NCBI GenBank assembly: GCA_963802255.1
Contig: CAWDHY010000002.1
Coordinates: 183,480-247,479, forward strand
Direction: 5' to 3'
Length of the DNA stretch: 64,000 nt
Origin: Candidatus Magasanikiibacteriota bacterium
GTDB lineage: Bacteria > Patescibacteriota > Patescibacteriia > Magasanikbacterales > GWA2-37-8
In this document: positions 1 to 64,000 of the stretch, one piece after another
How the letters are laid out: every line of letters starts with the position of its first letter
Numbering within the stretch: the stretch's first letter is position 1
Program-made: the position numbers and the translations under genes
Notes under the pieces: generated by a model
The model's database searches: none
The model's input: only the letters and a program-made list of their open reading frames with translations
Told to the model about the DNA's origin: nothing

Positions 1-195
1 TTTCAATTTATCGGCCTGCGGATGCTTCTCCGCTTTCAGCACTTTTCCAACAACAACATTTTCCAGCAGTTCATCCTGCCGTATCATCCCTTCAACTTCA
101 ACCGTGGCCATTTTCAATTTTTCAGCAACTTCTTCAGCTGAAACTGAATCCGGCAAATTTACATACTGTTTCAACCAATTATATGAGAGTTTCAT
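1..195 (-). CDS. pheT: phenylalanine--tRNA ligase beta subunit, N-terminal fragment (continues beyond window start)
   Basis: Minus-strand ATG at 193-195 translates to MKLSYNWLKQYVNLPDSVSAEEVAEKLKMATVEVEG..., a classic PheT N-terminus; lies 1 nt downstream of the pheS stop. Confidence 0.7.
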   Translation of the reverse strand, partial: MKLSYNWLKQYVNLPDSVSAEEVAEKLKMATVEVEGMIRQDELLENVVVGKVLKAEKHPQADKLK

Positions 196-196
196 A

Positions 197-1258
197 CTAG
201 AACTGTTTAATAAATCTCAAATCCCCGCTTTCTAAAACACGGGTATCTTCAATGCCGTATTTAAGCATTACCAAACGGCTTAAGCCAAAACCAAAAGCAA
301 AACCTTGAAATTTTTCAGGATCAATTTCACCCTCTTTTAGCACATGCGGATGAATCATGCCGGCGCCGAATATTTCCATCCAGCCTGTATTTTTACACAC
401 CCGGCATCCTTTTCCATTGCACAAAAAACAAGTCACTTCGCCATTTACGCCCGGCTCGACAAACGGATAAAATTTTGGCCGCAGTCTCACTTTTGTTTCC
501 GGTCCATACAACTGTTTCGCTACTGCCTCAAGCACGCCCTTCATGTGAGCCATAGTAATATCTTTATTAATCACCAAACCTTCCAATTGGTAAAAAGTAT
601 GTTCATGCCGCGCGTCAGTCGCTTCATTCCGGTAACATTTACCCGGCATTATTACCCTTAACGGCACTCCATATTTTTGCATTGAACGTACTTGGAGCGA
701 TGATGTATGCGTTCGCATCACCCAATCAGGGTGGTCTTTAATATAAAAAGTGTCCTGTAAATCGCGGGCAGGATGCTCAGCCGGAATATTTATTGAAGAA
801 AAATTAAAATAGTCGCTCTCAAGTTCCGGACCGTCGGCAATAATAAATCCCATTGAAGAAAAAAATTCTTCCAGTTCTTTTTGCACAATCGAAGACGGAT
901 GCAAATGCCCCCGTTCACTTCTGGGAAGAACCGGCGCGGTCAGGTCAATTTTTTCAACGGCTAAGCTATTCGCCCAATCTTCTTCGCTCAGCTCATAATT
1001 TTTCTCAACAACGGCTTTTTCCACTTCTTGTTTTACTTCATTGGCCAGATGACCAATAATCTTTTTTTCTTCAGCCGATAAATCTTTGATGCTTTTCATC
1101 ATCTCGGTCAGCACACCGGATTTTCTGCCAAGATACTCATTTTCAATATCACGCAAAGAAGACCTGTCTTTTGCGGAACGGATTGCTTCAAGCGCTGTTT
1201 GCTTAATTTTTAAAATTTTGTCGTTCATATTTACCCGGCTAATAAAGAAGTGAATCAA
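197..1258 (-). CDS. pheS: phenylalanine--tRNA ligase alpha subunit (probable true start at MNDKIL, coordinate 1228)
   Basis: Class II aaRS motifs (FRNEATDARHEHTFYQLEG, GFAFGFGLSRL) and the C-terminal zinc-ribbon-like CxxC..CxxC; the ORF-track start overlaps the rseP stop. Confidence 0.9.
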   Translation of the reverse strand: MIHFFISRVNMNDKILKIKQTALEAIRSAKDRSSLRDIENEYLGRKSGVLTEMMKSIKDLSAEEKKIIGHLANEVKQEVEKAVVEKNYELSEEDWANSLAVEKIDLTAPVLPRSERGHLHPSSIVQKELEEFFSSMGFIIADGPELESDYFNFSSINIPAEHPARDLQDTFYIKDHPDWVMRTHTSSLQVRSMQKYGVPLRVIMPGKCYRNEATDARHEHTFYQLEGLVINKDITMAHMKGVLEAVAKQLYGPETKVRLRPKFYPFVEPGVNGEVTCFLCNGKGCRVCKNTGWMEIFGAGMIHPHVLKEGEIDPEKFQGFAFGFGLSRLVMLKYGIEDTRVLESGDLRFIKQF

Positions 1259-2550
1259 AAAATTCTTTTAAAGAATCCGATAAACACATCCCGAAAATTT
1301 CCAATATCCCTTATCGTTACCACCAATACCAAAAGCATAAGCAACATGAATCCGACAGCGTGCGCCGTCTGTTCATATTTTGCAAAATTTATTTTTTTGA
1401 ATTTGTTTAAAGCTAAAAACAACAACCGGCCTCCGTCCAGTGCGGGTATGGGTAAAATGTTTAACACCGCAAGGTTTAAGGATAAAATAGCCATAAACTG
1501 CAATAAATATATGGAACCCATTTTTGCCACCTGGCCGGTCATAACAGCGATTCCAATCGGCCCTGAAACACTGTCCGCCGCTCCACGGCCGGCGAATAAA
1601 CCGACTATCAAAAAGTAAAAAGCAATAAATATTTCCTTAAGATAAATGAAAGTATCAATAAAGCCACGCCAAATTGCCCTGTACCATGGGTACTTAACCA
1701 CTCCAAGCTCGGCAATACCTACGCCGATTCCGCCTTTGCCCGTCTCTTCATATATTATCGGCTGAATATTTTTAGTGATAATTTCCTCACCGCGCCTTAC
1801 GGTAATATTTATCTCTTCATTTTTATGGCTGTTAACATATTCCTGCATTTCGGACAAGCGCGGATTTTCCAAATCGCCGATTTTTACAATTACGTCCTCA
1901 CTTTTCAGTCCGGCCAATTCCGCCGGTTTATCCGGCAACACCTGCATGATCGTTAATGTGCGGTTTTTTACTTGGCTCACATCGCTCATATTATCCACCG
2001 TTGTCGGCAAACCAACCATATAACCGATAGAAAATAATACAGCCGCAAGAAGTACATTCATGGCAACGCCGGCGACGATCACAACAGCTTTCTTCCAAGT
2101 CTTTTGCGCCATAAAACTGTTTGATTCAAAACTCTCGCCATTCTCTCCTTTAATTTTAACAAACCCGCCGAGTGGCAGCCAATTTAGCGAATATACCGTG
2201 CCGAATTTTTCATCTTCCTCGTTCAGCTCCCTGTTGCCCCAGATGAAACGCCATTTTCTTTCCGCCTTTAAAACATCAATCTCTTTTTTTTCATCAACAA
2301 TTGTTTCCCTCATGATTTCATCCCCGGCTTCATTTTGGTCATGCTCGATTTGTACAGATACATTTTCTTGTTCAGAAATTTTTTCCAGCTTTATATTTTT
2401 TCTTATCTGAATACCAAAAATTCGCGGTGGAAAACCAAAGCCGAATTCCGGCGCGGCTATCCCGCTTTTTCTTGCGGCAATAAAATGACCAAGTTCATGA
2501 GTAATTACTAAAATAGCAAGAACGGCGATGAAAATAACAAGGGTCAACAT
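1255..2550 (-). CDS. rseP: RIP metalloprotease RseP (site-2 protease, M50) with PDZ domain
   Basis: N-terminal TM plus HELGHF zinc motif, central PDZ-like region, C-terminal TM helices including the LNILPIPALDGG motif. Confidence 0.85.
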   Translation of the reverse strand: MLTLVIFIAVLAILVITHELGHFIAARKSGIAAPEFGFGFPPRIFGIQIRKNIKLEKISEQENVSVQIEHDQNEAGDEIMRETIVDEKKEIDVLKAERKWRFIWGNRELNEEDEKFGTVYSLNWLPLGGFVKIKGENGESFESNSFMAQKTWKKAVVIVAGVAMNVLLAAVLFSIGYMVGLPTTVDNMSDVSQVKNRTLTIMQVLPDKPAELAGLKSEDVIVKIGDLENPRLSEMQEYVNSHKNEEINITVRRGEEIITKNIQPIIYEETGKGGIGVGIAELGVVKYPWYRAIWRGFIDTFIYLKEIFIAFYFLIVGLFAGRGAADSVSGPIGIAVMTGQVAKMGSIYLLQFMAILSLNLAVLNILPIPALDGGRLLFLALNKFKKINFAKYEQTAHAVGFMLLMLLVLVVTIRDIGNFRDVFIGFFKRIF

Positions 2551-2680
2551 AGTATATCTTTACTTTTTACACAAATAGGATAAAATATATAAGGTTTATC
2601 TGCTTCACTCAGTGAAACCAGTCCGCTTTTAGCGGTATCTAACAGAATTAATATTTATTAACCTTTAATTTACGCGATAT

Positions 2681-3247
2681 ATGGGTATATCTTACATTAT
2701 TCTCATTGTATTGGCAATAGTAGCCGTTTGGCTGATTGCCACATATAATGGCTTGGTTAAGGGCAAAAATCAAGTTGACGAAGCATACAGCGACATAGAC
2801 GTCCAGCTTAAACGCCGGTATGATCTAATTCCAAATTTGATGGAAACTGTGAAGGGTTACATGACCCACGAACAAGGCACGATGGTAAAAGTAACCGAAG
2901 CCCGGGTCGCGGCCATGGCAGTGCATGAAAACAAAAACGCAACTTTGGAACAACGCGGGCAGGCGGAGAATATGCTTTCCAACACATTGAAATCACTTTT
3001 TGCAGTAACAGAAAACTACCCGGATTTAAAGGCCAGTCAAAACTTTATGCAATTACAGGACGAACTTTCTGATACTGAAAACAAAATTCAAGCAGCCCGC
3101 CGGTTCTACAACGGCAATGTCCGGGACTTTAACACCAAAATTCAGGTGTTTCCAACCAACATGATCGCCGGTTGGCTCAAATTCACAAAATATGATTTTT
3201 TCCAAGCGGCCGAAGGTGAAAAACAAAATGTCCAAGTAAAATTCTAA
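2681..3247 (+). CDS. lemA: LemA family protein
   Basis: N-terminal TM followed by the LemA signature (NGLV...QVDEAYSDIDVQLKRRYDLIPNL...TENYPDLKA); typical pairing with the downstream M48 protease. Confidence 0.85.
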   Translation: MGISYIILIVLAIVAVWLIATYNGLVKGKNQVDEAYSDIDVQLKRRYDLIPNLMETVKGYMTHEQGTMVKVTEARVAAMAVHENKNATLEQRGQAENMLSNTLKSLFAVTENYPDLKASQNFMQLQDELSDTENKIQAARRFYNGNVRDFNTKIQVFPTNMIAGWLKFTKYDFFQAAEGEKQNVQVKF

Positions 3248-3291
3248 ATGAAAAAAACGGCCCCGATTACGGGGTCGTTTGATAATTATAT

Positions 3292-4197
3292 ATGTATTCT
3301 GAAATAGCATCCAACAAACGCAAATCCATTCTGCTGGCCATGCTTTTTATCGCGATGATTATTTTACTCGGCTGGATTTTCGACCAAGTCTATGGCGAAG
3401 GCAGAACATATACCGGCATTACAATCGCCATATTATTTTCACTCGGCATGACAGCCATCTCATATTTTTCAGGTGATAAAATTGCTTTGTCGGCTACCGG
3501 CGCCAAACCGATCTCTCATGACGAAAATAAATACGTATTTCACCTTGTGGAAAATCTTTGCATTTCCGCGGGTGTTCCTATGCCAAAAATATATTTAATT
3601 GAAGACCCGGCCATCAACGCTTTTGCCACAGGCCGAGACCCAAAAAATGCTTCCATTGCCGTCACTCGCGGCGCGGTTGAAAAATTATCTAACGAAGAAC
3701 TTGAGGGCGTGCTTGCTCATGAGCTGTCACATGTAAAAAATTACGATATCCGTTTTATGATGCTGGTCGCGGTGATGGTTGGTTCAATAACTATTCTGGC
3801 TAATTTTATGTTGCGTTCCGGAGGGCTAGTCCGTGGCGGAAAGAACAGCAACCGCGAAGGAGGCTCGCAACTTTTTGCAATTCTGATGATTGTCGGTATT
3901 GTCCTTGCCATTCTTTCGCCATTTATCGCCGAACTTATCAAATTGGCAATTTCCCGCAAACGCGAATATTTGGCCGACGCTTCCGCCGCTTTACTCACCC
4001 GCTACCCGGATGGCTTGGCAAATGCATTGGAAAAAATTGCGACGGAAAATATCCCAATGCGCAAAGCATCCACGGCTACTGCACATTTGTTTATTTCCAG
4101 TCCTTTCAATGGTGGCCGTAAAAAATTTGCTTCGTTTTTTTCCACTCACCCGCCGGTTGAAGATAGAATAAAAAAGTTAAGAACAATGGGGGTGTAG
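3292..4197 (+). CDS. htpX: M48 family zinc metalloprotease (HtpX-like)
   Basis: HELSHVKNYD HExxH motif, multiple TM segments, C-terminal FSTHPPVEDRI motif. Confidence 0.8.
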   Translation: MYSEIASNKRKSILLAMLFIAMIILLGWIFDQVYGEGRTYTGITIAILFSLGMTAISYFSGDKIALSATGAKPISHDENKYVFHLVENLCISAGVPMPKIYLIEDPAINAFATGRDPKNASIAVTRGAVEKLSNEELEGVLAHELSHVKNYDIRFMMLVAVMVGSITILANFMLRSGGLVRGGKNSNREGGSQLFAILMIVGIVLAILSPFIAELIKLAISRKREYLADASAALLTRYPDGLANALEKIATENIPMRKASTATAHLFISSPFNGGRKKFASFFSTHPPVEDRIKKLRTMGV

Positions 4198-4228
4198 GTA
4201 TAGAAATCAAAAGAAACTCAAAAAACAA

Positions 4229-4249
4229 GAGCCGCTCCGAGAGCGGCTC
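4229..4249. terminator. GC hairpin gagccgctc/gagcggctc between convergent htpX and the 4281-4508 gene
   Basis: Near-perfect inverted repeat between two converging transcription units; no strong T-tract. Confidence 0.45.
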
Positions 4250-4280
4250 ATAAGCTTAAAGAACAAATCCTTCTTGCATC

Positions 4281-4508
4281 TCATTTTCTCGATGAAATTT
4301 CATCCACCAGCCGGCGCTCTTCGGGGTTCAGCACCACTTCTTCTTGTTCGTGGCTAAAATCGTCTTCGAGCAAAAACTGCACTGCTTCCGGATGCCACGA
4401 ATCCCTAGCGCCTTCAACTCCTCCCCTTCTGCGGCTTCTCCCGCCATCTGACGAGATGCCGTCAAATCTTGGTTGGTAGAGATCCTCGCTTCTCGCCCTC
4501 TTTCTCAT
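4281..4508 (-). CDS. small Arg-rich hypothetical protein (75 aa) encoded in a GC-rich island
   Basis: ORF preceded by a strong SD (aaggagggaaaATG) and a TTGACA-N17-TAAAAT promoter at 4552-4580; local GC well above the genome background. Confidence 0.45.
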   Translation of the reverse strand: MRKRARSEDLYQPRFDGISSDGGRSRRRGGVEGARDSWHPEAVQFLLEDDFSHEQEEVVLNPEERRLVDEISSRK

Positions 4509-4551
4509 TTTCCCTCCTTTTTCCCCAATTCATTTTGGGAGTGAAAAAATA

Positions 4552-4580
4552 ATTTTATCATAAATACATAAATATGTCAA
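4552..4580 (-). promoter_or_regulatory. sigma70-type promoter (TTGACA N17 TAAAAT) for the GC-rich small gene
   Basis: Consensus -35 with 17-nt spacer and an AT-rich -10 on the minus strand. Confidence 0.5.
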
Positions 4581-4648
4581 TAAAAAACAGGCTTTTCCAG
4601 CCCGTTTTTTAATTTCTTATAAATCTATATTAGTACTTATAGTATCTC

Positions 4649-4981
4649 TCATCTCTTTCTACCACGCGTCACCGGTCCAAAAATCACGTCAAATACCCGT
4701 GCCTTTCGAACTTTTCCATTTTTTGATTTAAGCCATACACTGCCTTCTAAACGGTCTATCTTTGTAACAATGTATTCAAACATTCTCAAATCATCACCGA
4801 GCTTGGCTTTATAAACCATTTTTTCTTTTAGACCGGTATTTTTAAGCCGGTCGGAAATTTTTTGCTTTTTCTCATTTGCTAAGTCCTTTAAGCCCTCGCT
4901 GACTTTGCCAAAAGCATCTGCCCGACGTTTTTGCCACGAGCTGTCTTTATTCCCCGCGCGTAGATGTTTTTTTATTGACAT
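4649..4981 (-). CDS. hypothetical basic protein (110 aa)
   Basis: Intact ORF with native AT-rich composition, immediately downstream of the phosphohexomutase gene. Confidence 0.5.
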   Translation of the reverse strand: MSIKKHLRAGNKDSSWQKRRADAFGKVSEGLKDLANEKKQKISDRLKNTGLKEKMVYKAKLGDDLRMFEYIVTKIDRLEGSVWLKSKNGKVRKARVFDVIFGPVTRGRKR

Positions 4982-4985
4982 ATAA

Positions 4986-6350
4986 TTATAAATTAATTAC
5001 ACCGCTTATTTCTTTTGTTTTTTTCTCCATCAAATCTTTTGACCGCGCTTCCAAATTCAGACGCAACAATGATTCCGTGTTGCTTGCCCTGACATTAAAC
5101 CAAAAATCAGAATAAGTAAAAGTCAAGCCGTCCAACTCGTTCAATTTTGCGTCTGCATATTTCTTGCGTAACCTAACGAGCGCCGCTTCTTTATCTGAAA
5201 TCTTAAAATTAATTTCTCCGGAATGAAAATACCTTTTTAACGGCCGCGCGTAATCGGCTAAAGACAGTCCCGTTTCATCCAGCTCTAAAAGCAATTTTAA
5301 AATAACCAGCATCGGGGCTTCATAAACGCCGTGCGGAAACTTCACGAAAAAATGACCGGAAGATTCTCCGCCAAATACTGCCCCGACTTCCAGCATCTGT
5401 TTTTTTATCAGAGAATGCCCCACTCTTGTCACAGACGGCACACCGCCATTTTCCAGAATCATATCTTCAGTGATTTTACCCGGACGAATATCGTAGCAAA
5501 TTGTCGCCCCCGGATAATCACGCAGGAAAATTTTAGCCATAATACCCCGCAAAATAGCCGGTTCTAACAGTTCACCCTCATTATCAATAAAAAATATACG
5601 GTCGCCGTCACCGTCAGTGGCAATGCCTAAATCGGCATTTTCCTGAATTACGCGCTTTTTTAAATCAAAAATATTTTCTTCCTGAAAAGGATCCGCCTGA
5701 TGCGCCGGAAATGTGCCGTCAAGTTCAAAATTCATTTTTACAAGTTCAATTTGCGGCAAATCGGCGAATAATTTTTCCAAATATTGCGCCCCCATGGCAT
5801 TCGCCGGGTCAACGACAATTTTATATTTTAAAATTTTATTTAAATCAACGCCCCGTTCTTCATATTTTACCTGCTCATCCAAAATCCCCTCTTGTTTTTT
5901 CACGCTTCCCTTTACCGGCGCATCCGTAAAGTTGTTGTCTTCAACTAGTTGTTTAAGCTCTTCCATACCACTACCTGCTCCCAGCGACTTGGAATTTTCT
6001 CTCGTAATTTTTATGCCATTATACTCTTTGGGATTATGCGATGCCGAAACCATCAACCCTCCGTCAACACCGAGATGACAAACGGCGAAGTAAAAAGTTG
6101 GAGCTGAAACCAAACCTATATCAATTACGTCGGCCCCCTGATCGGTGAGGCCGCGTATCACGGCATCTTGAAGCGACGGCGAAGACACACGCATGTCCCG
6201 GCCGGCAACTATTATTAATTTTTCTTTTTTTTCTTCACTTTTTCTTAACACGACAAATGCCCGCGCAATTTTGTACGCTAAATCTTCGGTCAGTTCCGCG
6301 CCGTAAATTCCGCGCACGTCATAGGCCTTAAAAATATTCGGAATGCTCAT
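4986..6350 (-). CDS. phosphomannomutase/phosphoglucomutase (alpha-D-phosphohexomutase family)
   Basis: FKAYDVRGIYG N-terminus, active site SASHNPKEYNGIK, metal-binding loop GIATDGDGDR, sugar-binding GGESSGH. Confidence 0.85.
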   Translation of the reverse strand: MSIPNIFKAYDVRGIYGAELTEDLAYKIARAFVVLRKSEEKKEKLIIVAGRDMRVSSPSLQDAVIRGLTDQGADVIDIGLVSAPTFYFAVCHLGVDGGLMVSASHNPKEYNGIKITRENSKSLGAGSGMEELKQLVEDNNFTDAPVKGSVKKQEGILDEQVKYEERGVDLNKILKYKIVVDPANAMGAQYLEKLFADLPQIELVKMNFELDGTFPAHQADPFQEENIFDLKKRVIQENADLGIATDGDGDRIFFIDNEGELLEPAILRGIMAKIFLRDYPGATICYDIRPGKITEDMILENGGVPSVTRVGHSLIKKQMLEVGAVFGGESSGHFFVKFPHGVYEAPMLVILKLLLELDETGLSLADYARPLKRYFHSGEINFKISDKEAALVRLRKKYADAKLNELDGLTFTYSDFWFNVRASNTESLLRLNLEARSKDLMEKKTKEISGVINL

Positions 6351-6370
6351 AATTTAGAGAAAAATTAGCT

Positions 6371-6399
6371 TTGACTTCAAGTGCTATTCATTATATAAT
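6371..6399 (+). promoter_or_regulatory. sigma70 promoter TTGACT N17 TATAAT upstream of clpC
   Basis: Perfect spacing; the ORF-track TTG start at 6371 is actually the -35 hexamer. Confidence 0.6.
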
Positions 6400-6436
6400 A
6401 GCGAAAAATAAATATCAAATTCACCACCAATTTATT

Positions 6437-8965
6437 ATGAATATACTTGACCGTTTTTCCACTCATCTGAAAGAAATACTGGCCAAAGCGATGCAAATAG
6501 CGGCTGAATTAAAAAATCATGAAATCGAACCTCTCCATTTATTGTTTGCTTTGATAAACGAAAAGGGTTCGGTTGCAGCGGAAATTATCAACCGGGCGAA
6601 GCCGGATATTAAAGTTCTGGAACAGATGATATTCGCCGTACCGGCAGATCCTAATGCAAAAAAAGATTTCCAAGACATTTCAACCGCATCAGTTCAAATT
6701 CCTCCCCTTTCGGCGCTCTCAAAAATCGCTTTGGAAAAGGCCCTGATCGTCGCACAAAAAAATGGTCATAATTATCTTGGTTCCGAACACTTGCTGGCCG
6801 CCTTGTTAGATTTGGACGATGATAAATTGAAAGAATTTTTTAAAGTGAGCAATCTGAAAATTGAACCTATCTCAAAGGAAATTGATTCAACATTAGCAAA
6901 CGCTTCTCAATTTCCCGGTCTGAGCGAAGTAGCGGAAGCCGCTGAACATATCCAGGAAAATTTACTGGGACCATCCATGCCTCAGCCGTCCCGAAAACCA
7001 AGAAAAAATAAAAGAAAAAATGAAAAAAATTCCGACTCGGCGCTTGATTATTTTGCCGTCAATCTGACCGACCCTGCTAACCAAAAAAATATTGACCCAT
7101 TAATCGGCAGAGGGCGTGAAGTGGAAAGACTGATACAAATTTTATCCCGACGGACAAAAAATAATCCGATACTTCTTGGAGACCCGGGGGTGGGAAAAAC
7201 CGCAATCGTAGAGGGTTTGGCAAAAAAAATTATCGAAGGCGATGTTCCGGATAAATTACGCCGGAAAAAAATTTATTCCGTAGACCTGGGCCTGCTCGTA
7301 GCCGGCACCATATACCGCGGTGAATTTGAATCCCGCCTGAAAGACCTGATTGACGAAGCGATCTCCGACTCGGAAATTATTTTATTTATAGACGAAATTC
7401 ACAATATTGTTGGCGCCGGGTCGTCACAAGGATCAATGGACGCGGCCAATCTTCTTAAACCGGCGCTTGCGCGTGGTCAAATCCACTGCATCGGATCCAC
7501 CACACCGGCGGAATACAAGAAATTTTTTGAAAGTGATGCGGCTCTGGAACGCCGCTTTATGCCGATAATAGTACGCGAGCCGAATATTTCTGAAGCGGAA
7601 AAAATCCTACAAGGCATAAAAAAGAATTTTGAATTATTCCATCAGATTAAAATTGAAGACGCCGCCGCCAACGCCGCCGTCACATTATCAGCGCGCTATA
7701 TATCAGGAAAATTTTTACCTGATAAGGCAATTGATTTAATTGACGAAACCGCGGCCGCAAAAAGACTTTCCATAAAAAATTCTCCGGATGAAGAGCTATT
7801 ATTTACTTTGCATGACGAACTGAGAAAGGTTCAGACCGACAAGGAAACCGCCGCATTTGGCGACAAATTTGATGAAGCATTAAGACTTAAAGAACAGGAA
7901 ATTCATTTAGCCGCAAAAATTGAAAAAATTGAAAAATTAGCCGGTAAAAAAAACCAGACGGCGCTCGGTGTTGTTACGGCTCAGGATGTTTTGGCTCAAA
8001 TCGTTAAAATGACAGGCATAGAACCTTCGGAGTTATCCGCCAATAATGCCGATAAATTCGTCAAACTTTCCAAAAAAATCAAACAAAAAATTGTCGGCCA
8101 AGACGAAACTGTCGACCAAGTAGTCGGCTTAATCCGGCGCGCGGAACTGGGTCTTTCTAACCCGGAAAAGCCGGTCGCTTCATTTCTCTTTGTCGGCTCT
8201 TCAGGCGTAGGAAAAACTGAATTGGCGAAAACACTTTCTCAGGCACTCTATCCCGGACAAGATGCCTTAATCCGGCTAGATATGTCCGAATTCAGCGAAT
8301 CTCACGGCTCATCTAAACTACTCGGCTCTCCGGCCGGATATATCGGCTATAAAGAAGCCAACCAATTCACCGACCGACTTAAACTTCAACCCTATTCCGT
8401 AGTGCTTTTTGATGAAATTGACAAAGCCCATCCGGATATACAAAAACTGCTTTTACAGGTACTAGAGGATGGTAGTATTACCGACTCCACAGGCAAGAAA
8501 ATATCTCTAAAACATGCTATAATAGTATTAACTACGTCTTATGGTGCCGATGAGCTAAAAAAAGGCGTATTTGGGTTTTCATTGGACAGTCAGATGGCAA
8601 AAGAAAACCGTGCAAAAATTCACGATAAAATCAAAGAACGGTTCTCTCCCGAACTGATTAATCGTCTTGACTGCGTCTGTATTTTCAGCGAACTATCCTT
8701 AAATGATTTGGCAAGAATTGCCTTCTTAGAAATCGATTCACTAAATCATCAGCTAAAAAAATATCAGACAAAGATTTCCGCGGATAAATCAATTCTGCAG
8801 GAACTGGTAAAAGGACTGGAAGAAAAAAATATTAATGCCCGCGACATCCGGCAGAAAATTCGCGCAGAAATAGAAAAAATTATGGCGGAAATAATTTTAA
8901 ATAGTAAACCGAAAAAATCTTACGCGCTAATTGCCGAATCCGGAAACAAGATTAATTTGAAATAA
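6437..8965 (+). CDS. clpC: ATP-dependent Clp protease ATP-binding subunit (ClpC/ClpB-like AAA+ chaperone)
   Basis: Clp_N repeats (MNILDRFSTHLKEIL...), two AAA+ modules with Walker A GDPGVGKT and GSSGVGKT, sensor/arginine-finger region. Confidence 0.85.
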   Translation: MNILDRFSTHLKEILAKAMQIAAELKNHEIEPLHLLFALINEKGSVAAEIINRAKPDIKVLEQMIFAVPADPNAKKDFQDISTASVQIPPLSALSKIALEKALIVAQKNGHNYLGSEHLLAALLDLDDDKLKEFFKVSNLKIEPISKEIDSTLANASQFPGLSEVAEAAEHIQENLLGPSMPQPSRKPRKNKRKNEKNSDSALDYFAVNLTDPANQKNIDPLIGRGREVERLIQILSRRTKNNPILLGDPGVGKTAIVEGLAKKIIEGDVPDKLRRKKIYSVDLGLLVAGTIYRGEFESRLKDLIDEAISDSEIILFIDEIHNIVGAGSSQGSMDAANLLKPALARGQIHCIGSTTPAEYKKFFESDAALERRFMPIIVREPNISEAEKILQGIKKNFELFHQIKIEDAAANAAVTLSARYISGKFLPDKAIDLIDETAAAKRLSIKNSPDEELLFTLHDELRKVQTDKETAAFGDKFDEALRLKEQEIHLAAKIEKIEKLAGKKNQTALGVVTAQDVLAQIVKMTGIEPSELSANNADKFVKLSKKIKQKIVGQDETVDQVVGLIRRAELGLSNPEKPVASFLFVGSSGVGKTELAKTLSQALYPGQDALIRLDMSEFSESHGSSKLLGSPAGYIGYKEANQFTDRLKLQPYSVVLFDEIDKAHPDIQKLLLQVLEDGSITDSTGKKISLKHAIIVLTTSYGADELKKGVFGFSLDSQMAKENRAKIHDKIKERFSPELINRLDCVCIFSELSLNDLARIAFLEIDSLNHQLKKYQTKISADKSILQELVKGLEEKNINARDIRQKIRAEIEKIMAEIILNSKPKKSYALIAESGNKINLK

Positions 8966-8969
8966 ATCT

Positions 8970-9806
8970 ATGGCCAATCCAGCGCCACAAGATAACGAGG
9001 AATTAGACACCGGACTGTCTTTTGATAACGAGCCCAGCGATCTTGAAAAACGTGCCACTGAACTGCAAAGACAAAGGTCATTGTCCAGAAAAACACAAAA
9101 CGATTATCTGCAAAAACAAGATGAAGGACCAAAAACTGAATTCGCCGGCATGGAGCACCCGGAAATCGGCGAGCTGTCGGAAAAACCGGCGGAAGGAGAA
9201 TCTGAAGAGGAAGAAGAAGATAGTGAAGGATATGAGGAAGGAGAAAGTGGTGAAGAAGAACAAGAAATGCCAGACGAAGAACAGGCGGAAGGTCCCGCAA
9301 ACGCGAACCAGCCAAAAATTAACCAGCTACGAACGGCAAATTTAAAAATTACCAGACAAATTCAGGATATTCAAAAAGGAATTGAGAAAGGCCTTACTCC
9401 AATAAAAAGGCAGTTATCCGCATCAAAAATTGCTGACCGGTCTAAAAACGCGATGAGGGCAATAAGATACTGCGGCGCTGGTTTCGCTCTTTGGTATACC
9501 ATAATTTTACCGCTTCTTGCTCTGTTCGGTATTCTGGCAATTGCGCTGTTGTGGTTAGCCGGTTTCAATCTTGGCCCACCCTCTCCAAAAACAAGAACTT
9601 TGGAGCAACAATTAAAAAATACCAGAAAAATGCTGAAAAAGCAGATGGACCAGAGAATCCGCCCTCTTCGTCAACAACTCACGCAAATTAATAGACAGCT
9701 TAATTCATTACAAATGAGAGGCGCGCCTTCCGGAGGACGGTCTCCGGCTTGGGGAATGAGCGAAATGAGAAGAAATTATTCACCGCCAAAACAAAAAAAT
9801 ATTTAA
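8970..9806 (+). CDS. hypothetical membrane protein with highly acidic (poly-Glu) N-terminal region
   Basis: ORF starts 4 nt after clpC; E/D-rich low-complexity stretch encoded by GAA-rich DNA, then one TM helix (WYTIILPLLALFGILAIALLWLAGF). Confidence 0.5.
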   Translation: MANPAPQDNEELDTGLSFDNEPSDLEKRATELQRQRSLSRKTQNDYLQKQDEGPKTEFAGMEHPEIGELSEKPAEGESEEEEEDSEGYEEGESGEEEQEMPDEEQAEGPANANQPKINQLRTANLKITRQIQDIQKGIEKGLTPIKRQLSASKIADRSKNAMRAIRYCGAGFALWYTIILPLLALFGILAIALLWLAGFNLGPPSPKTRTLEQQLKNTRKMLKKQMDQRIRPLRQQLTQINRQLNSLQMRGAPSGGRSPAWGMSEMRRNYSPPKQKNI

Positions 9807-9839
9807 TCTTTCCAATAAAACAAATATTTAATACATAAT

Positions 9840-11066
9840 ATGTCGGACAGAACAAAAAGAATCTTACTAATTGCCGCACTTTTGGCTGTAACAGCGCTAT
9901 TAGCTTTTGCCCTATATTATTTATTCAAAAAAGCCGGCCCCTTGGCCGGTGTTATTCCAACCCCAACGGCCACACCAACTACACCGGGCGGATTGCCGTC
10001 AGCCGGCGGACGCGTTACTACTACTCTTCCGAGCGGAGAAGTTACCACGACTTTACCGGTCGCTGGATATATCCCCGGCGTTCAACCAAGCTATTACCGA
10101 GCGGAAGCTGTAACAAAAATTGCCGACACTCCGACCACCTACCCGTCACTGTCGGAAAGCGGCAATTACCGCTATTACGACGCGACCGACGGAAAATTTT
10201 ACCGCATAATGCCCGACGGTTCAATTACGGCATTAAGCGAACAAGTTTTTTATAATGTTAAAAATGTGACTTGGGCAAACAACGCCGACAAAGCCGTGCT
10301 GGAATATCCCGACAGTTCAAAGATTATCTATAATTTCGAAACACAAAAACAAGTCACCCTGCCAAAACACTGGGAAGAATTTTCTTTTTCTCCGGACAGC
10401 ACGGAAGTGGCCGCAAAAGCTATCGGATTATCTCCCGAAAACAGATGGCTTGTAACCATTAACGACGATGGTTCAGGAACAAAATTAGTTGAACCAATGG
10501 GAGAAAACGGTGATAAAGTAATTGTTGACTGGTCGCCAAGCAAGCAGGCGGTAGCATTCTCCCTTACGGCGCGGGGCTTGGGATTATACCGAAAAGAAAT
10601 TTTCTTAGTCGGCTTAAACGGTGAAAATTTTAAATCTACAATTGTGGAGGGTCTGGGTTTTGAGCCAAAGTGGTCGCCGACAGGACAAAAATTGGCTTAT
10701 AGCGTTTATAGTGACCGCAGTAATTTTAAGCCGGAACTCTGGGTCGTTAATTCATATGGACAAGAAATAGGGTCCGGACGGCAAAATCTTGGTCTGGCCA
10801 CATGGGCTGAAAAATGCACCTTTAGCGGTGATACTACAATGTACTGCGCCGTACCTCGCAATTTACCGCAGGGTGCCGGTATTAAACCGGAAATAGCATC
10901 CGGTTCAACCGATGATCTCTATAAAATCGATCTGACGACTGGATTAAAAACAACAATCAACACCGACGGAAATTATTCAATCAATAATCTTTCTTTTGAC
11001 GAAACTAACAATCGCCTCCTTTTCACCGATCCTGCACAAAGCGGAGTTTTTGAAGTTAAATTATAA
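9840..11066 (+). CDS. TolB-like beta-propeller (PD40/WD40-like repeat) protein with N-terminal membrane anchor and Pro/Thr-rich linker
   Basis: N-terminal TM, PT-rich linker, repeated DWSPSxxxxAFS and PKWSPTGQKLAYS motifs typical of PD40 repeats. Confidence 0.55.
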   Translation: MSDRTKRILLIAALLAVTALLAFALYYLFKKAGPLAGVIPTPTATPTTPGGLPSAGGRVTTTLPSGEVTTTLPVAGYIPGVQPSYYRAEAVTKIADTPTTYPSLSESGNYRYYDATDGKFYRIMPDGSITALSEQVFYNVKNVTWANNADKAVLEYPDSSKIIYNFETQKQVTLPKHWEEFSFSPDSTEVAAKAIGLSPENRWLVTINDDGSGTKLVEPMGENGDKVIVDWSPSKQAVAFSLTARGLGLYRKEIFLVGLNGENFKSTIVEGLGFEPKWSPTGQKLAYSVYSDRSNFKPELWVVNSYGQEIGSGRQNLGLATWAEKCTFSGDTTMYCAVPRNLPQGAGIKPEIASGSTDDLYKIDLTTGLKTTINTDGNYSINNLSFDETNNRLLFTDPAQSGVFEVKL

Positions 11067-11068
11067 TT

Positions 11069-11740
11069 ATGAAATCCGGCTCCAAAAAATTCATCATTCT
11101 ATTACTCATCGCGATAGTTGCAACCGCTCTCATGCTGGCCAGGCAACTCTCGATATTCAACAAAATATCTGTGGAAAAAAGCGAATTGCCATTGATTGAA
11201 ACGGCATCTGTAATGATACCTCTGGATTTGAACGACCCCCTGCTCGGCAATCAGGGATCAGCTATGACTATTATTGAATTTGTTGATATTAATTCTGCAG
11301 AAAGCCGGTTGGCGCATGAAAAATTAGCAAAATTTACCACAGAACACCCGACTGAAATCCGTTTAATATTTAAAGATTTCCCCAATAAAGGTTTTTTTAC
11401 ATCAAATAATTACCGTCCGCACTTTGCCGCATTTTGCGCGCAAAAACAGGATAAAAAGAAATTTTGGCCTTATCTGAATGAATTGATGAAATATAAAAAA
11501 GGGTTTAACGAAGACAGCGTACTGATTGCCGTCGCAGAAGCCGTTAATCTAAATACAACTACTTTAAAAACCTGTCTGGATTCGTCAGAGGCAAAATCAC
11601 GCATTGAATCATCGGTGTCGTTAGCTGAAGACCTCGGCCTGAAGAAAGCGCCGGAAATTTTTGTAAATAACAGAAAAATCAATTACGTAACAGAAATAAA
11701 TCTGGACGACTTCTTAACGGAGTTGATAAAAGAATATTAA
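11069..11740 (+). CDS. DsbA-like thioredoxin-fold protein with SxxS in place of the CxxC active site
   Basis: N-terminal TM anchor; IIEFVDINSAES aligns to the DsbA FxDxxCPxC motif with both Cys replaced by Ser. Confidence 0.5.
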   Translation: MKSGSKKFIILLLIAIVATALMLARQLSIFNKISVEKSELPLIETASVMIPLDLNDPLLGNQGSAMTIIEFVDINSAESRLAHEKLAKFTTEHPTEIRLIFKDFPNKGFFTSNNYRPHFAAFCAQKQDKKKFWPYLNELMKYKKGFNEDSVLIAVAEAVNLNTTTLKTCLDSSEAKSRIESSVSLAEDLGLKKAPEIFVNNRKINYVTEINLDDFLTELIKEY

Positions 11741-11745
11741 TTGAT

Positions 11746-13194
11746 ATGAAAAAGTTTCAGGTCATTTTAATAATTTCAGTTTCATTATTGATAAATTTTT
11801 TTTATTTATCATCTCCTGCTAAAGCGACAGACTACAAATCATGTTGTATGTGCCTGATCACGGACCCTTCCGGCATGGGAAACGATAGCTGGGTTTTGCC
11901 TATCGGCACTACAGATTTAATTACCGATGCTACTCAATGCACTAATAGCGGTGAATTTGGCGTCAGCTGTATGCTAATGCCAAATGAAAAGTGCGGAGAA
12001 GTGGTTAAAGAAATGACTAAGCTGGAAGATGAGTTTAAATTTAAGGATATTGTTTTGGGAGTAACCATCCCCAACCTGCAGTTCAGCCCGCCTCCGACCC
12101 AAGTTGACACGGAAGGAAACATCTATATCCCCTGGCTGGCGGAATATATCAAAGCCCTCTACAACTTTTTAGTTGTTGCCCTAAGCATTGTGGCTGTTGT
12201 CATGATCATTGTTGCCGGAACGCAAATAATTGCTTCTGCCGGCGGGCCGGCAAAAGCCGCGGGATATAAGCGAATTACTCAAGCCGTGATCGGCCTTCTT
12301 CTCGCTTGGGGCTCATATTTCATAATGTATACAATAAATCCAAATCTGACTTCTTTCCAACCTCTAAAAATTGCATTTGTCGAAAAGAAAGATATCACCG
12401 GTGTGGAAGAGGTCGGGCCGTCAATTTCAAAATCTGAAATACTGGCTATCATCGACCAAGTTTCGAGTGAATCAGGTGTAGACAAGTGTATTCTTGAAAC
12501 AATAGTGGCAAAAGAATCGGGTTATAAATCAAACCGAATCGGTCATGATGAAGATGTACCGCGTACCCAAGTGGGATCTCGAGTAAAATTTATTAAAAGC
12601 GGCGTAAAATATAACGGGGAAACTTTTACTCCTTCTCCCAATTTATATACTGACAAGTCGTTAAAGAATAATGACAGTTACAAACCGAATGAGCCACCAA
12701 ACTATGGTTTGGACCCCAGATTTACTCATGGTGGTGGATTAGGCCAATTTACGGTACTTATTGATAAATCAACCAAGGAGATGACCCGCTGTCCGGATGG
12801 AAATATCGGCCGGACCATCGCGGGTGAATGTTATACTTTTCCTGAATTAATGGAACCAAAAACGGCAGTCGAACTTTCTGCAAAATTAATTAAAAAAATC
12901 GGAACAACTAACGTAGAAAAATTATTCTATAGATATGCCGGCAAAGGTTGCAGCGCACGTGTTTCCCAGTGCCGAAAAATGAAAGCTTATGCTGAGTGCA
13001 AAGGAGATCCGGATATTGCGCGAAATGAAATTCCAGGCGATTGCAAAGCTTGGTTAAAAGAATCATTTGCAAACTGTTCCAACCCTTCATATAGAAATCC
13101 CATGTCTCAGCCAACGCCTGACGATAAAACGGCTGAAAAGGAAGCAGATCAAGCAATTGATGAAGAGCTCGGTCAGAGCATCCAAAATTATTAA
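11746..13194 (+). CDS. secreted Cys-rich protein with a TrbC/VirB2-like pilin hydrophobic segment fused to a lytic transglycosylase-like (SLT/VirB1-like) C-terminal domain
   Basis: Signal peptide, Cys-rich region, hydrophobic core LVVALSIVAVVMIIVAGTQIIASAGGPAKAAGYKRITQAVIGLLLAWGSYFI, then AKESGY...GGGLGQFT resembling the SLT E-S / GLMQ motifs. Confidence 0.45.
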   Translation: MKKFQVILIISVSLLINFFYLSSPAKATDYKSCCMCLITDPSGMGNDSWVLPIGTTDLITDATQCTNSGEFGVSCMLMPNEKCGEVVKEMTKLEDEFKFKDIVLGVTIPNLQFSPPPTQVDTEGNIYIPWLAEYIKALYNFLVVALSIVAVVMIIVAGTQIIASAGGPAKAAGYKRITQAVIGLLLAWGSYFIMYTINPNLTSFQPLKIAFVEKKDITGVEEVGPSISKSEILAIIDQVSSESGVDKCILETIVAKESGYKSNRIGHDEDVPRTQVGSRVKFIKSGVKYNGETFTPSPNLYTDKSLKNNDSYKPNEPPNYGLDPRFTHGGGLGQFTVLIDKSTKEMTRCPDGNIGRTIAGECYTFPELMEPKTAVELSAKLIKKIGTTNVEKLFYRYAGKGCSARVSQCRKMKAYAECKGDPDIARNEIPGDCKAWLKESFANCSNPSYRNPMSQPTPDDKTAEKEADQAIDEELGQSIQNY

Positions 13195-13324
13195 CATTCT
13201 CTGCCTTCAACCGACAATCTATTACTATGAAACAGAGCCAAATAATTTTTTCCTGCACTCACTACGGTGCTCAATTCCAAAAATGGGTCTGGCACCCCGC
13301 CATTTTTGTATATGCGAATAAAAT

Positions 13325-14668
13325 ATGAGCCGTAATAATACAGTATTTGTATGTTCGAATTGCGATGCCCAGTTTCAAAAATGGACGGGTAAATGTTTAG
13401 AATGCGGACAATGGGGCACGATTGATAAAAATCCTGTCAGCATCTCATCAAAAAATGAAAATAAACAAGAATTTGCGCCGGCTAAAATATCTGCACTTTC
13501 AGAAATAAAAAGTGAAAATATAGCACGAACGAAAACAAATATCGGCGAACTGGACCGCGTGCTCGGCGGCGGTCTTGTCCCCGGCTCTCTTATTCTTCTT
13601 GGTGGCGAGCCTGGTATCGGCAAATCAACACTGGCACTTCAACTCGCTGCCATTTTACCGCAGGCCCTTTATTTGTCCGGTGAAGAATCAGCCGAGCAAA
13701 TCAAACTGCGTTCCGATAGATTAAATATAAAATCGCAAAATCTCAAAATCGGCAATGAATCAAATATTGAAACGATTATCGCGACCATAAAAAAGGAACG
13801 GCCGGTTTTAACCGTCGTTGATTCCGTGCAAACCATCTACTCGAACGACTCCGAGGGCGAAGCAGGCAATCTCGCGCAGGTCCGCGCCTGTACCGTAAAA
13901 CTTATGGAACTGGCAAAAAGCGAACGGCTTACAATTGTTCTGGTCGGCCAGGTGACAAAAGAAGGCACGGTCGCCGGTCCAAAGACATTGGAACATCTGG
14001 TGGACACGGTTTTGTATCTTGAAGGCGACCGCTTTCATCAGTTCAGAATTCTGCGCGCCGCTAAAAATCGTTTCGGTTCAACCGATGAAGTCGGTGTTTT
14101 TTCTATGGAAGAAAATGGCTTGCAGGAAGTAAAAAATCCTTCGGCCGCATTTCTGGGCGAACGGGCGGAAAACGCCCCCGGTAATGTCGTGGCATGTTTA
14201 ATGGAAGGCTCGCGTCCCATCCTCTGTGAAGTGCAGGCACTGGTAAGTAAAACGTCTTTTGGCTATCCGGTGCGCAAATCAAGCGGCTTTGATTTAAACA
14301 GATTACATATGCTGGTTGCCGTACTTGAACGCCGTGCCGGATTAACACTTAGTCAATATGACATTCATTTAAATGTGGTCGGCGGACTTTCAGCCGATGA
14401 ACCGGCCGCAGATTTGGCAGCGGCACTGGCCATTGCCAGCGCATATAAAGACAAACCACTTGGTTCGGATATGGCCGCTTTTGGTGAAATTGGGTTATCA
14501 GGCGAAGTACGACCCGTTTCATTTACGGAAAAACGTCTTAAAGAATGTGAACAGCTTGGACTAAAACGGGCACTGACCAATTTGGGGAAAAAAAATGCCG
14601 GACTAAAAATGAAAGTGTTAAAAATAGTGGATATAAAAAATATCCAGGAAATCATAAAACATACATAA
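13325..14668 (+). CDS. radA: DNA repair protein RadA/Sms
   Basis: N-terminal C4 zinc finger (CSNCDAQF...CLECGQWG), Walker A GGEPGIGKST, KNRFG motif, Lon-like C-terminal domain. Confidence 0.9.
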   Translation: MSRNNTVFVCSNCDAQFQKWTGKCLECGQWGTIDKNPVSISSKNENKQEFAPAKISALSEIKSENIARTKTNIGELDRVLGGGLVPGSLILLGGEPGIGKSTLALQLAAILPQALYLSGEESAEQIKLRSDRLNIKSQNLKIGNESNIETIIATIKKERPVLTVVDSVQTIYSNDSEGEAGNLAQVRACTVKLMELAKSERLTIVLVGQVTKEGTVAGPKTLEHLVDTVLYLEGDRFHQFRILRAAKNRFGSTDEVGVFSMEENGLQEVKNPSAAFLGERAENAPGNVVACLMEGSRPILCEVQALVSKTSFGYPVRKSSGFDLNRLHMLVAVLERRAGLTLSQYDIHLNVVGGLSADEPAADLAAALAIASAYKDKPLGSDMAAFGEIGLSGEVRPVSFTEKRLKECEQLGLKRALTNLGKKNAGLKMKVLKIVDIKNIQEIIKHT

Positions 14669-14683
14669 ACATAAAAAAACAAA

Positions 14684-14717
14684 GCCGCCTTGGAATAAAT
14701 CCTTGGCGGCATTTTTT
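14684..14717. terminator. intrinsic terminator (gccgcc...ggcggc hairpin plus T-tract), usable by radA (+) and the convergent GC-rich gene (-)
   Basis: GC stem flanked by an A-tract upstream and TTTTTT downstream. Confidence 0.6.
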
Positions 14718-14744
14718 ATAAGAGGTTTTGGGAAGTTTTGTGGA

Positions 14745-15183
14745 TCAGTCGGCTGGAGTGGCGTGGTTTTCCGTGTCTGGCGTGAAGTCATCGACCTCGA
14801 TGCACGGATGCTTTATGACCATCAAGGCCAGGTCGTGCTTGAAAGAGTCAATGCCCGGAACGATGTGGTGGAAATCCGGCGATAAGTCGCGCTTCTTTTT
14901 GTTGCGCAACTGCAAAGCTTGGCACTCATATATCGCCTCCAGGTCGCTCAGTCTGCGAAAGACGATCCGCTCGAGTTCCACCTGCATGTCACGGCCGTTG
15001 CGTCCTGCCCTACCAAACGCCAAAACCGTTTTGCCGTTGAGCTTGAGCGGAGTGCAGCGCACCCACAGTGGTCTCATGTCTTGCCCGCCTTTGTGTTGCA
15101 CCATTGCAACCACAAAGTCATTCCCCGCAGGATCGAAAGCGTTCTCCTTTGGCGGTAAACCCGCCCATACTTGTCTGCCCATT
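14745..15183 (-). CDS. hypothetical protein (about 146 aa) in a GC-rich island; likely start MGRQVWAGL
   Basis: Strong SD (aaaggaggagagaagaATG) and promoter TTGACG N17 TATTCT at 15261-15289; the antisense plus-strand ORF is Ser-rich low complexity and was rejected. Confidence 0.5.
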
Positions 15184-15200
15184 CTTCTCTCCTCCTTTAA

Positions 15201-15212
15201 ATGAACGTTCAT
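15201..15212. promoter_or_regulatory. perfect 12-bp palindrome ATGAACGTTCAT between promoter and SD of the GC-rich gene (candidate operator)
   Basis: Self-complementary dodecamer in the 5-prime UTR. Confidence 0.3.
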
Positions 15213-15260
15213 GCTCCTGTCAGTGCAGTACATCCGCACCGACTTGAAAGCACAAAGGAG

Positions 15261-15289
15261 AGAATAGCATAAAAAAACATCGTCGTCAA
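15261..15289 (-). promoter_or_regulatory. sigma70-type promoter TTGACG N17 TATTCT
   Basis: Hexamers with 17-nt spacer on the minus strand, overlapping the 3-prime end of recG. Confidence 0.45.
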
Positions 15290-15296
15290 TACTTCA

Positions 15297-17390
15297 CTAT
15301 TCCAGATGGGTGGTTTCGCCCCATTTCGCTATCAAACGGCTAATTATCGGATATTTATCCAAATTTTTTGCGATATAAACAGCCGCTTCCCGTGTTTTCT
15401 TAATAATTTCTTTATCAGTAAGCTTGGCTAATCTCAAATTCATTAAGCCGCTCTGAACAGTTCCGTACACTTCTCCGGGCCCACGGGTCTCCAAATCTTT
15501 TTCCGCAAGTTTAAAACCATCAATATTTTTTTCAAAAAAAGATAGCCGGTCTCTGGTTTTGTCCGAATTTGATCCGGAAAACAGGAAACAATACGACTGA
15601 TAAATAGAACGACCAACACGACCGCGAAATTGATGAAGCTGAGCCAAGCCAAATCTTTCGGCTCCTTCTATCATCATCACGGAAGCATTTGGCACGTCAA
15701 CGCCAACCTCGACCACCGAAGTGGACACCAGAATATCAATTTCTTTTCCTTTAAACTTTTTCATCATCAGTTCTTTTTCAGCCGATTTTAATTTTCCGTG
15801 CAAAAAACCTACGCGTAAATCCGGAAAAATATTTTTTGATAATTTTTCATATTCATTCATCACACTTTTTTTCTCATACTGTGAAGCCGGAAAAAAATCA
15901 TAATTAACCGGCACAAAATCATCCGTCTGCGCGGTTTCAATTAAAGGACAAATCACAAATACCTGTCTTCCGCGCTTCACTTGGCCGCGAATAAATTCAT
16001 ACGCTTTCTCCCGGTTATTAGGATCTACCAATCGGGTGATGATCGGTTTTCGCCCGGCAGGCATTTCATTGATCATGGATAAATCAAGATCCCCGTAAAT
16101 CATTAAAGCCAATGAGCGTGGAATGGGAGTGGCAGTCATGCTTAAATAGTGGGCGGAAATATCAGCGGTCTTGTCCTTGATGGCTTTTCTTTGAGCAACA
16201 CCGAATCTATGCTGTTCATCAACTATTATTAAACCGACATCTTTAAACAAGATTTTTTCCGAAAGCAAAGCATGTGTTCCAATTATAATTTTTATTTTCC
16301 CGCTATTTATCAAATCAGTCATTTTTTTCTTTTTCACCTCTTCTTCCCCAAAAAAAATCTGTGATCTGGTAAAAAGGCCTGTTTTTATCTTAGAGCCTAA
16401 TATTTTTTTGATTGATTCAAAATGCTGACGGGCTAAAATTTCTGTCGGTGCCATTAGCACGGCCTGATACCCGTTCAGCACTGTATTTAGTATGGCGATT
16501 GCTCCCACGATTGTTTTACCCGAGCCAACGTCGCCTGAAAGCAGACGGTTCATTGGCGATTCACTGCCCAAATCTTTTAATATTTCCCAGGCCGAAACCT
16601 TTTGGCTTTTCGTTAGTTTAAACGGCAAATTTTCAACAAGATTTTTAACGGCGCTTTCTTTGAACTCCATGGCAGGCGCTTTGCTTAAAGACAATTCACT
16701 GCGCGTAAGTTCAGCCCTGATATGCAGACGAAATAATTCATTAAATTTCAAGCGGTCAGTGGACTGTTTTAAATCTATTTCATCTTTGGGGAAATGAATA
16801 CCGCGCAATGCGTCTTCAAGCGGAATAAGATCAAAATGATCTAACATCTCATCCGGTAAAAAATCCTTCATACCTTGGATTGCCGGCAATGATTGTGTAA
16901 TTAAAAATCTTAATTGCTTTTGAGTTACACCCTCGGTTGATGGATATATCGGAATAAGCCGCACAATATTAGCCGTCTCCGTATTATTAACTTTTTCATA
17001 CATCGGACTGACAAACTGCGGGCCAAGCATGTCAGCTTTCACTTTACCGGATAAAAAAAGCATGTCTCCAGGTTTTAAATTTTTTGCGATAAACGGCTGA
17101 TTAAACCAGACTACCCGCACACTGCCGCTGTCATCGGTTACCATGGCGTTAGTCACAATTTTTCTGCTGCGAAAACTGCGCCTATTCGCCACAAGTTCAA
17201 GACGTCCGCAGACTGTTATTGAATCACCTTCGCTTATTTTGCCAATCGGCACAATACGACGGTAATCTTCATAGCGGAAAGGATATAAATTCAATAAGTC
17301 ACCTGTATTTCTTATACCAAGACGTCCCAGCCGTCTGGCCAGGGTTGTTCCTACTCGATTGAGTTTTATAATCGGCGTTGATAAATCCAT
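15297..17390 (-). CDS. recG: ATP-dependent DNA helicase RecG
   Basis: Wedge domain, helicase motifs (GDVGSGKT, DEQHRFG, QLHQFRGRVGR), 697 aa. Confidence 0.9.
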   Translation of the reverse strand: MDLSTPIIKLNRVGTTLARRLGRLGIRNTGDLLNLYPFRYEDYRRIVPIGKISEGDSITVCGRLELVANRRSFRSRKIVTNAMVTDDSGSVRVVWFNQPFIAKNLKPGDMLFLSGKVKADMLGPQFVSPMYEKVNNTETANIVRLIPIYPSTEGVTQKQLRFLITQSLPAIQGMKDFLPDEMLDHFDLIPLEDALRGIHFPKDEIDLKQSTDRLKFNELFRLHIRAELTRSELSLSKAPAMEFKESAVKNLVENLPFKLTKSQKVSAWEILKDLGSESPMNRLLSGDVGSGKTIVGAIAILNTVLNGYQAVLMAPTEILARQHFESIKKILGSKIKTGLFTRSQIFFGEEEVKKKKMTDLINSGKIKIIIGTHALLSEKILFKDVGLIIVDEQHRFGVAQRKAIKDKTADISAHYLSMTATPIPRSLALMIYGDLDLSMINEMPAGRKPIITRLVDPNNREKAYEFIRGQVKRGRQVFVICPLIETAQTDDFVPVNYDFFPASQYEKKSVMNEYEKLSKNIFPDLRVGFLHGKLKSAEKELMMKKFKGKEIDILVSTSVVEVGVDVPNASVMMIEGAERFGLAQLHQFRGRVGRSIYQSYCFLFSGSNSDKTRDRLSFFEKNIDGFKLAEKDLETRGPGEVYGTVQSGLMNLRLAKLTDKEIIKKTREAAVYIAKNLDKYPIISRLIAKWGETTHLE

Positions 17391-17473
17391 ATTTATTAGC
17401 TTTTATCATTATATCATATCAAAAAATATATAGTCGGCTTTCATCCTTTTACGTCCGACTCCGGCACGGTCGC

Positions 17474-17500
17474 AAAACCACGCCTTTCGGCGTGGTTTTT
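17474..17500. terminator. bidirectional intrinsic terminator aaaaccacgcc-tttc-ggcgtggttttt
   Basis: Perfect 9-bp stem with A-tract and T-tract; lies just downstream (minus direction) of tRNA-Arg. Confidence 0.7.
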
Positions 17501-17501
17501 G

Positions 17502-17573
17502 TGCTCCCGCTAGGAGTCGAACCTAGATCTCCAGCTTCGCAGGCTAGTGTCCTATCCATTGAACGACGGGGGC
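17502..17573 (-). tRNA. tRNA-Arg (anticodon GCG)
   Basis: Cloverleaf on the minus strand: acceptor GCCCCCG/CGGGAGC with one C-A mismatch, D arm GTTC..GGAC, anticodon loop CU-GCG-AA, T arm CTAGG-TTCGACT-CCTAG; CCA not encoded. Confidence 0.75.
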
Positions 17574-17634
17574 TGTAATGAATTTTGGAAAAAAATATCT
17601 CACCCGCAGGTGAGACACGCGGCCTGTGCGGCAA

Positions 17635-18141
17635 TTACTGAATTTTTAACAAACGTCCCAGACGGTCACTCAACGGTTCTTCTTCCTTGTCTAAATCTTC
17701 AATTAAATATTGATTTAAAAAATCACGCAAAACAACCGGGTCTGAGTCCAATAATGGAATATGCAATCTGTGTTTAATCGCGGTCTTTGGCTCAAAATAT
17801 AATACTTTAACCAATGGTGGATTGTAAACAATCCAATATTTCTCAAGCTCATTAAACGGATAATATTTTGTACCCACCACAATACCGGTATCGGTAATGC
17901 CGAAGTCTAATTCAACGGGTTCATTAATTTCCTGTAAAAAAATTATTATGCCAAACAAAACAATAATAAGTGCAAAAAGATAATTGGCGGTAAAAACAGC
18001 GTAAGCAATTAACGCGGCGGCCAAGAGAGCCATTATCCAATACCAGCGCTTGCCACGGCTGAATTTTTCGTATTCCTTAAAAGACCAGCTATAAACGATA
18101 TTGCCAAAATTTACATCTTGCTTTAGCAAATCTTGAGGCAT
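17635..18141 (-). CDS. hypothetical membrane protein (two TM helices)
   Basis: Intact 168-aa ORF with two hydrophobic helices near the N-terminus. Confidence 0.5.
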   Translation of the reverse strand: MPQDLLKQDVNFGNIVYSWSFKEYEKFSRGKRWYWIMALLAAALIAYAVFTANYLFALIIVLFGIIIFLQEINEPVELDFGITDTGIVVGTKYYPFNELEKYWIVYNPPLVKVLYFEPKTAIKHRLHIPLLDSDPVVLRDFLNQYLIEDLDKEEEPLSDRLGRLLKIQ

Positions 18142-18165
18142 AAAATGGGTAATGAATTAACCCGG

Positions 18166-18239
18166 TGGCCACTACAGGATTCGAACCTGTGGCCTCTTCG
18201 ATGTGAACGAAGCGCTCTAACCAACTGAGCCAAGTGGCC
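18166..18239 (-). tRNA. tRNA-Val (anticodon CAC)
   Basis: Minus strand: acceptor GGCCACT/AGTGGCC, D loop AGTTGGTTA, anticodon stem CTTCG/CGAAG with loop TT-CAC-AT, T arm ACAGG-TTCGAAT-CCTGT. Confidence 0.8.
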
Positions 18240-18371
18240 GATTAACGGGGCCGATCCCTCAAAAACGGCCATTTTTATAAGGTTATTTTGAGTATAACAC
18301 GCAAATTACAAAAAATCAATACCCAGTTGAAAAGGGCATTTCACTATGATATAATCTACCTGTTGTAACTT

Positions 18372-19979
18372 ATGAAGGAACCGAAACCAGAAAAACCGTC
18401 AGTTGACTTTTTATCGCCAGGCAATGAAAAGAAATTATTGACGCCAAGTGATGCAATAAAGCCGGGAAAAAACAAACCCTGGCTGCTTTATTTTTTTATC
18501 GGTCTGTTTGCTTTCATGCTCATCCTTCTCGGAGCGCGCACCCTAATGATTCCTCCTCAAAGCGACCCGGACACATACGGCATGCTTAGTCCAAAAAAAA
18601 TTGGGTTTTTTCAGACTGTAAAAAATTTCCTCTTTTCGCAGGATAATCCGGTTATCGGCGAGGAAAATGACCGAATAAATATTTTGCTTCTTGGCATCGG
18701 CGGTCCCGGTCATGAAGGGCCATACTTAAGCGACACAAACATCATTTTAAGCGTTAAGCCGAGCACGAAAGAAGTGGCAATGATTTCAATACCGCGCGAT
18801 CTTAGTGTAAAAATTGAAAATTATGGCGTCTATCGCGTCAATTATGCCGACGCGCTCGGTGAGAGTAAAAACCCGGGTGAAGGCGGAGAATATGCCAGAA
18901 AAATCTTTTCTCAGACCTTTAGTTTAGATATCCCCTATTATGTACGCGTGAATTTTGATGCATTTGAACAGTTGATCAACGCCGTTGGCGGCGTGGATGT
19001 CAATGTCACAAAACCTTTTGTCGATTATTCTTTTCCAGGGCCAAACTATTCTTATCAAACAGTTTCATTTACATCCGGAACAGAACATATGGAAGGCGAA
19101 CGCGCCTTGCAGTATGCCCGCTCAAGACATGGCACAAACGGAGAAAATTCCGATTTTGCCCGTTCAAGGCGCCAACAACAAATAATCTCCGCTCTAAAAG
19201 ATAAAGTTTTTTCGTTTGGCACCATTACAAACCCCGCCACGCTCCAAAAAATTTGGAGCTCTTTAAGCAGCAATATCGCAACCAATCTTGAATTCAGCCA
19301 AATGCTTTATCTGGCTTCCCTGGCTAAAAATATTGATACGGAAAATATTAAAAATCTGGTATTAGACAGCGGGCCAAACGGCTATTTATACTCGTTTATC
19401 GCACCAAGCGGCGCTTTTATGCTCGCTCCCAAGGGCGGTGGTTTCAATGCGATTAACCTGGCAATAATAAATATTTTTGAGCCATCATTTGTTCCGTCAG
19501 TACCTGTAGAAACCGCGCTAGCAATTTCTGAAAAAAATACTATTTCTACCGCCTCTTCAACAGTTAGTGGCACTGCACAGAGCGCGCGCATACCAACCAG
19601 TTCAGAATTCACAAATTCCGACCAACGCCTGGATTTTGCTTCAGAAGCAAAAATTGAAATACAAAACGGTACCTGGCGGGCCGGATTAGCCAGCCGCCTA
19701 CAAAGTCGTCTATCCGACCAAGGCTTTAATATTATTACCATCGGCAACAGCATCAAGAGGCCAATCGCCACAACAACGATGTATCTGATCAATCAGTCAA
19801 TTTCAAATGAAATAGTAAATTATTTGACAAAACAAGTACGCGGAAAACTGGAAATGAATCTGCCCGATTGGCTTCATGACGATTTTGATGACTCAAAAAC
19901 AATAGAAAATGAAATGGGTGCAAAATTTAATCCTGAAACAGATATTTTAATAATCCTCGGAGCTGATTCCACCGAATAA
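18372..19979 (+). CDS. LytR-CpsA-Psr (LCP) family cell-envelope phosphotransferase with LytR_C domain
   Basis: N-terminal TM; NILLLGIGGPGHEGPYLSDTNIIL...ISIPRDL core typical of LCP. Confidence 0.8.
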   Translation: MKEPKPEKPSVDFLSPGNEKKLLTPSDAIKPGKNKPWLLYFFIGLFAFMLILLGARTLMIPPQSDPDTYGMLSPKKIGFFQTVKNFLFSQDNPVIGEENDRINILLLGIGGPGHEGPYLSDTNIILSVKPSTKEVAMISIPRDLSVKIENYGVYRVNYADALGESKNPGEGGEYARKIFSQTFSLDIPYYVRVNFDAFEQLINAVGGVDVNVTKPFVDYSFPGPNYSYQTVSFTSGTEHMEGERALQYARSRHGTNGENSDFARSRRQQQIISALKDKVFSFGTITNPATLQKIWSSLSSNIATNLEFSQMLYLASLAKNIDTENIKNLVLDSGPNGYLYSFIAPSGAFMLAPKGGGFNAINLAIINIFEPSFVPSVPVETALAISEKNTISTASSTVSGTAQSARIPTSSEFTNSDQRLDFASEAKIEIQNGTWRAGLASRLQSRLSDQGFNIITIGNSIKRPIATTTMYLINQSISNEIVNYLTKQVRGKLEMNLPDWLHDDFDDSKTIENEMGAKFNPETDILIILGADSTE

Positions 19980-19992
19980 CTTTAAAACATTT

Positions 19993-21366
19993 ATGTCAAC
20001 GCCAGCAAAAATAATTGAAACGAACTCCCCTGTAGCAGTGCTTGTCGGACGGGTTAATGTCGGCAAATCAACGCTCTTCAACCGTCTGACGGAAACTGCG
20101 CACGCTCTAGTTTCTGATATCCCCGGAACGACCCGCACCAGAAATATCGGTACGGTACACTGGCGCGGAAAATCATTCCAGCTTGTTGACACCGGCGGTT
20201 TAACTTTTGACGAAACTGTCCCGCTTGAGAAAGATATAATCGAACAAACTGAAATTGCCATAAAAAATGCGGATTTGATATTATTTGTCGTCGATCTTCA
20301 AGATAATCTTTTGCCGCAGGAAAAAGAATTAGCCAAAAAATTGCTGACAAAATATCGCGGAAAAAAACAAATCATTCTGATCGGCAACAAAGCCGATTCG
20401 ACCACGGAAAGACAATACATTTATAACACCGAATGGAAGAAACTCGGACTTGGCGAGCCCATGCCCGTATCCGCAACAAATGGCAGTAATATCGGAGACC
20501 TGCTGGATGTGATATATAAAAATCTTGGCAAGAGCAAAAAGCGTCCAAAAAAGATGATTGAAAAAAAAGCGCTAAAGGTTGCCATTATCGGAAAACCAAA
20601 TGTGGGAAAATCTTCACTCTTTAATAAGCTTATTGGTGAACCTCGCGTTATCGTTTCAGACATGCCACACACAACGCGTGAACCGCATGACACACTGATT
20701 GAAATAGACGGTTCATATATTATTTTTATTGACACCGCCGGAATAAGACGAAAAACTAAAGTGTCCGGAAATCTCGAAAAGCAAGGTATCGGCAAAAGTT
20801 TGGAAGCCATCAAGCGGGCAAACATTGTCCTTTTTGTAATCGATGCCGGAGAGCCGATCACTGATCAAGATAAACAACTTGGCGGCTTTCTGGAAGAACA
20901 TGCCAAGAGCGTCATTATCGTTGTAAACAAATGGGACCTGTCCGAAGATAATGAAGATAGTTTCCGCAATGATGTAAAAAAGAAAATTTACAAATATTTC
21001 CCTCACTTAAATTACGCTCCGATAGTTTTTGTCAGCGCAAAAACAGAATATCGTGTCCATCAAATTTTTCCCATTATTCAGCAAGCGGCCACGGAAAAAC
21101 AGATGGAAATTCCGGCTCACGAACTTAACGAATTTTTTAAGCATGTTATTGCATTGCACAAACCATCCAGAGGCAAAGGCGTCCGTCATCCAAAGATTAT
21201 TAGTTTTCAACAAATTGCCTCTGACCCGCCTGTATTTGAAGCGGTTATTAAACAAAAAACTTCACTTCACACATCATACATTCATTTTCTTAAGCACCGT
21301 TTACGCGAGCAATATGGTTTTTTTGCATCGCCAATAATCATTAAACTTAGAAAAGTAAGAAGATAG
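19993..21366 (+). CDS. der: ribosome biogenesis GTPase Der (EngA)
   Basis: Two tandem GTPase domains (GRVNVGKSTLFN, GKPNVGKSSLFN; DTGG/DTAG; NKAD/NKWD) plus KH-like C-terminus. Confidence 0.9.
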   Translation: MSTPAKIIETNSPVAVLVGRVNVGKSTLFNRLTETAHALVSDIPGTTRTRNIGTVHWRGKSFQLVDTGGLTFDETVPLEKDIIEQTEIAIKNADLILFVVDLQDNLLPQEKELAKKLLTKYRGKKQIILIGNKADSTTERQYIYNTEWKKLGLGEPMPVSATNGSNIGDLLDVIYKNLGKSKKRPKKMIEKKALKVAIIGKPNVGKSSLFNKLIGEPRVIVSDMPHTTREPHDTLIEIDGSYIIFIDTAGIRRKTKVSGNLEKQGIGKSLEAIKRANIVLFVIDAGEPITDQDKQLGGFLEEHAKSVIIVVNKWDLSEDNEDSFRNDVKKKIYKYFPHLNYAPIVFVSAKTEYRVHQIFPIIQQAATEKQMEIPAHELNEFFKHVIALHKPSRGKGVRHPKIISFQQIASDPPVFEAVIKQKTSLHTSYIHFLKHRLREQYGFFASPIIIKLRKVRR

Positions 21367-21367
21367 T

Positions 21368-21892
21368 ATGAAACTTATTGTCGGTTTAGGAAATCCTGGA
21401 TCTGAATATTCGGCGACACGCCACAATGCCGGCTTTTTAGCCGTTGAAGTATTAGCACAGAAATCTGGCGCAATTTTTAGTATGAATAAAAAATTTAGTG
21501 CGGAAATCGCTGAAATGAAAAAAGGCAGAAAAAAAATTATTCTCGCCAAACCTCAGACTTATATGAACGATTCGGGAATAAGCGTTAGAGTGATCGCCTT
21601 TTTTTACAAGATTAAACCGTCAGATATCATCGTATTACATGATGATAAGGATATTAACTTGGGAGAATATAAAATTCAGCTGAACAGATCAGCTGCCGGC
21701 CACAACGGAGTGCAGTCTATTATTAATCATTTGGGGACACAAAATTTTTACCGCCTCCGTATCGGTATCAAACCAAAAAAACAAATTTCCGATACTGCTG
21801 ATTTTGTGCTGGGGAAAATTTCAAAAACTGAGTCCGTTTTGCTGAATAAAATTGTTGAAGAGGCTACTGAAAAAATTTTTGAGACGCTATGA
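21368..21892 (+). CDS. pth: peptidyl-tRNA hydrolase
   Basis: MKLIVGLGNPGSEYSATRHNAGF N-terminal signature. Confidence 0.9.
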   Translation: MKLIVGLGNPGSEYSATRHNAGFLAVEVLAQKSGAIFSMNKKFSAEIAEMKKGRKKIILAKPQTYMNDSGISVRVIAFFYKIKPSDIIVLHDDKDINLGEYKIQLNRSAAGHNGVQSIINHLGTQNFYRLRIGIKPKKQISDTADFVLGKISKTESVLLNKIVEEATEKIFETL

Positions 21893-22971
21893 ATCCATTG
21901 GTTAGCTACTCATTTTTTTCAAAAATAAATAACCGCCGGTTAAAAAAGCTGGCGGATTATTTTTCTGATTATTCAAAAATCGGCAATGCGGAATTTACCG
22001 ATCTGGTTCAAGCCGGATGGGAAGAAGGCGTGGCGCATGAATTTGTCAGTTGGCGTGAAAATTTTTCCACTGATAAAATTGCCGCCATCCTTGATCAGGA
22101 AGGCATCTGGACGGTTTCAATAGATGAACCGTCTTACCCTGCTTTGCTTAAACATATTGCCGACCCTCCTTACACGCTATTTATACGCGGCACGCTGCCG
22201 GCAAATGACCTTCCAGCTCTTGGCGTAGTCGGTACCCGTAAAATTTCTTCATATGGCGCGGCCGCTTGCGCATCAATAATCCCGCCAATCGCAAAATCCG
22301 GGATGGTTATTGTCAGCGGGCTTGCTTTAGGCCTGGACGGATTGGCGCATGAAGAAACGTTAAAAGCAGGCGGAATCACTGTCGCAATTTTAGGCAGTGG
22401 TGTTGACCGCAATACCATATATCCGGCCGCCCACCATTCTCTTTCCGAGCGTATTATTAAATCCGGCGGGGCAATTATTTCGGAATATCCACCTGAATTC
22501 AAACCGACTAAATACTCATTCCCCGCACGTAATCGCATTATTGCCGGCCTGACTCTTGGCACTTTAGTTATTGAAGCTCCCGAAGGTTCCGGCGCTCTCA
22601 TCACTGCCCGCGCCGCCCTTGATTACAATCGTGAAGTTATGGCTGTCCCGCATCCGATAAACACGCTAAATGGCGAAGGAAATAACCGCCTGATAAAACA
22701 AGGCGCCCGGCTGGTGAGCGAAGCTGAAGATGTTATTGAAACATTAAATCTGTCTATCGTTTTTGAAAAAAAATCCGAGGAAAAAACCTGTTCCGGGCTT
22801 ACTCCTGATCAACTCGCAATCTATCAACTTTTGAGTTTTGAACCGAAGACCATTGATCAAATCGCATCTGAAATCAACAAGCCCAGCAGTTCCGTTAGTG
22901 GCGCACTGTCGATTCTTGAAATCAAGGGATTGGTGAAAGGTGCCGGTAATTCATGCTATATTAAGGTATAG
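21889..22971 (+). CDS. dprA: DNA processing protein DprA (Smf)
   Basis: Rossmann-like DprA core (GTRKISSYG...VSGLALGLDGLAHEETLKAGG...AILGSGVD); overlaps the pth stop by 4 nt. Confidence 0.85.
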   Translation: MNPLVSYSFFSKINNRRLKKLADYFSDYSKIGNAEFTDLVQAGWEEGVAHEFVSWRENFSTDKIAAILDQEGIWTVSIDEPSYPALLKHIADPPYTLFIRGTLPANDLPALGVVGTRKISSYGAAACASIIPPIAKSGMVIVSGLALGLDGLAHEETLKAGGITVAILGSGVDRNTIYPAAHHSLSERIIKSGGAIISEYPPEFKPTKYSFPARNRIIAGLTLGTLVIEAPEGSGALITARAALDYNREVMAVPHPINTLNGEGNNRLIKQGARLVSEAEDVIETLNLSIVFEKKSEEKTCSGLTPDQLAIYQLLSFEPKTIDQIASEINKPSSSVSGALSILEIKGLVKGAGNSCYIKV

Positions 22972-23121
22972 GGGTCAATTTGACATTATTTTAGCTCTCG
23001 GCTAATATAATTGGCATCAAATCACATATATATCTGTAATATAAACTATAGAGCCATTTACAAGCTCTTCCACTCGTAAATGCCCGCATTTGCAGGCATT
23101 CCCGTTCAACTGTATTCGCTT

Positions 23122-25368
23122 ATGAAAACACTTGTAATTGTAGAGTCCCCGGCAAAAGCCAAAACAATATCCAAATTCCTCGGTGGTAAATATGCGGTCA
23201 AATCTTCATTTGGCCATATTCGCGACCTACCAAAACGCGAGCTGGGTATTGATGTTGATAAAAATTTTGAACCCAAATATGTAGTCAGCCGGGACAAAGC
23301 AAAAATAGTCAAAGAATTAAAAACTGCAGCCGCAAAAGTCAAAGAAGTGCTATTTGCAACTGATGAAGACCGTGAAGGAGAAGCTATTTCCTGGCATCTG
23401 GCAAATGTCCTCAACATTGATCCAAATAAGGTCAGCCGCATAGCTTTTCACGAAATCACAAAAGAAGCGATTGAAAAAGCGTTGGAAAACCCGCGCAAGC
23501 TTGATATGAAATTAGTTGATGCCCAGCAAGGCCGTCGTATTCTTGACCGTTTAGTCGGATACAAACTATCCCCTTTTCTATGGCGAAAAGTAGCCAAAGG
23601 ATTATCTGCGGGTCGGGTACAATCGGTAGCTGTTCGTCTTATTGTTGAACGCGAACGCGAAATCAAAGATTTTAAACCGGAAGAGTACTGGTCTGTTGAA
23701 GGAAATTTTTCCGAGGGAAACAGCGATTCATTTATCGCCAAACTTACCACCACGCCCGACGGCAAACTTGATAAAATGGATTTGAAAAATCAATCAGCGG
23801 TTGACGGAATACTTTCAAATCTAAAAAGTGCCACCTATACGATTTCAAATACGGAAGAAAAATTGACTAACCGACAGCCTTCTCCCCCTTTTATTACTTC
23901 CACTCTTCAGCAGGAGGCCAATCATCGCTTGGGTTTTTCCGCCAAGCAAACAATGCGTATCGCTCAACAGTTATATGAAGGCGTAGAACTCGGGCCCGAA
24001 GGATCTGTGGGCTTAATCACCTACATGCGTACCGATTCTACAAACTTATCCGAAAAATTTTTACAAGATGCAAAAACCGCCATCACCGAAGGCTACGGAG
24101 CAAAATTTTATAACGGCGAACCACGGATTTTTAAAACAAAAAATAAAAATGCTCAGGAAGCGCATGAGGCAATCAGACCAACTGAAGCCTCCCGCAATCC
24201 AGATTCCATCGAGACATTTTTAGAGCGCAATCAATATAAATTATACGACTTGATTTGGCGCCGGGCGCTGTCATCGCAGATGGCCGCGGCGAAAGTAAAT
24301 AACGCCGTTATTGATATTGAATCAAACAATAAATATGTTTTCCGCGCAAACGGACAAAATCTTGTTTTTGAAGGATTTTTAAAATTATATCCGGAAAAAA
24401 CTAAAGAAAATTTATTGCCAAAAGTTGAAAATGGCGCTGTGGTAAAATGCGACGAACTTAAACCTGAACAGCATTTTACCGAACCACCGGGAAGATATTC
24501 CGACGCGACATTGGTCAAAGCACTGGAAGAATTCGGCATTGGCCGCCCATCTACTTATGCGCCAACAATCGCCACTATTGAAGACCGCGGCTATGTTATG
24601 CGCGATGAAAAGAAAAAACTTTTTCCACGCGATATCGCCTATTTGGTAAATGACCTGCTGGTCGCTCACTTTCCAAATATTGTCGATTTTAAATTTACGG
24701 CTCAAATGGAAGAAAATCTCGACCAGGTTGCCGAGGGTGAAAAAGAATGGCAACCTGTAATCGCCGAATTTTATGGCCCATTTAAGGATAATCTTGAGCA
24801 AAAAGACAAGGAACTGTCTAAAAAAGAATTAACTGAAGAAAAGACCGATGAAGTATGCGATAAATGTGGATCTCCTATGGTCATACGCGTTGGAAGATTC
24901 GGCAAATTTATGGCTTGTTCCGATTATCCCCAATGCAAAAATACTAAACCACTGCCGGGCGAAGAAGGCGCTGAATCAGCTTCAGTTATTGAAGCAACAA
25001 GTGAAGCATGCGAAAAATGCGGAGCGCCGATGGTAAGAAAAGTCGGGCGTTTTGGGCCGTTTATCAGCTGCAGTGCTTATCCGAAGTGCAAAAATATAAA
25101 AAGTATTGAAATTAAGATAAATCTAAAATGTCCAAAATGCTCCGAAGGGGATGTTATACAACGAAAGACTAAAAGAGGTAAAATATTCTTTGGTTGTAAC
25201 CGTTATCCAAAATGCGATTTTGCCCTTTGGGACAAACCGACCGGAGAAAAATGCCCGGCCTGCGATAGCCCTATGGTCCAAAACAAAAAAGAAGATACAA
25301 TTTGCAGTAACAAAGAATGTCCATCCTCCGGCTCAAAGAAAAAGAAGGATGTTAAAACCAAAAAATAA
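23122..25368 (+). CDS. topA: DNA topoisomerase I with C-terminal Cys4 zinc-ribbon repeats
   Basis: TOPRIM MKTLVIVESPAKAKTI, active-site region, several CxxC..CxxC zinc ribbons at the C-terminus; true start at MKTLVIV rather than the ORF-track 23080. Confidence 0.9.
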   Translation: MKTLVIVESPAKAKTISKFLGGKYAVKSSFGHIRDLPKRELGIDVDKNFEPKYVVSRDKAKIVKELKTAAAKVKEVLFATDEDREGEAISWHLANVLNIDPNKVSRIAFHEITKEAIEKALENPRKLDMKLVDAQQGRRILDRLVGYKLSPFLWRKVAKGLSAGRVQSVAVRLIVEREREIKDFKPEEYWSVEGNFSEGNSDSFIAKLTTTPDGKLDKMDLKNQSAVDGILSNLKSATYTISNTEEKLTNRQPSPPFITSTLQQEANHRLGFSAKQTMRIAQQLYEGVELGPEGSVGLITYMRTDSTNLSEKFLQDAKTAITEGYGAKFYNGEPRIFKTKNKNAQEAHEAIRPTEASRNPDSIETFLERNQYKLYDLIWRRALSSQMAAAKVNNAVIDIESNNKYVFRANGQNLVFEGFLKLYPEKTKENLLPKVENGAVVKCDELKPEQHFTEPPGRYSDATLVKALEEFGIGRPSTYAPTIATIEDRGYVMRDEKKKLFPRDIAYLVNDLLVAHFPNIVDFKFTAQMEENLDQVAEGEKEWQPVIAEFYGPFKDNLEQKDKELSKKELTEEKTDEVCDKCGSPMVIRVGRFGKFMACSDYPQCKNTKPLPGEEGAESASVIEATSEACEKCGAPMVRKVGRFGPFISCSAYPKCKNIKSIEIKINLKCPKCSEGDVIQRKTKRGKIFFGCNRYPKCDFALWDKPTGEKCPACDSPMVQNKKEDTICSNKECPSSGSKKKKDVKTKK

Positions 25369-25377
25369 TTATAAAAA

Positions 25378-25403
25378 CATCCGCTTGAGGGCGGATGTTT
25401 TTA
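25378..25403 (+). terminator. intrinsic terminator for topA (catccgc-ttgagg-gcggatg-ttttt)
   Basis: 7-bp stem followed by a T-tract. Confidence 0.7.
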
Positions 25404-25569
25404 TTGCAGGGGCGAAAGGCGAACCTTAATGCCTTTGGTGATGTTAAGGGCCGATCGCCTCCTGCAAATAATACCTTAGCATAAAAAACTAAAAATATCA
25501 ATGGGCGGCTCCCTCTCAACTACTTGTGTCAATCCTATATTTCGACGCCTAAATTTAAGAAATAAAAAA

Positions 25570-25805
25570 GGGGCCACTCCGAAAAACGATCGGAGGGGCC
25601 CCATACCTGTATCTTGCCGCTAATCTTGTCTGTGACACTGCCCGTCATGTTTTGACAACAACCTGGGAGGGTTTTGACGCGACACTGCCGCTAGCGGTCT
25701 TTTCCGGGCGATTTCTTCCATGACTTCTTCCACGGTCGCCCAGCGCACTCCAACAGGCATGGAGCGCCTTTGTAAAGGAGCGGTACTTGCTCTGACCTGC
25801 TGCAA
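25570..25805 (-). ncRNA. GC-rich transcription unit of about 235 nt bounded by promoter and terminator; candidate small ncRNA, or alternatively a 46-aa small ORF (MPVGVRWATV...)
   Basis: Minus-strand promoter TTGACG N17 TAGACT (25811-25839); terminator ggggccactccg...cggaggggcccc plus T-tract (25563-25604); internal hairpins and direct repeats of GGCAGTGTC and GTCAAAAC; no ORF starts downstream of the predicted transcription start with a good SD. Confidence 0.3.
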
Positions 25806-25810
25806 CAAAT

Positions 25811-25839
25811 AGTCTATCACAGAGCTTTTTTGTCGTCAA
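25811..25839 (-). promoter_or_regulatory. sigma70-type promoter TTGACG N17 TAGACT
   Basis: Hexamers with 17-nt spacing on the minus strand. Confidence 0.45.
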
Positions 25840-26008
25840 GAAAAGCTATAAAAAGCAAAAACCCCGTGTCCAGAGGGCACGGAGTTTTGCAGCACTAAGT
25901 TCTTAACATCACGAAAATACTATAGCACAAATTATCCATCTTGTCAAGTCCGGCAAATAGAGATAGAATAAAAAATGGGCCATATCAGGGCTTTTATTTT
26001 ACAGAACT

Positions 26009-27514
26009 ATGATAAGCCAGATAGTATTACCACAAAAAGTTACACTCGATTCTTTGGTTGATGAGCTAAAGAAATATTGCATAAAATCCGACCTTGAGAT
26101 GGTCCGGATGGCTTATGATTTTGCCGCTGAAGCCCACAAAGGCCAGGTACGCTTTAATGGAGAACCATACATCTCTCATCCGCTCACCGCCGCCTATATT
26201 CTTGCCATGATGCATATTGATATCAACATTATTATCGCGGCTCTTCTTCATGACGTTCCTGAGGATACCGACATTACTTTAGATGCTATTGAAAAAAAGT
26301 TCGGCCGTGACGTGGCCAATATGGCGAGAGGTATAACAAAATTAGGAAAATTGAAATACCGCGGAGTTGAACGCTACTTGGAAAATTTGCGAAAAATGTT
26401 TGTGGCTATGGCCGAAGATATCCGGGTGATGATTATAAAATTTGCCGACCGCATCCACAATCTTCTTACCCTTGAGGCTCAGCCACCTAACAAGCAATAT
26501 CGTATTGCATTGGAGAGCCTGGAGATTTATGCACCAATTGCCAACCGTCTCGGCATGGGAGAATTTAAAGGCATACTTGAGGATCTTTCTTTTCAATATG
26601 TTTTTCCGAAAGAATATGAACGCGTCAAAGAAATTAGCGATGAAACCATTGCCGAAGAAGAGCCTTATTTAGATCAGATAATGGTGGAATCAAAAAAAGA
26701 AATCAGGGATGCCGGCATAAAAATTATTGACATACATGGAAGAAAAAAACGGCTGTATAGCTTATTTCAAAAATTGAAACAAAAAGATTGGGACGTGGAT
26801 CAGATACACGATATTGTAGCCGTGCGTATTTTAGTCCCGGGTATAAGCGATTGCTATGCCGCTCTTGGAATTATTCATAAATTATGGCGCCCTCTTAAGG
26901 GAAGGATAAAGGATTATATTTCACAGCCGAAACCAAACGGATACAAGTCTTTGCATACGACGGTTTTTTGCGACGACGGAAAAGTGGTGGAATTTCAAAT
27001 CCGCACGCCTGAAATGCATGAGGCTGCTGAATTCGGTATTGCCGCGCATTGGCATTATGACGAAAAGAAAGGCCCGCCCCGCGCCATGGCTAAAGACGTT
27101 AGCTGGGCGAAAGAACTGGCGCGCATACAAAAGGAAGTTTTAAACAATCTTTCCGATCTGGATTCATTAAAAATTGATTTCTTTCAGAATCGAATTTTTG
27201 TTTTTACTCCGAATGGAGATGTCATAGACCTGCCGGAAAATGCCACTCCGGTTGATTTTGCATATCATATTCACACTGATATCGGTAACAAATGTAACGG
27301 CGCTCTGGTTAACGAACAGATGGTATCGCTCGACACCGCACTGCGAAGCGGAGACGTCGTTGAGGTGATTGTTGACAAAAACCGCAAGGGCCCAAGCCGC
27401 GATTGGCTAAAATTTGTTAAAACGCATGTGGCAAAATCCCGCATCAGACAATATCTTAATACGCAGAAAAAAAACTGGCTGGCGACAATTTTGCCGATGC
27501 CATTAAAAAAATAA
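26009..27514 (+). CDS. short RelA/SpoT homolog: bifunctional (p)ppGpp hydrolase/synthetase with TGS domain, no ACT/CC domains
   Basis: HD domain (HDVPEDT), synthetase core (RILVPG...YKSLHTTV), TGS segment; only 501 aa. Confidence 0.85.
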   Translation: MISQIVLPQKVTLDSLVDELKKYCIKSDLEMVRMAYDFAAEAHKGQVRFNGEPYISHPLTAAYILAMMHIDINIIIAALLHDVPEDTDITLDAIEKKFGRDVANMARGITKLGKLKYRGVERYLENLRKMFVAMAEDIRVMIIKFADRIHNLLTLEAQPPNKQYRIALESLEIYAPIANRLGMGEFKGILEDLSFQYVFPKEYERVKEISDETIAEEEPYLDQIMVESKKEIRDAGIKIIDIHGRKKRLYSLFQKLKQKDWDVDQIHDIVAVRILVPGISDCYAALGIIHKLWRPLKGRIKDYISQPKPNGYKSLHTTVFCDDGKVVEFQIRTPEMHEAAEFGIAAHWHYDEKKGPPRAMAKDVSWAKELARIQKEVLNNLSDLDSLKIDFFQNRIFVFTPNGDVIDLPENATPVDFAYHIHTDIGNKCNGALVNEQMVSLDTALRSGDVVEVIVDKNRKGPSRDWLKFVKTHVAKSRIRQYLNTQKKNWLATILPMPLKK

Positions 27515-27529
27515 TTTTTACGCCAAATA

Positions 27530-27560
27530 AAAAAGTCCCGGTTAGATCCGGGACTTTTTT
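27530..27560. terminator. bidirectional intrinsic terminator aaaaagtcccgg-ttagat-ccgggactttttt
   Basis: Perfect 9-bp stem with flanking A- and T-tracts between convergent rel and parB. Confidence 0.75.
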
Positions 27561-28425
27561 ATTCACCGATAATTTTTTTGACCACTCTGGCCAGTTCTTC
27601 TTTTGAGAAATAATTTATCGCCACTATTCCGCTTTCTCCTTTTTGAGTAATATTAACTTTTGTACCGAGTGCGGTCCTGAGTTTTTGCTCAATATACGCT
27701 AAATTAGGATCTCGGCGTGAAAAACCGCCTGGCTTCATTTTTTGCACAATTTTTTCCATCTCACGAACGGAAATCTTCTGACCCAGCATTGAAGAAAGTG
27801 CATCAAGCTGTTCCTTTTCATTTTTCAAAGATAGCAACGCCCGGGCTTGACCCATATTAATTCTCTTTTCTATCAGAGCCTTCTGGACTTCATCCGGCAG
27901 CTCAAGCAATCTTATAATATTGGCTACCGCCGGTCTGCTTTTTCCAAGCTTGTCAGCCACTTGTTGCTGAGTTAAATTAAATTCATCAATTAAACGTTTA
28001 TAGGCAAACGCTTCCTCAATCGGATCCAAATCGGCTCGCTGAATATTTTCTATTAAAGAAATCTCCAATTTCGCCAACTCAGGCAACTGCTTAACTAAAG
28101 CCGGGACTGACGGTAAACCAGCTAATTTCGCTGCTCGCCAACGCCTTTCTCCGGCAATCAGTTCATATCCCCCGTCGCGCTTTTCTGCCACCAATATAGG
28201 CTGTAATACTCCATGTTCCTTTATTGACACAGATAACTCCTGCAACGCTTCAGGGTCAAAGTGCTTTCGTGGCTGGTTGGCGTTAGGAAATATTTCAGAA
28301 ATCGGAATAATCCAAATTTTTGACGAATTTGTCGCTTCACCCGCCTTCGATCCTGTTTCATATTCTTTTTTTTGTCTGGATGTTGTCGGCGTAATTAACG
28401 CCCCCAATCCGCGTCCTAATGACAT
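27559..28425 (-). CDS. parB: chromosome partitioning protein ParB (Spo0J)
   Basis: ParB box GERRWRAAKLAGL, HTH region, C-terminal dimerization domain. Confidence 0.85.
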   Translation of the reverse strand: MSLGRGLGALITPTTSRQKKEYETGSKAGEATNSSKIWIIPISEIFPNANQPRKHFDPEALQELSVSIKEHGVLQPILVAEKRDGGYELIAGERRWRAAKLAGLPSVPALVKQLPELAKLEISLIENIQRADLDPIEEAFAYKRLIDEFNLTQQQVADKLGKSRPAVANIIRLLELPDEVQKALIEKRINMGQARALLSLKNEKEQLDALSSMLGQKISVREMEKIVQKMKPGGFSRRDPNLAYIEQKLRTALGTKVNITQKGESGIVAINYFSKEELARVVKKIIGE

Positions 28426-28460
28426 AAATTATTAAATCAAAATTCTATTAATATTTATTA

Positions 28461-29225
28461 TTATTCAAATCTATCTAAAAATTCCCGCGACAATCGTTCA
28501 TACGCTTTAGCCCCCTTGCCGCTTGATTCATAGTGAAATATACTCTGACCGTAACTTGGCGCCTCGGCCAGACGGACAGTCCGCGGTATTACGGTTCGAA
28601 ATATATTGTTGGGAAAAAATTTATATAGTTCATGTAGTACTTCTTCGGAAAGGCGATTGCGCGAATCAAACATGGTGAGCACAGCACCTAATACGTTTAA
28701 TTCGGGTTTGATATTGTCCCGCACTAGATCAATTGTTTTTAATAGCTGGCCCAGCCCTTCCAGGGCATAATATTCGGCTTGCACCGGAATAAGTACATGA
28801 TCGGCCGCGACAAGGCCATTCAAAGTCAACAGACCTAGCGATGGAGGGCAATCAATAATAATATAATCATAAGCATGCTTCGCTTCGCTCAATACATCTG
28901 ATAATTTTTTTTCACGACCCTCAATATTGACCAGTTCAACATTGGCACCTGCAAGATCCGGAGTGGCGGGAGCAACGCGCAAGCCTGTATGCGCCGTATT
29001 TCTGACAATATCATGAATGCGCGACGTGCCGATAATTGTATGATATAGGCCTTCAGCCACTTCGTCCGGCCTGATACCCAGCCCGGAAGTTGCATTGCCT
29101 TGCGGGTCTAAATCAACAAGCAAAACAAACTTACCGGCCTCAGACAGGCCAGCTGCAAGGTTTACGGCCGTAGTGGTCTTTCCCACCCCGCCTTTTTGAT
29201 TGACAATTGATATTACTGGAGGCAT
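28461..29225 (-). CDS. parA: chromosome partitioning ATPase ParA (Soj)
   Basis: Deviant Walker A KGGVGKTTTAVNLAAGL. Confidence 0.9.
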   Translation of the reverse strand: MPPVISIVNQKGGVGKTTTAVNLAAGLSEAGKFVLLVDLDPQGNATSGLGIRPDEVAEGLYHTIIGTSRIHDIVRNTAHTGLRVAPATPDLAGANVELVNIEGREKKLSDVLSEAKHAYDYIIIDCPPSLGLLTLNGLVAADHVLIPVQAEYYALEGLGQLLKTIDLVRDNIKPELNVLGAVLTMFDSRNRLSEEVLHELYKFFPNNIFRTVIPRTVRLAEAPSYGQSIFHYESSGKGAKAYERLSREFLDRFE

Positions 29226-29231
29226 AATTAG

Positions 29232-29261
29232 GTGTTATTGTACCATAAATAAATATTTTAT
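29232..29261 (-). promoter_or_regulatory. candidate parAB promoter TTGATA N16 TGgTACAAT
   Basis: Minus-strand hexamers with extended -10. Confidence 0.4.
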
Positions 29262-29287
29262 CAAAGAGAAAAGATTGTTGATATATT

Positions 29288-29316
29288 AGCCAATATTTGA
29301 CAAAAACCTGTAATTT
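29288..29316 (+). promoter_or_regulatory. consensus sigma70 promoter TTGACA N17 TATAAT driving tRNA-Leu
   Basis: Perfect consensus hexamers 24 nt upstream of the tRNA 5-prime end. Confidence 0.7.
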
Positions 29317-29339
29317 CAATATAATATTAGCACTATTTT

Positions 29340-29424
29340 GCCCGGGTGGCGGAATTGGTAGACGCGCACGACTCAAAATCGTGTTCCTTCGGGAGTGAGA
29401 GTTCGATTCTCTCCTCGGGCACCA
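29340..29424 (+). tRNA. tRNA-Leu (anticodon CAA), type II with long variable arm, CCA encoded
   Basis: GCCCGGGTGGCGGAATTGGTAGACGC...anticodon loop CT-CAA-AA...variable arm TTCCTTCGGGAGTGA...T arm GAGTTCGATTCTC...GGGCACCA. Confidence 0.85.
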
Positions 29425-29511
29425 AAAAAGTCAAAAAATTATTTATTAACCGTGAAACTTGACTTAATATCAATAATCTATTGATTTAGTTAATATTCAC
29501 ACAAAAAATCT

Positions 29512-29889
29512 ATGGAAAATGGATCAGAAATTAATAGAAGAGAGGGCCAAAAAGAAGAAGCACAGCGGAAAATCGATGCTCTGGTGGATCGGTTACCGAA
29601 CCTCGACTTCAGCAACCAAGAAGCCGTGCTCGACTGGATTTGTGAATTTCAAGACCCAAGCGATCACATCGGCGTCGTAAAGGATCAACAAAAGATACTC
29701 GAGACTTTTGCGGAGCATGGTTATCAGCCGAGCGTGAACACGGGCGAAGCTTTGGATAGAGAAAATAGCAACAATGTCGCTCGCTATATCATCGGCCAAG
29801 CACTCGATGGTTTGCAAGACGACGCTGGCGCCATTCGCCATGTCATTCACAAATTGACGGACGACTGGAAGAAAAAGTTCGCTTCCTAA
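29512..29889 (+). CDS. hypothetical protein (125 aa), moderately GC-enriched
   Basis: Intact ORF; palindrome ATCAATAatcTATTGAT 25 nt upstream; an imperfect hairpin plus T-tract follows. Confidence 0.4.
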   Translation: MENGSEINRREGQKEEAQRKIDALVDRLPNLDFSNQEAVLDWICEFQDPSDHIGVVKDQQKILETFAEHGYQPSVNTGEALDRENSNNVARYIIGQALDGLQDDAGAIRHVIHKLTDDWKKKFAS

Positions 29890-30039
29890 TCGCTTTGCCC
29901 CCAAAAGAGTTCTTCGCGGGCAATACGCGCAGGGCTCTTTTTTTGATTTTTTCTCCAATTTTTTATAGAATTTATTTGCATTAAATCTGCAAATGCTGAA
30001 TTGGATACCATTCCACCAAAGAAAAATTTGAAATTGTCA

Positions 30040-30167
30040 GCGGTGCGGCTCGGCCGCCTTTTCCAATTTTTGCTGGGGTGATCCGCCCACCGCCACAGGC
30101 GGCGAAATATATTCGGCCTAATTCAAAAGTACTGCGCATATTAAAAAACCGCGAAAGCGGGTTTTTT
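30040..30167 (+). promoter_or_regulatory. GC-rich multi-hairpin leader ending in an intrinsic terminator, upstream of the metallophosphoesterase gene (candidate riboswitch or attenuator)
   Basis: Hairpins gcggc-tcg-gccgc, ggtg...cacc, ccgcc-aca-ggcgg, then aaaaaaccgc-gaaa-gcggtttttt about 40 nt before the ATG. Confidence 0.25.
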
Positions 30168-30208
30168 CTTTTGCTTTTTTCATTATTATCAAGTAAAATA
30201 CGTCCATT

Positions 30209-31177
30209 ATGATTTTTCTATTAACAATTGTTTACGGCTATATTTTGGTGGCCGGATTAATGATTTTTTTTATCTATCGTGATTCACGCCGGCCGGAATT
30301 ATTTTTCGCTCGTCATAGATGTTTATCAATTTTTTGCGTTGCCATATTAGCGTTGGGCATACTTACCGGATTATATTCTACATTGATTGAACCGTTTATT
30401 TTACAGACAACATCTGTTGCTATCCATTCGGCAAATATTAAATCTGAAATTAAAATCGCTTTTGTTTCCGACATTCAGGTTGGGCAATGGAAAAAAGCTG
30501 GATGGGTAGAAAAAATTGTTGAACATATTGAAAATGCGAAGCCGGACATAATAATTCTTGGCGGCGATTTGATTGACAACGAAGGAACATTTGAGGATGA
30601 AAGCAAATATTTAGAACCTCTAAAAAAATTAGTTGGCCGTTATCCTATTCACTATGTACTGGGCAACCATGAATATGGTATTGGTGGAACAGTCCGGACA
30701 AAGCCGGAAAAATATACCGGCGACAGGTCTCAGTTGGTGATTGACCGGATGACGGCACTCGGCATTCCCCTGCTTCGTAATAATTTAATCTGTCTGACAA
30801 TTAAAGATCAGGACATCTGCATTTTTGGTATTGATGATATTTGGAAAAACAATCCAGATTTCACTGGTTTGCAAGATTGGGATAAAAAAATACCACTTAT
30901 ATATATCACACATAATCCGGATGGCATTTTGTATTATCCGACCAATCTACCGCCGCCATTTTTGGTTTTATGCGGTCACACTCACGGCGGACAAATTTGG
31001 CTTCCCTTTTGGGGACCTTTGGCGAGCGCACAAACAATCTTGGATAGACAATATTATCGGGGATTAAATTTTTTTAATAATATTCCGATATACACTTCGG
31101 TCGGCGCCGGTGAGTCCGGTGCACCATTACGACTTTTCGCCTGGCCCGAGATTGTGATAATTAATCTGGAAAAATAA
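30209..31177 (+). CDS. membrane-anchored metallophosphoesterase (calcineurin-like)
   Basis: N-terminal TM helices; phosphoesterase motifs GDLIDN, GNHEY, GHTHGG. Confidence 0.75.
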   Translation: MIFLLTIVYGYILVAGLMIFFIYRDSRRPELFFARHRCLSIFCVAILALGILTGLYSTLIEPFILQTTSVAIHSANIKSEIKIAFVSDIQVGQWKKAGWVEKIVEHIENAKPDIIILGGDLIDNEGTFEDESKYLEPLKKLVGRYPIHYVLGNHEYGIGGTVRTKPEKYTGDRSQLVIDRMTALGIPLLRNNLICLTIKDQDICIFGIDDIWKNNPDFTGLQDWDKKIPLIYITHNPDGILYYPTNLPPPFLVLCGHTHGGQIWLPFWGPLASAQTILDRQYYRGLNFFNNIPIYTSVGAGESGAPLRLFAWPEIVIINLEK

Positions 31178-31208
31178 AAAACCGCCGGATATTCCCAGCG
31201 GTTTTTTT
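31176..31208. terminator. bidirectional intrinsic terminator aaaaaccgc-cggatattcccag-cggttttttt
   Basis: Stem plus T-tract between convergent genes. Confidence 0.65.
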
Positions 31209-31210
31209 GG

Positions 31211-32605
31211 CTAAAACTCGGCATTCTTTGGTGTTCTGGGGAATGGTATTACATCGCGTATATTATCCATACCGGTCAAATACATGATTAACCTCTCAAA
31301 ACCGAGGCCAAACCCTGCGTGCGGTACGCCTCCATAACGGCGCAAATCCAAATACCACCAATAATCTTGAAGTTCAAGGTTCATTTCTTTCATTCTTGCC
31401 TCTAACCTATCCACCCGCTCTTCACGCTGACTGCCACCAATTATTTCGCCAATACCCGGCACAAGCAAATCCATAGCCGCCACAGTTTTTCCATCATCAT
31501 TTTGACGCATATAAAACGCCTTAAAATCTTTTGGATAGTCGGTCACAAAGACCGGCTTTTTATAGACCATCTCTGTCAGATATTTTTCATGTTCGGTTTG
31601 CAGTTCCTTGCCCCAGTCAACCGGAAATTCAAATTTCTGCCCTGATTTTTTCAAAATTTCCACTGCCTCAGTATAGGTTATATGTTCAAACGGCGTACCT
31701 GAAACAATATCCAATCTTTCAGATAAACCGGTATCTATAAACTTATTAAAAAATGTCATTTCCTCGGGCGCGTTCTCGCGCACATAAGAAATAATATATT
31801 TCACAAACTCCTCCGCAAGTGCTTTGTCATCATCCAAATCTGCAAAAGCAATTTCCGGTTCAATCATCCAAAACTCAGACGCATGACGCTTGGTATTAGA
31901 ATTCTCGGCGCGGAAAGTCGGACCAAAAGTATATACTTTGCGGAAGGCCATAGCGAACGATTCAGCTTCCAGCTGGCCACTAACAGTGAGACCAACTCGC
32001 TTGCCGAAAAAATCATCGGTGAAATTGATTTCGCCTTCATCTGTTTTAGGCGCACTTTTTAAATCTAAAGTTGTTACTTGAAACATCTCCCCTGCTCCTT
32101 CACAATCGGAACCGGAAATAATCGGCGAATGCGTATAAATAAAACCCCGTTCATTAAAAAATTTATGTATGGCAAATGCAGCTAATGACCTCACCCGAAA
32201 AACAGCGGAAAAAGTGTTTGACCGCGGACGCAAATGCGCAATCTCACGCAAAAATTCAAATGAATGTCTTTTTTTCTGCAAAGGATAATCAGGGTTCGAC
32301 TCACCAATTACTTCAATCAATATAGCCTTTAATTCAAATGGCTGCTCAGCACCGCTGGACTCAACCAGCTCGCCTTCGACTCTTACGGAAGCACCAATAC
32401 TTATTTTTTTTATGTTTTCTGAATTTGGTAAGTCATCATCAAACACTATCTGTAAATTCTTAAAAAACGTGCCATCGTTTAATTCAATAAACGAGGCATT
32501 TTTTGATTCACGGGTCGTTCTAACCCAGCCACTAACAGATATCTTTTTTCTTAAAAAATTTGCCTGATTGCTGAAAATGTCCTTAATTTCGAGCGTTTTC
32601 TTCAT
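31211..32605 (-). CDS. asnS: asparagine--tRNA ligase
   Basis: 464 aa class IIb aaRS with OB anticodon-binding N-terminus, motif 2 [21 protein letters not shown], motif 3 GFGLGFERL. Confidence 0.8.
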
Positions 32606-32632
32606 ATGATATGGATAATTTGTTTCCTAATT

Positions 32633-33355
32633 CTATAATATTTTGCTTATTATATCAAGTTTTTTATGACTATGATGCTTTACGAAAGATTGTACCGCAA
32701 TTTCAAGCGCTCTGGAACAGCTGTTCGGCCAGTTATCCACCTGATCATTCAAAAATACGCGCCAAATTTCCATATCATTTGCATTTAATTCTACGATCTT
32801 AACAATGGTATTATTTTGTCTGCACTCCGAACAGATAAGACCGCCATCAGAAGGAGAAAAAAAATAACGCGTATTATTTTTCTTTTCCGGAACAATTTTA
32901 CCGCAAAATATGCATTTCTCAATAGACGGAGCAAGCCCAAGAATCTTAAATAACCGCGTTATAAAACCAAAAAAATATCCGTTTTTAAAATCAATTTCTT
33001 CCAGGGTTTCCAGCCAATTCACAATAAATTTAAAAACAGGGGCATCGGCTTCATGTTCTTCAATAAGCTTATCCGCTAAAGCCATAATTCTTTGTGCCGC
33101 GATACTTTTTGACAGATCCATTCTAACTTTTTTAAAGCTGTTTAATCCGACGACTTTTGTAATATGTTTTACCTCCTTGCCTGGTATAATTTCTATCTCA
33201 ACCAAAAAAAACGGCTCTAAATAAGCCGAATTCTTGCTAACAATCTTCTTTACACCCCGAGCCAGAGCTGTGATTTTACCTTGTTCAGGTGTTAGAAGTG
33301 TAATTAGCTGATCATAATCTCTATAATCCACTCTCTTTAACACTAAAGCTAACAT
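32633..33355 (-). CDS. recO: DNA repair protein RecO
   Basis: N-terminal OB fold and C-terminal Cys4 zinc motif (CIFCGK...CSEC). Confidence 0.8.
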   Translation of the reverse strand: MLALVLKRVDYRDYDQLITLLTPEQGKITALARGVKKIVSKNSAYLEPFFLVEIEIIPGKEVKHITKVVGLNSFKKVRMDLSKSIAAQRIMALADKLIEEHEADAPVFKFIVNWLETLEEIDFKNGYFFGFITRLFKILGLAPSIEKCIFCGKIVPEKKNNTRYFFSPSDGGLICSECRQNNTIVKIVELNANDMEIWRVFLNDQVDNWPNSCSRALEIAVQSFVKHHSHKKLDIISKIL

Positions 33356-33358
33356 ATA

Positions 33359-33760
33359 TTATTTTCTATTTACACAAAGCCAATCCTCCAGAATAATCAT
33401 AGCTGATTTTTCATCCCGACTGACGCCACCCATCATTCTATCGGCTGCTTGCGAACTGAATCGTTCATCAAAAAATTCCACACCCACTCCGGTCTTCTCC
33501 TGAACTTCCCCGCCAAATTTTCTAATTCGTTCCGTATTCATATTTTCTCTTCCGTCTGTGCCGACCGGTAAGCCAATTATTATTTTATTAATTTTTTCGT
33601 CTGAAATTATTTTTATAACCTCGATAATATTTTTTGCAACGCCAAAAGGCAGGGGCGCGCCAATGCCGGTGTCGCACCATGCCAATCCAATATTTTTTGT
33701 TCCGTAATCAATTGCTAAAATATTCATAATCGATATGAGTAAGGGAAATAATGTGTTCAC
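33359..33760 (-). CDS. ruvX: Holliday junction resolvase-like protein RuvX/YqgF (pre-16S rRNA nuclease)
   Basis: ILAIDYGTKNIGLAWCD RNase H-like signature. Confidence 0.8.
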   Translation of the reverse strand: MNTLFPLLISIMNILAIDYGTKNIGLAWCDTGIGAPLPFGVAKNIIEVIKIISDEKINKIIIGLPVGTDGRENMNTERIRKFGGEVQEKTGVGVEFFDERFSSQAADRMMGGVSRDEKSAMIILEDWLCVNRK

Positions 33761-33813
33761 ATATTATTTCCGAGCAAATGAGGTTATGTCCTTTACACGG
33801 CAAAGGATATAGT

Positions 33814-34617
33814 TCATAGTTCTTCAGGTCTGCGGGTTATTACCTCACACCCTTTTGTTGTCACCACAACTGTATGCTCAAAATGCGCGCATAAAGAATT
33901 GTCAGTGGTTTTAATCGTCCAGCCATCCGGCGCCGTTATAATGTGCCAGCCCCCCATTGTTATCATCGGTTCAAGTGCCAGGACCATTCCTGGTTCCATA
34001 ATAAAGTCATCCAGTCGCTTATCATAATAATTTGGTATCCAGGGCTCCTCATGCACGGCATAACCGACCCCATGGCCCGATAAATCGCGGATAATACCAT
34101 ATTTTCCCTGTGATTTAACATATTTCTCTATTTCTCTTCCTATTTCAGAAACACCTATGCCTGGCCTTATTGCTTTGATACCCACCTCAAGTGCCTGTGC
34201 GGTTACGTTAAGCAACTCATATGAAGATTTTTTTACAGCCTTTCCCACAATTATTGTAATTGCTGTATCGGTAAACATACCTACTGTTCTCTTGCCAAAC
34301 GGATATTCCATACCGATATCAATACTAAACAAATCCCCTTTTTTTAACAGGGAATCCTTTTTCGGAATACCATGAACAATTTCATCATTAAAAGAAGCGC
34401 AAATAGTTGAAGGAAACGGCGGCTCGGTCGGATGGTTTTTAAAATACTTAAAAGCCGGTCGTCCTCCGGCCTTTACAATCATTTCCTCAGCCGCTCGGTC
34501 TATTTCCCAAGTGGAGACGCCCGGTTTACACATTTTTACTAAGTCCGACAAAATGCGGCCAAGAATTTTTCCGCCCTTCTTTAACGTTCTGATATCTTCC
34601 GGCTTCTTTATTAACAT
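33814..34617 (-). CDS. map: type I methionine aminopeptidase
   Basis: Metal-ligand context (FSIDIGM, GHGVG, EPMIT) for a pita-bread fold. Confidence 0.9.
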   Translation of the reverse strand: MLIKKPEDIRTLKKGGKILGRILSDLVKMCKPGVSTWEIDRAAEEMIVKAGGRPAFKYFKNHPTEPPFPSTICASFNDEIVHGIPKKDSLLKKGDLFSIDIGMEYPFGKRTVGMFTDTAITIIVGKAVKKSSYELLNVTAQALEVGIKAIRPGIGVSEIGREIEKYVKSQGKYGIIRDLSGHGVGYAVHEEPWIPNYYDKRLDDFIMEPGMVLALEPMITMGGWHIITAPDGWTIKTTDNSLCAHFEHTVVVTTKGCEVITRRPEEL

Positions 34618-34620
34618 AAA

Positions 34621-35292
34621 TTATTTTATCACGGCCTTTTCCACATCTCTCGCGACCTTTTCAATTTTTTGTTCACCATTAATAATCTTTAAAATACCGA
34701 GCTTAGAATAATAATCTAAAATTGGAGCCAAGGACCTATTTCCCTGTTCAATGATCCTTGCTTTAATTGTCTTTTCCTTGTCATCCGGCCGGTATTTTAA
34801 AGCTCCCCCGCATTTTGGACAAACTGTTAATTTCATCGTTTCTTTTATCCACGGTATTATTTCCCTGCATTCACCGCAAATACGCCTTTTTGTTAAACGA
34901 TTAAATGACTCATCGTCACTAATCACAATTGCCAATATCAGAGTATCGCGGTCCAAATCTTTTGTCTCCAAATATTGATTCACGCGCGCCGCTTGCTCTA
35001 TCGTGCGAATCGCTCCGTCAAAAACAATACCATGATAATTTCTTTCCTTGATAAATCTTTCAACCGCTCTGATAACAAGCCCGCAAATAAACCAGTCGGG
35101 CGCTAATTGGCCGGCAAAATTTACATCGTGCAATATTTGTTTTTCTTCCTTCGTCGCTTCCGGGTCAATCGCCATAGACCTGATTAAATCGCCGGTTGAT
35201 ACATGGCGATAGTGATATTTCTCGGCAATCTTCTTGGCCTGAGTCCCTTTACCTGATCCCGGAGGACCGACGAAGATTAATATTTTTTTCAT
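34621..35292 (-). CDS. adk: adenylate kinase with Cys4 zinc LID
   Basis: P-loop GPPGSGKGTQ; LID CGECREI...CPKCGG; the ORF-track N-terminal extension covers the promoter, so the true start is MKKILIF. Confidence 0.9.
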   Translation of the reverse strand: MKKILIFVGPPGSGKGTQAKKIAEKYHYRHVSTGDLIRSMAIDPEATKEEKQILHDVNFAGQLAPDWFICGLVIRAVERFIKERNYHGIVFDGAIRTIEQAARVNQYLETKDLDRDTLILAIVISDDESFNRLTKRRICGECREIIPWIKETMKLTVCPKCGGALKYRPDDKEKTIKARIIEQGNRSLAPILDYYSKLGILKIINGEQKIEKVARDVEKAVIK

Positions 35293-35332
35293 TGTTTTTA
35301 CCTTTAAAATTAGCCAAATTTTTGGCGTAATT

Positions 35333-35361
35333 ATTATAGCAAAAAAACTGGTAAATTTCAA
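35333..35361 (-). promoter_or_regulatory. sigma70 promoter TTGAAA N17 TATAAT for adk-map
   Basis: Consensus hexamers on the minus strand between the secY terminator and the adk start. Confidence 0.55.
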
Positions 35362-35391
35362 TGCTTTGTATTTTAGTGATACTTCTCATAC

Positions 35392-35426
35392 AAAAAAACT
35401 CCGGATTAACTTATCCGGAGTTTTTT
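35392..35426. terminator. intrinsic terminator after secY (ctccggat-taactt-atccggag plus T-tract)
   Basis: Perfect 8-bp stem with flanking A- and T-tracts. Confidence 0.7.
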
Positions 35427-35436
35427 AAATAATAAT

Positions 35437-36726
35437 TTATATATGATCGTATTCGTGCATAGTTAACTGAGCTTCAAGCTGTTTTGCCGTTTCAATAGCT
35501 ACAGATACAACGATAAGAAGCGATGTGCCGCCGATTGTTAATACTTGTGAACCGCTGACTGAACGAAGTAAGAGCGGTAATACGGCGATTAAGCCCAAAA
35601 AACTGGCGCCGATCAAATTGATACGGCTGACAATCGCCGAAAGATAACCCTCTGTTTCTTTTCCCGGTCTGATACCAGGAACAAATCCGCCGTTTTTCTG
35701 TAAATTCTCCGCAATTTTTTGCGGATGAAAAATGACCGAGGTGTAGAAAAAAGTAAAACCAAAAACCAAAAGGAAGTATGAAATACCGTAAAAAGCCTGA
35801 TTATTAAATAATCTGATTATAAACATGGCAAAATTTTTCAGCCATTCCGCGTTTGCTGATACAAAAAATTGCGCGATCATCGGCGGAATTACCACGAGTG
35901 AGATGGCGAAGATAATCGGGATAACTCCGGCCATATTAACACGGATGGGCAAATGTGTTGATCCGCCTCCAAAAATGCGCGAACCGCGCACTTGCTTGGC
36001 GTAATTGACCGGAATTTGACGCTGACCTTCGCTGATAAAAACCACGCCGACGACAGTCACAAGAGCGATTAAACCAAACATTACAAATGTATAAAAATCG
36101 GCCGCAGTATAGTTTGCAACTGCTTGCCCGATGGTAGACGGCAAGGAGGCCACGATACCGGAAAAGATTAACAATGAAATACCATTACCCACTTTTCTTT
36201 CAGAAATCAATTCACCAATCCAGACAAGAAACATGGTGCCTGCGGTAATACTGACCATTATGGTAAACATATCTAAACCGGTCAAACTTGCAGGAAGAAT
36301 ATCCCGTGATGAATTCGCCAAAAAACGAATCATAGCAAAGGACTGTAAAAACGCGAGCGGAACTGTAAGCCAGCGCGTATACATGTTTATTTTTGCCTGG
36401 CCAGACTCACCTTCTTTTTGCATTTCCTCCAGTTTCGGCACAATCATGGCTAGAAGCTGAAAAATAATTGACGAAGTAATGTATGGAGCAACGCCAAGCA
36501 TTATCAATGAAAAATTCTTTACAGTGCCCCCGGAAAAAACATCGAGCAATTGAAATACTTGCTGACCGGATAAAAATTCACGCAATGCTTGCACATTGAC
36601 GCCTGGCACAGGAATATGCGCCACTAAACGATAAATTACCAAAAGCCCGAGGACAATAAAAACATTTTTTCTTATATCCTTAATTTTCCAGACTTTTTGA
36701 ATTTTTTCCCACATATATTGTATCAA
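35437..36726 (-). CDS. secY: preprotein translocase subunit SecY
   Basis: Ten TM segments, 429 aa, position after rplO. Confidence 0.9.
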   Translation of the reverse strand: MIQYMWEKIQKVWKIKDIRKNVFIVLGLLVIYRLVAHIPVPGVNVQALREFLSGQQVFQLLDVFSGGTVKNFSLIMLGVAPYITSSIIFQLLAMIVPKLEEMQKEGESGQAKINMYTRWLTVPLAFLQSFAMIRFLANSSRDILPASLTGLDMFTIMVSITAGTMFLVWIGELISERKVGNGISLLIFSGIVASLPSTIGQAVANYTAADFYTFVMFGLIALVTVVGVVFISEGQRQIPVNYAKQVRGSRIFGGGSTHLPIRVNMAGVIPIIFAISLVVIPPMIAQFFVSANAEWLKNFAMFIIRLFNNQAFYGISYFLLVFGFTFFYTSVIFHPQKIAENLQKNGGFVPGIRPGKETEGYLSAIVSRINLIGASFLGLIAVLPLLLRSVSGSQVLTIGGTSLLIVVSVAIETAKQLEAQLTMHEYDHI

Positions 36727-36775
36727 GCTAATTTACCTCTTCGGTAATATACCAGGGACAAGATATTCAATCAAA

Positions 36776-37216
36776 TTATTTTATCTCTCCGCCGGCTTTC
36801 TCAATTGCTTCTTTTGCCGATTTTGTGCAGGCTACACCCTCAACAATCAGCTTCTTTGTCAGATCGCCTTTCAATAATATCTTAGCCGATAAATCTCTGG
36901 CGCCAATAATTTTCTTCTCTTTCAAACCGGACAAATTAATTACCGCACCATCATTAAAATGTTTTTCCAAATCAGAAAGATAGACCTCAGACGGTTTGTT
37001 AAAACGACTTTTAAAACCGCGTAATTTCGGAGTTGACTGCATCATACGCTTGAATGCTTTCAAACGCAAACGATGGCTACCGCCGGCGCGCGCTGTTTGG
37101 CCCTTTCCGCCTCGGGTTGAGTAAGTGCCATGACCGGATGCATTGCCTCGACCAATACGCTTAGGCGCATGTTTCGCCCCTTTTGCCGGTTTAATTGTAT
37201 GAACTGCTAATTTCAT
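36776..37216 (-). CDS. rplO: 50S ribosomal protein L15
   Basis: Gly/Arg-rich N-terminus and operon position. Confidence 0.9.
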   Translation of the reverse strand: MKLAVHTIKPAKGAKHAPKRIGRGNASGHGTYSTRGGKGQTARAGGSHRLRLKAFKRMMQSTPKLRGFKSRFNKPSEVYLSDLEKHFNDGAVINLSGLKEKKIIGARDLSAKILLKGDLTKKLIVEGVACTKSAKEAIEKAGGEIK

Positions 37217-37224
37217 ATAGTCTT

Positions 37225-37773
37225 TTATTTATTTTCTTCCAAAACAATCTGTTTTTCTTCAGCCGGTTTGACTGCCACCGAAACAGCCGCATTCTTTGAT
37301 TTTTTCATAAAACTCTGCAGGGCGGTAAATGTAGCTTTAACAATCACAATTTTATTTTTTGTTTTTGCCAAAATTTTTGCTGAAACATTTGGAATACCCG
37401 CGAGGTCTAATACTACGCGCACTGCGCCGCCGGCAATAATACCGGAACCAACCGGAGCCGGCTTAAGAAGCACTCTTGCCGCTTTAAATTTTGCCAGTAC
37501 AGCGTGCGGTATAGTTTCTTTTACAATTGGCACATGAATTATATTTTTCTTTGCCTGTCGGGCCGCTTTCTCAACGCCAATTTGGACATCTTTACCCTTA
37601 GCAACGCCAAAACCGACACGCCCAGCGCGATCCCCCAAAATTACACAAGCCCGGAAGCTAAGGTGCTTTCCGCCTTTTGTAACACGAGTGACTCGGGCAA
37701 GGTCAAGGATATATTGATCAAATTCCTTGCGCTCTTCCTTCGCTCTGTTGTCTTTTCTACGCATGGGCTTCAT
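37225..37773 (-). CDS. rpsE: 30S ribosomal protein S5 with C-terminal extension
   Basis: S5 dsRBD and C-terminal domain; followed 8 nt later by rplO, so no L30 gene. Confidence 0.9.
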   Translation of the reverse strand: MKPMRRKDNRAKEERKEFDQYILDLARVTRVTKGGKHLSFRACVILGDRAGRVGFGVAKGKDVQIGVEKAARQAKKNIIHVPIVKETIPHAVLAKFKAARVLLKPAPVGSGIIAGGAVRVVLDLAGIPNVSAKILAKTKNKIVIVKATFTALQSFMKKSKNAAVSVAVKPAEEKQIVLEENK

Positions 37774-37804
37774 ATTGCGATATGTTTATTCCAAATATTA
37801 TTAT

Positions 37805-38179
37805 TTAAAATGTAAGGCCGCCTTCACGGGCGCCGTCAGCCGCAGCCGCAACCCGACCATGATACCGATACCCTCCGCGGTCAAATACCGCGTGGCTAAT
37901 TTTTTTCTCTTTTGCTTTTTCTGCGAGTAATTTACCGGCCAAAAAAGATTCAGAAACTTTTCTGGTACGGCCCTCTGCTTTGCTTTTCTTTACTTCTCCT
38001 GTGGTTGATTGGCAAATTGTTTTGCCGGATACATCATCGATAAGCTGAAGGGTCATACTCTTCAAACCGCGGAACACAGACAAACGGGGCACTTCAGATG
38101 TGCCTTTTAATACCGCACGCACGCGATTGTGGCGAACTGCGCGACGCTCACCTTTGCTTTTATTAAACAATCTTTTCAT
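37805..38179 (-). CDS. rplR: 50S ribosomal protein L18
   Basis: Operon position and L18 length. Confidence 0.9.
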
Positions 38180-38206
38180 ATAATAAATACTTTTAACTAT
38201 GGGAAA

Positions 38207-38755
38207 TTATGCCGCTGCTTTAGATGCCGTTTTTCCGGCTTTTCGTCTGATCACTTCATCAATATATTTAATTCCTTTTCCCTTGTAAGGTTCAGGTTTT
38301 CTGATACTTCTGATCTGAGCCGCCGTTTCGCCGACAATCTGTTTGTCTGCGCCTTCAATACTAATAACATTTTTATCAACAGAAATTTTTATTCCCTGCG
38401 GAGCGTTATACTCAACCGAATGAGAATATCCCACTTCTAAAACGAGCGTTTCACCTTTCATGTTGACTTTAAAACCAACACCGTTAATTTCCAATTGTTT
38501 TTTAAAGCCTTCGGTAACACCCTCAATCATGTTGCCGGCGATAGAAGAAAAAGTGCCCCAAAGCGCGCGGTCTTTCTTTAAACTTTCATTGGCAACGGTG
38601 ATAACCAGTTCATTGTCATTTACGGCCACAGTAACACGCGGATGCAGCTTCAAGCGCAACTCGCCTTTTGGCCCTTTGACAACCAATTCTCCATTTATCA
38701 CTTCTGCGGTGACACCGTTCGGAATCAGTCGAATTTTTTTACCAATACGTGACAT
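38207..38755 (-). CDS. rplF: 50S ribosomal protein L6
   Basis: Two-domain L6, 182 aa. Confidence 0.9.
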   Translation of the reverse strand: MSRIGKKIRLIPNGVTAEVINGELVVKGPKGELRLKLHPRVTVAVNDNELVITVANESLKKDRALWGTFSSIAGNMIEGVTEGFKKQLEINGVGFKVNMKGETLVLEVGYSHSVEYNAPQGIKISVDKNVISIEGADKQIVGETAAQIRSIRKPEPYKGKGIKYIDEVIRRKAGKTASKAAA

Positions 38756-38780
38756 ACTATTTTATGGTTAATGTGGTTCA

Positions 38781-39170
38781 TTAATATATCTCGCACAAAA
38801 GCTCTCCGCCTATTTTTTCCTTCTTTGCTTCTGCGTCTGTCATCACTCCCTTTGGCGTAGATAAAATCGCAAAACCAAATCCATTTAAAACTCTGGCCAA
38901 TTCGTCATTTTTGACATACATCCGGTGTCCGGGCTTGCTGATTCTCTTGATAGAATGAATCGCCGGTTCGCGGTCGTCGTATTTAAGAGATAAGGCAATC
39001 TGAGGTTTTGTACCTTCAACCGGCTCAGCTTTAGACAGATACCCCTCACGAACCAAAATACCGGCGATTGCCATTTTTATTTTTGAAAATGGAACAATCA
39101 CCTCGCTCTTATGAACCATCGAGGCGTTGCGGATTCTGGTTAGCATGTCAGCAATAGGATCAGTCATCAT
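38781..39170 (-). CDS. rpsH: 30S ribosomal protein S8
   Basis: 129 aa, operon position. Confidence 0.9.
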   Translation of the reverse strand: MMTDPIADMLTRIRNASMVHKSEVIVPFSKIKMAIAGILVREGYLSKAEPVEGTKPQIALSLKYDDREPAIHSIKRISKPGHRMYVKNDELARVLNGFGFAILSTPKGVMTDAEAKKEKIGGELLCEIY

Positions 39171-39238
39171 AACGTAAGAAATTTATTTTTTATTTGTTAT
39201 TTTTATTGATTATTTTTTGTCTTTGAGCTCAGGATAAT

Positions 39239-39430
39239 TTACCAGCTTGATTTGCGGACTCCCGGAATCTTCCCGTCATTGGCCAATTCTCTGAAACAAA
39301 TTCTGCATAAACCGAACTTTCTAAAAAAACCGTGCTGACGTCCGCATTTCCAGCAGCGTCTGACAATTCTTGTAGAAAATTTCGGTACGCGTTTTGACTT
39401 GGCTATTTGTGATTGGGTGGCCATAAACAA
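39239..39430 (-). CDS. rpsZ: 30S ribosomal protein S14 type Z (zinc-binding)
   Basis: 61-63 aa with CWKCGR...CRIC. Confidence 0.9.
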
Positions 39431-39433
39431 TAA

Positions 39434-39976
39434 TTATTTTACAAAAGGAAAGCCCAATGTTTTAAGAAGCGCCTTTCCCTGTTCTAGATTTTTTGCGGTA
39501 GTGGAAATATTTATCTGCATACCATGGCTTTTATCCGCTTCACCGGCTTTGATTTCCGGAAAAGCGATATTTTCCTTGAACCCTAAACTATAGTTGCCAC
39601 GCCCGTCAAAGGCTTTATCTGAAATTCCTCGAAAGTCGCGCGTACGTGGCAGGGTAACATTCAACAATTTTTCCAAAAAGTAATACATTTTAGCGCCCCG
39701 TAATGTAACGACCACGCCGATATCCATATTTTCGCGTATTTTAAAATTTGAAATAGCCTTCTTTGATTTGGTGCGCACAGTTTTCTGCCCGGTTATTTTA
39801 GACAAGCTTTTTTCAACATTTTCAATATAATTCGGCTCTTTTAAAAATTTTCCAACTCCAACATTAATCACCACTTTGGTAATTCTTGGCACCTGCATCA
39901 CGTTCTTGAAACCGAACTCCTTTTTCAAGGCCGGTACCGCTTCCTTTTTGTAATAACTATATAAATTTGGAGTCAT
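39434..39976 (-). CDS. rplE: 50S ribosomal protein L5
   Basis: 180 aa, operon position. Confidence 0.9.
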   Translation of the reverse strand: MTPNLYSYYKKEAVPALKKEFGFKNVMQVPRITKVVINVGVGKFLKEPNYIENVEKSLSKITGQKTVRTKSKKAISNFKIRENMDIGVVVTLRGAKMYYFLEKLLNVTLPRTRDFRGISDKAFDGRGNYSLGFKENIAFPEIKAGEADKSHGMQINISTTAKNLEQGKALLKTLGFPFVK

Positions 39977-40038
39977 ATTTAGCCTGTTAAATAAAATTTT
40001 TCGTTACTGACATTATTCTTTAATATGATTTAACAATA

Positions 40039-40347
40039 TTATGCGATAAATTCTTTGCATTTTCTACAAATTCTTTTCTTCTTATCTCCGTCAAGCCGAT
40101 AACCGATCCTGGTCGGTTTTCCGCATTTTTCACAGATTACAAGGGCATTGGCGGCATAAAATGGGGCGGCTAATTCAATAATCTGGCCTTTTTCACCGCG
40201 GTTTTTCGGTCGCAAATGCTTCTTCATTATATTAAGCCCTTCAACTACAATCTTACCCGCAGACGGAAAAACCTGGATCACCTTTCCCTCCTTCCCCCGG
40301 TCCTTCCCGGCCACTATTTTAACTTTGTCATTGGTTTTTATTTTCAT
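40039..40347 (-). CDS. rplX: 50S ribosomal protein L24 (KOW) with C-terminal CxxC...CxxC zinc-ribbon-like tail
   Basis: KOW motif KVKIVAGKDRGKEG; tail CEKCGKPTRIGYRLDGDKKKRICRKCK. Confidence 0.85.
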   Translation of the reverse strand: MKIKTNDKVKIVAGKDRGKEGKVIQVFPSAGKIVVEGLNIMKKHLRPKNRGEKGQIIELAAPFYAANALVICEKCGKPTRIGYRLDGDKKKRICRKCKEFIA

Positions 40348-40379
40348 AATCGTATTATGTGAGCGAATGGAAATGTAAT

Positions 40380-40751
40380 TTACAACACCTCAGGCGCAAG
40401 AGAAATAATTTTCTGAAATCCCTTGGTGCGCAATTCACGCGCCACCGGTCCAAAAATGCGCGAACCGCGCGGCTCCTTGGTTTTTCTGTCTACAACCACC
40501 GCCGCATTTTCATCAAAACGGATATAAGTTCCATCTTTTCTGCGGGTTTCTTTTCTCTCGCGAACCAACACCGCATGAACAACTTCACCTTTCTTAACCA
40601 TGCCTCGCGGAGCGGCAATCTTTACAGAACAAGTGACAATATCACCAAGTCGGGCATATCTCTTTTTATAACCGCCAAGAACGCGCAAACATTGCAGGCG
40701 TTTTGCACCTGTATTGTCTGCCACACTTAGCATTGATCGATGTTGTATCAT
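40380..40751 (-). CDS. rplN: 50S ribosomal protein L14
   Basis: [17 protein letters not shown] signature. Confidence 0.9.
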
Positions 40752-40778
40752 ACAATTTTCTGATTACGCAAAGAGTAA

Positions 40779-41039
40779 TTAGCTCGCTACTTTAACCAAT
40801 CTCCAACGCTTTGTCTTTGATATCGGGCGACACTCAACAAACAAAACTTTCTCGCCAACTTTTGAAATACCCTTCTCATCATGAACGTGGTATTTCTTGC
40901 TCACCCTGTAATATTTTTTATACTTTGGGTGTAATTTGCGGCTTTCCACTTTTACGACAACCGTCTTATTCATGTTTGCGGAAACAACAGTTCCGGAAAA
41001 TTGGCGTTTAACCGTCTTTTTTTTATTTTCAGAATTCAT
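40779..41039 (-). CDS. rpsQ: 30S ribosomal protein S17
   Basis: 86 aa OB fold, operon position. Confidence 0.9.
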   Translation of the reverse strand: MNSENKKKTVKRQFSGTVVSANMNKTVVVKVESRKLHPKYKKYYRVSKKYHVHDEKGISKVGEKVLFVECRPISKTKRWRLVKVAS

Positions 41040-41051
41040 ATAATATATTGA

Positions 41052-41261
41052 TTATTCTACGCTATTTGGTTTTACAGCATTTCTTAACGCTGTCTTCAAC
41101 CTGGCAATCGTTTTCTTCGTGTCCTTCATTTTATGCATTGCTTTTAACTGCTGACTCTGTAATTTAAAACGCAGATCGCGCAGTTCTTCGCTCTTCTCCA
41201 GAACTAAATCTTTTATTTCTGCTGCATCCTTAGTTTTAATTTCTTGATAATCCATAATCAA
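41052..41261 (-). CDS. rpmC: 50S ribosomal protein L29
   Basis: 69 aa helical, operon position. Confidence 0.85.
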   Translation of the reverse strand: MIMDYQEIKTKDAAEIKDLVLEKSEELRDLRFKLQSQQLKAMHKMKDTKKTIARLKTALRNAVKPNSVE

Positions 41262-41672
41262 TTATCTAACAATAAATTTCATTTTAAGGCCAAATTTATA
41301 ACTGGCCAATTTCATCGCTTCAACTGCCGCTTCACGGGTAATACCGGCCATTTCAAATAACACAGTACCCGGCTTTACCACGGCCACAAAATGATCCGGT
41401 GCGCCTTTTCCACCACCCATCGGCTGTTCATTGCCTTTTCTCGTAACCGGCTTATCAGGAAATATACGAATCCAAATCTTACCGCCACGTCGAACATAAC
41501 GGGTTAAAACCCGACGGCCGGCTTCAATCTGCCGACTGGTCACCCATCCGTGCGTTTCCGTTTTCAAGCCAAACTCACCGAAAGCCAAGCTGTTGGCTCT
41601 GGTAGCAATACCCTTCTCGCGTCGGCGCCCTTTGTGCCATTTGCGATGTAATACTTTTTTTGGCAATAACAT
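41262..41672 (-). CDS. rplP: 50S ribosomal protein L16
   Basis: 136 aa, operon position. Confidence 0.9.
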
Positions 41673-41684
41673 ATCTGTCGGTTT

Positions 41685-42383
41685 TTAGTTTTGATAATTA
41701 TTTTTTCCGGTTTCTTTCTCACTTTTCTTTTCAAATTTATCACGACGCCCAAACGCTTCTCCGTGATAGACCCAAACCTTAACTCCAATTTTTCCATAAA
41801 TAGTCTGCGCTTCGGTAAAAGCATAATCAACATCACTACGCAGAGTAATCAAAGACATTTTTCCCGCAGATAAAACCTCACGACGGGCGATTTCTACACC
41901 GTTTAAGCGGCCGGACATTTTGATTTTAACTCCTTTTGCCCCGGCAGCCATAACCTTTTCTATTGATTGTTTCATTATCCGGCGGAAAGGCATGCGTTTT
42001 TCAATTTCCGCAGCGCAATTTGCCGCCACAATCGTGGCTGAAAGCGCCGGTTGCTTTACCGGCAAAATATTTAATTTAACTTTTTGCTTTTGTTCTAAAT
42101 ATTTTTTCTCAATATCTTTTCTGATAACGTCCAAACCCTGCCCGGAACGGCCGATTACAACACCGGGTTTTGCGGCCAGAATCGTAATTTGCATATCCTT
42201 CGGCGAACGCTCGATAGAAATGGCGTCAATGCCTGCGTCTTTAAGTTTTTTACCAAGATATTCGCGTATGCCAATTTCCTGCTTAAGATAAAGCGGGAGA
42301 TTTTCCTTTTTGGCAAACCACTTTGAATCCCAGGCAAAAATGTAGGGAGTGCGGTGTATTCTTGGATGTACTTTATGACCCAT
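41685..42383 (-). CDS. rpsC: 30S ribosomal protein S3
   Basis: KH domain, 232 aa. Confidence 0.9.
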   Translation of the reverse strand: MGHKVHPRIHRTPYIFAWDSKWFAKKENLPLYLKQEIGIREYLGKKLKDAGIDAISIERSPKDMQITILAAKPGVVIGRSGQGLDVIRKDIEKKYLEQKQKVKLNILPVKQPALSATIVAANCAAEIEKRMPFRRIMKQSIEKVMAAGAKGVKIKMSGRLNGVEIARREVLSAGKMSLITLRSDVDYAFTEAQTIYGKIGVKVWVYHGEAFGRRDKFEKKSEKETGKNNYQN

Positions 42384-42419
42384 ATTTATGAATTATTTTC
42401 TGGTAATATGCGTGCAAAC

Positions 42420-42821
42420 TTACTTTTTTGTCTCCTTCTTAGCTTTAATTGCTTTTTTTACTTTTTTCGCTTTTTCAATTTTTTCTTCGGAAATCAAAAC
42501 TATATTAATATGTGAAGTGCGCTGTCTGATCGGAGTGGCGCGTCCATGCGCTTTCGGCATCCAGCGTTTCACCACCGGTCCGCCATCCACAGTAATACTT
42601 TTTAAGCGGAGCGTATCCATCTCAAATTTAAAATTTGTTTTTGCATTGGCGACTGCCGATTTCAAAAGCTTAAGCAAAGGATATGCAGCCCGCTTATCTG
42701 AAAGAGGCAGGCGCTCCAAAAGTTTTATCACTTTGTGGCCACGCATGGTATCAGCAACAAGCCGGACCTTGCGGGGAGCCATTTTCAAAAAATTTAATTT
42801 TGCTTTTACTTCCTGTGACAT
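42420..42821 (-). CDS. rplV: 50S ribosomal protein L22 (start at MSQEVKAK; the ORF-track N-terminal extension overlaps rpsS)
   Basis: L22 core KLNFLKMAPRKVRLVADTMRG. Confidence 0.85.
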   Translation of the reverse strand: MSQEVKAKLNFLKMAPRKVRLVADTMRGHKVIKLLERLPLSDKRAAYPLLKLLKSAVANAKTNFKFEMDTLRLKSITVDGGPVVKRWMPKAHGRATPIRQRTSHINIVLISEEKIEKAKKVKKAIKAKKETKK

Positions 42822-42831
42822 ATTGTTATTA

Positions 42832-43167
42832 TTATTTCTTTTTTTCCGCCTTCGCCGCCGGAGCCGGAGCACCAGTTGCCGCCGTCTTGCTCTCCTGATC
42901 CTTAGCCATTTTGCCTCCGTGTCTCACGAATTTACGGGTTGAAGAAAATTCTCCAAGCCGGTGGCCGACCATATTTTCATCTACATATACGCTGATAAAA
43001 TCTTTTCCATTATGAACAAGAAATGTCATGCTGACCATCTCCGGTGAGATAACACAAGCACGCGACCAGGTTTTAATCGGCGATTTTTTTCCGCTTGCCT
43101 TCATTGCCAAAACTTTACTTAAAACTCTCGGATCAATATAAGGGCCTTTTTTCAAACTTCTGGACAT
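42832..43167 (-). CDS. rpsS: 30S ribosomal protein S19 with Ala/Lys-rich C-terminal tail
   Basis: [12 protein letters not shown]...[11 protein letters not shown] signature. Confidence 0.9.
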
Positions 43168-43183
43168 ATATTATAGTATGCGC

Positions 43184-44023
43184 TTACTTTTTACGGCGCG
43201 ACTTAATAATAAACTTATTACTCCATTTCTTGTTTCCGCGAGTGCGCACTCCCTGCGCCGTTTTTCCATAAACAGTCTGCGGGCCTCTCTTCTGACCAAT
43301 TGGCGAATGGCCTTCACCGCCCCCATGTGGATGGTCAACCGGATTCATATTTTTACCTTTAACAGTCGGTTTAATACCGCGATGGCGCATTCGTCCGGCT
43401 TTGCCCCAGCGTATCAGTCTGCGGTCCGCGTTTCCAAGCGCTCCAATTGAGGCGGCGCACTGCTTTCGCACTAAACGAATCTCGCCTGATGGTAGTTTTA
43501 TCTGGGCATATTCACCCTCAACACCTACCAGCTGAGCGCTGAGACCTGCTCCGCGAACCAGCTGTCCGCCTTTCCCGGCGGTTAATTCAATATTATGTAT
43601 AAATAAACCAATCGGCATGTGTTCAAGCGGTATTCTTACTCCCGGCTTCGCTTCAATCGCCTGATCCGAGGAAATAACCTTATCGCCCACCTTTAAACCT
43701 TCGGGACATAAAATATATGATTTTACTCCATCATTATACTGAATCAATGCGATCCTCGGACCGCGATTCGGATCATATTCAATTGCCAGAACTTCCGCTT
43801 CAACATTAAATTTTTGCTGTTTAAAATCAACCAACCGGTATAATTTTTTTGCTCCGCCTGATTTGTGGCGGACCGTGATTTTTCCCTGATTATTGCGACC
43901 GGATTTTGGCTTCAAAATTGTCACCAATGATTTTTCCGGTTCAAATTTTGTAAGATCGGAAAAAGCGTCGACACTTGAATTGCGGCGTCCCGGCGATGTT
44001 GGTTTGTAAACTTTAATTGGCAT
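43184..44023 (-). CDS. rplB: 50S ribosomal protein L2
   Basis: 279 aa, GGGEGHSPIG motif. Confidence 0.9.
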   Translation of the reverse strand: MPIKVYKPTSPGRRNSSVDAFSDLTKFEPEKSLVTILKPKSGRNNQGKITVRHKSGGAKKLYRLVDFKQQKFNVEAEVLAIEYDPNRGPRIALIQYNDGVKSYILCPEGLKVGDKVISSDQAIEAKPGVRIPLEHMPIGLFIHNIELTAGKGGQLVRGAGLSAQLVGVEGEYAQIKLPSGEIRLVRKQCAASIGALGNADRRLIRWGKAGRMRHRGIKPTVKGKNMNPVDHPHGGGEGHSPIGQKRGPQTVYGKTAQGVRTRGNKKWSNKFIIKSRRKK

Positions 44024-44044
44024 ATTCTTTTTTCAATACTCTTT

Positions 44045-44432
44045 TTACACGCCCTCGTGGATGGCGATGGTTTTGCCTTTTGGCAATGTAACAAACGCTT
44101 TTTTAAAATCTCCGCGGCGACCGGTATATTTTCCGTATCGACGCGCTTTGCCTTCCATGTGAATAACGTTTACTGATGCCGGCATTACTCCATAGATATC
44201 ATTTACAGCTTTCTTAATCTGTTCTTTTGTTGCATCACGACGCACTACAAAGGCATATTTGTTTAAGCTCTGCGCGACAGCCGCCTTTTCAGTTACCAAA
44301 GGTCTGATTATAACCTGGCTGGAAACAACCTTTGTCGCAGAGCTCTTTTTTATTTCAACTGGAGCTCTCAATCTTCTCAGCCTGAACAGCCGGTTTGTCT
44401 TCCTTAGTTTTCTTACGGTTAAGTAATCCCAT
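44045..44432 (-). CDS. rplW: 50S ribosomal protein L23 with apparent +1 frameshift near 44358-44372 (or alternative TTG start at 44371)
   Basis: ATG 14 nt after the rplD stop gives a Lys-rich MGLLNRKKTKEDKPAVQAEKIESSS then a stop; the L23 body (VVSSQVIIRPLVTEKA...) continues in the +1 frame. Confidence 0.7.
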
Positions 44433-44444
44433 ATATCTATGCAA

Positions 44445-45080
44445 TTAAGCCTTTTTTGATAATATATTTTCCAATTCCGCAATGCCGGATTTACTCGTTA
44501 TTATCGCCTGTTTGTTTAATACGGCTACTACGCTCGCATCGCGGGCTGAAATAGATTCAATCTTTTTCAAATTTTTTGTCATGCGGTAAACCTGCCCGTC
44601 CGCCTCGCCGGTTAAGATCAAGAATGACTTTTGTTCGATCGGCATTTTTTTCATAAAAGACGCAAAGATTTTTGTTTTCGGTTCGGCAAAATCAAAATTT
44701 TCCAACACCCACAAAGCGCCTGACTGGGCTTTATCGCTTAAACACATCTTTAGCGCGACACGTCGGGTTTTCTTATTGATTTTACTCTTATAATTGCGTG
44801 TGGAAAGTGGGCCAAAAGTCACGCCTCCGCCTACCCAAATCGGTGAACGGATAGAACCATGACGCGCCCTGCCTGTACCTTTCTGTCGCCAAGGTTTTTT
44901 ACCGCCGCCCCGCACTTCTCCTTTAGTCTTTGTGTCAGCCCACGGTTCACGGCTATTATTCATTTGAGCGACAAAAACTTCATGCACGACTTCCGGTTTA
45001 ATTTTCACGTCAAAAATCTTATCGTCTAAATTCATCTCTGACGATTCCTTGCCTTCTAAATTGTATACTTTAATTTTCAT
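44445..45080 (-). CDS. rplD: 50S ribosomal protein L4
   Basis: 211 aa, operon position. Confidence 0.9.
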   Translation of the reverse strand: MKIKVYNLEGKESSEMNLDDKIFDVKIKPEVVHEVFVAQMNNSREPWADTKTKGEVRGGGKKPWRQKGTGRARHGSIRSPIWVGGGVTFGPLSTRNYKSKINKKTRRVALKMCLSDKAQSGALWVLENFDFAEPKTKIFASFMKKMPIEQKSFLILTGEADGQVYRMTKNLKKIESISARDASVVAVLNKQAIITSKSGIAELENILSKKA

Positions 45081-45086
45081 ATATGA

Positions 45087-45806
45087 TTATGAAATGCTTT
45101 CCGGCACGGCTTCTGTCTGAGTCTCCGGCGCTACCATTTCCACTGCCGGCTCTTCTACCGGTTTAACTTCTTCTGCTATGGTAATAATCAATTCACCCGG
45201 ACAAGATATTTTTAAAATTCCATTTCTGGCACCTGGAACTGCACCCTTGATATAAAGTTCATTGGTTTCCGGATGTACTTCCATAATTTCCAGATTCTTT
45301 ACAGTTACCGGGGCACCGCCCATTCTTCCGGCCATTCGCATGCCTTTGAACACCCGCTGTACGCCACCCGCGCCGATTGAACCTGGGGCTCGCAAATCAT
45401 GCTTGTGGCCGTGCGTAGCCGGAGCACCTCGGAAATGATGCCGTTTAACAACACCGGCAAAACCTTTTCCTTTTGAGACACCCTCTACAGTAACGACATC
45501 ACCGGCTGAAAATACGGCCGCTGTAATTGTTGTTCCGCGATCAATACCCTCAATCTTATCTACAGTAAACGAACGCAATTCTCTGACCGGGGACAAACCT
45601 TTCAAATGACCTGCGCGAGGTTTATTTAAACGAAAATCCTTTGTTTCTCCAAAACCAATCTCAACTGACTGGGCATTATTTTTGTCCGTATTTTTAACTT
45701 GTACGACCTGACACGGTCCGGCTTGCACCCGGGTAACCGGAATCATTTCGCCCCCTGACGAAAATACTTGTGTCATGCCAATTTTTTTTCCTATTATAAA
45801 CTTCAT
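45087..45806 (-). CDS. rplC: 50S ribosomal protein L3 (start MKFIIGKKIGMTQVF)
   Basis: L3 N-terminal signature. Confidence 0.9.
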   Translation of the reverse strand: MKFIIGKKIGMTQVFSSGGEMIPVTRVQAGPCQVVQVKNTDKNNAQSVEIGFGETKDFRLNKPRAGHLKGLSPVRELRSFTVDKIEGIDRGTTITAAVFSAGDVVTVEGVSKGKGFAGVVKRHHFRGAPATHGHKHDLRAPGSIGAGGVQRVFKGMRMAGRMGGAPVTVKNLEIMEVHPETNELYIKGAVPGARNGILKISCPGELIITIAEEVKPVEEPAVEMVAPETQTEAVPESIS

Positions 45807-45865
45807 ATAATTCGCGTCATTGCTCCGCACCCATCCCATTTAGGCGGAGATAACCTGTTAATTTA

Positions 45866-45918
45866 ACAAAAAACTAGAAGCAATAACATTGAAATAAATT
45901 CAATTCTATTGCTTCTAG
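45866..45918 (-). terminator. long hairpin (12-bp perfect stem ctagaagcaata / tattgcttctag with nested palindromic loop) plus T-tract on the minus strand, between rpsJ and rplC
   Basis: On the rpsJ to rplC transcript direction the stem-loop is followed by TTTTTTG; sits in an unusual 300-nt rpsJ-rplC spacer. Confidence 0.5.
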
Positions 45919-46153
45919 CCATGAACAATCCGTCAAAAAACTGCGGATTAAAATGGCCTTTTTACTTGATTTTTCAATATTTATCTCCTTGTCGCTAAAA
46001 CTCGTTTAAATGTTTTTCATCCGCCTTGGGCGAAGAATCTTATTTACTTGAGTTTTTTCAACAAATTACTATGTGGCGATTTTACTAGAAATATTCTATC
46101 CTGTCAAGCCCCGACGGGAGCGACTACCGGCTCTACGCAAGGCAAACCAGTAT

Positions 46154-46495
46154 TTACATCTTAATCTCAATATCCACGCCAGAAGGCAAGCTCAAACTCA
46201 TAAGAGCATCCACGCATTTTGGCGAAGCGTTCATAATGTCAATCAAACGCTTGTGTACGCGCATTTCAAATTGCTCACGTGCATCCTTATGCACGAAAGT
46301 TGAGCGATTAACTGTAAATTTGCTTTTTTCCGTAGGAAGCGGTACTGGCCCGATTACTTTTGCATCATTTCTTTCCGCGGTTTCAATAATCATCCTAGTT
46401 GCCTGATCAATAATCTTGTTATCATACGCGCGAATTTTGATGCGAATTCTGGTTGCTTCAACCGCTTTCTTTACTGTCGCTGTTGCTGAAGTCAT
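46154..46495 (-). CDS. rpsJ: 30S ribosomal protein S10
   Basis: Conserved S10 core [16 protein letters not shown]... Confidence 0.9.
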
Positions 46496-46521
46496 GGTAA
46501 AGAACGTTATTCCACGACAAA

Positions 46522-46544
46522 GGGGGGTGATAATTTCACCCCCC
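46522..46544. promoter_or_regulatory. very stable hairpin ggggggtga-taatt-tcacccccc between tuf and rpsJ
   Basis: Perfect 9-bp stem with six G-C pairs in the 59-nt tuf-rpsJ spacer; no T-tract. Confidence 0.35.
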
Positions 46545-46554
46545 TCGTCAGGAT

Positions 46555-47745
46555 TTATTTAATAATTTTTGTTACCACGCCAGCGCCGACGGTTCTGCCG
46601 CCTTCGCGGATGGCGAATTTCATTTTTTCTTCAATGGCTACCGGTTTAATCAACTTCACGTTGAAATTGATAGTGTCACCCGGCATAACCATTTCTGTTC
46701 CTTCCGGCAAAATAACTTCACCGGTAACATCGGTAGTTCTGATATAGAACTGCGGTTTATAACCTTTGAAGAATGGTTTGTGCCGACCGCCTTCTTCTTT
46801 GGTCAACACAACGACCTGGGCCTCAAATTCAGTATGAGGATTGATAGTGCCCGGTTTGGCCAAAACCATACCGCGCTCTACTTCTTCTTTCTTGGTACCG
46901 CGAAGTAAAATGCCTGCGTTATCACCGGCCTGACCTTCTTTCAAGCTCTTATTAAACATTTCAATGCCGGTAACAACTGATTTCATTTTTTCTTCATTCA
47001 AGCCAACGATTTCAATTTCATCGTTGACATGAATAATACCGCGCTCAACGCGTCCGGTAACCACCGTTCCTCTACCTTCAATAGAAAAGACATCTTCTAC
47101 TGGCATAAGGAAAGGCTGGTCAACAGCGCGAACAGGTTCCGGGATATATTCATCAACAACTTTCATCAACTCCATAATCGGCTTAGTGGCCGCTTCATCG
47201 GTCGGATTCTGCAAAGCTTGCAGAGCTGAACCGCGGATAATCGGAGTGGTGTCGCCCGGAAAATCGTATTTTTTTAGTAAGTCGCGAATTTCCGCTTCAA
47301 CTAAATCAATCAGTTCCGGATCAGAAACTTGATCAACTTTATTTAAGAATACAACGATGTGCGGTACGCCCACTTGTCGGGCAAGCACAATGTGCTCCCG
47401 AGTCTGCGGCATCGGTCCGTCAGCAGCGGAAACAACTAAAATCGCGCCGTCCATTTGAGCCGCGCCGGTAATCATGTTCTTCACATAATCGGCATGACCG
47501 GGACAATCTACGTGCGCGTAGTGTCTCTTTTCCGTTTCATACTCAACATGGGCGGTGGAAATGGTAATGCCTCGAGCTTTTGACTCTGGCGCTTTATCCA
47601 AATCATCAACGCCTTTTGTTTGCGCGGTCATACCGCGCGCGCTTAAAACCGCCAAAATAGCAGCGGTAAGAGTTGTCTTACCGTGGTCAACATGGCCAAT
47701 AGTACCAATGTTGACATGTGGCTTGGTTCTTACAAACTCAGCCAT
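46555..47745 (-). CDS. tuf: elongation factor Tu
   Basis: [22 protein letters not shown] motifs. Confidence 0.95.
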
Positions 47746-47886
47746 ATGGTTCAATTTTTACGGCACTGCCGCCAAGTGGTTGGTGCAGATTTGTTAACCA
47801 GCCGCTTCACAAATATGTATATAAAATTAAATTGTTCAGATTCGGCACTAAAAACCTTAGAGCCGCCTGCTCCAATTTATTACGAG

Positions 47887-47914
47887 ATTATAGCAGATTT
47901 GAGGAATTTGGCAA
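47887..47914 (-). promoter_or_regulatory. tuf promoter TTGCCA N16 TGcTATAAT (extended -10)
   Basis: Minus-strand hexamers about 130 nt upstream of the tuf ATG. Confidence 0.5.
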
Positions 47915-47930
47915 GGGGGTGGATTGTGGA

Positions 47931-48467
47931 TTACTCAACCGGTTCCAAATAGAACCTTTCTTCTTCATGCGGAACAGTGGAAAGATTCTCTTCTTCTATC
48001 CATCCAACCCTTGGCTTGTCATCAAATTTTCTTTCCCGATACACTACGTCATTCAGCACATCGGCAACCCGGGGAATCATTGTCGCTTTTTTATCAGTCA
48101 CCAATTCTTTTTCTTCCACGGTTTTTTCCTTTTCATCTTCAGCAGTATCTTCAATTGTATTATTATCCTCCACCATATCATCCGCCTCCAATTCTTCCTC
48201 ATCCTTCTTTTGAAGACCTCGCCAATCAGCAATATCACGATTTATTTTTTCCAACATTTCCTGTTCCGATAAATCACTAATTTTTTGAAAATTATGATTT
48301 GGCAATTCTTCAGGGGTCCAATCAATTTGCCTCAACTGAGCCAAATTTTCATACTCGTCCAAAGACATTACAGCAAAGACCTCGTCTGATTCGCTATCTG
48401 CGATTACCAGTCTGTCTCCTGTTTCTCTTATTAAATTGAATAGGCGTTTTAATTGTTTTGAATTCAT
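47931..48467 (-). CDS. Phd/YefM antitoxin-like N-terminal domain fused to a long highly acidic C-terminal tail (178 aa)
   Basis: The N-terminus (RLVIADSESDEVFAVMSLDEYENLAQLRQ) resembles the Phd/YefM fold; the remainder is about 35% Asp/Glu; promoter-like TTGACA N16 TAACAT upstream. Confidence 0.45.
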   Translation of the reverse strand: MNSKQLKRLFNLIRETGDRLVIADSESDEVFAVMSLDEYENLAQLRQIDWTPEELPNHNFQKISDLSEQEMLEKINRDIADWRGLQKKDEEELEADDMVEDNNTIEDTAEDEKEKTVEEKELVTDKKATMIPRVADVLNDVVYRERKFDDKPRVGWIEEENLSTVPHEEERFYLEPVE

Positions 48468-48525
48468 AAAAAATATTGTATTGATGAGTGCCGTTATGTT
48501 ATCAATTTTTCAAGAAATGTCAAAC

Positions 48526-48564
48526 AGAAAAGAAAAACCCCTGTGCTTTGAAGAAACACAGGGG
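48526..48564 (-). terminator. intrinsic terminator for the coiled-coil gene (cccctgtg...cacagggg plus T-tract on the minus strand)
   Basis: Perfect 8-bp GC stem followed on the minus strand by TTTTTCTTTTCTGTTT. Confidence 0.65.
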
Positions 48565-48589
48565 CAAAATGTTTGAAGAAAAACTTTGG

Positions 48590-49828
48590 CTAGCTTGAGG
48601 GGGAATGTTGCTTGAGGGTGGACATGGCCGCCGCGATCTCGTCCTGTAGGGTCGTTTGCAAAGCCTCTTTCGCTTTGGCCATCCTGTTCCTGGCCTCAAC
48701 GATCGCCTTCTGCATGGCAGCGGTTTCCATATCACACTCGGCCACGACGGCCAGCTTTTCATCCTGCTTTTGTTTCAGAATGGACCGACGGGAAGAGAGG
48801 TCTGCGAAGAGACTGGAAAGCTCGGACTCGACGCTCCTGATGTCCTGCATGACTTTGGCATGCGATACGCGCAAGCCCGCGAGCTCCTTGCTTTTGTCAA
48901 CCAGGTCTTCGCGCACAGTCGCCAGCTCTCGCGTCTCGTAGGTCAGCCTGGAAATCACTCCCCGAAGCAGGTCGTTCACCAGCTGCCTCGCCACGATCAC
49001 CGCGTTGTTCTCGTTGACCTCATCGGCCATTACTGCAAGCGACTCGTTGTCGGGGAAAATGATACCCACTTCGGAAAGAGCCTGACTGATCAGGCGGCTG
49101 TCGCGCAAACGACCGCCTTCGGTCGCCGAATTGGCGACTACGATTCTTTCTTCGGCTGACTCCATCTGACGGAAAGCCGCCGCTTCTGCCGCTTCTGCTT
49201 CGCGCAGACGCGTTTCGGCTTGCTCTCTCCGCGCGGAAGCCGCCTCGAATTTCTCTTGAGAGAGAATCTCGGTCGCAATCGCGTCACGCTCGGCGTTTTC
49301 AATATCCGCCTTCAATTGGTCAATCTGATGATAGACTTCTTCGAGCTCGATACGCTTCTGTCCGATGGCCTGATGGCCCTGCATGATCTTGTTGGCCAGC
49401 ATGTCCAATTCCTGAACACGCTTGTCCATTTCTTCGAGCGCTTTCTCACGGCTTCTTTTGGAAGTCGATCCGGCCATCAGCCGTTCAACGGTTTCCTGAA
49501 GCGCCACGAACTCTTCCGATTCCTTGCCGATCTTGAGGATGAAAGCGACATACGAACAGACCTGGGGTGGCTTTACCAGCCGGACGTTCTTGGCGATGAA
49601 TTGCCGAATAACCCATATCGCATCATCTTTTTCCACCCGTTCGGGCTGAAAAATATGCGCGAACACCTCACAAAGGTTGTGCTCGAATTCCTTGTTGACA
49701 CTGCGTAGGAGGCCTAGCAAGCGGTCGGCGTCATCGTTCGTGGGCGGTCTGGGCATCTGAGCGAAGAGCATTACCAGCAAGCTGATAATCTCGTCTTTTG
49801 AGTACTCCGTTTCCCTGTTTTTTGCCAT
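48590..49828 (-). CDS. GC-rich (about 53-57% GC) 412-aa protein: about 110-aa N-terminal globular region followed by an about 300-aa coiled coil
   Basis: Single long ORF across the GC-rich island; SD aaagggtga 5 nt before the ATG; heptad-like E/A/R/L-rich sequence. Confidence 0.6.
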   Translation of the reverse strand: MAKNRETEYSKDEIISLLVMLFAQMPRPPTNDDADRLLGLLRSVNKEFEHNLCEVFAHIFQPERVEKDDAIWVIRQFIAKNVRLVKPPQVCSYVAFILKIGKESEEFVALQETVERLMAGSTSKRSREKALEEMDKRVQELDMLANKIMQGHQAIGQKRIELEEVYHQIDQLKADIENAERDAIATEILSQEKFEAASARREQAETRLREAEAAEAAAFRQMESAEERIVVANSATEGGRLRDSRLISQALSEVGIIFPDNESLAVMADEVNENNAVIVARQLVNDLLRGVISRLTYETRELATVREDLVDKSKELAGLRVSHAKVMQDIRSVESELSSLFADLSSRRSILKQKQDEKLAVVAECDMETAAMQKAIVEARNRMAKAKEALQTTLQDEIAAAMSTLKQHSPSS

Positions 49829-49898
49829 TGATTCACCCTTTCCGCAAGTTTTTCTTGCTTTGTTAAAAGATCATTTTCAGCCCTTTGCCGAACGCCTA

Positions 49899-49927
49899 AC
49901 CCTAACACAGCTGTGAATCATTGTCAA
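49899..49927 (-). promoter_or_regulatory. candidate promoter TTGACA N17 TAGGGT for the coiled-coil gene
   Basis: Good -35, weak -10. Confidence 0.3.
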
Positions 49928-49988
49928 TATCACAAAATCATATAGATAAAAAATGTAATAAATAGCTAACCTTAGCCAAATAACAAGG

Positions 49989-50017
49989 TTGACAAAAGTG
50001 CAAAAATGTGCTATAAT
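49989..50017 (+). promoter_or_regulatory. consensus sigma70 promoter TTGACA N17 TGcTATAAT
   Basis: Perfect hexamers with extended -10, 27 nt upstream of the 50045 ORF. Confidence 0.65.
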
Positions 50018-50044
50018 ATATATTGTCTTTAAATAATATTTAAT

Positions 50045-50443
50045 ATGCCAACACCTGAAAAAGGCGGCCATGACTGGTCAAATTGGAAGGCGAAAAAATC
50101 TGACACAACAGGACTAGATTTAGAACAGCAGGTTGCCAGAGCGACTGATGCAGCTGTTGTTGAAGGAGCGGAAGCTATTTTCCAAGATAACATCACCACC
50201 CGTAGCAGTATAGGCAGAAAAGAAATTTTAGATTACGATCCGAACGAAGAGGGAATCGCAATGCCGGACGAAAAAGCCATAAATATTAAAACAAAAACTT
50301 TTAAAGAAATACAAAATGAAAATATCAGCAATCTAAAACACAATGTTGATATGAGCGGAGCTGTGGAGCTTGGGGCGACCGGCACTGATGATGAACCATT
50401 TGAAATTGAACATGACCCGCAAATATATAAACAAGCGGGCTGA
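50045..50443 (+). CDS. hypothetical acidic protein (132 aa)
   Basis: ORF directly downstream of the consensus promoter; native AT-rich composition. Confidence 0.45.
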   Translation: MPTPEKGGHDWSNWKAKKSDTTGLDLEQQVARATDAAVVEGAEAIFQDNITTRSSIGRKEILDYDPNEEGIAMPDEKAINIKTKTFKEIQNENISNLKHNVDMSGAVELGATGTDDEPFEIEHDPQIYKQAG

Positions 50444-50471
50444 TAAATTAATAATTAATTTTAAAAATAAT

Positions 50472-50711
50472 ATGGAAAAAGAAAATTCTTTTTATAGTGG
50501 CAGTATGGAGGAAACAGGTGCTCATTTAATTGATATCCGAGAGTTTAGTCAATGGGACCCAATTCAAGAAATGCAAGAACAAATAAACCATGAAATTGAT
50601 GAAAATTTGGAAAAAGAGGCGCAATTGAGAGAATACAAAGAAGATAAAGCCAGATCAAAAAAATTATGGGAAGAAATAATGGCGAAAATCAAAAATGAAA
50701 AAGAAATCTAA
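50472..50711 (+). CDS. hypothetical small acidic protein (about 79 aa; start MEKENSFYSG)
   Basis: ORF-track 50370 start overlaps the previous gene in another frame; an internal ATG gives a non-overlapping gene. Confidence 0.35.
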   Translation: MEKENSFYSGSMEETGAHLIDIREFSQWDPIQEMQEQINHEIDENLEKEAQLREYKEDKARSKKLWEEIMAKIKNEKEI

Positions 50712-50756
50712 ATAGAGAAAATACCAGTTTGATAAAGCCATATAAAAACTAGAATT

Positions 50757-50785
50757 AAAAGAACCCCCGTTTCGGGGGTTCTTTT
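50757..50785. terminator. bidirectional intrinsic terminator gaacccccg-tttc-gggggttc with flanking A/T tracts
   Basis: Perfect stem; serves fusA (-) and the small ORFs (+). Confidence 0.75.
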
Positions 50786-50796
50786 AATATATCCGA

Positions 50797-52872
50797 TTAT
50801 TTCTTTTTACCCTCAATAATTTGTTGCGCTACATTGTTCGGCACATCGGCATAATGTGAAAATTCCATTGTTGAGCTCGCTCTGCCTTGCGTCATATTGC
50901 GCAAGGAAGTGACATAACCGAACATGCTCGCAAGCGGCACTTTGGCTTTCACCACTTTCATCTGTCCGCGGTCAAACATTTCTTCCACTTGGCCGCGTTT
51001 TGAATTTAAGTCGCCAATAACATCACCCATAAACTGTTCCGGGGTCAAAACTTCAACCTTCATCACCGGCTCCATAATCACCGGGTTGGCTTTTTTACAA
51101 GCCGTCTGGAAGGCCATTGAACCGGACATTTTAAAGGCAGCTTCAGACGAATCAACCTCATGATACGAACCGTCATAGCACGTCACCTTCACATCCACCA
51201 CCGGATAACCAGCCTGAACACCGCGAGTCAGAGATTCTTTTACACCCTTTTCCACTGCCGGAATATATTCACGGGGAATCACGCCACCCTTAATTTCATC
51301 AACAAACTCAAAACCCTTGCCCGATTCCTGCGGTTCAACACGCAACCAGCAATGACCATATTGACCGCGGCCTCCGGACTGCTTAACATATTTACCTTCA
51401 GCTTCGGCCGAGGTGCGGATGGTTTCTTTATACGCGACTTGTGGATTGCCGACATTGGCTTCCACTTTAAATTCGCGCTTCATGCGGTCCACAATAATGT
51501 CCAAATGCAATTCGCCCATGCCGGAAATAATTGTTTGCAGTGTCTCTTCATCGGTATGCACTTTAAATGTCGGGTCTTCTTCAGCCAACTTTTGCATGGC
51601 CATACCGATTTTTTCCTGATCGGCTTTCGTCTTCGGTTCAATAGCAATTGAGATGACCGGTTCAGGAAAAGTAATTTTCTCCAAAATTATCTGATGATTT
51701 TCATCGCAGAGAGTATCGCCGGTCACGGTCGCCTTCAAGCCAATGGCCGCGGCGATTTCACCGGCGAAGACTTCATCCACGTCTTCACGGTGATTGGCGT
51801 GCATGCGGACAATTCGTCCGATGCGTTCCTTCTCACAGCTGGTGGAATTATATATATATGAACCGGCGCTGACCTTGCCTGAATATACGCGGAAGAAAAT
51901 TAAACGGCCGACGAACGGATCGGTGGCAACTTTAAAAGCCAAAGCGGAAAAATGTTCATCATCATCAGCGCGCCTGGTAATTTCAGCGTTTGTGTCCGGA
52001 TCAATCCCCTGAATCGGAGGCAAATCAGTTGGAGCCGGCAAATACCAAACTACAGCATCAAGCATCAACTGTACGCCCATATTTGAAAGAGCCGAACCGC
52101 ACATTACCGGAAAGATATCTCCGCGCAAAATCATCTCACGGATGTTGTTTTTTATTTCATCAACAGATAATGTTTCGCCGTTCAAAAAATGATTCATCGT
52201 TTCATCATTTGCTTCAGCCACTTTTTCTAACATGATATTGCGAAATTTCTGAACTTTTTCCGTCAGGTCATCAGGAATAGAAATTTCCGTTACATTTTCG
52301 CCATTCTTACCTTCAAATTGAAACGCTTTATTTTCAATCAAATCAATAATGCCGGTATAGGATCCCTCTGCCCCAATCGGTAGCTGGATGGCTATGGCAT
52401 TTTTTGATAATCGTTCCTGAATGGAATCCAGACTCATATAAAAATCAGCTCCCATTTTGTCCATCTTATTGATGAAGGCAATACGCGGAACATCATATTT
52501 GTCAGCCTGATGCCAGACTGTTTCCGATTGCGGTTCCACGCCCTGTGAGCCGTCAAATACAGCCACAGCGCCATCAAGCACGCGCAAAGAGCGCTCCACC
52601 TCCACGGTAAAGTCAACATGGCCGGGAGTATCAATCAAATTTATACGGTGACCCTTCCAAAAACAGGTAGTCGCGGCTGAAGTAATAGTAATACCGCGCT
52701 CTCTTTCCTGCTCCATCCAATCCATCTCTGCCGCACCTTCGTGTACTTCACCGATTTTATGTTTTTTTCCGGTGTAAAAAAGCACGCGCTCGGAGATAGT
52801 GGTTTTACCGGCATCAATGTGGGCCATAATGCCGATATTTCTTGTCTTATCCAATGGATATTCACGAGGCAT
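50797..52872 (-). CDS. fusA: elongation factor G (start [25 protein letters not shown])
   Basis: GTPase motifs [21 protein letters not shown]; five-domain length. Confidence 0.95.
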
Positions 52873-52888
52873 ATATATGTGATTAATT

Positions 52889-53365
52889 TTATTTTGCGAA
52901 TCTTGCAAAGTGAGCGAAGGCCTTGTTGGCTTCAGCCATACGATGTACATCATCGCGCTTTTTTATGGCATCACCTAATCCTTGCGACGCTTCATTTAAT
53001 ACAGTAGCAAGCTTCTCCAGCATCGGCTGGCCTTTTTTGGCGCGTGCCGCATCAATAATCCAGCGGAAGGCAAGCGCGTTCTGTCGTTCGCCGCGCACCG
53101 GCAACGGCACCTGATAGTTGGCGCCACCGACGCGTTTGGAACGGACTTCCACTTGCGGGGCGACAGTGCGGATTGCTTCTTCAAAAATTTTCACCGCGTC
53201 CTTCTTGGTTTCCGCGGAGATTTTATCCAAAGCACCATAAACGATAGCTTGTGCAGTTGATTTTTTACCGCCAAGCATTACATAATTGATAAATTTTCCG
53301 AGCAAAGCGTTGCCGTATTTTGCATCCGGCTGTGGCAGTCGCTTTGGGGCTTTTTTTCCACGCAT
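52889..53365 (-). CDS. rpsG: 30S ribosomal protein S7
   Basis: 158 aa, S7 signature. Confidence 0.9.
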
Positions 53366-53386
53366 AGTATTATATGTTATGTATCA

Positions 53387-53816
53387 TTACGCTTTCTTCG
53401 CTTTCGGACGCTTGGTGCCGTAGACGCTTCGACCGCGTCGGCGCGATTCAATTCCTTGGGTATCATAAACACCGCGCACAATGTGATAGCGCACGCCCGG
53501 AAGATCTTTTACACGACCACCGCGCAAAAGCACAATTGAGTGCTCTTGAAGGTTGTGTCCTTCACCCGGAATATAGGCGATTACTTCCATGCCATTTACT
53601 CAAACGGACTTTGGCGACTTTACGAAGAGCCGAGTTCGGTTTTTTTGGAGTGGTGGTGTACACCTTGGTGCACACTCCGCGTTTAAAAGCCGAACCCTTA
53701 CTGAGCACGGTTTTCTTGCGGTGCAGATTATCGGTCATGAACTGCAAAGCCGGGGTCTTTGATTTGGTGACCTTGTCTTTACGGCCATGGCGCAACACTT
53801 GATTGATTGTTGGCAT
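53387..53816 (-). CDS. rpsL: 30S ribosomal protein S12, interrupted by a single-base frameshift near 53595-53597
   Basis: N-terminal part ([13 protein letters not shown]...KVRLS) and C-terminal part ([20 protein letters not shown]...) lie in different frames; removing one A from an AAA run restores the consensus [14 protein letters not shown] junction. Confidence 0.8.
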
Positions 53817-54028
53817 AGATAAATTTAAATAAAAAAGCTGACCTTTGTAAAAATCAGCCACGATTTTAAGCTAAAGGTTGCTTCCGCTTTGGTTTAGATA
53901 GACCAAAACGAAGTTGACGTTCTAGAAACAGGATATATGACAGCAAAAGATTTGTCAAGTCCAGCCTGCCATTCCTTATATAATAATATTTACAAAAAAT
54001 AATCATTAAGCTATTATATAAAAAATAT

Positions 54029-54397
54029 ATGAACAAAGAAAATTCCACATTTGAATATGAAAATCCGGAAGGGCAAATAAAGACCGGTGATGTTTTGCCC
54101 CCGGTCAAAGATTTGGATAGAATCCGGAATAATTTAATTTTAGAGGATGAAAAAATTGAAACGGAAAAACATGTTAATCTTTTGCATTTGAATAAAAACG
54201 GGGAAAGCGAAACTTATTTAATTCTTACTGACGTAAAAAATGATGCTATCCAGCGTTATCAAAAAATGTTTGGCGCCGCGCCGGACCCGGTGCCAATAGG
54301 CATATTTCTTGACCGGGTCTTTGAAAACAACGCCGTAAGCAAATTGCCGGAAAGTTTTAACGATAGCCGCAGCCAAATTTTCAAAATAGTTACATAA
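54029..54397 (+). CDS. hypothetical protein (122 aa)
   Basis: Intact ORF with upstream TTGTCA...TATATAAT promoter-like sequence and a perfect downstream terminator. Confidence 0.45.
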   Translation: MNKENSTFEYENPEGQIKTGDVLPPVKDLDRIRNNLILEDEKIETEKHVNLLHLNKNGESETYLILTDVKNDAIQRYQKMFGAAPDPVPIGIFLDRVFENNAVSKLPESFNDSRSQIFKIVT

Positions 54398-54402
54398 AAA
54401 AT

Positions 54403-54431
54403 AAAAACGGGCCAGAACGGCCCGTTTTTTT
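54403..54431. terminator. bidirectional intrinsic terminator aaaaacgggcc-agaa-cggcccgttttttt
   Basis: Perfect stem with flanking A- and T-tracts. Confidence 0.75.
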
Positions 54432-56637
54432 ATAAATCACCAACATCTCTTAAAAAACTTCCCGGACTTATTTTTATTTGCGAATCTTCGTCTATATATT
54501 CTACTTCGTCTGAATCATCGAGCGACAAACTCCGCCCATTGCCGAGAAGTGATTTATCGTCCAAAAGTTCACTGTCAATTTCTTCCAAAAATATACTTGG
54601 TCCTGGCAATGCGTCGCCCCAGCCCGAGGCTGGCCGGCCTTGGGCCGGGCCGTTCTCCATCGGATAAGTTAAAAATAAATTTTTCTTGGCGCGGGTGATA
54701 GCGACATAAAATAATCGCCGTTCTTCTTCAATCCCGCCCCGTTCACTTGCCGCCCTGCTATTTGGGAACGCTCCGCTCGCCAGGTTGATCATAAATACGG
54801 CCGACCATTCCAGCCCTTTCGCCTGATGCACGGTAGAAAGTACTATTTTTTTGTCTGTCGGCACTTTGTTATTTTGATTTTTTTGACCATAATCCTCCGT
54901 CAAATTCGCTTCAGCTAAAAACTCGGCTAAATCATTAAACTTCCCGGCATAAATCACCAATTGTTCAACATCGCCACGGCGGTCCCGGCTGTCAAAATAT
55001 TCAGCCTCCAGATAGTCATTATAGCCGGTCTCCAAAATCGTCCGCACCAGTTCAGCCGGGTGGCTGGTGCCGATACCAAGAAGCTCATCCCATATCCGCG
55101 TAAAATTTTGCCAGCCAACTTTTGCTTTTTCGCCCAACATATCAAGACCGATTGATTTGATTTCAGATACATTTGCCGCACCGCGAACCGCCTGATAAAT
55201 TTTTTGCGCCGCCACCGGCCCAATTCCTTCTTCTTTTAACAATATGCGCATCCACGCTGCTTCATCAGCCAGATTACTTAGCAAACGCAAATAAGCAAGC
55301 ACATCTTTCACGTGCGCCCGCTCAAAAAAGCGCACACCACCGCGATAGTCATAGGCAATGCCGGATTGCGCCAGTGCCATTTCCAATTGTTGAGAATGGT
55401 GTGAAGCACGAAACAAAACGGCGATTTCTTTAGGCGCGACACCTCCGTCTAAAATTTCAGAAATTTTTCTTACCACAAAATCCGCTTCTGCTGCCTGGTC
55501 TGCTTGCGGTCTTAACTCCGGTTTTACTCCGCTTTGAAAAATTGTTTTTAAATTTTTCTGATATTGATTTATGTTATTAGCGATGACATCGTTAGCTAGC
55601 GACAAAATCTCCTGGCTGGAACGATAATTTGTTTCCAGTTTAAAAATTTTAGCATCAGGATAATCTTTCCCAAAGCTCAAAATATTTTCAATGTCAGCGG
55701 CGCGAAAAGAATAGATGCTCTGCGCGTCGTCGCCTACCGCTAACAGGTTGCCGTGTATTGATGCCAATTTTTTAATAATGCTTGCCTGAAGGCGGTTGGT
55801 ATCCTGATATTCGTCAACTAAAATGTATTTGAATTGATTCGCGTATTTGGCCAAAATCATATTGTCATCCTGAACTTGTTTCAGGATCCTTTTTTCTGTT
55901 TTATCAGATGCTGAAATAAATTCAGCATGACCTGGACGCTGTAAAAGCAAAAGTAAATTCGCCAATAAATCATCAAAATCCATTGAATTCGACGCGCGCT
56001 TTCTTTTTTCATAATCACCGGCAATCTGTTTTATTTCTTCAGACCATCTGAACCAGCTCGGATATTTTATATCTAAAACATCTTCAATTGTTGTTTCAGC
56101 ATTACGGGCATAGCTTATTATGCCTTTTATCACGCCAGCCGAAGGAAATTTTTGTCCGCCTGTTTCCAAATTTAAATTTTTCAAGCTAAGTTTTACCAAC
56201 GCTTCGCTGTCATCGGCGTCTAAAATTGTAAAATTTTGTTGATAACCGATTACGCCGGAATATTTTCGTAAAATTTTGTAGGCAATATGATGAAAAGTTC
56301 CGGCCCAAGGCAAAACGTTCATCGTTTTGTCATTCCGACCGACCCGCCAGCTGGCGGGGAGCGGAGGAATCCCTTCGGAAACGCCGGAGGGATCCCTCGG
56401 CTTCGCTCGGGATGACAATTCGGCGACGCGTTTTATCATCTCCCCTGCCGCCTTGTTGGTAAATGTAACCAACAAAATATTTTCTGGGGATACGCCCTGC
56501 TCCAAAAGATAAGCCACGCGATAAGTGATAGTCCGCGTCTTGCCCGAGCCGGCGCCGGCCAATACTAAACAAGGGCCATCGCCTGTGAGGACGACGGCCA
56601 ATTGTTCCTGATTAAGTTCTGATGAAAAATCAGTCAT
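54430..56637 (-). CDS. UvrD/PcrA-type superfamily 1 DNA helicase carrying a 30-aa in-frame insertion from a palindromic repeat element
   Basis: Motifs AGAGSGKT, TFTNKAA, TFH, DEYQDTN, VGDDAQSIY; the GC-rich insert encodes RAKPRDPSGVSEGIPPLPASWRVGRNDKTM between motifs I and Ia. Confidence 0.85.
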   Translation of the reverse strand: MTDFSSELNQEQLAVVLTGDGPCLVLAGAGSGKTRTITYRVAYLLEQGVSPENILLVTFTNKAAGEMIKRVAELSSRAKPRDPSGVSEGIPPLPASWRVGRNDKTMNVLPWAGTFHHIAYKILRKYSGVIGYQQNFTILDADDSEALVKLSLKNLNLETGGQKFPSAGVIKGIISYARNAETTIEDVLDIKYPSWFRWSEEIKQIAGDYEKRKRASNSMDFDDLLANLLLLLQRPGHAEFISASDKTEKRILKQVQDDNMILAKYANQFKYILVDEYQDTNRLQASIIKKLASIHGNLLAVGDDAQSIYSFRAADIENILSFGKDYPDAKIFKLETNYRSSQEILSLANDVIANNINQYQKNLKTIFQSGVKPELRPQADQAAEADFVVRKISEILDGGVAPKEIAVLFRASHHSQQLEMALAQSGIAYDYRGGVRFFERAHVKDVLAYLRLLSNLADEAAWMRILLKEEGIGPVAAQKIYQAVRGAANVSEIKSIGLDMLGEKAKVGWQNFTRIWDELLGIGTSHPAELVRTILETGYNDYLEAEYFDSRDRRGDVEQLVIYAGKFNDLAEFLAEANLTEDYGQKNQNNKVPTDKKIVLSTVHQAKGLEWSAVFMINLASGAFPNSRAASERGGIEEERRLFYVAITRAKKNLFLTYPMENGPAQGRPASGWGDALPGPSIFLEEIDSELLDDKSLLGNGRSLSLDDSDEVEYIDEDSQIKISPGSFLRDVGDL
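56329..56418. repeat. GC-rich palindromic repeat element of about 90 bp (copy U) inserted in frame in uvrD/pcrA; RPE-like
   Basis: Terminal inverted repeats TTGTCATTC ... GGATGACAA; internal palindromes cccgccagctggcggg and gagggatccctc; about 75% identical to the copy in tgt. Confidence 0.6.
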
Positions 56638-56642
56638 AGTAA

Positions 56643-57275
56643 TTATTCGTCCATCCCGACCACCCGAAGCGGCGCATCAAGTTCATTTATTTTTTTCTCC
56701 AGCTTATCCACTATCTCCGAATACGACCCGATAAAATTGACTTTGTGCTTGCCATTTTTGTACAAATCATCCTCAAAAACCACAGACAACATAAATAATA
56801 AATCTTTTGTTTTAGATTTCATGGCGCGCACATTCCAGCCGAGAATTTTGCTTCTAAACCAAGGATCAGAGTCAAAATATTCCGATAAAATATTTTCCAG
56901 CGATCTCACATCTTTTACCTTTGGCCCTTCCTCGCGCATACCGGTCAATCGTCTGACAACTCTTTTATGGATTTCCTTTGTCACTTGTGATCCCCGGGTA
57001 AATTTCTCCCTCATACTCTGCTTAAACTCTTCTTCATTTTTGTATCTGGCTTTAATATATTTTCCATTTTCATCTTTGACAACATCAAGAAAACGCTCCA
57101 CCCTGCTCAGCCCTTCGTCGTCCGGCTCATGGGCATCCGCATTATATGGTTCATTGATATCACCAAACCACGGAACATGAAGTTCACCGTTTGGATCAAT
57201 GACGAACGGGTACTCTTTTTCACTTTTTTCCCGGTCTCCTCCCTCCAATATAACCGGCCTAAATTTTTCACTCAT
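56643..57275 (-). CDS. hypothetical protein (210 aa) co-directional with the helicase, 6 nt downstream
   Basis: Intact ORF; charged soluble protein. Confidence 0.45.
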   Translation of the reverse strand: MSEKFRPVILEGGDREKSEKEYPFVIDPNGELHVPWFGDINEPYNADAHEPDDEGLSRVERFLDVVKDENGKYIKARYKNEEEFKQSMREKFTRGSQVTKEIHKRVVRRLTGMREEGPKVKDVRSLENILSEYFDSDPWFRSKILGWNVRAMKSKTKDLLFMLSVVFEDDLYKNGKHKVNFIGSYSEIVDKLEKKINELDAPLRVVGMDE

Positions 57276-57308
57276 AATATTTACTTAGCGTCACTATCCT
57301 ATCAAATA

Positions 57309-57337
57309 TTGATTCACCGGTCAAAATGTGATATATA
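57309..57337 (+). promoter_or_regulatory. promoter TTGATT N17 TGaTATATA upstream of tgt
   Basis: Hexamers with extended -10, 30 nt before the ATG. Confidence 0.45.
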
Positions 57338-57366
57338 TGTCCCGTAAGGACATCTAACCAGCTATC

Positions 57367-58587
57367 ATGCCAGCATTTTTTGAACTAATTCACGAAGACA
57401 AAAAAACCGGCGCGCGCGCCGGAATTATACATACCGACCACGGGGACATACCAACCCCTTGTTTTATGCCGGTCGGAACTCAGGCGACTGTTAAAACTCT
57501 GGACCAAACCGATTTAGAAAAACTGGACGCGCCAATCATCCTCGGAAATACTTACCATCTTCATCTGCGCCCGGGTGAGGACCTCATCCATGAGCTCGGC
57601 GGACTGCATGAATTTATGAATTGGAAACATCCAATTCTAACTGACTCCGGAGGCTTCCAGGTTTTTAGCCTGGGATTGCAAAAAGAAGGAAAAGGACAAG
57701 GAGGACTAGTGGAAATTGATGAAGATGGCGTGGCTTTCAAATCGCATATCGACGGCTCCACGCATCGTTTCACTCCGGAATCAGCCATCCAAATTCAACA
57801 CAAACTCGGCGCGGATATAATTATGGCCTTTGATGAATGCACGCCTGACAGCGCGCCATACGAATATACAAAAGAAGCAATGGAGCGGACACATCGCTGG
57901 GCCGAGAGATGCTTGGCCGAACATGAAAAGCTCGGCCGTGTCATTCTGAATGGAGCGAAGCGAAGTGAAGAATCCCTTGCGGCTCGCAATAAGGGATCCT
58001 TCGCTAACGCTCAGGATGACAAACCGCATAACCAATTTCTTTTTGGCATCATTCAAGGCGCCAAACACAAAGATCTGCGCGAAGAGTCGGCCCGATATAT
58101 TTCTTCGCTTGATTTTGACGGCATCGCTATCGGCGGAGAATCAATCGGATATAATATGGAGGCGACCGCAGAAATAATGAACTGGTTAAAACCGATTTTG
58201 CCGAAAGACAAACCGCGCTACACAATGGGCGTCGGACTTTCCCCAAGTGATTTGCTGAAAGTAGTGTCAAATGGCGCGGATATGTTTGACTGTGTGGCGC
58301 CGACCCGCCTAGCCCGCCACGGTATGCTGTTTATCAAAAATGATGAAGAAAGAATAAATATTAATAACGCGCAATTTGCCAAAGATTCATCACCGATTGA
58401 TAAAAATTGCGATTGTCCGGTATGCGCAAAATATTCTCGCGCCTATATTCACCATCTATTCAATGCCGGGGAAATGACCGGCCAGCGTCTGGCAACAATT
58501 CACAACATTCACTTTATGCTGAATCTGATGCGTGAAGCGCGACGGGCTATTTTGGAAGACAAATTTGAAAAAATGATAAAATTATAA
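57367..58587 (+). CDS. tgt: queuine tRNA-ribosyltransferase (tRNA-guanine transglycosylase) with an about 28-aa in-frame insertion from the palindromic repeat element
   Basis: TIM-barrel motifs (DSGGFQ, zinc site CDCPVC...H); the GC-rich insert encodes GRVILNGAKRSEESLAARNKGSFANAQDDKPHN before the conserved QFLFGIIQG. Confidence 0.85.
   Translation: MPAFFELIHEDKKTGARAGIIHTDHGDIPTPCFMPVGTQATVKTLDQTDLEKLDAPIILGNTYHLHLRPGEDLIHELGGLHEFMNWKHPILTDSGGFQVFSLGLQKEGKGQGGLVEIDEDGVAFKSHIDGSTHRFTPESAIQIQHKLGADIIMAFDECTPDSAPYEYTKEAMERTHRWAERCLAEHEKLGRVILNGAKRSEESLAARNKGSFANAQDDKPHNQFLFGIIQGAKHKDLREESARYISSLDFDGIAIGGESIGYNMEATAEIMNWLKPILPKDKPRYTMGVGLSPSDLLKVVSNGADMFDCVAPTRLARHGMLFIKNDEERININNAQFAKDSSPIDKNCDCPVCAKYSRAYIHHLFNAGEMTGQRLATIHNIHFMLNLMREARRAILEDKFEKMIKL
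57940..58022. repeat. GC-rich palindromic repeat element of about 83 bp (copy T) inserted in frame in tgt; same family as the copy in uvrD
   Basis: Shares gtcattc..gaatccctt..agggatcc..cgctc.ggatgacaa blocks with copy U; internal stem gaatccctt / aagggatcc. Confidence 0.6.
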
Positions 58588-58592
58588 TTTTC

Positions 58593-58628
58593 AAAAAAAA
58601 TAGCGGCCCATGAAACAGGCCGCTTTTT
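58593..58628 (+). terminator. intrinsic terminator after tgt (agcggcc-catgaaaca-ggccgct plus T-tract)
   Basis: Perfect 7-bp stem plus TTTTTT. Confidence 0.7.
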
Positions 58629-58700
58629 TAATGCAAGAACAATGGACTCGCCAACCCTTTAATCGCAATATAGAGATCACGATGAGTTAACGACGGGTCG

Positions 58701-59021
58701 TTATAATCCAGGGAATGGCGGGTCGCTATAATCCGGCTCGTCGCCATATTTGCGGTATGATTGAACCGCCTTTTCAAAACGAGGATAAGCACTCGCAACC
58801 GCAAAAATAATTATCCGCCTAAACAAAAAACCGATCACAAAAATAGAAGGCACAATGATGAAAGCAAAATATTTCGAACCAGCAACCTCCGCCGCCAAAA
58901 TAATACCGGCAATAAAGGAAATCGCAAAAAGTAAAAAAACACCCCACCTAATGAAAAAAAATTCGTAGAGACCGGCGAGCACATCAACGGCGTCACTGCA
59001 GGATTCTTCATCTTTTGACAT
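58701..59021 (-). CDS. hypothetical small membrane protein (two TM helices)
   Basis: Intact 106-aa ORF with two hydrophobic segments. Confidence 0.4.
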   Translation of the reverse strand: MSKDEESCSDAVDVLAGLYEFFFIRWGVFLLFAISFIAGIILAAEVAGSKYFAFIIVPSIFVIGFLFRRIIIFAVASAYPRFEKAVQSYRKYGDEPDYSDPPFPGL

Positions 59022-59113
59022 TTTGTCCTCCTCGTTTTGTATTTAAAAAGTGCCATCTTTCATGGTATCATTCGGATCTGCGGCTGTCAAAAAATTTTAT
59101 TAAATAGAAAATA

Positions 59114-59521
59114 TTATTGCCCGATACAATCTCCCGCTTTAAACAAGTCCATAGCCGATGGGGTTGCTCCAGCAACCAATTCATTTGCCCGTTCCGGTCC
59201 GAGTTTTTCTACAAAACACATCTGCATCGCCGGAGTAATCTCTGTCGGAAGTTTGCTCACATCCACACCCAAGTTTTCCAACGTACTCTCCTGGTCAGAT
59301 GTCAGCAAAGGATTTTTATCAACAGTGGCACCACCGGTATCAGTCGTGGCCGGCGCGCTCTCTAACGGCGTATACCCTTCAATTTTCGCGCTTAAATAAC
59401 TGTTGATGATACCGCCGATCAATTTTGTTCTTAAATTAAAAGGGTTAAAAACTAAAACAATAATTAACACGAAAATAGCTGCTAAAATCGCTGTCGCCAA
59501 ACCCCAAAATATTTTTTTCAT
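59114..59521 (-). CDS. hypothetical membrane-anchored protein (135 aa)
   Basis: N-terminal TM helix, then soluble domain. Confidence 0.4.
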   Translation of the reverse strand: MKKIFWGLATAILAAIFVLIIVLVFNPFNLRTKLIGGIINSYLSAKIEGYTPLESAPATTDTGGATVDKNPLLTSDQESTLENLGVDVSKLPTEITPAMQMCFVEKLGPERANELVAGATPSAMDLFKAGDCIGQ

Positions 59522-59593
59522 AAAAAAATAATTAATAATTTACTATTGTTATTTAACCATAAAAAAAGTATAATTTCAATAAACAATAAGCAT

Positions 59594-60073
59594 ATGCTAC
59601 ATATTACCATAATTTGCTTGGGAAAACTCAAAGAAAAGTATTGGCGCTCAGCCGAGGCCGAATATTTGAAACGGCTCTCCCCTTTTGCCAAAATAGAAAT
59701 CAAAGAACTAAAAGAGGAATCATTTGGAGAAAAAGATGACCCAATTGAAATTAAAAGAAAAGAAGCGGAAAAAATAAAAAAGGCGTTAGTCGGGAAAGCC
59801 GACGGTTTTATCATTGCTCTTGATGAAAACGGCGAACCATTTTCCTCAATACGATTTGCCGATAAAATTAATTCGCTGGGTGAAAATAGAAAAACCGATA
59901 TTGTTGTTATTATCGGCGGACCGCTGGGTTTAAACGATTCAATATTAAATATCGCGGATATGACACTGTCCTTGTCTTCATTCACTTTCACTCATCAAAT
60001 GGCACGCGTAATATTACTCGAACAAATTTACCGGGCAATGATGATAAACAGCGGAAGAAAATATCATTATTGA
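59594..60073 (+). CDS. rlmH: 23S rRNA (pseudouridine1915-N3)-methyltransferase RlmH (SPOUT)
   Basis: MLHITIICLGKLKEKYW start and SPOUT knot motifs (IGGPLGL...FTHQMARVILLEQIYRA). Confidence 0.8.
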   Translation: MLHITIICLGKLKEKYWRSAEAEYLKRLSPFAKIEIKELKEESFGEKDDPIEIKRKEAEKIKKALVGKADGFIIALDENGEPFSSIRFADKINSLGENRKTDIVVIIGGPLGLNDSILNIADMTLSLSSFTFTHQMARVILLEQIYRAMMINSGRKYHY

Positions 60074-60146
60074 TCTAGCGCTATTTTTGACCTTTAACCG
60101 ATAATAAGCTAAAATACGAACCATAAATCATTCATCTAAACCCTTT

Positions 60147-61124
60147 ATGTCCCGCGTTTTTTCCGGCATCCAGCCGACAAACATTCTCCATATCGGCAAC
60201 TACCTTGGCGCCATAAAAAATTGGATTGAACTGCAAGATAAATACGATTGTGTTTTTTCGGTTGTTGATTTGCACGCCATGACCGTCAAAACCAACCCGA
60301 AAACATTCAACGATAATATATTAATGATGGCCAAAACATATCTGGCGTTTGGAATTGACCCAAATAAATCTTTAATATTTCGCCAGTCCGATGTGCCAGC
60401 CCATACAGAACTCACCTGGATATTGAATACCATTACTAAAATATCCGAGTTGGAAAGAATGACTCAATTCAAGGACAAGGCAAAACAACATAAAGAAAAC
60501 GTGAACGTGGGTTTATTCGGCTATCCGGTTCTAATGGCCGCCGATATCCTTCTTTACGACACCAATCTGGTGCCGGTGGGCGAAGATCAGGTTCAGCACA
60601 TTGAGCTCACCCGCACGCTGGCAGAAAGATTTAATAAATTATATGGCGAAACATTTGTTCTGCCCGAGCCGTTGGTTAAAAAACACGGGGCGCGTATTAT
60701 GGGGTTGGATGATCCAAGCAAAAAAATGAGTAAGTCATCATCAAATGCCGGCAGTTATATTGCCCTGCTTGATGACCCTGCCGTTGCCTCAAAAAAAATA
60801 ATGCGGGCAGTGACGGATTCGGGTAGTGAAATAAAATCAGGGGCTAGTAAGCCGGCGCTAACCAATTTGCTCACTATTTATTCCCTTCTTTCCAATCGTG
60901 AAATCAAAGATATTGAAAAAGAATATGCGAACAAAGGATATGCCGACTTCAAAAAAGGATTGGCTGAAACAGTTACAAATTTCCTTTCAGATTTTCAGAC
61001 AAAATTTAATGCCATAAAAAACAACGAAGTGCTTGATATTCTTCTGGACGGCGGAAAAAAAGCAAATGCAATTGCTGATAAAAAAATGCTGGATGTCAAA
61101 GCCAAGGTCGGCATAACTTTATAA
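60147..61124 (+). CDS. trpS: tryptophan--tRNA ligase
   Basis: Class I HIGN and KMSKS motifs, 325 aa. Confidence 0.9.
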   Translation: MSRVFSGIQPTNILHIGNYLGAIKNWIELQDKYDCVFSVVDLHAMTVKTNPKTFNDNILMMAKTYLAFGIDPNKSLIFRQSDVPAHTELTWILNTITKISELERMTQFKDKAKQHKENVNVGLFGYPVLMAADILLYDTNLVPVGEDQVQHIELTRTLAERFNKLYGETFVLPEPLVKKHGARIMGLDDPSKKMSKSSSNAGSYIALLDDPAVASKKIMRAVTDSGSEIKSGASKPALTNLLTIYSLLSNREIKDIEKEYANKGYADFKKGLAETVTNFLSDFQTKFNAIKNNEVLDILLDGGKKANAIADKKMLDVKAKVGITL

Positions 61125-61126
61125 AA

Positions 61127-61390
61127 ATGGAAAATGATTTAAACCCGGTGCCGCTAATGTTGCCCGAACCGGGACTCGGCCAAAAATTATTTAAACAGCT
61201 CATTATCCTTGGCGCCGCGTTAATTATTATCATAGCCGGTTGTATTTTTGTTTATTTAAAAAAACAACCCCCAAAAGAGGATGACCGCGCGCAGATAATT
61301 ATTCCCATACCTACAATTCCTATGATACTTGCATCTGAAGCGTTTCAAAACGAAGGATATATCCCAGGCAAGTTCACTTGTGACGGACTA
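61127..61390 (+). pseudogene. N-terminal fragment of a membrane-anchored PEBP/YbhB-like protein, truncated at the compositional junction
   Basis: TM helix then YIPGKFTCDG (PEBP signature start); the reading frame then runs into GC-rich DNA with non-protein-like translation. Confidence 0.35.
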
Positions 61391-61750
61391 AATATCAACT
61401 CCCACGGGCACAGACTCGGATGTTATCCTCAGTGGCGCTCCGACAGTGGATTCATCAATGCCAAGGTGATGCAGAACTTGTGTTTGCCCCTCAACATTGC
61501 CTCCGCCATGGCTTCCCATGGCTGCTACAATAAATGGCTGCGCTCCCATGGCATGCAGAGAATCGACAACTGTTTTCAATACAGACGGGATGCCCGTGAT
61601 TCCCCTGCTCCCGGCCGTAACAGCAACGCTCATGCCGGGATGCACGCTGGATGCAAATCTTTGCATCTGCTGCTCAATCACAGCGGCAACATTATCGATG
61701 CGCGGCCTTGGGAAATGCTGTCGTATTTTTGCAAGCGCCAACTGTTTCAT
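61388..61750 (-). pseudogene. N-terminal 120-aa fragment of a LarA-like (DUF2088, lactate racemase N-terminal domain) protein, truncated
   Basis: MKQLALAKIRQHFPRP...MSVAVTAGSRGITGIP...AAMGSHGG pattern like the LarA N-terminus; ends at the junction with AT-rich DNA. Confidence 0.3.
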
Positions 61751-61821
61751 CGCTATAGTTTGTCCTTATCATAGAGTCTTTGCAGGATTACCGTTCGGAA
61801 ATCCTGCAAATAATCGCTTCC

Positions 61822-62796
61822 TTACTTCAGCTTCATCAATTTTTCTTCAGATAGAAGCTGTTTTATCAGCTCCGTCTGCTCCTGCATATATTTCGTTGCC
61901 TGCGCCATGTTCATGGGGTTGGGCACAAAGCCAGCGTCTGTTAATTTGGCCTGGACTTCCTTGTCGGTAACAACTGCATAGAACGCTTTGTCAAGCTTCT
62001 GTTTGATATCCTCCGGAAGATTCTTCGGCGCAATTATGCCACGGTCAATACGCGGATAAATCTTGTACCCCATTTCAGCGAATGTGGGAACATCCGGCAA
62101 TTGTTTCATCCGCTGTTCCGTGCCTACCGCAAGAATTTCCACCCCGCTTCCTTGCATTTCAACTGCAGCAGGTGAGTTTGTAAACGCCGCATCGACGTGT
62201 CCACCCATGATTTGCGGTTTTACCTGTCCGGTCCCCTGCAGCGGGATATACGTCAGTTGAATGCCGGCCAGCTTCATGAACTGGAGCACATTCAGATGTG
62301 GCCCTGAAAATTTTCCTACGGCGGATATCGTTATTTTCCCCGGGTTTTTCTTTGCGTAGTCGATAAATTCTGTCAGCGTCTTTGCCGGAAACCCTTTCTT
62401 CACAACGAGCGTTGCCGGGGTGTTCTCAATCATCGTAAGATATGTGAAATCCTCTGTCTTGTACTGAACATCCTCCATCGTAAGCGGCTGCGTGATAACA
62501 TGCGGCGAATTGAAGCCCGCAAGCGTATATCCATCCGCCTTTGCATTCGCCAGGGTCTGCCATGCGAGCGCACCACCGGCAGCCGGCTTATAATCCGGAG
62601 CAAAACGGACGCCGAGCGCCTTTTCAAAATACGGTTGCATGGCCCGGAATTCGATATCCGACTCGCCCCCGGGATTGAATGCGATGATGTACGAGATTTC
62701 TTTTGCCGGATACGTTTCGCCTGCTGCCTGGACTGCGGTTACTGAAAAAACAAGAACAACTGACAGGATGATGCTGACAAAATGTTTTCTTTTCAT
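61822..62796 (-). CDS. tctC: tripartite tricarboxylate transporter substrate-binding protein (TctC/Bug family), GC-rich
   Basis: Signal peptide, 324 aa periplasmic binding protein typical of the Bug family. Confidence 0.7.
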   Translation of the reverse strand: MKRKHFVSIILSVVLVFSVTAVQAAGETYPAKEISYIIAFNPGGESDIEFRAMQPYFEKALGVRFAPDYKPAAGGALAWQTLANAKADGYTLAGFNSPHVITQPLTMEDVQYKTEDFTYLTMIENTPATLVVKKGFPAKTLTEFIDYAKKNPGKITISAVGKFSGPHLNVLQFMKLAGIQLTYIPLQGTGQVKPQIMGGHVDAAFTNSPAAVEMQGSGVEILAVGTEQRMKQLPDVPTFAEMGYKIYPRIDRGIIAPKNLPEDIKQKLDKAFYAVVTDKEVQAKLTDAGFVPNPMNMAQATKYMQEQTELIKQLLSEEKLMKLK

Positions 62797-62844
62797 TGCG
62801 ACTCCTTTCTCTTTAAGGTGAGGTTATTAAGAGGTCCTAACGTT

Positions 62845-64000
62845 TCATACATCATCATCGCCGATCTTTTCCTTGAGCTTTGACCTTCTGTTGCGGATCG
62901 ACGGAAGCATTGTCGACATGATCAGCAGGGCAGACACAGTCATGAATGTTGCTGAAATCGGTTTTGTTAAAAAAACGCTCGCGTCGCCCTGATTGATCAG
63001 CAGCGAGAGGCGGAGATTGCTTTCCATCATCGGTCCAAGAACAAGGGCGAGAATGAGTGGCGCCATCTCGAACTTGAACTTTCGCATCAGGTATCCAAGA
63101 ACTCCGAATCCGATCATCAGGCCTATTTCGACCTGACTGAAGTTCAGGCTGTAGACGCCGATGAGGCAGAAGATAAGGATGAGCGGGAACAAAATTGAAT
63201 AGGGAATTTTCAAAACCTTTATCCAAATGGGGATTAAAGGCAGATTCAGTACGAGCAGCATGGCGTTGCCTAGATACATGCTTATGATCGTTCCCCAGAA
63301 AATATCCGGATATTTTGAAATGAACATGGGTCCCGGCTGTAACCCATGTACCATGAATGCACCGAGAAGAACAGCAATAACCGAATTTGCCGGAATACCG
63401 AGCGTAAAGAGCGGAATCATGGCGCCGCTGGAGGCCGCATTGTTCGCAGCCTCCGGACCCGCGACTCCGGCGATGAAGCCGGTCCCGAATCTTTCAGGGG
63501 TTTTTGAAAGTTTCTTCTCCAATGCATAGGATGCGTAGGTGGAAATAACCGGCGAAGGGCCCGGCAGCACGCCGATCAGAAAACCGAGCCCGCTTCCGCG
63601 CAATATCGGCATAATGGCGTCTTTCCAGTCCTGAAGATTCGGGAAAAGGTTCTTCACCTTTTCCGTAACAAGCGTTGTTGGGATAATCCGTTCCACGTTC
63701 ATCAGGATTTCTGAGATGCCGAAGAGCCCCATCACCGCGGGGATAAAGCCGATTCCGTCAGCTAGCTCAAGAACTCCGAACGTAAGCCGCTGCGTTCCTG
63801 CGATGGTATCCATGCCGATGGTGCCGAGCAGCAGACCAAACACGGCGGTCATAAAATCTTTTAGAATCGTACCGGACGACATGTAAATGATGATGACAAT
63901 ACCCATCAGCAGCATCGAAAAATATTCAGGCGGACCGAAGGCGAGCGCAAACTCCGCCATGGGAGGCGCCAGAAGCACTATACCGACAATGCCCAACGTG
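62845..64000 (-). CDS. tctA: tripartite tricarboxylate transporter permease TctA, C-terminal about 383 aa (gene continues beyond window end)
   Basis: Multi-TM permease with TctA-type sequence; GC-rich composition continuous with tctC. Confidence 0.7.
   Translation of the reverse strand, partial: TLGIVGIVLLAPPMAEFALAFGPPEYFSMLLMGIVIIIYMSSGTILKDFMTAVFGLLLGTIGMDTIAGTQRLTFGVLELADGIGFIPAVMGLFGISEILMNVERIIPTTLVTEKVKNLFPNLQDWKDAIMPILRGSGLGFLIGVLPGPSPVISTYASYALEKKLSKTPERFGTGFIAGVAGPEAANNAASSGAMIPLFTLGIPANSVIAVLLGAFMVHGLQPGPMFISKYPDIFWGTIISMYLGNAMLLVLNLPLIPIWIKVLKIPYSILFPLILIFCLIGVYSLNFSQVEIGLMIGFGVLGYLMRKFKFEMAPLILALVLGPMMESNLRLSLLINQGDASVFLTKPISATFMTVSALLIMSTMLPSIRNRRSKLKEKIGDDDV

Follow-up and report, generated by a model that had tools for sequence, protein, structure and literature searches.

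An SD-led class of GC-rich gene cassettes, probably maintained, in an apparently SD-independent Magasanikbacteria genome

In Bacteroidia the native start context is marked by adenines at positions -3, -6 and -12. Lineages of this type keep an anti-SD that bS21, bS18 and bS6 sequester, and their rpsU has an extended SD. The ribosomes of these bacteria are blind to the SD, the leaders are A-rich and 'Kozak-like' and one gene, rpsU, is strongly SD-led (PMC6847099, PMC7797042, PMC9976891); this sole SD-led gene is translated by a ribosome subpopulation lacking bS21 (PMC9976891). For Parcubacteria, bS21 is reported to be often absent and the 16S rRNA of one subgroup to be without the anti-SD motif (Tsurumaki et al. 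2022, PMC9297842). Start codon recognition may also include quadruplet codon-anticodon pairing, in which U at -1 pairs with A37 of the initiator tRNA (PMC10018350). In E. coli this pairing is a modest modulation. Phage morons, a concept of Hendrix and Juhala, are single genes of deviant composition which have their own promoter and terminator and are located between conserved genes.

The window, i.e. the whole stretch of 64,000 nucleotides analysed here, is from a Candidatus Magasanikbacteria (CPR/Parcubacteria) genome, on which the CPR traits and the nearest relatives agree. The genes rpsE (37225-37773) and rplO (36776-37216), both assigned by their position in the cluster, adjoin without a uL30 gene between them, and the insertion in uS12 is visible in the window sequence; both traits have been described for CPR (PMC9297842). 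The nearest relatives of the window are Magasanikbacteria MAGs, and 21 related loci were recovered.

As in Bacteroidia, the genome appears to be nearly SD-free with A-rich and unstructured leaders, and very few genes keep a strong, conserved SD, which would imply a second mode of initiation. Unlike rpsU, the genes led by an SD in this genome form autonomous cassettes that are orphan and GC3-rich. Neither the window nor the fetched loci contain 16S rRNA, rpsU, rpsR or rpsF. The Parcubacteria subgroup belongs to the same superphylum, and its likeness to the present lineage is that native genes do not use the SD (all 27 Magasanikbacteria loci compared); the published description concerns a property of the 16S rRNA, whereas SD-led exceptions, the U(-1) context and GC-rich cassettes are not described there (PMC9297842).

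Start signals of the ordinary genes

The native genes had been proposed in an earlier note to lack an SD, and SD scoring bore this out for radA, der, topA, lemA, htpX, clpC, rplB, rpsS, fusA and secY. When 69 curated window starts were scored against the canonical anti-SD, which was assumed and may differ from the 3' end of the host's 16S rRNA, no ordinary gene had an SD core of at least 5 nt at the chosen start and the median dG of the ordinary genes was approximately 0 kcal/mol. The 64-kb window contains about 60 such ordinary genes without an SD. An apparent SD of secY is that of a spurious upstream TTG, not of the chosen start.

The cluster of ribosomal-protein genes, secY, tuf and fusA (33359..53861, on the minus strand, as are the three cassettes, hyp106 and the tct island described below) served as the reference set for native starts, in which the SD is missing, the leader is rich in A/U and depleted in G, and U precedes the AUG, as in the tuf start at 47742 (...aaccatATG). 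In the upstream position matrix the native leaders were A/U-rich and poor in G, which occurred at 2-12 % across positions -16 to -1. T was found at -1 in 88 % of the curated native window starts and, across the clade, in 294 of 359 starts (82 %), compared with 20 % at other ATGs, the starts outside the window having been called mechanically. SD use was low in all 27 of 27 Magasanikbacteria loci regardless of the GC content of the locus, and the upstream GC content was 0.18-0.33 even where that of the locus was 47-49 %. The GC3 of the native genes was 0.405 ± 0.04. Several starts in the related loci were mis-called by standard gene callers.

Very low SD usage together with A-rich, unstructured leaders, the Bacteroidia-type trait, is thus present in the window and in the 27 loci, but the native signal is U at -1 (82-88 %) and not adenines at -3, -6 and -12. 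A U directly 5' of AUG, as in quadruplet pairing, is the dominant signal of the native context. In contrast to the modest modulation in E. coli, this U is near-universal in the native genes and missing from the SD-led ones, a pattern suggesting that U(-1) substitutes for the SD in native genes. As far as the literature was searched, no prior description of a near-universal U(-1), SD-free start context in this group was found.

Three autonomous SD-led cassettes

A canonical SD was found 4-8 nt before AUG in five window genes: three that form cassettes, hereafter called A, B and C, and the genes hyp106 and tctC. None of the five has U at -1. The spacings are 4, 8, 7, 5 and 5 nt for A, B, C, hyp106 and tctC, and the corresponding dG values -12.3, -11.7, -5.0, -11.6 and -8.5 with an anti-SD that was assumed to be canonical and may not be that of the host. 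The claim that the GC-rich cassettes carry strong SDs was confirmed by the AAGGAGG of both A and B and, with a weaker dG, by the AAGGG of C. An SD core of at least 6 nt at proper spacing occurred at 0.6 % of 1,900 non-start ATGs, a chance rate that predicts about 0.4 among 69 starts, and four were observed. AGGAGG as such was not enriched in the window (14 observed, 15.5 expected), so the signal resides in the placement of the motif.

Cassette A is an autonomous unit (4220..4580; sequence read and coordinates verified) with an ORF of 75 amino acids (4508..4281, GC 0.526, A at -1). Its promoter, which matches 11 of 12 consensus positions, consists of a -35 element TTGACA (4575-4580), a spacer of 17 nt and a TG-extended -10 element TAAAAT (4552-4557); the SD AGGAGG is at 4513-4518, and an intrinsic terminator (4220-4249) was found by a terminator scan. 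Cassette A lies between htpX and hyp110, a site that it also occupies in diverged Magasanikbacteria genomes. The homologs of A are limited to syntenic relatives; those in L012, L013 and L014 are SD-led, whereas L015 has an empty site.

Cassette B, likewise an autonomous unit (14673..15289), lies between recG and radA and encodes 145 amino acids (15182..14745, A at -1). A promoter with -35 TTGACG (15284-15289) and TG-extended -10 TATTCT (15261-15266) is followed by a structured 5' UTR with nested hairpins (15212-15252) and by the SD AGGAGG (15191-15196); the terminator-like hairpin with a T-run (14673-14710) was recognized by eye only and was missed by the scan. The 5' UTR hairpins covary, with 92 % of cells paired, five compensatory pairs and none of 500 shuffles reaching the observed score. 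Orthologs occupy the gap between recG and radA in L002, L006, L007, L009, L011, L012, L013, L014 and L016. The homologs, three close and about ten remote, are all metagenomic, and every one with visible context is at the recG|radA locus. An SD core (GGAGG, GAGGAGG or AAGGAG) was present in every B ortholog examined, at protein identities of 25-84 %.

Cassette C (48530..49927), between fusA and tuf, encodes a coiled-coil protein of 412 amino acids (49828..48590, A at -1). Its promoter, with -35 TTGACA (49922-49927) and a weak -10 TAGGGT (49899-49904), was assigned by eye and failed the consensus scan. The 5' UTR contains two hairpins, one terminator-like (49876-49892) and one formed by GCAAG/CTTGC (49844-49858), and the start region, GAAAGGGTG, holds the SD-like GAAAGGG, with AAGGG at 49836-49840, 7 nt before AUG, weaker than the SDs of A and B. 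A terminator is located at 48537-48565. A single homolog was found among 5.8 billion proteins, in another Magasanikbacteria MAG; the family has only these two known members. This syntenic ortholog, in L001, has a GC content of 0.61, a GC3 of 0.79, a conserved 5' UTR and the SD GGAAAGGA, with a dG of -7.0. Between the two, dN/dS was 0.22 and dS 1.2, similar to that of the flanking genes, and despite this dS the GC3 values of 0.68 and 0.79 were retained in hosts with a GC3 of 0.41-0.45.

The GC contrast of the cassettes is seen at synonymous sites, with GC3 values of 0.53 for A, 0.68 for B and 0.68 for C. Codon adaptation was compared as the earlier note had proposed, and the cassettes were outliers in codon usage (z-scores -3.2, -4.9 and -5.7 for A, B and C) as well as in composition (GC3 0.53-0.68, compared with the native 0.405). 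In the 27 loci, 12 of 36 GC3-outlier ORFs and 10 of 416 others were SD-led (odds ratio 20, P = 3.7e-9), a P-value which overstates independence, because orthologous cassettes from several genomes were each counted.

Like phage morons, the cassettes combine promoter, gene and terminator (the promoter of C and the terminator of B by eye only) with conserved neighbours, atypical composition and presence/absence polymorphism. Morons reside in prophage or phage genomes, whereas these cassettes are part of the core chromosome of the bacterium and occur even within the str/S10 ribosomal cluster. Their neighbours, htpX and pgm, recG and radA, and fusA and tuf, are not phage genes, and no phage families were detected among the proteins of the cassettes or among the neighbours of C.

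Origin and maintenance of the cassettes

The GC-rich cassettes had been thought to be of foreign origin and possibly to be translated inefficiently in this host. The composition and codon outliers agree with foreign origin, but not the location of A, B and C, orphan protein families restricted to the Magasanikbacteria clade, at the same intergenic sites (htpX|hyp110, recG|radA and fusA|tuf, respectively) in diverged relatives, compared with which the synonymous sites of the flanking genes are saturated. The shared location argues for long-standing residence and against a recent import of foreign DNA. Each of the three families has retained an SD and a raised GC3 in the relatives, and the SD motif is kept beyond neutral expectation in the B orthologs, the A family and the C ortholog. 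Purifying selection on B and C (dN/dS 0.09-0.22) and the conservation of the SD argue that the cassettes are expressed and are not poorly translated passengers, contrary to the suggested inefficiency. In a weaker sense 'foreign' may still apply: the B alleles show phylogenetic incongruence and are younger than the genes that flank them, and the sites are empty in some genomes, which points to apparent lateral movement of the cassettes within the clade. Some of what looks like maintenance could then stem from repeated replacement by lateral transfer instead of from selection in place.

Recent acquisition from a GC-rich, SD-using donor, with cassettes not yet ameliorated and perhaps poorly translated, would account for the GC3 of 0.53-0.68, for codon-adaptation z-scores of -3 to -6, for the use of SDs in an SD-less background and for the empty sites in some relatives. 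It is nevertheless very improbable, and for B and C already largely refuted: the flanking synonymous sites are saturated, remote B homologs with 25-35 % identity are still found between recG and radA, purifying selection acts on B and C, and no donor was detectable, there being no homolog outside the clade in sets of 5.8 billion and 1.84 billion proteins. The atypical base composition and codon usage of recent islands are shared by the cassettes, but B and C are present at the same loci in relatives, and A, found in L012, L013 and L014, is lacking only from L015. The cassettes resemble classical horizontally acquired islands in deviant GC3 and codon usage and differ from them in their fixed position in diverged relatives, in having no identifiable donor and in a signature that is not ameliorated at dS above 1; no integrase or other mobility genes and no convincing target-site duplications or terminal repeats were found around them. 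A different possibility is that the cassettes are accessory or selfish genes circulating among Magasanikbacteria, exchanged at fixed 'cassette sites' through homologous replacement or carried by an unseen GC-rich, SD-using phage or plasmid, so that the SD and GC signature would reflect a mobile pool and not chromosomal selection. This is considered unlikely. In its favour, the dS of B in comparisons with L002, L006 and L007 is about 0.8, compared with 2.2-5.0 for the flanking radA and recG, and although L012 is the closest genome (radA 90 % identical), its B allele is only 44 % identical, whereas more distant genomes hold alleles 73-84 % identical to that of the window. Cassette A is missing from L015 and B from L023, L027 and L028; in L017, L018 and L032 unrelated GC-rich, SD-led ORFs are found in the recG|radA gap, and L012 has additional GC-rich, SD-led genes beside recG. 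Against circulation, no vector was found, viral scans being negative for relatives of B and C and the cassette proteins having no PHROG or PADLOC matches; C and its flanks have equal dS, as expected under vertical descent, the promoters are of the same type as those of native genes, and part of the lower dS of B could come from tighter constraint on codons or RNA.

The purine motif itself may not be an SD if the anti-SD has been lost, in which case GGAGG would belong to a conserved UTR element to which another factor binds, or would simply follow from GC and purine richness. Only 48 % of Parcubacteria were found to have an anti-SD motif (PMC9297842), the entire 5' UTRs of B and C are conserved and not the SD alone, and internal GGAGG is not depleted in the window. 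The motif is, however, placed 4-9 nt from AUG in cassettes that, like their UTRs, are unrelated to one another (A, B, C, hyp106, tctC, an SPFH-domain (Band 7) gene of L012 and the ORFs of L017, L018 and L032), it is kept in B orthologs whose UTRs are far less conserved than among close orthologs, and the chance rate per ATG is low, which together make this reading improbable. Artefactual joining of GC-rich fragments of another organism into a CPR contig during assembly or binning would explain the abrupt GC switches, and several of the related MAG records carry the wrong label 'uncultured Gammaproteobacteria'. Gene order and cassettes recur, however, across assemblies that are independent in sample and source (Logan, ENA, JGI, NCBI) and the cassette promoters share the native consensus, so that an artefact is scarcely conceivable.

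The preferred reading, with a probability of approximately 0.6, is that a second, SD-led initiation class of autonomous, 'moron-like' cassettes is maintained within an SD-independent genome. The genome would then contain two mutually exclusive kinds of start signal. One, of about 93 % of genes and including all housekeeping genes, would have no SD, an A/U-rich and G-depleted stretch of 20 nt and U before AUG, and would probably rely on the unstructured leader and on the fourth base pair of U(-1) with A37 of the initiator tRNA. The other would be confined to a few cassettes with their own sigma-70-type promoter, conserved structured 5' UTR and terminator, with a canonical SD placed 4-9 nt before AUG, a base other than U at -1 and an ORF rich in G/C-ending codons. 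The cassettes may form a separately controllable translation class, and their composition would be actively maintained, by selection or by continued exchange of alleles within the clade, and would not be the vanishing trace of a recent import. Judged from sequence, the SD is probably functional in the cassettes, although about half of the Parcubacteria are reported to be without CCUCCU (PMC9297842). If it is functional, the ribosome of this lineage must still have an anti-SD; the conserved SDs suggest that it does, unlike the reported Parcubacteria subgroup.

A more speculative and rather doubtful extension is that each cell has two orthogonal initiation codes, the core using the U(-1), A/U-rich and SD-free code and the conserved, laterally shuffled, GC3-rich orphan cassettes the classical SD code. 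Access to the 16S 3' tail, or a subpopulation of ribosomes, could then act as a global switch, turning the cassette regulon on or off, for example in host attachment, stress or phage attack, and the GC-rich bodies with rare codons and the structured 5' UTRs might belong to the same control.

In Bacteroidia a lone SD-led gene revealed specialised ribosomes, and the situation in this uncultured CPR clade is comparable yet distinct. If the pattern is genome-wide, it would provide a sequence rule for improved calling of start codons in these MAGs and concrete candidate genes under separate translational control, it would warn that GC and codon outliers need not be recent transfers, and use of the anti-SD in Parcubacteria would become testable from 16S 3' ends and metatranscriptomes.

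SD-led genes outside the cassettes

The SDs of hyp106 and tctC are beyond the genes named in the earlier note. The hyp106 region (58701..59032) is SD-led and not GC-rich; the ORF (59021..58701) encodes a predicted membrane protein of 106 amino acids, with a GC3 of 0.40 and A at -1, and is preceded by AGGAGG at 59027-59032. No match to hyp106 was found in Pfam, PADLOC or PHROG. The dichotomy is imperfect in that hyp106 is SD-led at normal GC and the ORFs at 29512-29889 and 61127-61774 are mildly GC3-rich and have no SD.

A GC-richer, SD-led transporter island extends to the window edge (61822..63996). It contains tctC (61822-62796, Pfam TctC 1.9e-49, GC3 0.56), with the SD AAGGAG at 62802-62807, and a partial tctA (62845-63996, Pfam TctA 3.2e-112, GC3 0.62), and could be a true acquisition.

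Start signals of native genes and cassettes

The 20 nt upstream of 69 curated starts were scored against the canonical anti-Shine-Dalgarno (anti-SD) sequence, which may not be the host's own. Among the ordinary genes the median ΔG was approximately 0 and none had an SD core of at least 5 nt at the chosen start, in agreement with the earlier note, which had described the native genes as SD-less from the sequence alone. When the best of all candidate starts within the first 45 codons was taken, only sporadic internal chance motifs were found, e.g. AGGAGG within rplX. The three GC-rich cassettes, all on the minus strand, are SD-led, as had also been claimed: cassette A (ORF 4281-4508) and cassette B (14745-15182, in the gap between recG and radA) have AAGGAGG at spacings of 4 and 8 nt (−12.3 and −11.7 kcal/mol, respectively), and cassette C (48590-49828, between fusA and tuf) has GAAAGGGTG (AAGGG) at 7 nt (−5.0 kcal/mol). 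Two more SD-led genes were found beyond those of the earlier note, namely the membrane ORF hyp106 (58701-59021, minus strand; AGGAGG, 5 nt, −11.6 kcal/mol), which is SD-led but not GC-rich, and tctC (AAGGAG, 5 nt, −8.5 kcal/mol), all energies referring to the canonical anti-SD. An SD core of at least 6 nt was present at 0.6 % of 1,900 non-start ATGs, and AGGAGG and GGAGG showed no overall over-representation in the window, so the SD signal is positional. Of the internal SD-like sites of the window, the strongest is AAGGAGG at 40287-40292 (minus strand) in rplX (uL24), 5 nt upstream of an in-frame GTG; it is probably due to chance.

The native starts have a context of their own, with G reduced to 2-12 % across positions −16 to −1 and T at −1 in 88 % of the curated set. 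Across 27 Magasanikbacteria loci, where the first ATG of ORFs of at least 100 amino acids was counted, T was found at −1 in 294 of 359 first ATGs (82 %), compared with 20 % at all other ATGs. Native SD use was low in each of these loci at any GC content (36-54 %), and the upstream regions had a GC content of 0.18-0.33 in most of them, including those with backgrounds of 47-49 % GC. All five SD-led genes of the window have A at −1; T at this position thus occurred in 0/5 SD-led genes vs 52/59 others (P ~1e-4, hypergeometric, calculated by hand), and the SD-led cassette orthologs of other genomes that were read had A, C or G. Since the SD-led genes lack T at −1 and most native starts have it, the two sets of start signals are mutually exclusive. 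The UAUG context was not found described for the Magasanikbacteria clade in the literature searched. In the initiator tRNA, A37 is a possible pairing partner of U(−1) (PMC10018350), and the near-universal presence of U(−1) at native starts suggests that it helps to replace the SD.

Composition, anatomy and products of the cassettes

The GC contrast of the cassettes is located at synonymous sites. GC3 was 0.405 ± 0.04 in native genes, 0.68 in both cassettes B and C and 0.53 in A, and two-fold codon preferences were inverted from native genes to cassettes (AAT/Asn from 0.69 to 0.10, AAA/Lys from 0.79 to 0.42, GAA/Glu from 0.80 to 0.52). The codon-adaptation comparison proposed in the earlier note placed the cassettes as outliers, with z-scores of −3.2 to −5.7. 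Among 452 mechanically called ORFs from 27 loci, an SD core of at least 6 nt was present in 12/36 GC3 outliers (z of at least 3) vs 10/416 others (odds ratio 20), with P = 3.7e-9, a value that is optimistic because orthologs are not independent.

Each cassette appears to be a self-contained unit, judging from its sequence elements on the minus strand: a TTGAC(A/G)-N17-TG-extended −10 promoter, a 5′ UTR, the SD, the ORF and an intrinsic terminator, of which the promoter of C and the terminator of B were recognized by eye and failed the consensus scan. The 5′ UTR of B (15212-15252, minus strand) contains two nested hairpins, the inner one a 6-bp stem with an AUGNN loop. In six orthologs 92 % of cells were paired, five pairs were compensatory and none of 500 shuffles matched the observed score. 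The inner hairpin is kept even where the ortholog proteins are only ~30 % identical, and its survival through such divergence may reflect a cis-regulatory or autoregulatory role. Sequestration of the B SD, predicted by RNAalifold as pairing with an upstream CU-rich stretch, was not adopted, as this stretch coincides in part with the −10 box and probably lies outside the transcript.

The 5′ UTR of C is conserved in the ortholog of locus L001 (about 2440-2530 of that locus). It contains a terminator-like hairpin (49876-49892, minus strand) followed by a U-rich tract, which together form a possible attenuator; the stem differs in L001 on both sides, with pairing seemingly preserved as judged by eye. 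A further hairpin, GCAAG-AAAAA-CTTGC (49844-49858, minus strand), abuts the SD of C and is perfectly conserved in L001. Structured start regions were rejected as a sufficient reason for the SDs, the folding energies of the cassettes over positions −30 to +30 being within about one standard deviation of the native ones.

Sequence searches of Pfam, NCBIfam, PADLOC, PHROGs and PDB with the three cassettes gave no family beyond weak coiled-coil noise, to which the matches of C to Baculo_p24 and LmuB were attributed. The A protein is small and highly charged, and that of C is a coiled-coil protein. The structure model of B was confident (pLDDT 81), and no structural neighbour of it was found.

Residency, probable exchange and a proposed second initiation class

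One homolog of C was found among 5.8 billion proteins, with 63 % identity, in a Candidatus Magasanikbacteria MAG, and two metagenome scans with C and the neighbouring hypothetical gene hyp178 as queries gave no more. Scanning genomes with a lineage-specific neighbour gene gave 21 loci, also of Magasanikbacteria, and because of these loci and the sole C homolog the source organism is assigned to the CPR/Parcubacteria. The C homolog is arranged as in the window (fusA-x-C-x-tuf) and is SD-led, with a GC content of 0.61 and a GC3 of 0.79 against a background of 46 % GC. Its dS relative to the window copy was 1.2, equal to that of tuf and rplB (0.9-1.15), and dN/dS was 0.22. Two AT-rich orphan genes beside C, at 47931-48467 (minus strand, 178 amino acids) and 50045-50443 (plus strand, 132 amino acids), are both kept next to it in L001; the protein of the former weakly resembles the Phd/YefM antitoxin family at its N-terminus (E = 0.008), and the latter has a perfect TTGACA-17-TATAAT promoter (49989-50017).

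For B, three close homologs were found, and approximately ten remote ones among 1.84 billion representatives; every one with visible context was located between recG and radA. All B orthologs examined were SD-led, their GC3 lay above the host median, from about level with it (L009) to 0.81 vs 0.50 (L011), and dN/dS was 0.09-0.19. No database homolog of A was found. At its site, the gap between htpX and the hypothetical gene hyp110, small SD-led ORFs were present in L012, L013 and L014, GC-rich in the latter two. In each of the three, the gap as a whole is richer in GC than its locus, and the motifs VY.PR.DG and EPEL..EE are common to the ORFs. A variant occupies the site in L016, and in L015 it is an empty gap of 76 nt.

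From the SDs and the GC-rich composition the earlier note had proposed a foreign origin of the cassettes. That they were imported recently from a GC-rich donor is not plausible in view of their syntenic positions in diverged relatives and of the flanking genes, whose synonymous sites are saturated, so that in a neutral import amelioration would already have taken place. Because SD and composition are retained despite saturated flanks, the cassettes appear to be long-term residents in which both are maintained. The part of the proposal that remains plausible is mobility within the clade. In L012, the nearest genome (90 % identity in radA and 88 % in the hypothetical gene hyp408), the B allele (14919-15323) shares only 44 % identity with that of the window, whereas the alleles of genomes further away (83-84 % identity in radA) share 73-84 %. 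This pattern suggests that alleles were replaced, or diversified under selection, at a fixed locus. At synonymous sites B has diverged far less (dS ~0.8) than its flanks (2.2-5.0). The recG-radA junction is empty in L023, L027 and L028 and contains unrelated small ORFs, GC-rich and SD-led, in L017, L018 and L032. Between recG and the homolog of the hypothetical gene hyp168, L012 has two extra GC-rich SD-led genes (18151-20616, minus strand), encoding an SPFH-domain (Band 7) protein of 608 amino acids (GC3 0.82) and an orphan of 198 amino acids (GC3 0.74); neither occurs in the window, where a tRNA-Arg alone occupies that place. The incongruent alleles, low dS, empty or alternative sites and extra genes together suggest that members of the clade exchange cassettes laterally at fixed sites. 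No vector for such exchange was found: B and C had no viral relatives in IMG/VR, PHROG and PADLOC searches were negative, and no convincing direct or inverted repeats were found at the cassette borders.

The best-supported reading is of a CPR genome independent of SDs, in which the SD-led, autonomous cassettes are maintained as a second class of initiation. Conservation of SDs at canonical spacing in unrelated cassettes would mean that a usable anti-SD is still present on the ribosome. The finding hinges on the 16S 3′ end of the lineage; a 16S 3′ motif had no occurrence in any of the 33 sequences searched, and about half of the Parcubacteria reportedly lack the anti-SD motif (PMC9297842). An SD-poor lineage with rare SD-led genes is already a known theme, of which the window is a new variant. 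The closest known parallel is found in the Bacteroidia, whose ribosomes are SD-blind and whose single SD-led gene, rpsU, is read by ribosomes lacking bS21 (PMC9976891, PMC7797042). By analogy, a similar switch of ribosome state in Magasanikbacteria would be speculation.

Gene content of the window

The window has a GC content of 42.6 % and contains the housekeeping genes pheS, rseP, lemA, htpX, pgm, radA, recG, der, pth, dprA, topA, relA/spoT, parAB, recO, ruvX, uvrD and tgt, a clpC-like gene, an LCP-family gene, a class-I aaRS gene and three tRNA genes. The str/S10/spc ribosomal cluster is on the minus strand; the uS5 and uL15 ORFs, assigned from cluster order, adjoin with no uL30 between them, and uS12 carries a CPR-type insertion. 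The uS12 gene rpsL (53387-53861, minus strand) is split by a frameshift near 53590 into overlapping ORFs (53861..53562 and 53590..53387), either introduced in sequencing or assembly or genuinely present in this essential gene. The public call of uL3 in L001 (6625-7308) begins at an internal ATG, and an upstream in-frame ATG gives MKFIIGKKIGMTQV, apparently the authentic N-terminus of uL3. In a clade without SDs such as this one, starts may be wrongly placed by standard gene callers. Nine related loci (L013, L018, L022, L024, L027, L028 and L030-L032) have records titled 'uncultured Gammaproteobacteria bacterium'. They carry the Magasanikbacteria-specific gene, with a syntenic neighbourhood wherever the locus is long enough, and these MAG records are evidently mislabelled.

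The topA-relA intergenic region (25400-25950, minus strand) is predicted to contain three units, each with a promoter-like site, a short transcript and a terminator. One of them, ~210 nt at ~53 % GC (roughly 25805-25560) with a possible ORF of 45 amino acids after a weak AAGG, might be a fourth mini-cassette or encode a small RNA; a known ncRNA was rejected, the Rfam matches in 25300-26050 being sub-threshold only and driven by the terminators. At 61822-64000 (minus strand), running off the end of the window, is an island with the TctC and TctA genes of a tripartite tricarboxylate transporter (GC3 0.56-0.62). Such a transporter is, to our knowledge, unusual in a CPR genome, and the island may be a true horizontal acquisition.

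Follow-up and report, generated by a model that had tools for sequence, protein, structure and literature searches.

A small protein gene with its own promoter and terminator beside htpX, restricted to one subclade of Candidatus Magasanikbacteria

Introduction

CPR genomes are reduced and hold many unassigned small genes, and hypothetical proteins of narrow distribution are common in them. The closest described relatives of the gene reported here, in kind if not in sequence, are the orphan small protein genes of CPR/Patescibacteria, with which it shares a product of 67-86 aa across its family, the lack of a Pfam or NCBIfam family, confinement to a narrow clade, apparently fast evolution, predicted disorder and the name "hypothetical protein". 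It differs from most orphan CPR ORFs in showing purifying selection, a strict genomic position and three conserved linear motifs, and in having its own conserved consensus promoter, Shine-Dalgarno sequence and terminator. The small protein is a familiar kind of object, a lineage-specific small disordered protein as far as prediction goes, while the family itself is undescribed.

Among characterized proteins, FlgM, the anti-sigma-28 factor, and RbpA, an RNA-polymerase-binding protein in which a basic segment precedes the helix, are small disordered bacterial regulators that fold on binding. By analogy, the small protein would resemble them in size, in the predicted disorder of its free state and in a conserved C-terminal helix as the likeliest docking element, but it has no Pfam or PDB similarity, and neither a sigma factor nor a flagellar gene is part of its genomic context. 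Pairs formed by Tudor domains and arginine-rich peptides, such as the Tudor domain of SMN with the RG-rich tails of Sm proteins, bear only on a speculative link between the small protein and its 110-aa neighbor. A further comparison is with in-frame palindromic insertion elements, of which the Rickettsia palindromic elements are the textbook analogue. An earlier note on this DNA proposed that the small gene may be a related or ancestral variant of a palindromic element present in uvrD and tgt. The likeness is limited to locally raised G+C and two short words; the small gene has no terminal inverted repeats, no palindromic core and no significant alignment to the elements, and it lies outside host genes, as a single copy in a fixed syntenic locus with expression signals of its own.

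Here we analyze this locus in its window (the whole stretch of 64,000 nucleotides under study) and in related genomes. Our preferred reading, to which we assign a probability of roughly 80%, is that it is a real, conserved and clade-restricted small protein gene unrelated to the palindromic elements.

Results

The small gene lies on the minus strand, convergent with htpX (Peptidase_M48, 3292-4197). The nearest relatives of this HtpX assign the window to a Candidatus Magasanikbacteria genome (Patescibacteria/CPR). Its coding sequence (4281..4508, ATG at 4508) encodes the 75-aa protein MRKRARSEDLYQPRFDGISSDGGRSRRRGGVEGARDSWHPEAVQFLLEDDFSHEQEEVVLNPEERRLVDEISSRK, in which 12 residues (16%) are arginine, and is preceded by a 5' leader of approximately 37 nt (4509..4545), read from the sequence with a predicted transcription start. 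Within the leader lie a small hairpin (CCCAA/TTGGG) and, at 4518-4513, the Shine-Dalgarno sequence AGGAGG. Upstream of it, a sigma-70-type promoter spans 4552..4580 on the same strand, with the -35 element TTGACA at 4580-4575, the -10 element TAAAAT at 4557-4552 and, within the 17-nt spacer that separates them, an extended -10 TG at 4560-4559, which together amount to 11 of the 12 consensus positions plus the TG. A lone 11/12 match could be chance, and two promoter-like sites turned up in 1.2 kb where 2.4 are expected; we judge this promoter to be real because a TTGAC(A/G)-17-TAnnnT promoter occupies the equivalent place in all ten orthologous loci, in which GGAGG and the ATG are kept as well.

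Downstream of the coding sequence, the terminator scan located an intrinsic terminator on the minus strand, GAGCCGCTC-TCG-GAGCGGCTC followed by TTGTTTTTTG (hairpin 4249-4229, whole element 4219..4249), with a 9-bp G+C-rich stem, a 3-nt loop and a T-tract. The stem sequence is largely kept among orthologues, with one compensatory-type change. Another terminator-like hairpin on the minus strand, ACGGGCT-GGAAA-AGCCTGT with a T-run (4582..4605), was read from the sequence with an inverted-repeat search and is not in the list of the terminator scan; equivalent hairpins sit upstream of the promoter in the orthologues. Because this hairpin ends the upstream 110-aa gene (4649-4981, minus strand) just before the promoter, the small gene is a separate transcription unit to which the 110-aa ORF does not belong. 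The promoter and the terminator bound a transcript of approximately 320 nt, and the order of terminator hairpin, promoter, GGAGG-ATG, ORF and terminator hairpin is preserved in 10/10 loci. The promoter, the Shine-Dalgarno sequence and the arginine-rich 75-aa ORF are thus all present as the earlier note described them. Its statement that the terminator hairpin is shared with htpX holds for position, since the hairpin lies 31 nt past the htpX stop codon, but the U-tract is found in the direction of the small gene only, which makes the hairpin a canonical terminator for that gene alone.

A word-indexed homology search with the 75-aa protein returned the protein itself and nothing else. Related loci were fetched via HtpX homologues, and tblastn against them gave weak matches at the equivalent position and in the equivalent orientation in the loci L006 (41% identity), L001 and L003 (33% each), the ORFs behind these matches being 67-83 aa long. 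An exhaustive phmmer search of 1.84 billion representatives recovered three true relatives besides the self-match (E-values from 3.8e-10 to 6.7e-4), two further matches being rejected as repetitive false positives, and a profile search of 5.8 billion clusters recovered 15 proteins of 67-86 aa (E-values from 1e-27 to 7e-10), for a family total of about 16 protein clusters among the 5.8 billion. The earlier note had reckoned with an ORF conserved nowhere; homologues do exist, and that half of what it had set against its own proposal falls away.

All 15 proteins are named "hypothetical protein" at most, and none carries a Pfam domain. No Pfam match at E-values up to 1 was obtained for the 15 family members or for the window protein; NCBIfam, PHROGs and PADLOC, scanned with the window protein and a few members, yielded nothing at or below an E-value of 0.1; and PDB sequences, searched by profile, yielded nothing at E-values up to 10. 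Likewise, tblastn against phage and plasmid collections returned no relatives of the small protein, a subgroup alignment search of JGI metagenome contigs returned no confirmed relative, and a literature search found nothing on the family. Three motifs are conserved in the family alignment, (V)YxPRxDG, RDSWHPE(A) and PELxxEExRL(V/I)xxI, with Y11, R14 and L60 invariant and S37, W38, P40 and E64 nearly so. One lineage (L001, L088 and P0012) has lost the SWHPE motif and kept the other two; a compensated frameshift was considered for the loss in the L001 lineage and rejected, the other frames giving no match to the family HMM.

The comparison of orthologues provides evidence of selection on the protein. 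In 21 of 21 pairs pS exceeded pN, and dN/dS ranged from 0.17 to 0.41 in the nine pairs with unsaturated dS, as between L006 and L081 (dS 0.29, dN 0.09). A frame check in seven loci showed the sense frame 0 to be the sole one of the six without stops in every locus, the others being interrupted in most, and the amino acids of the motifs are kept among orthologues while their codons differ. The small gene is under purifying selection and its reading frame is maintained.

In the ten species-level loci with visible context (the window, L001, L003, L006, L081, L082/83, L084, L085, L086/87 and L088/89), the small gene invariably lies directly after a homologue of the approximately 103-121-aa gene, shares its strand and is convergent with htpX-lemA, in the order PGM, DUF559 (where present), approximately 103-121-aa gene and small gene. 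An HMM scan of all fetched loci found one copy of the small gene per positive locus and none elsewhere; in the genome of the window, the search for further copies covered 64 kb. In three loci (L081, L085 and L086) one ORF is interposed between the small gene and htpX; these ORFs were considered as paralogues of the small gene and rejected as unrelated. As a variable insertion, an ORF of the DUF559/MTES_1575 type (endonuclease-like) separates PGM from the 110-aa gene in some relatives, namely L002 (5308-5781), L082 (4172-4531), L083 (1122-1541) and L084 (2152-2571), which shows that small insertions are tolerated in a neighborhood where the small gene itself has a fixed position.

Some close relatives lack the gene. 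In L002, whose HtpX is 86% identical, the 110-aa gene abuts htpX and the small gene is absent, and L004 and L005 keep the 110-aa gene and have other DNA at the position of the small gene, with no detectable homologue; the small gene is dispensable in close relatives. At this position L005 has a 67-aa ORF (4977-5180, minus strand), convergent with htpX, with a strong Shine-Dalgarno sequence and a basic-then-acidic layout. Its identification as a diverged homologue was not supported (hhalign probability 1%); the ORF may be either an analogue or a homologue too diverged to recognize. Identity values of 31-53% for the small protein, against 79-89% for HtpX and 59-81% for the 110-aa protein, indicate that the small protein evolves much faster than its neighbors. 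Overall, the small gene is vertically inherited at one fixed locus and is not a mobile element: the mobility hinted at by the word "cassette" in the earlier note is contradicted by the single syntenic position in each positive genome and by the lack of relatives in the phage and plasmid collections.

Modeling with AlphaFold2 from a 15-sequence alignment predicted no tertiary fold (mean pLDDT 65.7) and a single confident helix at the C-terminus (residues 62-74, pLDDT above 90; the block 61-70 averages 93). The small protein is therefore predicted to be mostly disordered except for this C-terminal amphipathic helix. Charge is distributed asymmetrically, the N-terminal half being rich in lysine and arginine and basic, and the C-terminal half rich in aspartate and glutamate and acidic: net charge ranges from +2 to +11 before the conserved tryptophan and, in 14 of the 15 members, from -4 to -8 after it. 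The protein has no signal peptide and no cysteine or histidine metal motif.

The nucleotide composition of the gene deserves separate consideration. The ORF has a G+C content of 53%, whereas the window as a whole has 42.6%. Among pieces of long ORFs cut to the same length, 8-10% are as G+C-rich as this ORF, and many other 150-nt windows exceed 55%; the GC-rich coding sequence attributed to the locus is thus a modest feature here, which becomes clear only with the orthologues considered. In every orthologue both G+C and GC3 are above the local gene background, with an overall GC3 of 0.53-0.75 and an excess of up to +0.40, for example 0.71 against 0.31 ± 0.06 in L003 (ORF 5001-5204), 0.69 against 0.39 in L082 (ORF 5001-5243) and 0.56 against 0.33 in L081. 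Amino-acid composition alone cannot account for this third-position effect, and ordinary expression-linked codon bias is not its obvious cause because the GC3 of tuf and fusA in the window is only 0.45-0.46. The raised G+C and GC3 of all orthologues is not explained by a small protein gene, and conserved RNA structure does not explain it either.

The GC3 excess hints at selection at the nucleotide level and, together with the strong promoter and terminator that delimit the short transcript, it could be taken to mean that the locus is a non-coding or dual-function small RNA in which the ORF is incidental. We regard this as very unlikely. The single-sequence fold of the small-gene region is unremarkable (z = -0.66; 23 of 100 shuffles fold as well), RNAalifold proposed two short weak helices in the body beyond the terminator stem, with a covariation term of +0.37, and no RNA structure of the transcript other than the terminator is clearly conserved. 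A search of Rfam with the region gave nothing at the gathering score (best E-value 0.13), and a dual-role RNA would need a base-pairing target, of which none was found. On the other side stand the conserved Shine-Dalgarno sequence and ATG, the open frame, the conservation of motifs with differing codons and dN/dS values below 0.5, all of which favor coding. Because pS exceeds pN, dN/dS is 0.17-0.41, the sense frame is open, fold stability is not in excess and Rfam has no match, we conclude that the region is a genuine protein-coding gene rather than an ORF arisen by chance, the remnant of a gene or an sRNA.

Adjacency to the 110-aa gene in every locus examined, and predicted disorder combined with a binding helix at the C-terminus, a layout found in many antitoxins, would also fit an antitoxin (or a toxin) acting in a toxin-antitoxin-like pair with the 110-aa protein. 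This, too, is highly improbable: a terminator and a separate promoter stand between the two genes, which are not co-transcribed; L002, L004 and L005 have the 110-aa gene and lack the small gene; neither PADLOC nor Pfam nor PHROG matches point to a toxin or antitoxin family; and the locus is chromosomal, syntenic and single-copy, neither patchy nor mobile, the 110-aa protein itself being well conserved.

It is harder still to sustain the idea of a spurious ORF or of the decaying remnant of a larger gene, which the lone self-match of the first word-indexed search, the low-complexity and charged sequence and the loss of the gene in some relatives might have suggested. Fifteen independent homologues share the same length, start context and stop, selection is purifying, and the promoter, Shine-Dalgarno sequence and terminator are conserved; that the homologues are assembly duplicates of one population is contradicted by DNA saturated at synonymous sites.

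The palindromic elements themselves number two in the 64 kb by pattern search, an 88-nt copy at 56329-56416 in uvrD (54430-56637, minus strand) and an 81-nt copy at 57940-58020 in tgt (57367-58587, plus strand). Both have the layout GTCATTC...GAATCCCT...GGGATCC...GGATGAC, and their host coding genes are conserved and still open, in which they resemble in-frame palindromic insertions such as those of Rickettsia. Pairwise Smith-Waterman alignment of the small-gene region with the two copies gave best local scores of 18 and 20, against 36 for copy versus copy. Dinucleotide shuffles reached these scores in 426 and 190 of 1000 cases (shuffle means 17.4 and 17.5), and 61 of 417 control windows scored as well as the small-gene region. 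The GTCATTC...GGATGAC termini are absent from 4281-4580, with no GTCATTC on either strand, and a BLAST comparison of the region with the rest of the window found nothing in the ORF, the matches being confined to A+T-rich promoter-like words.

The short blocks that had been likened to the core of the element do exist in the small gene, but the resemblance is at the level of chance in the shuffles and control windows, and both blocks are codons. The octamer GAATCCCT at 4400-4407 is the reverse complement of the codons AGG GAT TC(G), the R-D-S of RDSWHPE, and these codons differ in orthologues (CGT GAT TCT in L006, for example), while the 18-mer GAGATCCTCGCTTCTCGC at 4479-4496 encodes residues 5-10 in the non-conserved N-terminus. 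Consequently, although the octamer and a GATCC-containing block occur in both and the region is G+C-richer than its surroundings, it is almost certainly not a degenerate or ancestral variant of the uvrD/tgt insertion, given chance-level similarity, missing terminal motifs, a block spacing of 71 nt against approximately 14-16 nt in the elements, block DNA that orthologues do not conserve, and an intergenic, fixed location with its own promoter and terminator, outside any host coding sequence, as one copy at one position in each of the ten loci.

Discussion

Taken together, these results support the small-protein-gene reading: the locus is a monocistronic gene whose family had not been described before and occurs only in a single subclade of Candidatus Magasanikbacteria (Patescibacteria/CPR). 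What looked like an orphan ORF thereby proves to belong to a definable family of small proteins, whose motifs are clear, whose promoter architecture is conserved and whose adjoining gene is always the same. A false lead is also removed, since the small gene represents neither a third copy of the palindromic element nor an ancestral one. With its consensus signals and its record of selection, the small gene can reasonably be considered for the role of a lineage-specific accessory factor.

As to what the protein might do, the expression signals suggest that it would be abundantly expressed. Small disordered proteins of this kind generally work through binding, and this one may act stoichiometrically, as a ligand or adaptor that folds upon binding. 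Docking onto a structured partner would involve the conserved helix at the C-terminus together with the two aromatic/Pro motifs, YxPR and SWHPE, and the basic N-terminal half might make contact with an acidic surface or with nucleic acid. We put this binding mechanism forward tentatively, as a possibility suggested by composition and by a single-chain AlphaFold model built from 15 sequences.

A more specific proposal, which we consider unlikely, is that the small protein and its upstream neighbor form a clade-specific two-protein module. The 110-aa protein is modeled as a long N-terminal helix followed by a Tudor/SH3-like beta-barrel, in a model of moderate quality (pLDDT 66, with four of the five models scoring approximately 51). 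Such a Tudor-like barrel might read the arginine-rich segment of the small protein with its YxPR and SWHPE motifs, and the module might target RNA polymerase, the ribosome or nucleic acid, working as CarD and RbpA jointly do in Actinobacteria. The parallel with the SMN Tudor pairs is loose, the neighbor being only 7-16% identical in sequence to Tudor domains and arginine methylation not being known here. If the proposal were true, the pair would be a bacterial example of Tudor-peptide recognition and would add a new accessory factor to the reduced machinery with which CPR bacteria express their genes.

Other G+C-rich sites of the window were also inspected. The small gene had been described as following the same pattern as other such islands, but it is not the same kind of object as the island at 25371-25912 (minus strand), which folds far more stably than its shuffles (-199 kcal/mol, z = -7.15, against z = -0.66 for the small-gene region) and has no convincing ORF, its short overlapping ORFs reaching 66 aa at most. 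This island lies between topA (23080-25368) and an ORF starting at 26009, with a TTGACA-17-TATAGT promoter including TG (25947-25919) and a 14-bp terminator (25404-25371). It has no Rfam match, and two internal terminator-like hairpins (25878-25861 and 25603-25591) contribute to its fold score; the island may hold one unclassified structured RNA or several.

Another stretch, at 14728-15239, between a radA-like gene (13325-14668) and recG (15297-17390), reaches 61% G+C in 150 nt and contains overlapping long ORFs of 158 aa on the plus strand and 164 aa on the minus strand, with a promoter-like site at 15289-15261 (minus strand); it gave no Rfam match, and the 164-aa minus-strand ORF gave no Pfam match. 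Finally, a 22-nt identical stretch, TCCAAAAATGCGCGAACCGCGC, which can form the hairpin GCGCG-AAC-CGCGC, occurs in both secY (35968-35999) and rplN, the gene for L14 (40449-40480). By eye, both copies appear to encode RGSRIFG with identical codons, and its sharing by these two unrelated essential genes is probably a coincidence.

Follow-up and report, generated by a model that had tools for sequence, protein, structure and literature searches.

What is encoded by the GC-rich stretch that separates topA from relA in a genome of the Magasanikbacteria, a group of the candidate phyla radiation? Bacteria of this radiation have tiny genomes and few classical regulators and, to our knowledge, almost nothing is known about the regulatory and structured RNAs of the candidate phyla radiation (Patescibacteria). 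A first-pass annotation of the window, which is the whole 64,000-nucleotide stretch of DNA analysed here, had noticed a transcription unit at this place and preferred a non-coding RNA over a small ORF. Our analysis supports this preference: the stretch most likely gives rise to a folded RNA that is transcribed separately, does not code for protein and belongs to an undescribed and fast-changing family.

A promoter-to-terminator unit in the topA-relA gap

The stretch, named here unit B, is a promoter-to-terminator unit on the minus strand of the topA-relA gap. It sits between two small RNA genes, units A and C, and all three are on the same strand. The coordinates given by the promoter scan were verified, and the landmarks of unit B are the following:

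25839-25834, minus strand: -35 hexamer TTGACG
25811..25819, minus strand: extended -10 element, made of TG (25819-25818), one base and TAGACT (25816-25811)
25805-25564, minus strand: predicted transcript, about 242 nt, 55% GC
25562..25602, minus strand: intrinsic terminator, a 12-bp stem interrupted by one mismatch (25602-25570), then a U tract (25569-25562)

The whole promoter (25839-25811) reads TTGACG-N17-TGaTAGACT, with a spacer of 17 nt between the -35 and -10 elements, and scores 9/12 plus the TG in the promoter scan. The predicted 5' end of the transcript was inferred from the position of the -10 element. The terminator stem pairs GGGGCC(C)CUCCGA with UCGGAG(U)GGCCCC, the mismatch being C.U, and UUUUUUAU stands directly 3' of it. 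Its folding energy is -25.0 kcal/mol (z = -5.5), and none of 200 shuffles folded equally well. The predicted transcript is convergent with topA (23080-25368, plus strand), and its GC content compares with 42.6% for the whole window. The first-pass annotation had proposed a TTGACG-N17-TAGACT promoter, a strong terminator with these very features, a transcript of about 235 nt convergent with topA and a GC content of about 55%. All of these are found in the minus-strand unit, and the length estimate differs by a few nucleotides only.

Unit B lacks a conserved reading frame

The reading frame proposed for the unit is the following:

25760-25620, minus strand: 46-aa ORF (MPVGVRW...), judged not to be a gene since it is not conserved and has no homologues

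This ORF, pointed out by the first-pass annotation, does exist, and its AUG lies at the stem/loop junction of a hairpin described below (H2). Conservation of the frame would have spoken for a protein; the frame is missing from the relatives of unit B. Four of these relatives (L161, L175, L176 and L168, the L-numbers designating related loci) contain no ORF of at least 20 aa. Pairs of units with 83-85% identity differ by 17 indels, of which 14 have a length that is not divisible by three. A six-frame concatenated query of unit B, run against 5.8 billion clusters, retrieved no protein at E<=1, five ORFs gave no match in Pfam, and tblastx between family members returned nothing. Three proteins listed by phmmer at E<1e-3 were discarded; they are unrelated tandem-repeat proteins of 1007-1314 aa, whose scores sum 7-9 weak repeat matches. 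Judged from its sequence, unit B is not a protein gene.

Unit B matches no known RNA family

At gathering thresholds, Rfam 15 recognised nothing but tRNAs, both in the window and across 14 related loci. E-value scans with permissive filters gave no match over unit B (window at E<=10, L002 at E<=1, seven further loci at E<=5), and ARAGORN found neither tRNA nor tmRNA between 25300 and 26100. An Rfam match, which would have assigned the unit to a known family, was thus obtained neither for unit B nor for seven relatives. The first-pass annotation had seen by eye no match to the SRP RNA domain IV, the tmRNA ends or the RNase P CR-I motifs, and Rfam, ARAGORN and our own inspection all agree with it.

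The known classes were considered one at a time. In 6S RNA, the two ends of the molecule pair to form an extended rod that opens into a large central bubble; the 13 MFE/centroid structures of the family are all multi-hairpin, with no consistent end pairing, and there is no RF00013 match. In SRP RNA, helix 8 of domain IV bears a GNAR tetraloop together with conserved loops, both symmetric and asymmetric; no RF00169 or RF01854 match was obtained at E<=10, and no GGAA-capped helix with an AGCA motif was seen. A tmRNA would contain a tRNA-like acceptor/T-arm domain and a tag reading frame, and the empty ARAGORN result between 25300 and 26100 led us to reject tmRNA and any tRNA-like domain. In RNase P RNA, helix P4 is formed by CR-I (GAGGAAAGUCC) and CR-V (ACAGAAnCCGGCUUA); these motifs are absent from unit B on inspection, no RNase P model matches, and unit B is missing in related genomes. 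A riboswitch, T-box or other leader, which would stand in the 5' UTR of a regulated gene, was discarded, as downstream on the minus strand there is only unit C, with its own promoter, followed by the convergent topA. Nor is a type I toxin-antitoxin system apparent, in which a short hydrophobic toxin ORF is joined by a small RNA complementary to its mRNA, given that there is no conserved ORF in or beside unit B and no excess complementarity of B to A or C. CRISPR and TIGR-type guide arrays were also set aside: unit B holds only four short two-copy repeats, and its neighbours are topA, relA, parB and parA, while such arrays consist of regularly spaced repeats beside a cas gene or, in the TIGR type (PMC12045711), a tas gene. 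TIGR-Tas and IS110 bridge RNAs were rejected as well, since there is neither an array nor a gene for Tas or IS110.

Related units occupy the same slot in a sub-clade of Magasanikbacteria

A promoter-to-terminator unit occupies the same slot, on the same strand, in 12 related genomes whose relA is 75-89% identical. The -35 element TTGAC[AGC] is at the equivalent place in 12/12 of these loci, a TAnnnT -10 element is kept at a spacing of 16-17 nt, a recurrence that goes beyond chance, and terminators are present in 13/13 members of what we call family B, that is, the window copy and its 12 relatives. By nhmmer, the window copy has no significant homologue; it is an orphan because the sequence turns over very fast, and its membership was defined by synteny, by conservation of promoter and terminator, and by short shared motifs. 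Compared with L161, for instance, relA is 86% identical and unit B only about 45%, a divergence far above that of the flanks. Within the S1 subgroup, the last 40 nt at the 3' end hardly vary. The version in L168 is shortened, L164 has no unit B, and the allele type of L001 differs from that of its sister genome. Most Magasanikbacteria have no unit B at the topA-relA slot; in the more distant genomes that lack it, A and C are only 59-233 nt apart. The closest relative in a metagenome scan with relA was 71% identical, and closer ones were found through protein clusters. Family B is previously undescribed, and the genomes in which it has been found so far all belong to one sub-clade of Magasanikbacteria, with a relA that shares at least 75% identity with that of the window.

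A conserved hairpin loop and its proposed pairing with the 3' tail

The hairpin gcgctcca...tggagtgcgc noticed in the first-pass annotation is real and corresponds to hairpin H2. This hairpin and the proposed partner of its loop are placed as follows:

25745..25767, minus strand: hairpin H2, GCGCUCCA / UGGAGUGC, 8 bp with the 7-nt loop UGCCUGU (25759-25753), -14 kcal/mol, z = -3.5
25604..25610, minus strand: ACAGGUA, proposed 3' partner of the H2 loop in a pseudoknot, one base from the foot of the terminator

In the window, the motif CCUUUACAAAGG precedes H2, and an equivalent of H2 follows a UUUAnnnAGG-type motif in 12/13 family members. The stems covary: standard pairs occupy 95% of the stem cells, and each of the eight positions common to the 12 members shows 2-5 pair types.

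The pairing UGCCUGU:ACAGGUA has six Watson-Crick pairs among its 7 bp (P = 0.03 against shuffles), and a loop-tail pairing was found in all 12 full-length members (12/12). It covaries in four versions, CCUGU:ACAGG, AACUGUA:UACAGUU, ACCCG:CGGGU and CACCC:GGGUG. The partner 5-mer is single-copy in each RNA except L169 and lies at most about 45 nt from the RNA 3' end. The composite motif arises in 3.6e-4 of the dinucleotide shuffles made from the window RNA, and 128 kb of the window contain it just three times. The pseudoknot helices are short (5-9 bp), and their shuffle P, calculated per sequence, is mostly between 0.01 and 0.2. In the S1 subgroup, 8 of the 39 RNAalifold pairs show double-sided changes, and RNAalifold gives CGGG an alternative partner. 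For the window copy and four of the five S1 members (L162 being ambiguous), 1 nt separates the 3' strand of the pseudoknot from the terminator stem; in five family members, the distance to the terminator is 9-14 nt. The comparison of homologous loci proposed by the first-pass annotation thus brought out covariation in both the H2 stems and the loop-tail pairing.

Repeats, short motifs and overall fold

Both direct repeats described by the first-pass annotation, GGCAGTGTC and GTCAAAAC, are indeed present in two copies, and two further repeats were found, TAGCGGCA in two copies and the tandem UGGAAGAAGUC/UGGAAGAAAUC. The following small elements were also located:

25710..25732, minus strand: tandem purine-rich 11-mers UGGAAGAAGUC and UGGAAGAAAUC (repeat family D1, repeat analysis)
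25695..25708, minus strand: short motif CCCGGAAAAGACCG, common to L166, L175, L002 and L169 (CCGGAAAAG / CCAGAAAAG)
25661..25674, minus strand: small hairpin of the MFE structure, with a C-rich loop CCUCCC on an AACC/GGUU stem

GAAGAAG-type tracts recur in the family: UGGAAGAAGUC is identical in L161, and GAAGAAGAA loops are present in L001, L163 and L177. CU-rich loops were also seen by eye in L001, L163, L162 and L169. Taken together, the elements kept in family B are the UUUAnnnAGG-type motif, H2, the loop-tail pairing, the purine-rich GGAAAAG/GAAGAAG tracts and the U-tailed terminator, and the rest undergoes rapid turnover.

The full-length fold of unit B has z = -3.3, largely because of the terminator. 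When the terminator is left out, the fold energy is modest, with z = -1.8 for the sense strand, which folds better than the antisense (+0.9), and a family mean of about -1; this excess is weak and inconsistent between members. One argument of the first-pass annotation for a structured RNA is less strong than it was put: outside the terminator, overall fold stability is not high. A closing stem between the 5' end and GACCGCUAGC, suggested by the MFE structure of the window, was dropped since it is not conserved. No full-length consensus structure could be obtained for the window-type members, whose MAFFT column identity is only 47%.

Neighbouring units A and C, and the origin of unit B

Units A and C are two tiny RNA genes with wide conservation, with predicted transcripts of about 60 nt (A) and about 100 nt (C). 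The two transcripts are complementary to each other over 11-15 bp, and this complementarity co-evolves over at least 34 sequence variants. The distance from unit B to the start of unit C, downstream, is only about 100 nt; unit C has a strong and conserved promoter of its own, and occurs without B in most genomes. A role of B as partner or sponge of A or C was rejected, the duplex energies being no better than those of shuffles except in L001. No consistent pairing signal was found between B and the start regions of relA and topA, the targets covered. An anti-Shine-Dalgarno mechanism through CCUCC loops was also dropped, because only 5 of 50 window genes have a Shine-Dalgarno-like motif; such scarce use removes the most obvious role of the CU-rich loop.

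The topA-relA gap is highly variable, from gene overlap (down to -55 nt) to about 2.4 kb, and in some genomes, such as L018 and L045, it contains unrelated GC-rich ORFs. We searched phage and plasmid collections by blastn and obtained no match to the unit, and viral contigs scanned for the S1 H2 motif and the unit C core gave nothing. A badly spaced pattern of low specificity returned 22 viral matches, which we attribute to chance because none resembles A, B or C. No support was found for a mobile-element or phage origin of unit B.

Weighing the possible explanations

Unit B is probably a gene that stands alone and encodes a structured, non-coding small RNA some 240 nt long, the local member of the undescribed family B. 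The positive support comes from the conserved promoter and terminator, the covarying H2 stems and the covarying loop-tail pairing. A small protein gene, either the 46-aa ATG ORF or a 66-aa GTG ORF on the minus strand, is scarcely credible. An open frame with AAAGG 8 nt 5' of the ATG, an 82-aa ORF called by the gene caller in the homologous unit of L177, and the three phmmer proteins would speak for it, but the frame is conserved in no relative, the indels do not come in threes, the Pfam and six-frame searches were empty, the phmmer scores are weak sums from unrelated proteins, and the 46-aa AUG would be buried in H2. Moreover, the exact relA protein of the host is on record (255-kb contig) and the frames of the unit match no predicted protein, which suggests that no ORF was called in unit B. 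It also seems very improbable that unit B is a highly divergent housekeeping RNA (6S, SRP, RNase P or tmRNA) missed by the Rfam models. A 6S or SRP RNA could well have this size, GC richness, strong promoter and terminator, and candidate phyla radiation genomes are scarce in Rfam seed alignments. However, even permissive Rfam settings, in eight members, and ARAGORN detected none of these RNAs, the multi-hairpin MFE structures are unlike the 6S rod with its central bubble, and the unit is lost in L164, replaced by another allele in a sister genome and absent from most Magasanikbacteria slots; such loss and replacement are not expected of an essential RNA.

Two other explanations concern the locus itself. 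Decaying GC-rich foreign DNA, inserted in an insertion-prone slot and without present function, whether transcribed or not, is unlikely, although it would account for the variable size of the gap, the unrelated GC-rich ORFs of some genomes, a divergence far faster than that of the flanks, the shortened L168, the missing unit of L164, the L001 allele unlike that of its sister genome and the weak fold z-scores. Against it, 12 lineages that span 72-96% relA identity have retained promoter, terminator, H2 and loop-tail complementarity, with compensatory changes, and the 3' 40 nt of S1 are almost invariant. Phage and plasmid DNA gave no match, and no frame of the unit resembles any protein, so that it is not a recognisable pseudogene. 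We consider still less probable a cis-acting sensor, comparable to a riboswitch or an attenuator, in which the loop-tail pairing would control how much read-through occurs into C and, on the antisense strand, over topA. The pseudoknot does abut the terminator stem with its 3' strand (1 nt, in the window and four of five S1 members), unit C starts close by and, as read from the sequence, the window pairing could grow to 10 bp (CCAUGCCUGU:ACAGGUAUGG), at the expense of the first two terminator pairs. But this extended pairing is not conserved in L161 and L002, the partner lies 9-14 nt from the terminator in five members, no protein gene follows on the minus strand, unit C is preceded by a strong conserved promoter of its own and, in most genomes, is found without B, and no known riboswitch model matches.

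Discussion

For the non-coding RNA reading, the loop-tail pseudoknot would tie the 5' domain to the 3' end and give a compact RNA body. This RNA may be a regulator that acts in trans. In other bacteria, RNA chaperones and further RNA-binding proteins recognise A/G-rich (ARN)n-like tracts and the U tail of a terminator, and unit B does end in an intrinsic terminator with a U tail, as Hfq-type chaperone-dependent small RNAs do. Because such tracts and tails are known protein-recognition modules, we favour a protein-bound regulatory RNA, either chaperone-assisted or protein-titrating, over a simple anti-Shine-Dalgarno pairing RNA. This trans-acting, protein-associated mechanism is a tentative proposal. 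The very fast divergence of unit B could mean weak constraint.

Unit B resembles trans-acting small RNAs, such as the Hfq class II RNAs ChiX and MgrR or the RsaE/RoxS RNAs of Firmicutes with their C-rich loops, in having its own sigma-70 promoter, an intergenic and ORF-less position, a GC-rich terminator with a U tail, (ARN)n-like tracts, a C-rich hairpin loop, a lineage-restricted distribution and fast evolution outside short motifs. It is longer and more GC-rich than most of them, and its host scarcely uses Shine-Dalgarno sites. It has a conserved long-range loop-tail pairing, which is unusual among seed-type small RNAs, and no conserved single-stranded seed or target was found, the relA and topA starts being covered. 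Orphan structured RNAs have been found by looking for GC-rich intergenic regions of AT-rich genomes (PMC8632094). As with Breaker-lab motifs such as the raiA motif RNA, unit B is a GC-rich island of 200-300 nt, predicted to be an independent transcription unit, with a conserved pseudoknot-like tertiary pairing and variable peripheral helices, whereas it has no Rfam 15 match, a much narrower distribution and a much faster turnover. It is also similar to the RNA-polymerase-binding RNAs 6S RNA and Ms1 (for Ms1, PMC4191392) in size, strong promoter, low sequence conservation and stand-alone gene, but differs from them by predicted multi-branched folds, the lack of an Rfam 6S match and a distribution that is not universal within the order.

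A broader reading, which we regard as possible but doubtful, is that the topA-relA gap is a small-RNA island with an A:C core, into which, in one sub-clade, B (about 240-330 nt) would be inserted as a new pseudoknotted RNA class subject to turnover and allele exchange, maybe after duplication of C. If B is a new structured RNA class, it could be, for example, the RNA subunit of an RNP, or a sensor. The A:C pair may be a more general and more important discovery than B. Family B has clear boundaries and 13 members, and two of its structural features, H2 and the loop-tail pseudoknot, can be put to the test; it is a concrete target for metatranscriptome mining and covariance-model searches. It may also illustrate how RNA genes turn over in reduced genomes, with a conserved skeleton, the rest rapidly replaced, and one clear allele replacement.

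Unit B and its neighbours in the topA-relA gap

The host genome of the window belongs to Candidatus Magasanikbacteria (Patescibacteria, candidate phyla radiation). Unit B, the GC-rich minus-strand unit studied here, lies inside the window's longest intergenic gap (25369-26008), between topA and a RelA/SpoT-type gene (relA) that is followed by parB and then parA. It is flanked on the same strand by two small RNA genes, units A and C.

Features of the topA-relA region
23080-25368, plus strand: topA, bordering the gap
25404-25371, minus strand: bidirectional topA terminator, used by unit C
25465-25406, minus strand: 60-nt hairpin of unit C, whose apex (CCUUaaCAUCACCAnnGGCAUUnAGG) is highly conserved and whose outer stems covary
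25501-25473, minus strand: unit C promoter, TTGATA-N17-TGcTAAGGT
25890-25855, minus strand: unit A terminator hairpin
~25912 to 25850, minus strand: unit A RNA, ~60 nt (~63 nt in the window), just upstream of unit B
25947-25919, minus strand: near-consensus unit A promoter, TTGACA-N17-TGcTATAGT
26009-27514, plus strand: relA (Pfam HD_4, RelA_SpoT and TGS), adjoining unit B

The first-pass annotation had described a GC-rich transcript with its own promoter and terminator, internal hairpins, direct repeats and a best frame of 46 codons, and all these features were recovered. The promoter reads TTGACG (25839-25834), a 17-nt spacer and TG-a-TAGACT (25819-25811) on the minus strand; the body of ~242 nt (25805-25564) has a GC content of 55%, against 42.6% for the whole window, and ends in a singly mismatched stem of 12 bp (25602-25570), with UUUUUUAU after it (-25 kcal/mol, z = -5.5). 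The hairpin gcgctcca/tggagtgc folds at -14 kcal/mol (z = -3.5), both claimed direct repeats are present along with two more, one of them the tandem UGGAAGAAGUC/UGGAAGAAAUC, and the 46-aa frame spans 25760-25620. The full-length RNA is more stable than shuffled sequences in the sense orientation (z = -3.3) but not in the antisense orientation (z = -0.8), and the excess is modest without the terminator (z = -1.8 and +0.9, respectively).

Scans of genomes and metagenomes yielded 160 relA loci, among which only L001 and L002, the nearest relA relatives in Magasanikbacteria MAGs (89% and 79% identity), are close relatives; more were obtained by a protein-collection search with relA, taking contigs that encode proteins 75-86% identical. 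In these relatives, the minus strand of the gap is a tandem of promoter-to-terminator units. An nhmmer profile search of 178 sequences (the window and 177 loci) found unit A in 59, unit C (fold z = -7.6) in 67 and both in 54. With both present, A almost invariably precedes C and the two share a strand, also at sites away from topA; neither is in Rfam. Most genomes have 59-233 nt between A and C; the window and 12 relatives have 285-921 nt, with no value for L175 because its contig stops short of unit C. In these 12 (L001, L002, L161, L162, L163, L166, L168, L169, L170, L175, L176 and L177; relA 75-89% identical to that of the window), the added length consists of a single promoter-to-terminator unit at the position of unit B, and some also hold a second unit, B'. 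L164 (relA 76% identity) is without unit B.

B' is a further GC-rich promoter-to-terminator unit between A and C, found on the minus strand at L002:2960-3500, L161:~2800-3250, L166:~2480-2790 and L176:~560-900 and absent from the window. Each copy carries an ORF of 28-46 aa preceded by a strong GGAGAAGGAGG-type Shine-Dalgarno site; the encoded peptides differ from genome to genome, but the 3' non-coding parts resemble one another. Elsewhere in Magasanikbacteria the gap is an insertion-prone site, holding unrelated GC-rich ORFs or a minus-strand gene, membrane-protein-like (L018:3300-3900, L045:3400-3950 and the gaps of L006, L043 and L057; one ORF in L045 is lipoprotein-like). Many genomes have topA and relA overlapping or separated by <100 nt.

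Units A and C have features of their own. The 5' start of the unit A RNA, GUGAUGUUAAG (25902-25912), and the unit C apex CUUAACAUCAC (25438-25448, minus strand) are exact reverse complements. Compensatory changes maintain this complementarity of 7-15 nt (mean 11.7) across 34 distinct A/C pairs, such as GUGAUAUUAAGG/CCUUAAUAUCAC and GGUAAUAUAAAGGUU/AGCCUUUAUAUUACC, with a mean of 9.9 contiguous Watson-Crick pairs in cognate versus 6.0 in non-cognate combinations. A and C look like an undescribed interacting sRNA pair, widespread in Magasanikbacteria. The unit A -35 element (TTGACA, minus strand, 25947-25942) and the predicted relA -35 element (TTGTCA, plus strand, 25941-25946) coincide in the same base pairs of the quasi-palindrome CTTGTCAAG; the two promoters, divergent and back to back, may compete for RNA polymerase.

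Unit B matches no known RNA family and shares no reading frame

Rfam 15 at gathering thresholds returned three tRNAs in the window, none at unit B, and tRNAs alone in 14 related loci. The search for an Rfam hit that the first-pass annotation had named as decisive was extended to permissive E-values in the gaps of the window and L002 as well as seven further whole loci, where nothing overlapped unit B or its homologues. ARAGORN found neither tRNA nor tmRNA at unit B, which also failed every membership test that was run for 6S, SRP, RNase P and tmRNA, as well as those for a riboswitch or T-box leader, a type I toxin-antitoxin pair and a guide-RNA array.

A conserved frame had been the other outcome expected to overturn the RNA reading, and the homologous units have no common frame: ORFs of at least 20 aa are absent from L161, L175, L176 and L168, most indels are not multiples of three in pairs 83-85% identical, and tblastx among members gave no matches. 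ORFs of either strand had no Pfam match, and a query of the six frames joined by X spacers, searched against 5.8 billion protein clusters, found no protein at E<=1. An exhaustive phmmer search with a 66-aa GTG ORF gave three matches, all unrelated tandem-repeat proteins of 1007-1314 aa; since each has 7-9 matched stretches, the scores are summed weak repeat matches, not homology. A small protein gene is rejected on the unshared frame, the indels and the empty Pfam and cluster searches.

A variable hairpin and a loop-tail pairing are retained

An nhmmer search with unit B of the window matched only itself, homology being undetectable by sequence alone. What unit B and its relatives have in common is slot and strand, promoter geometry (TTGAC[AGC], 16-17 nt, TAnnnT, mostly TG-extended), a GC(A/U)RCRGG-type 5' start, a UUUAnnnAGG-type motif followed by hairpin H2, a CCGGAAAAG/CCAGAAAAG motif, recurrent GAAGAAG-type purine tracts (the window and L161 share an identical UGGAAGAAGUC) and a short motif before the terminator. 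The 13 members come from a narrow clade; among them, L001, L163, L162, L170 and L177 make up one alignable subgroup (S1) and L166 and L175 another.

Of the 13 members, 12 have H2 (25767-25745 in the window, minus strand), with wholly different stems whose pairing is retained: GCGCUCCA/UGGAGUGC in the window, GCGUUCCU/AGGAGCGU in L161, GUACUCU/AGAGUAC in L002, CUCUCC/GGAGAG in L175, GUUCUC/GAGAAC in L176 and GCACA(G/A)CCC/GGG(C/U)gUGUGC in S1. Standard pairs fill 95% of cells, and all eight stem positions shared by the 12 members show 2-5 pair types. A motif within the last ~45 nt before the terminator complements the H2 loop, and both change together.

Loop and tail sequences (loop:tail)
Window, UGCCUGU:ACAGGUA
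L161, GCCUGU:ACAGGC
L002, GCCUGU:ACAGGU
L166 and L175, CCUGU:ACAGG
L176, AACUGUA:UACAGUU (7 Watson-Crick pairs)
L169, UCUCACCCG:UGGGUGGGA
All five S1 members, ACCCG:CGGGU

Each RNA has a single copy of the partner 5-mer, apart from L169 with two. Shuffling gave P values of 0.0015 to 0.2 per sequence, and about 3e-4 by Fisher's method, a rough figure that treats four variants as independent. S1 loops form at most 3 Watson-Crick pairs on CCUGU-type tails (4 with L176 and L169) versus 5 on their own; the reverse combinations are not clearly worse than cognate ones. The composite motif occurs in the window three times in 128 kb, one at unit B, and in 3.6e-4 of 100,000 dinucleotide shuffles of the unit B RNA body. 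Within S1, RNAalifold found double-sided changes in 8 of 39 pairs, including H2 and the terminator, and also offered an alternative partner for CGGG; the helices carrying covariation are short. Such covariation supports, but does not prove, H2 and the loop-tail pseudoknot as real structural elements. Window-type members align too poorly (47% column identity) to define the fold beyond these two elements.

Part of unit B, CCUUUACAAAGGC (25755-25778), resembles the unit C core CCUUAACAUCACCAAAGGC (25429-25449, minus strand) minus CAUCAC(C), its 6-nt A-binding segment, and L001 shows the same likeness. This hints that unit B may have arisen by duplication of unit C, or may be coincidence.

Divergence is much faster in unit B than in its neighbours. 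In the comparison of the window with L001, relA is 89% identical in amino acids and the parts of the gap with units A and C align at about 91% nucleotide identity, with unit B unalignable and of a different subgroup; for the window and L161 the values are 86% for relA and about 45% (nucleotides) for unit B, and for L170 and L177, 96% and 84%. On the relA tree, S1 and non-S1 types track clades with one exception: L001 is the sister of the window, yet carries an S1 allele (L001:3457-3748, in the slot of window 25564-25805) 85% identical to that of L163, although L001 and L163 relA are only 78% identical. An L163-like allele beside a window-sister relA indicates that unit B of L001 was replaced by recombination between lineages.

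A candidate regulatory RNA

Judged from these comparisons, unit B combines gene-like boundaries and a conserved structural skeleton with no coding capacity, and its RNA would act in trans as a regulator. Pairing with units A or C is no better than in shuffled controls, and none was consistent with the relA and topA start regions. CU-rich loops masking ribosome-binding sites are unlikely since SD-like motifs (GGAG/AGGA-type, <=25 nt upstream of the predicted start) precede only 5 of 50 window genes, a rough estimate with starts taken from longest ORFs; translation initiation in this organism seems for the most part independent of Shine-Dalgarno pairing. An exception in this SD-poor genome is a small GC-rich ORF of ~75 aa in an intergenic gap (about 4281-4508, minus strand), with a TTGACA-N17-TAAAAT promoter, a strong AAGGAGGG Shine-Dalgarno site and a terminator near 4230-4250.

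Since the pseudoknot strand abuts the terminator, unit B could possibly act in cis by controlling read-through into unit C, a role disfavoured because unit C has its own conserved promoter and occurs without unit B in most genomes. For an action in trans, A/G-rich (ARN)n-like tracts recur among the members, and the terminator has a U tail. Elsewhere, such modules are bound by chaperones or RNA-binding proteins, as in Hfq class II sRNAs. Together with the mechanism tests, they make a protein-associated regulatory RNA our best guess, held with low confidence. In function and architecture, unit B resembles both stand-alone bacterial sRNAs and the orphan GC-rich structured RNAs of AT-rich genomes, and we file it as a new RNA family rather than a new kind of system.
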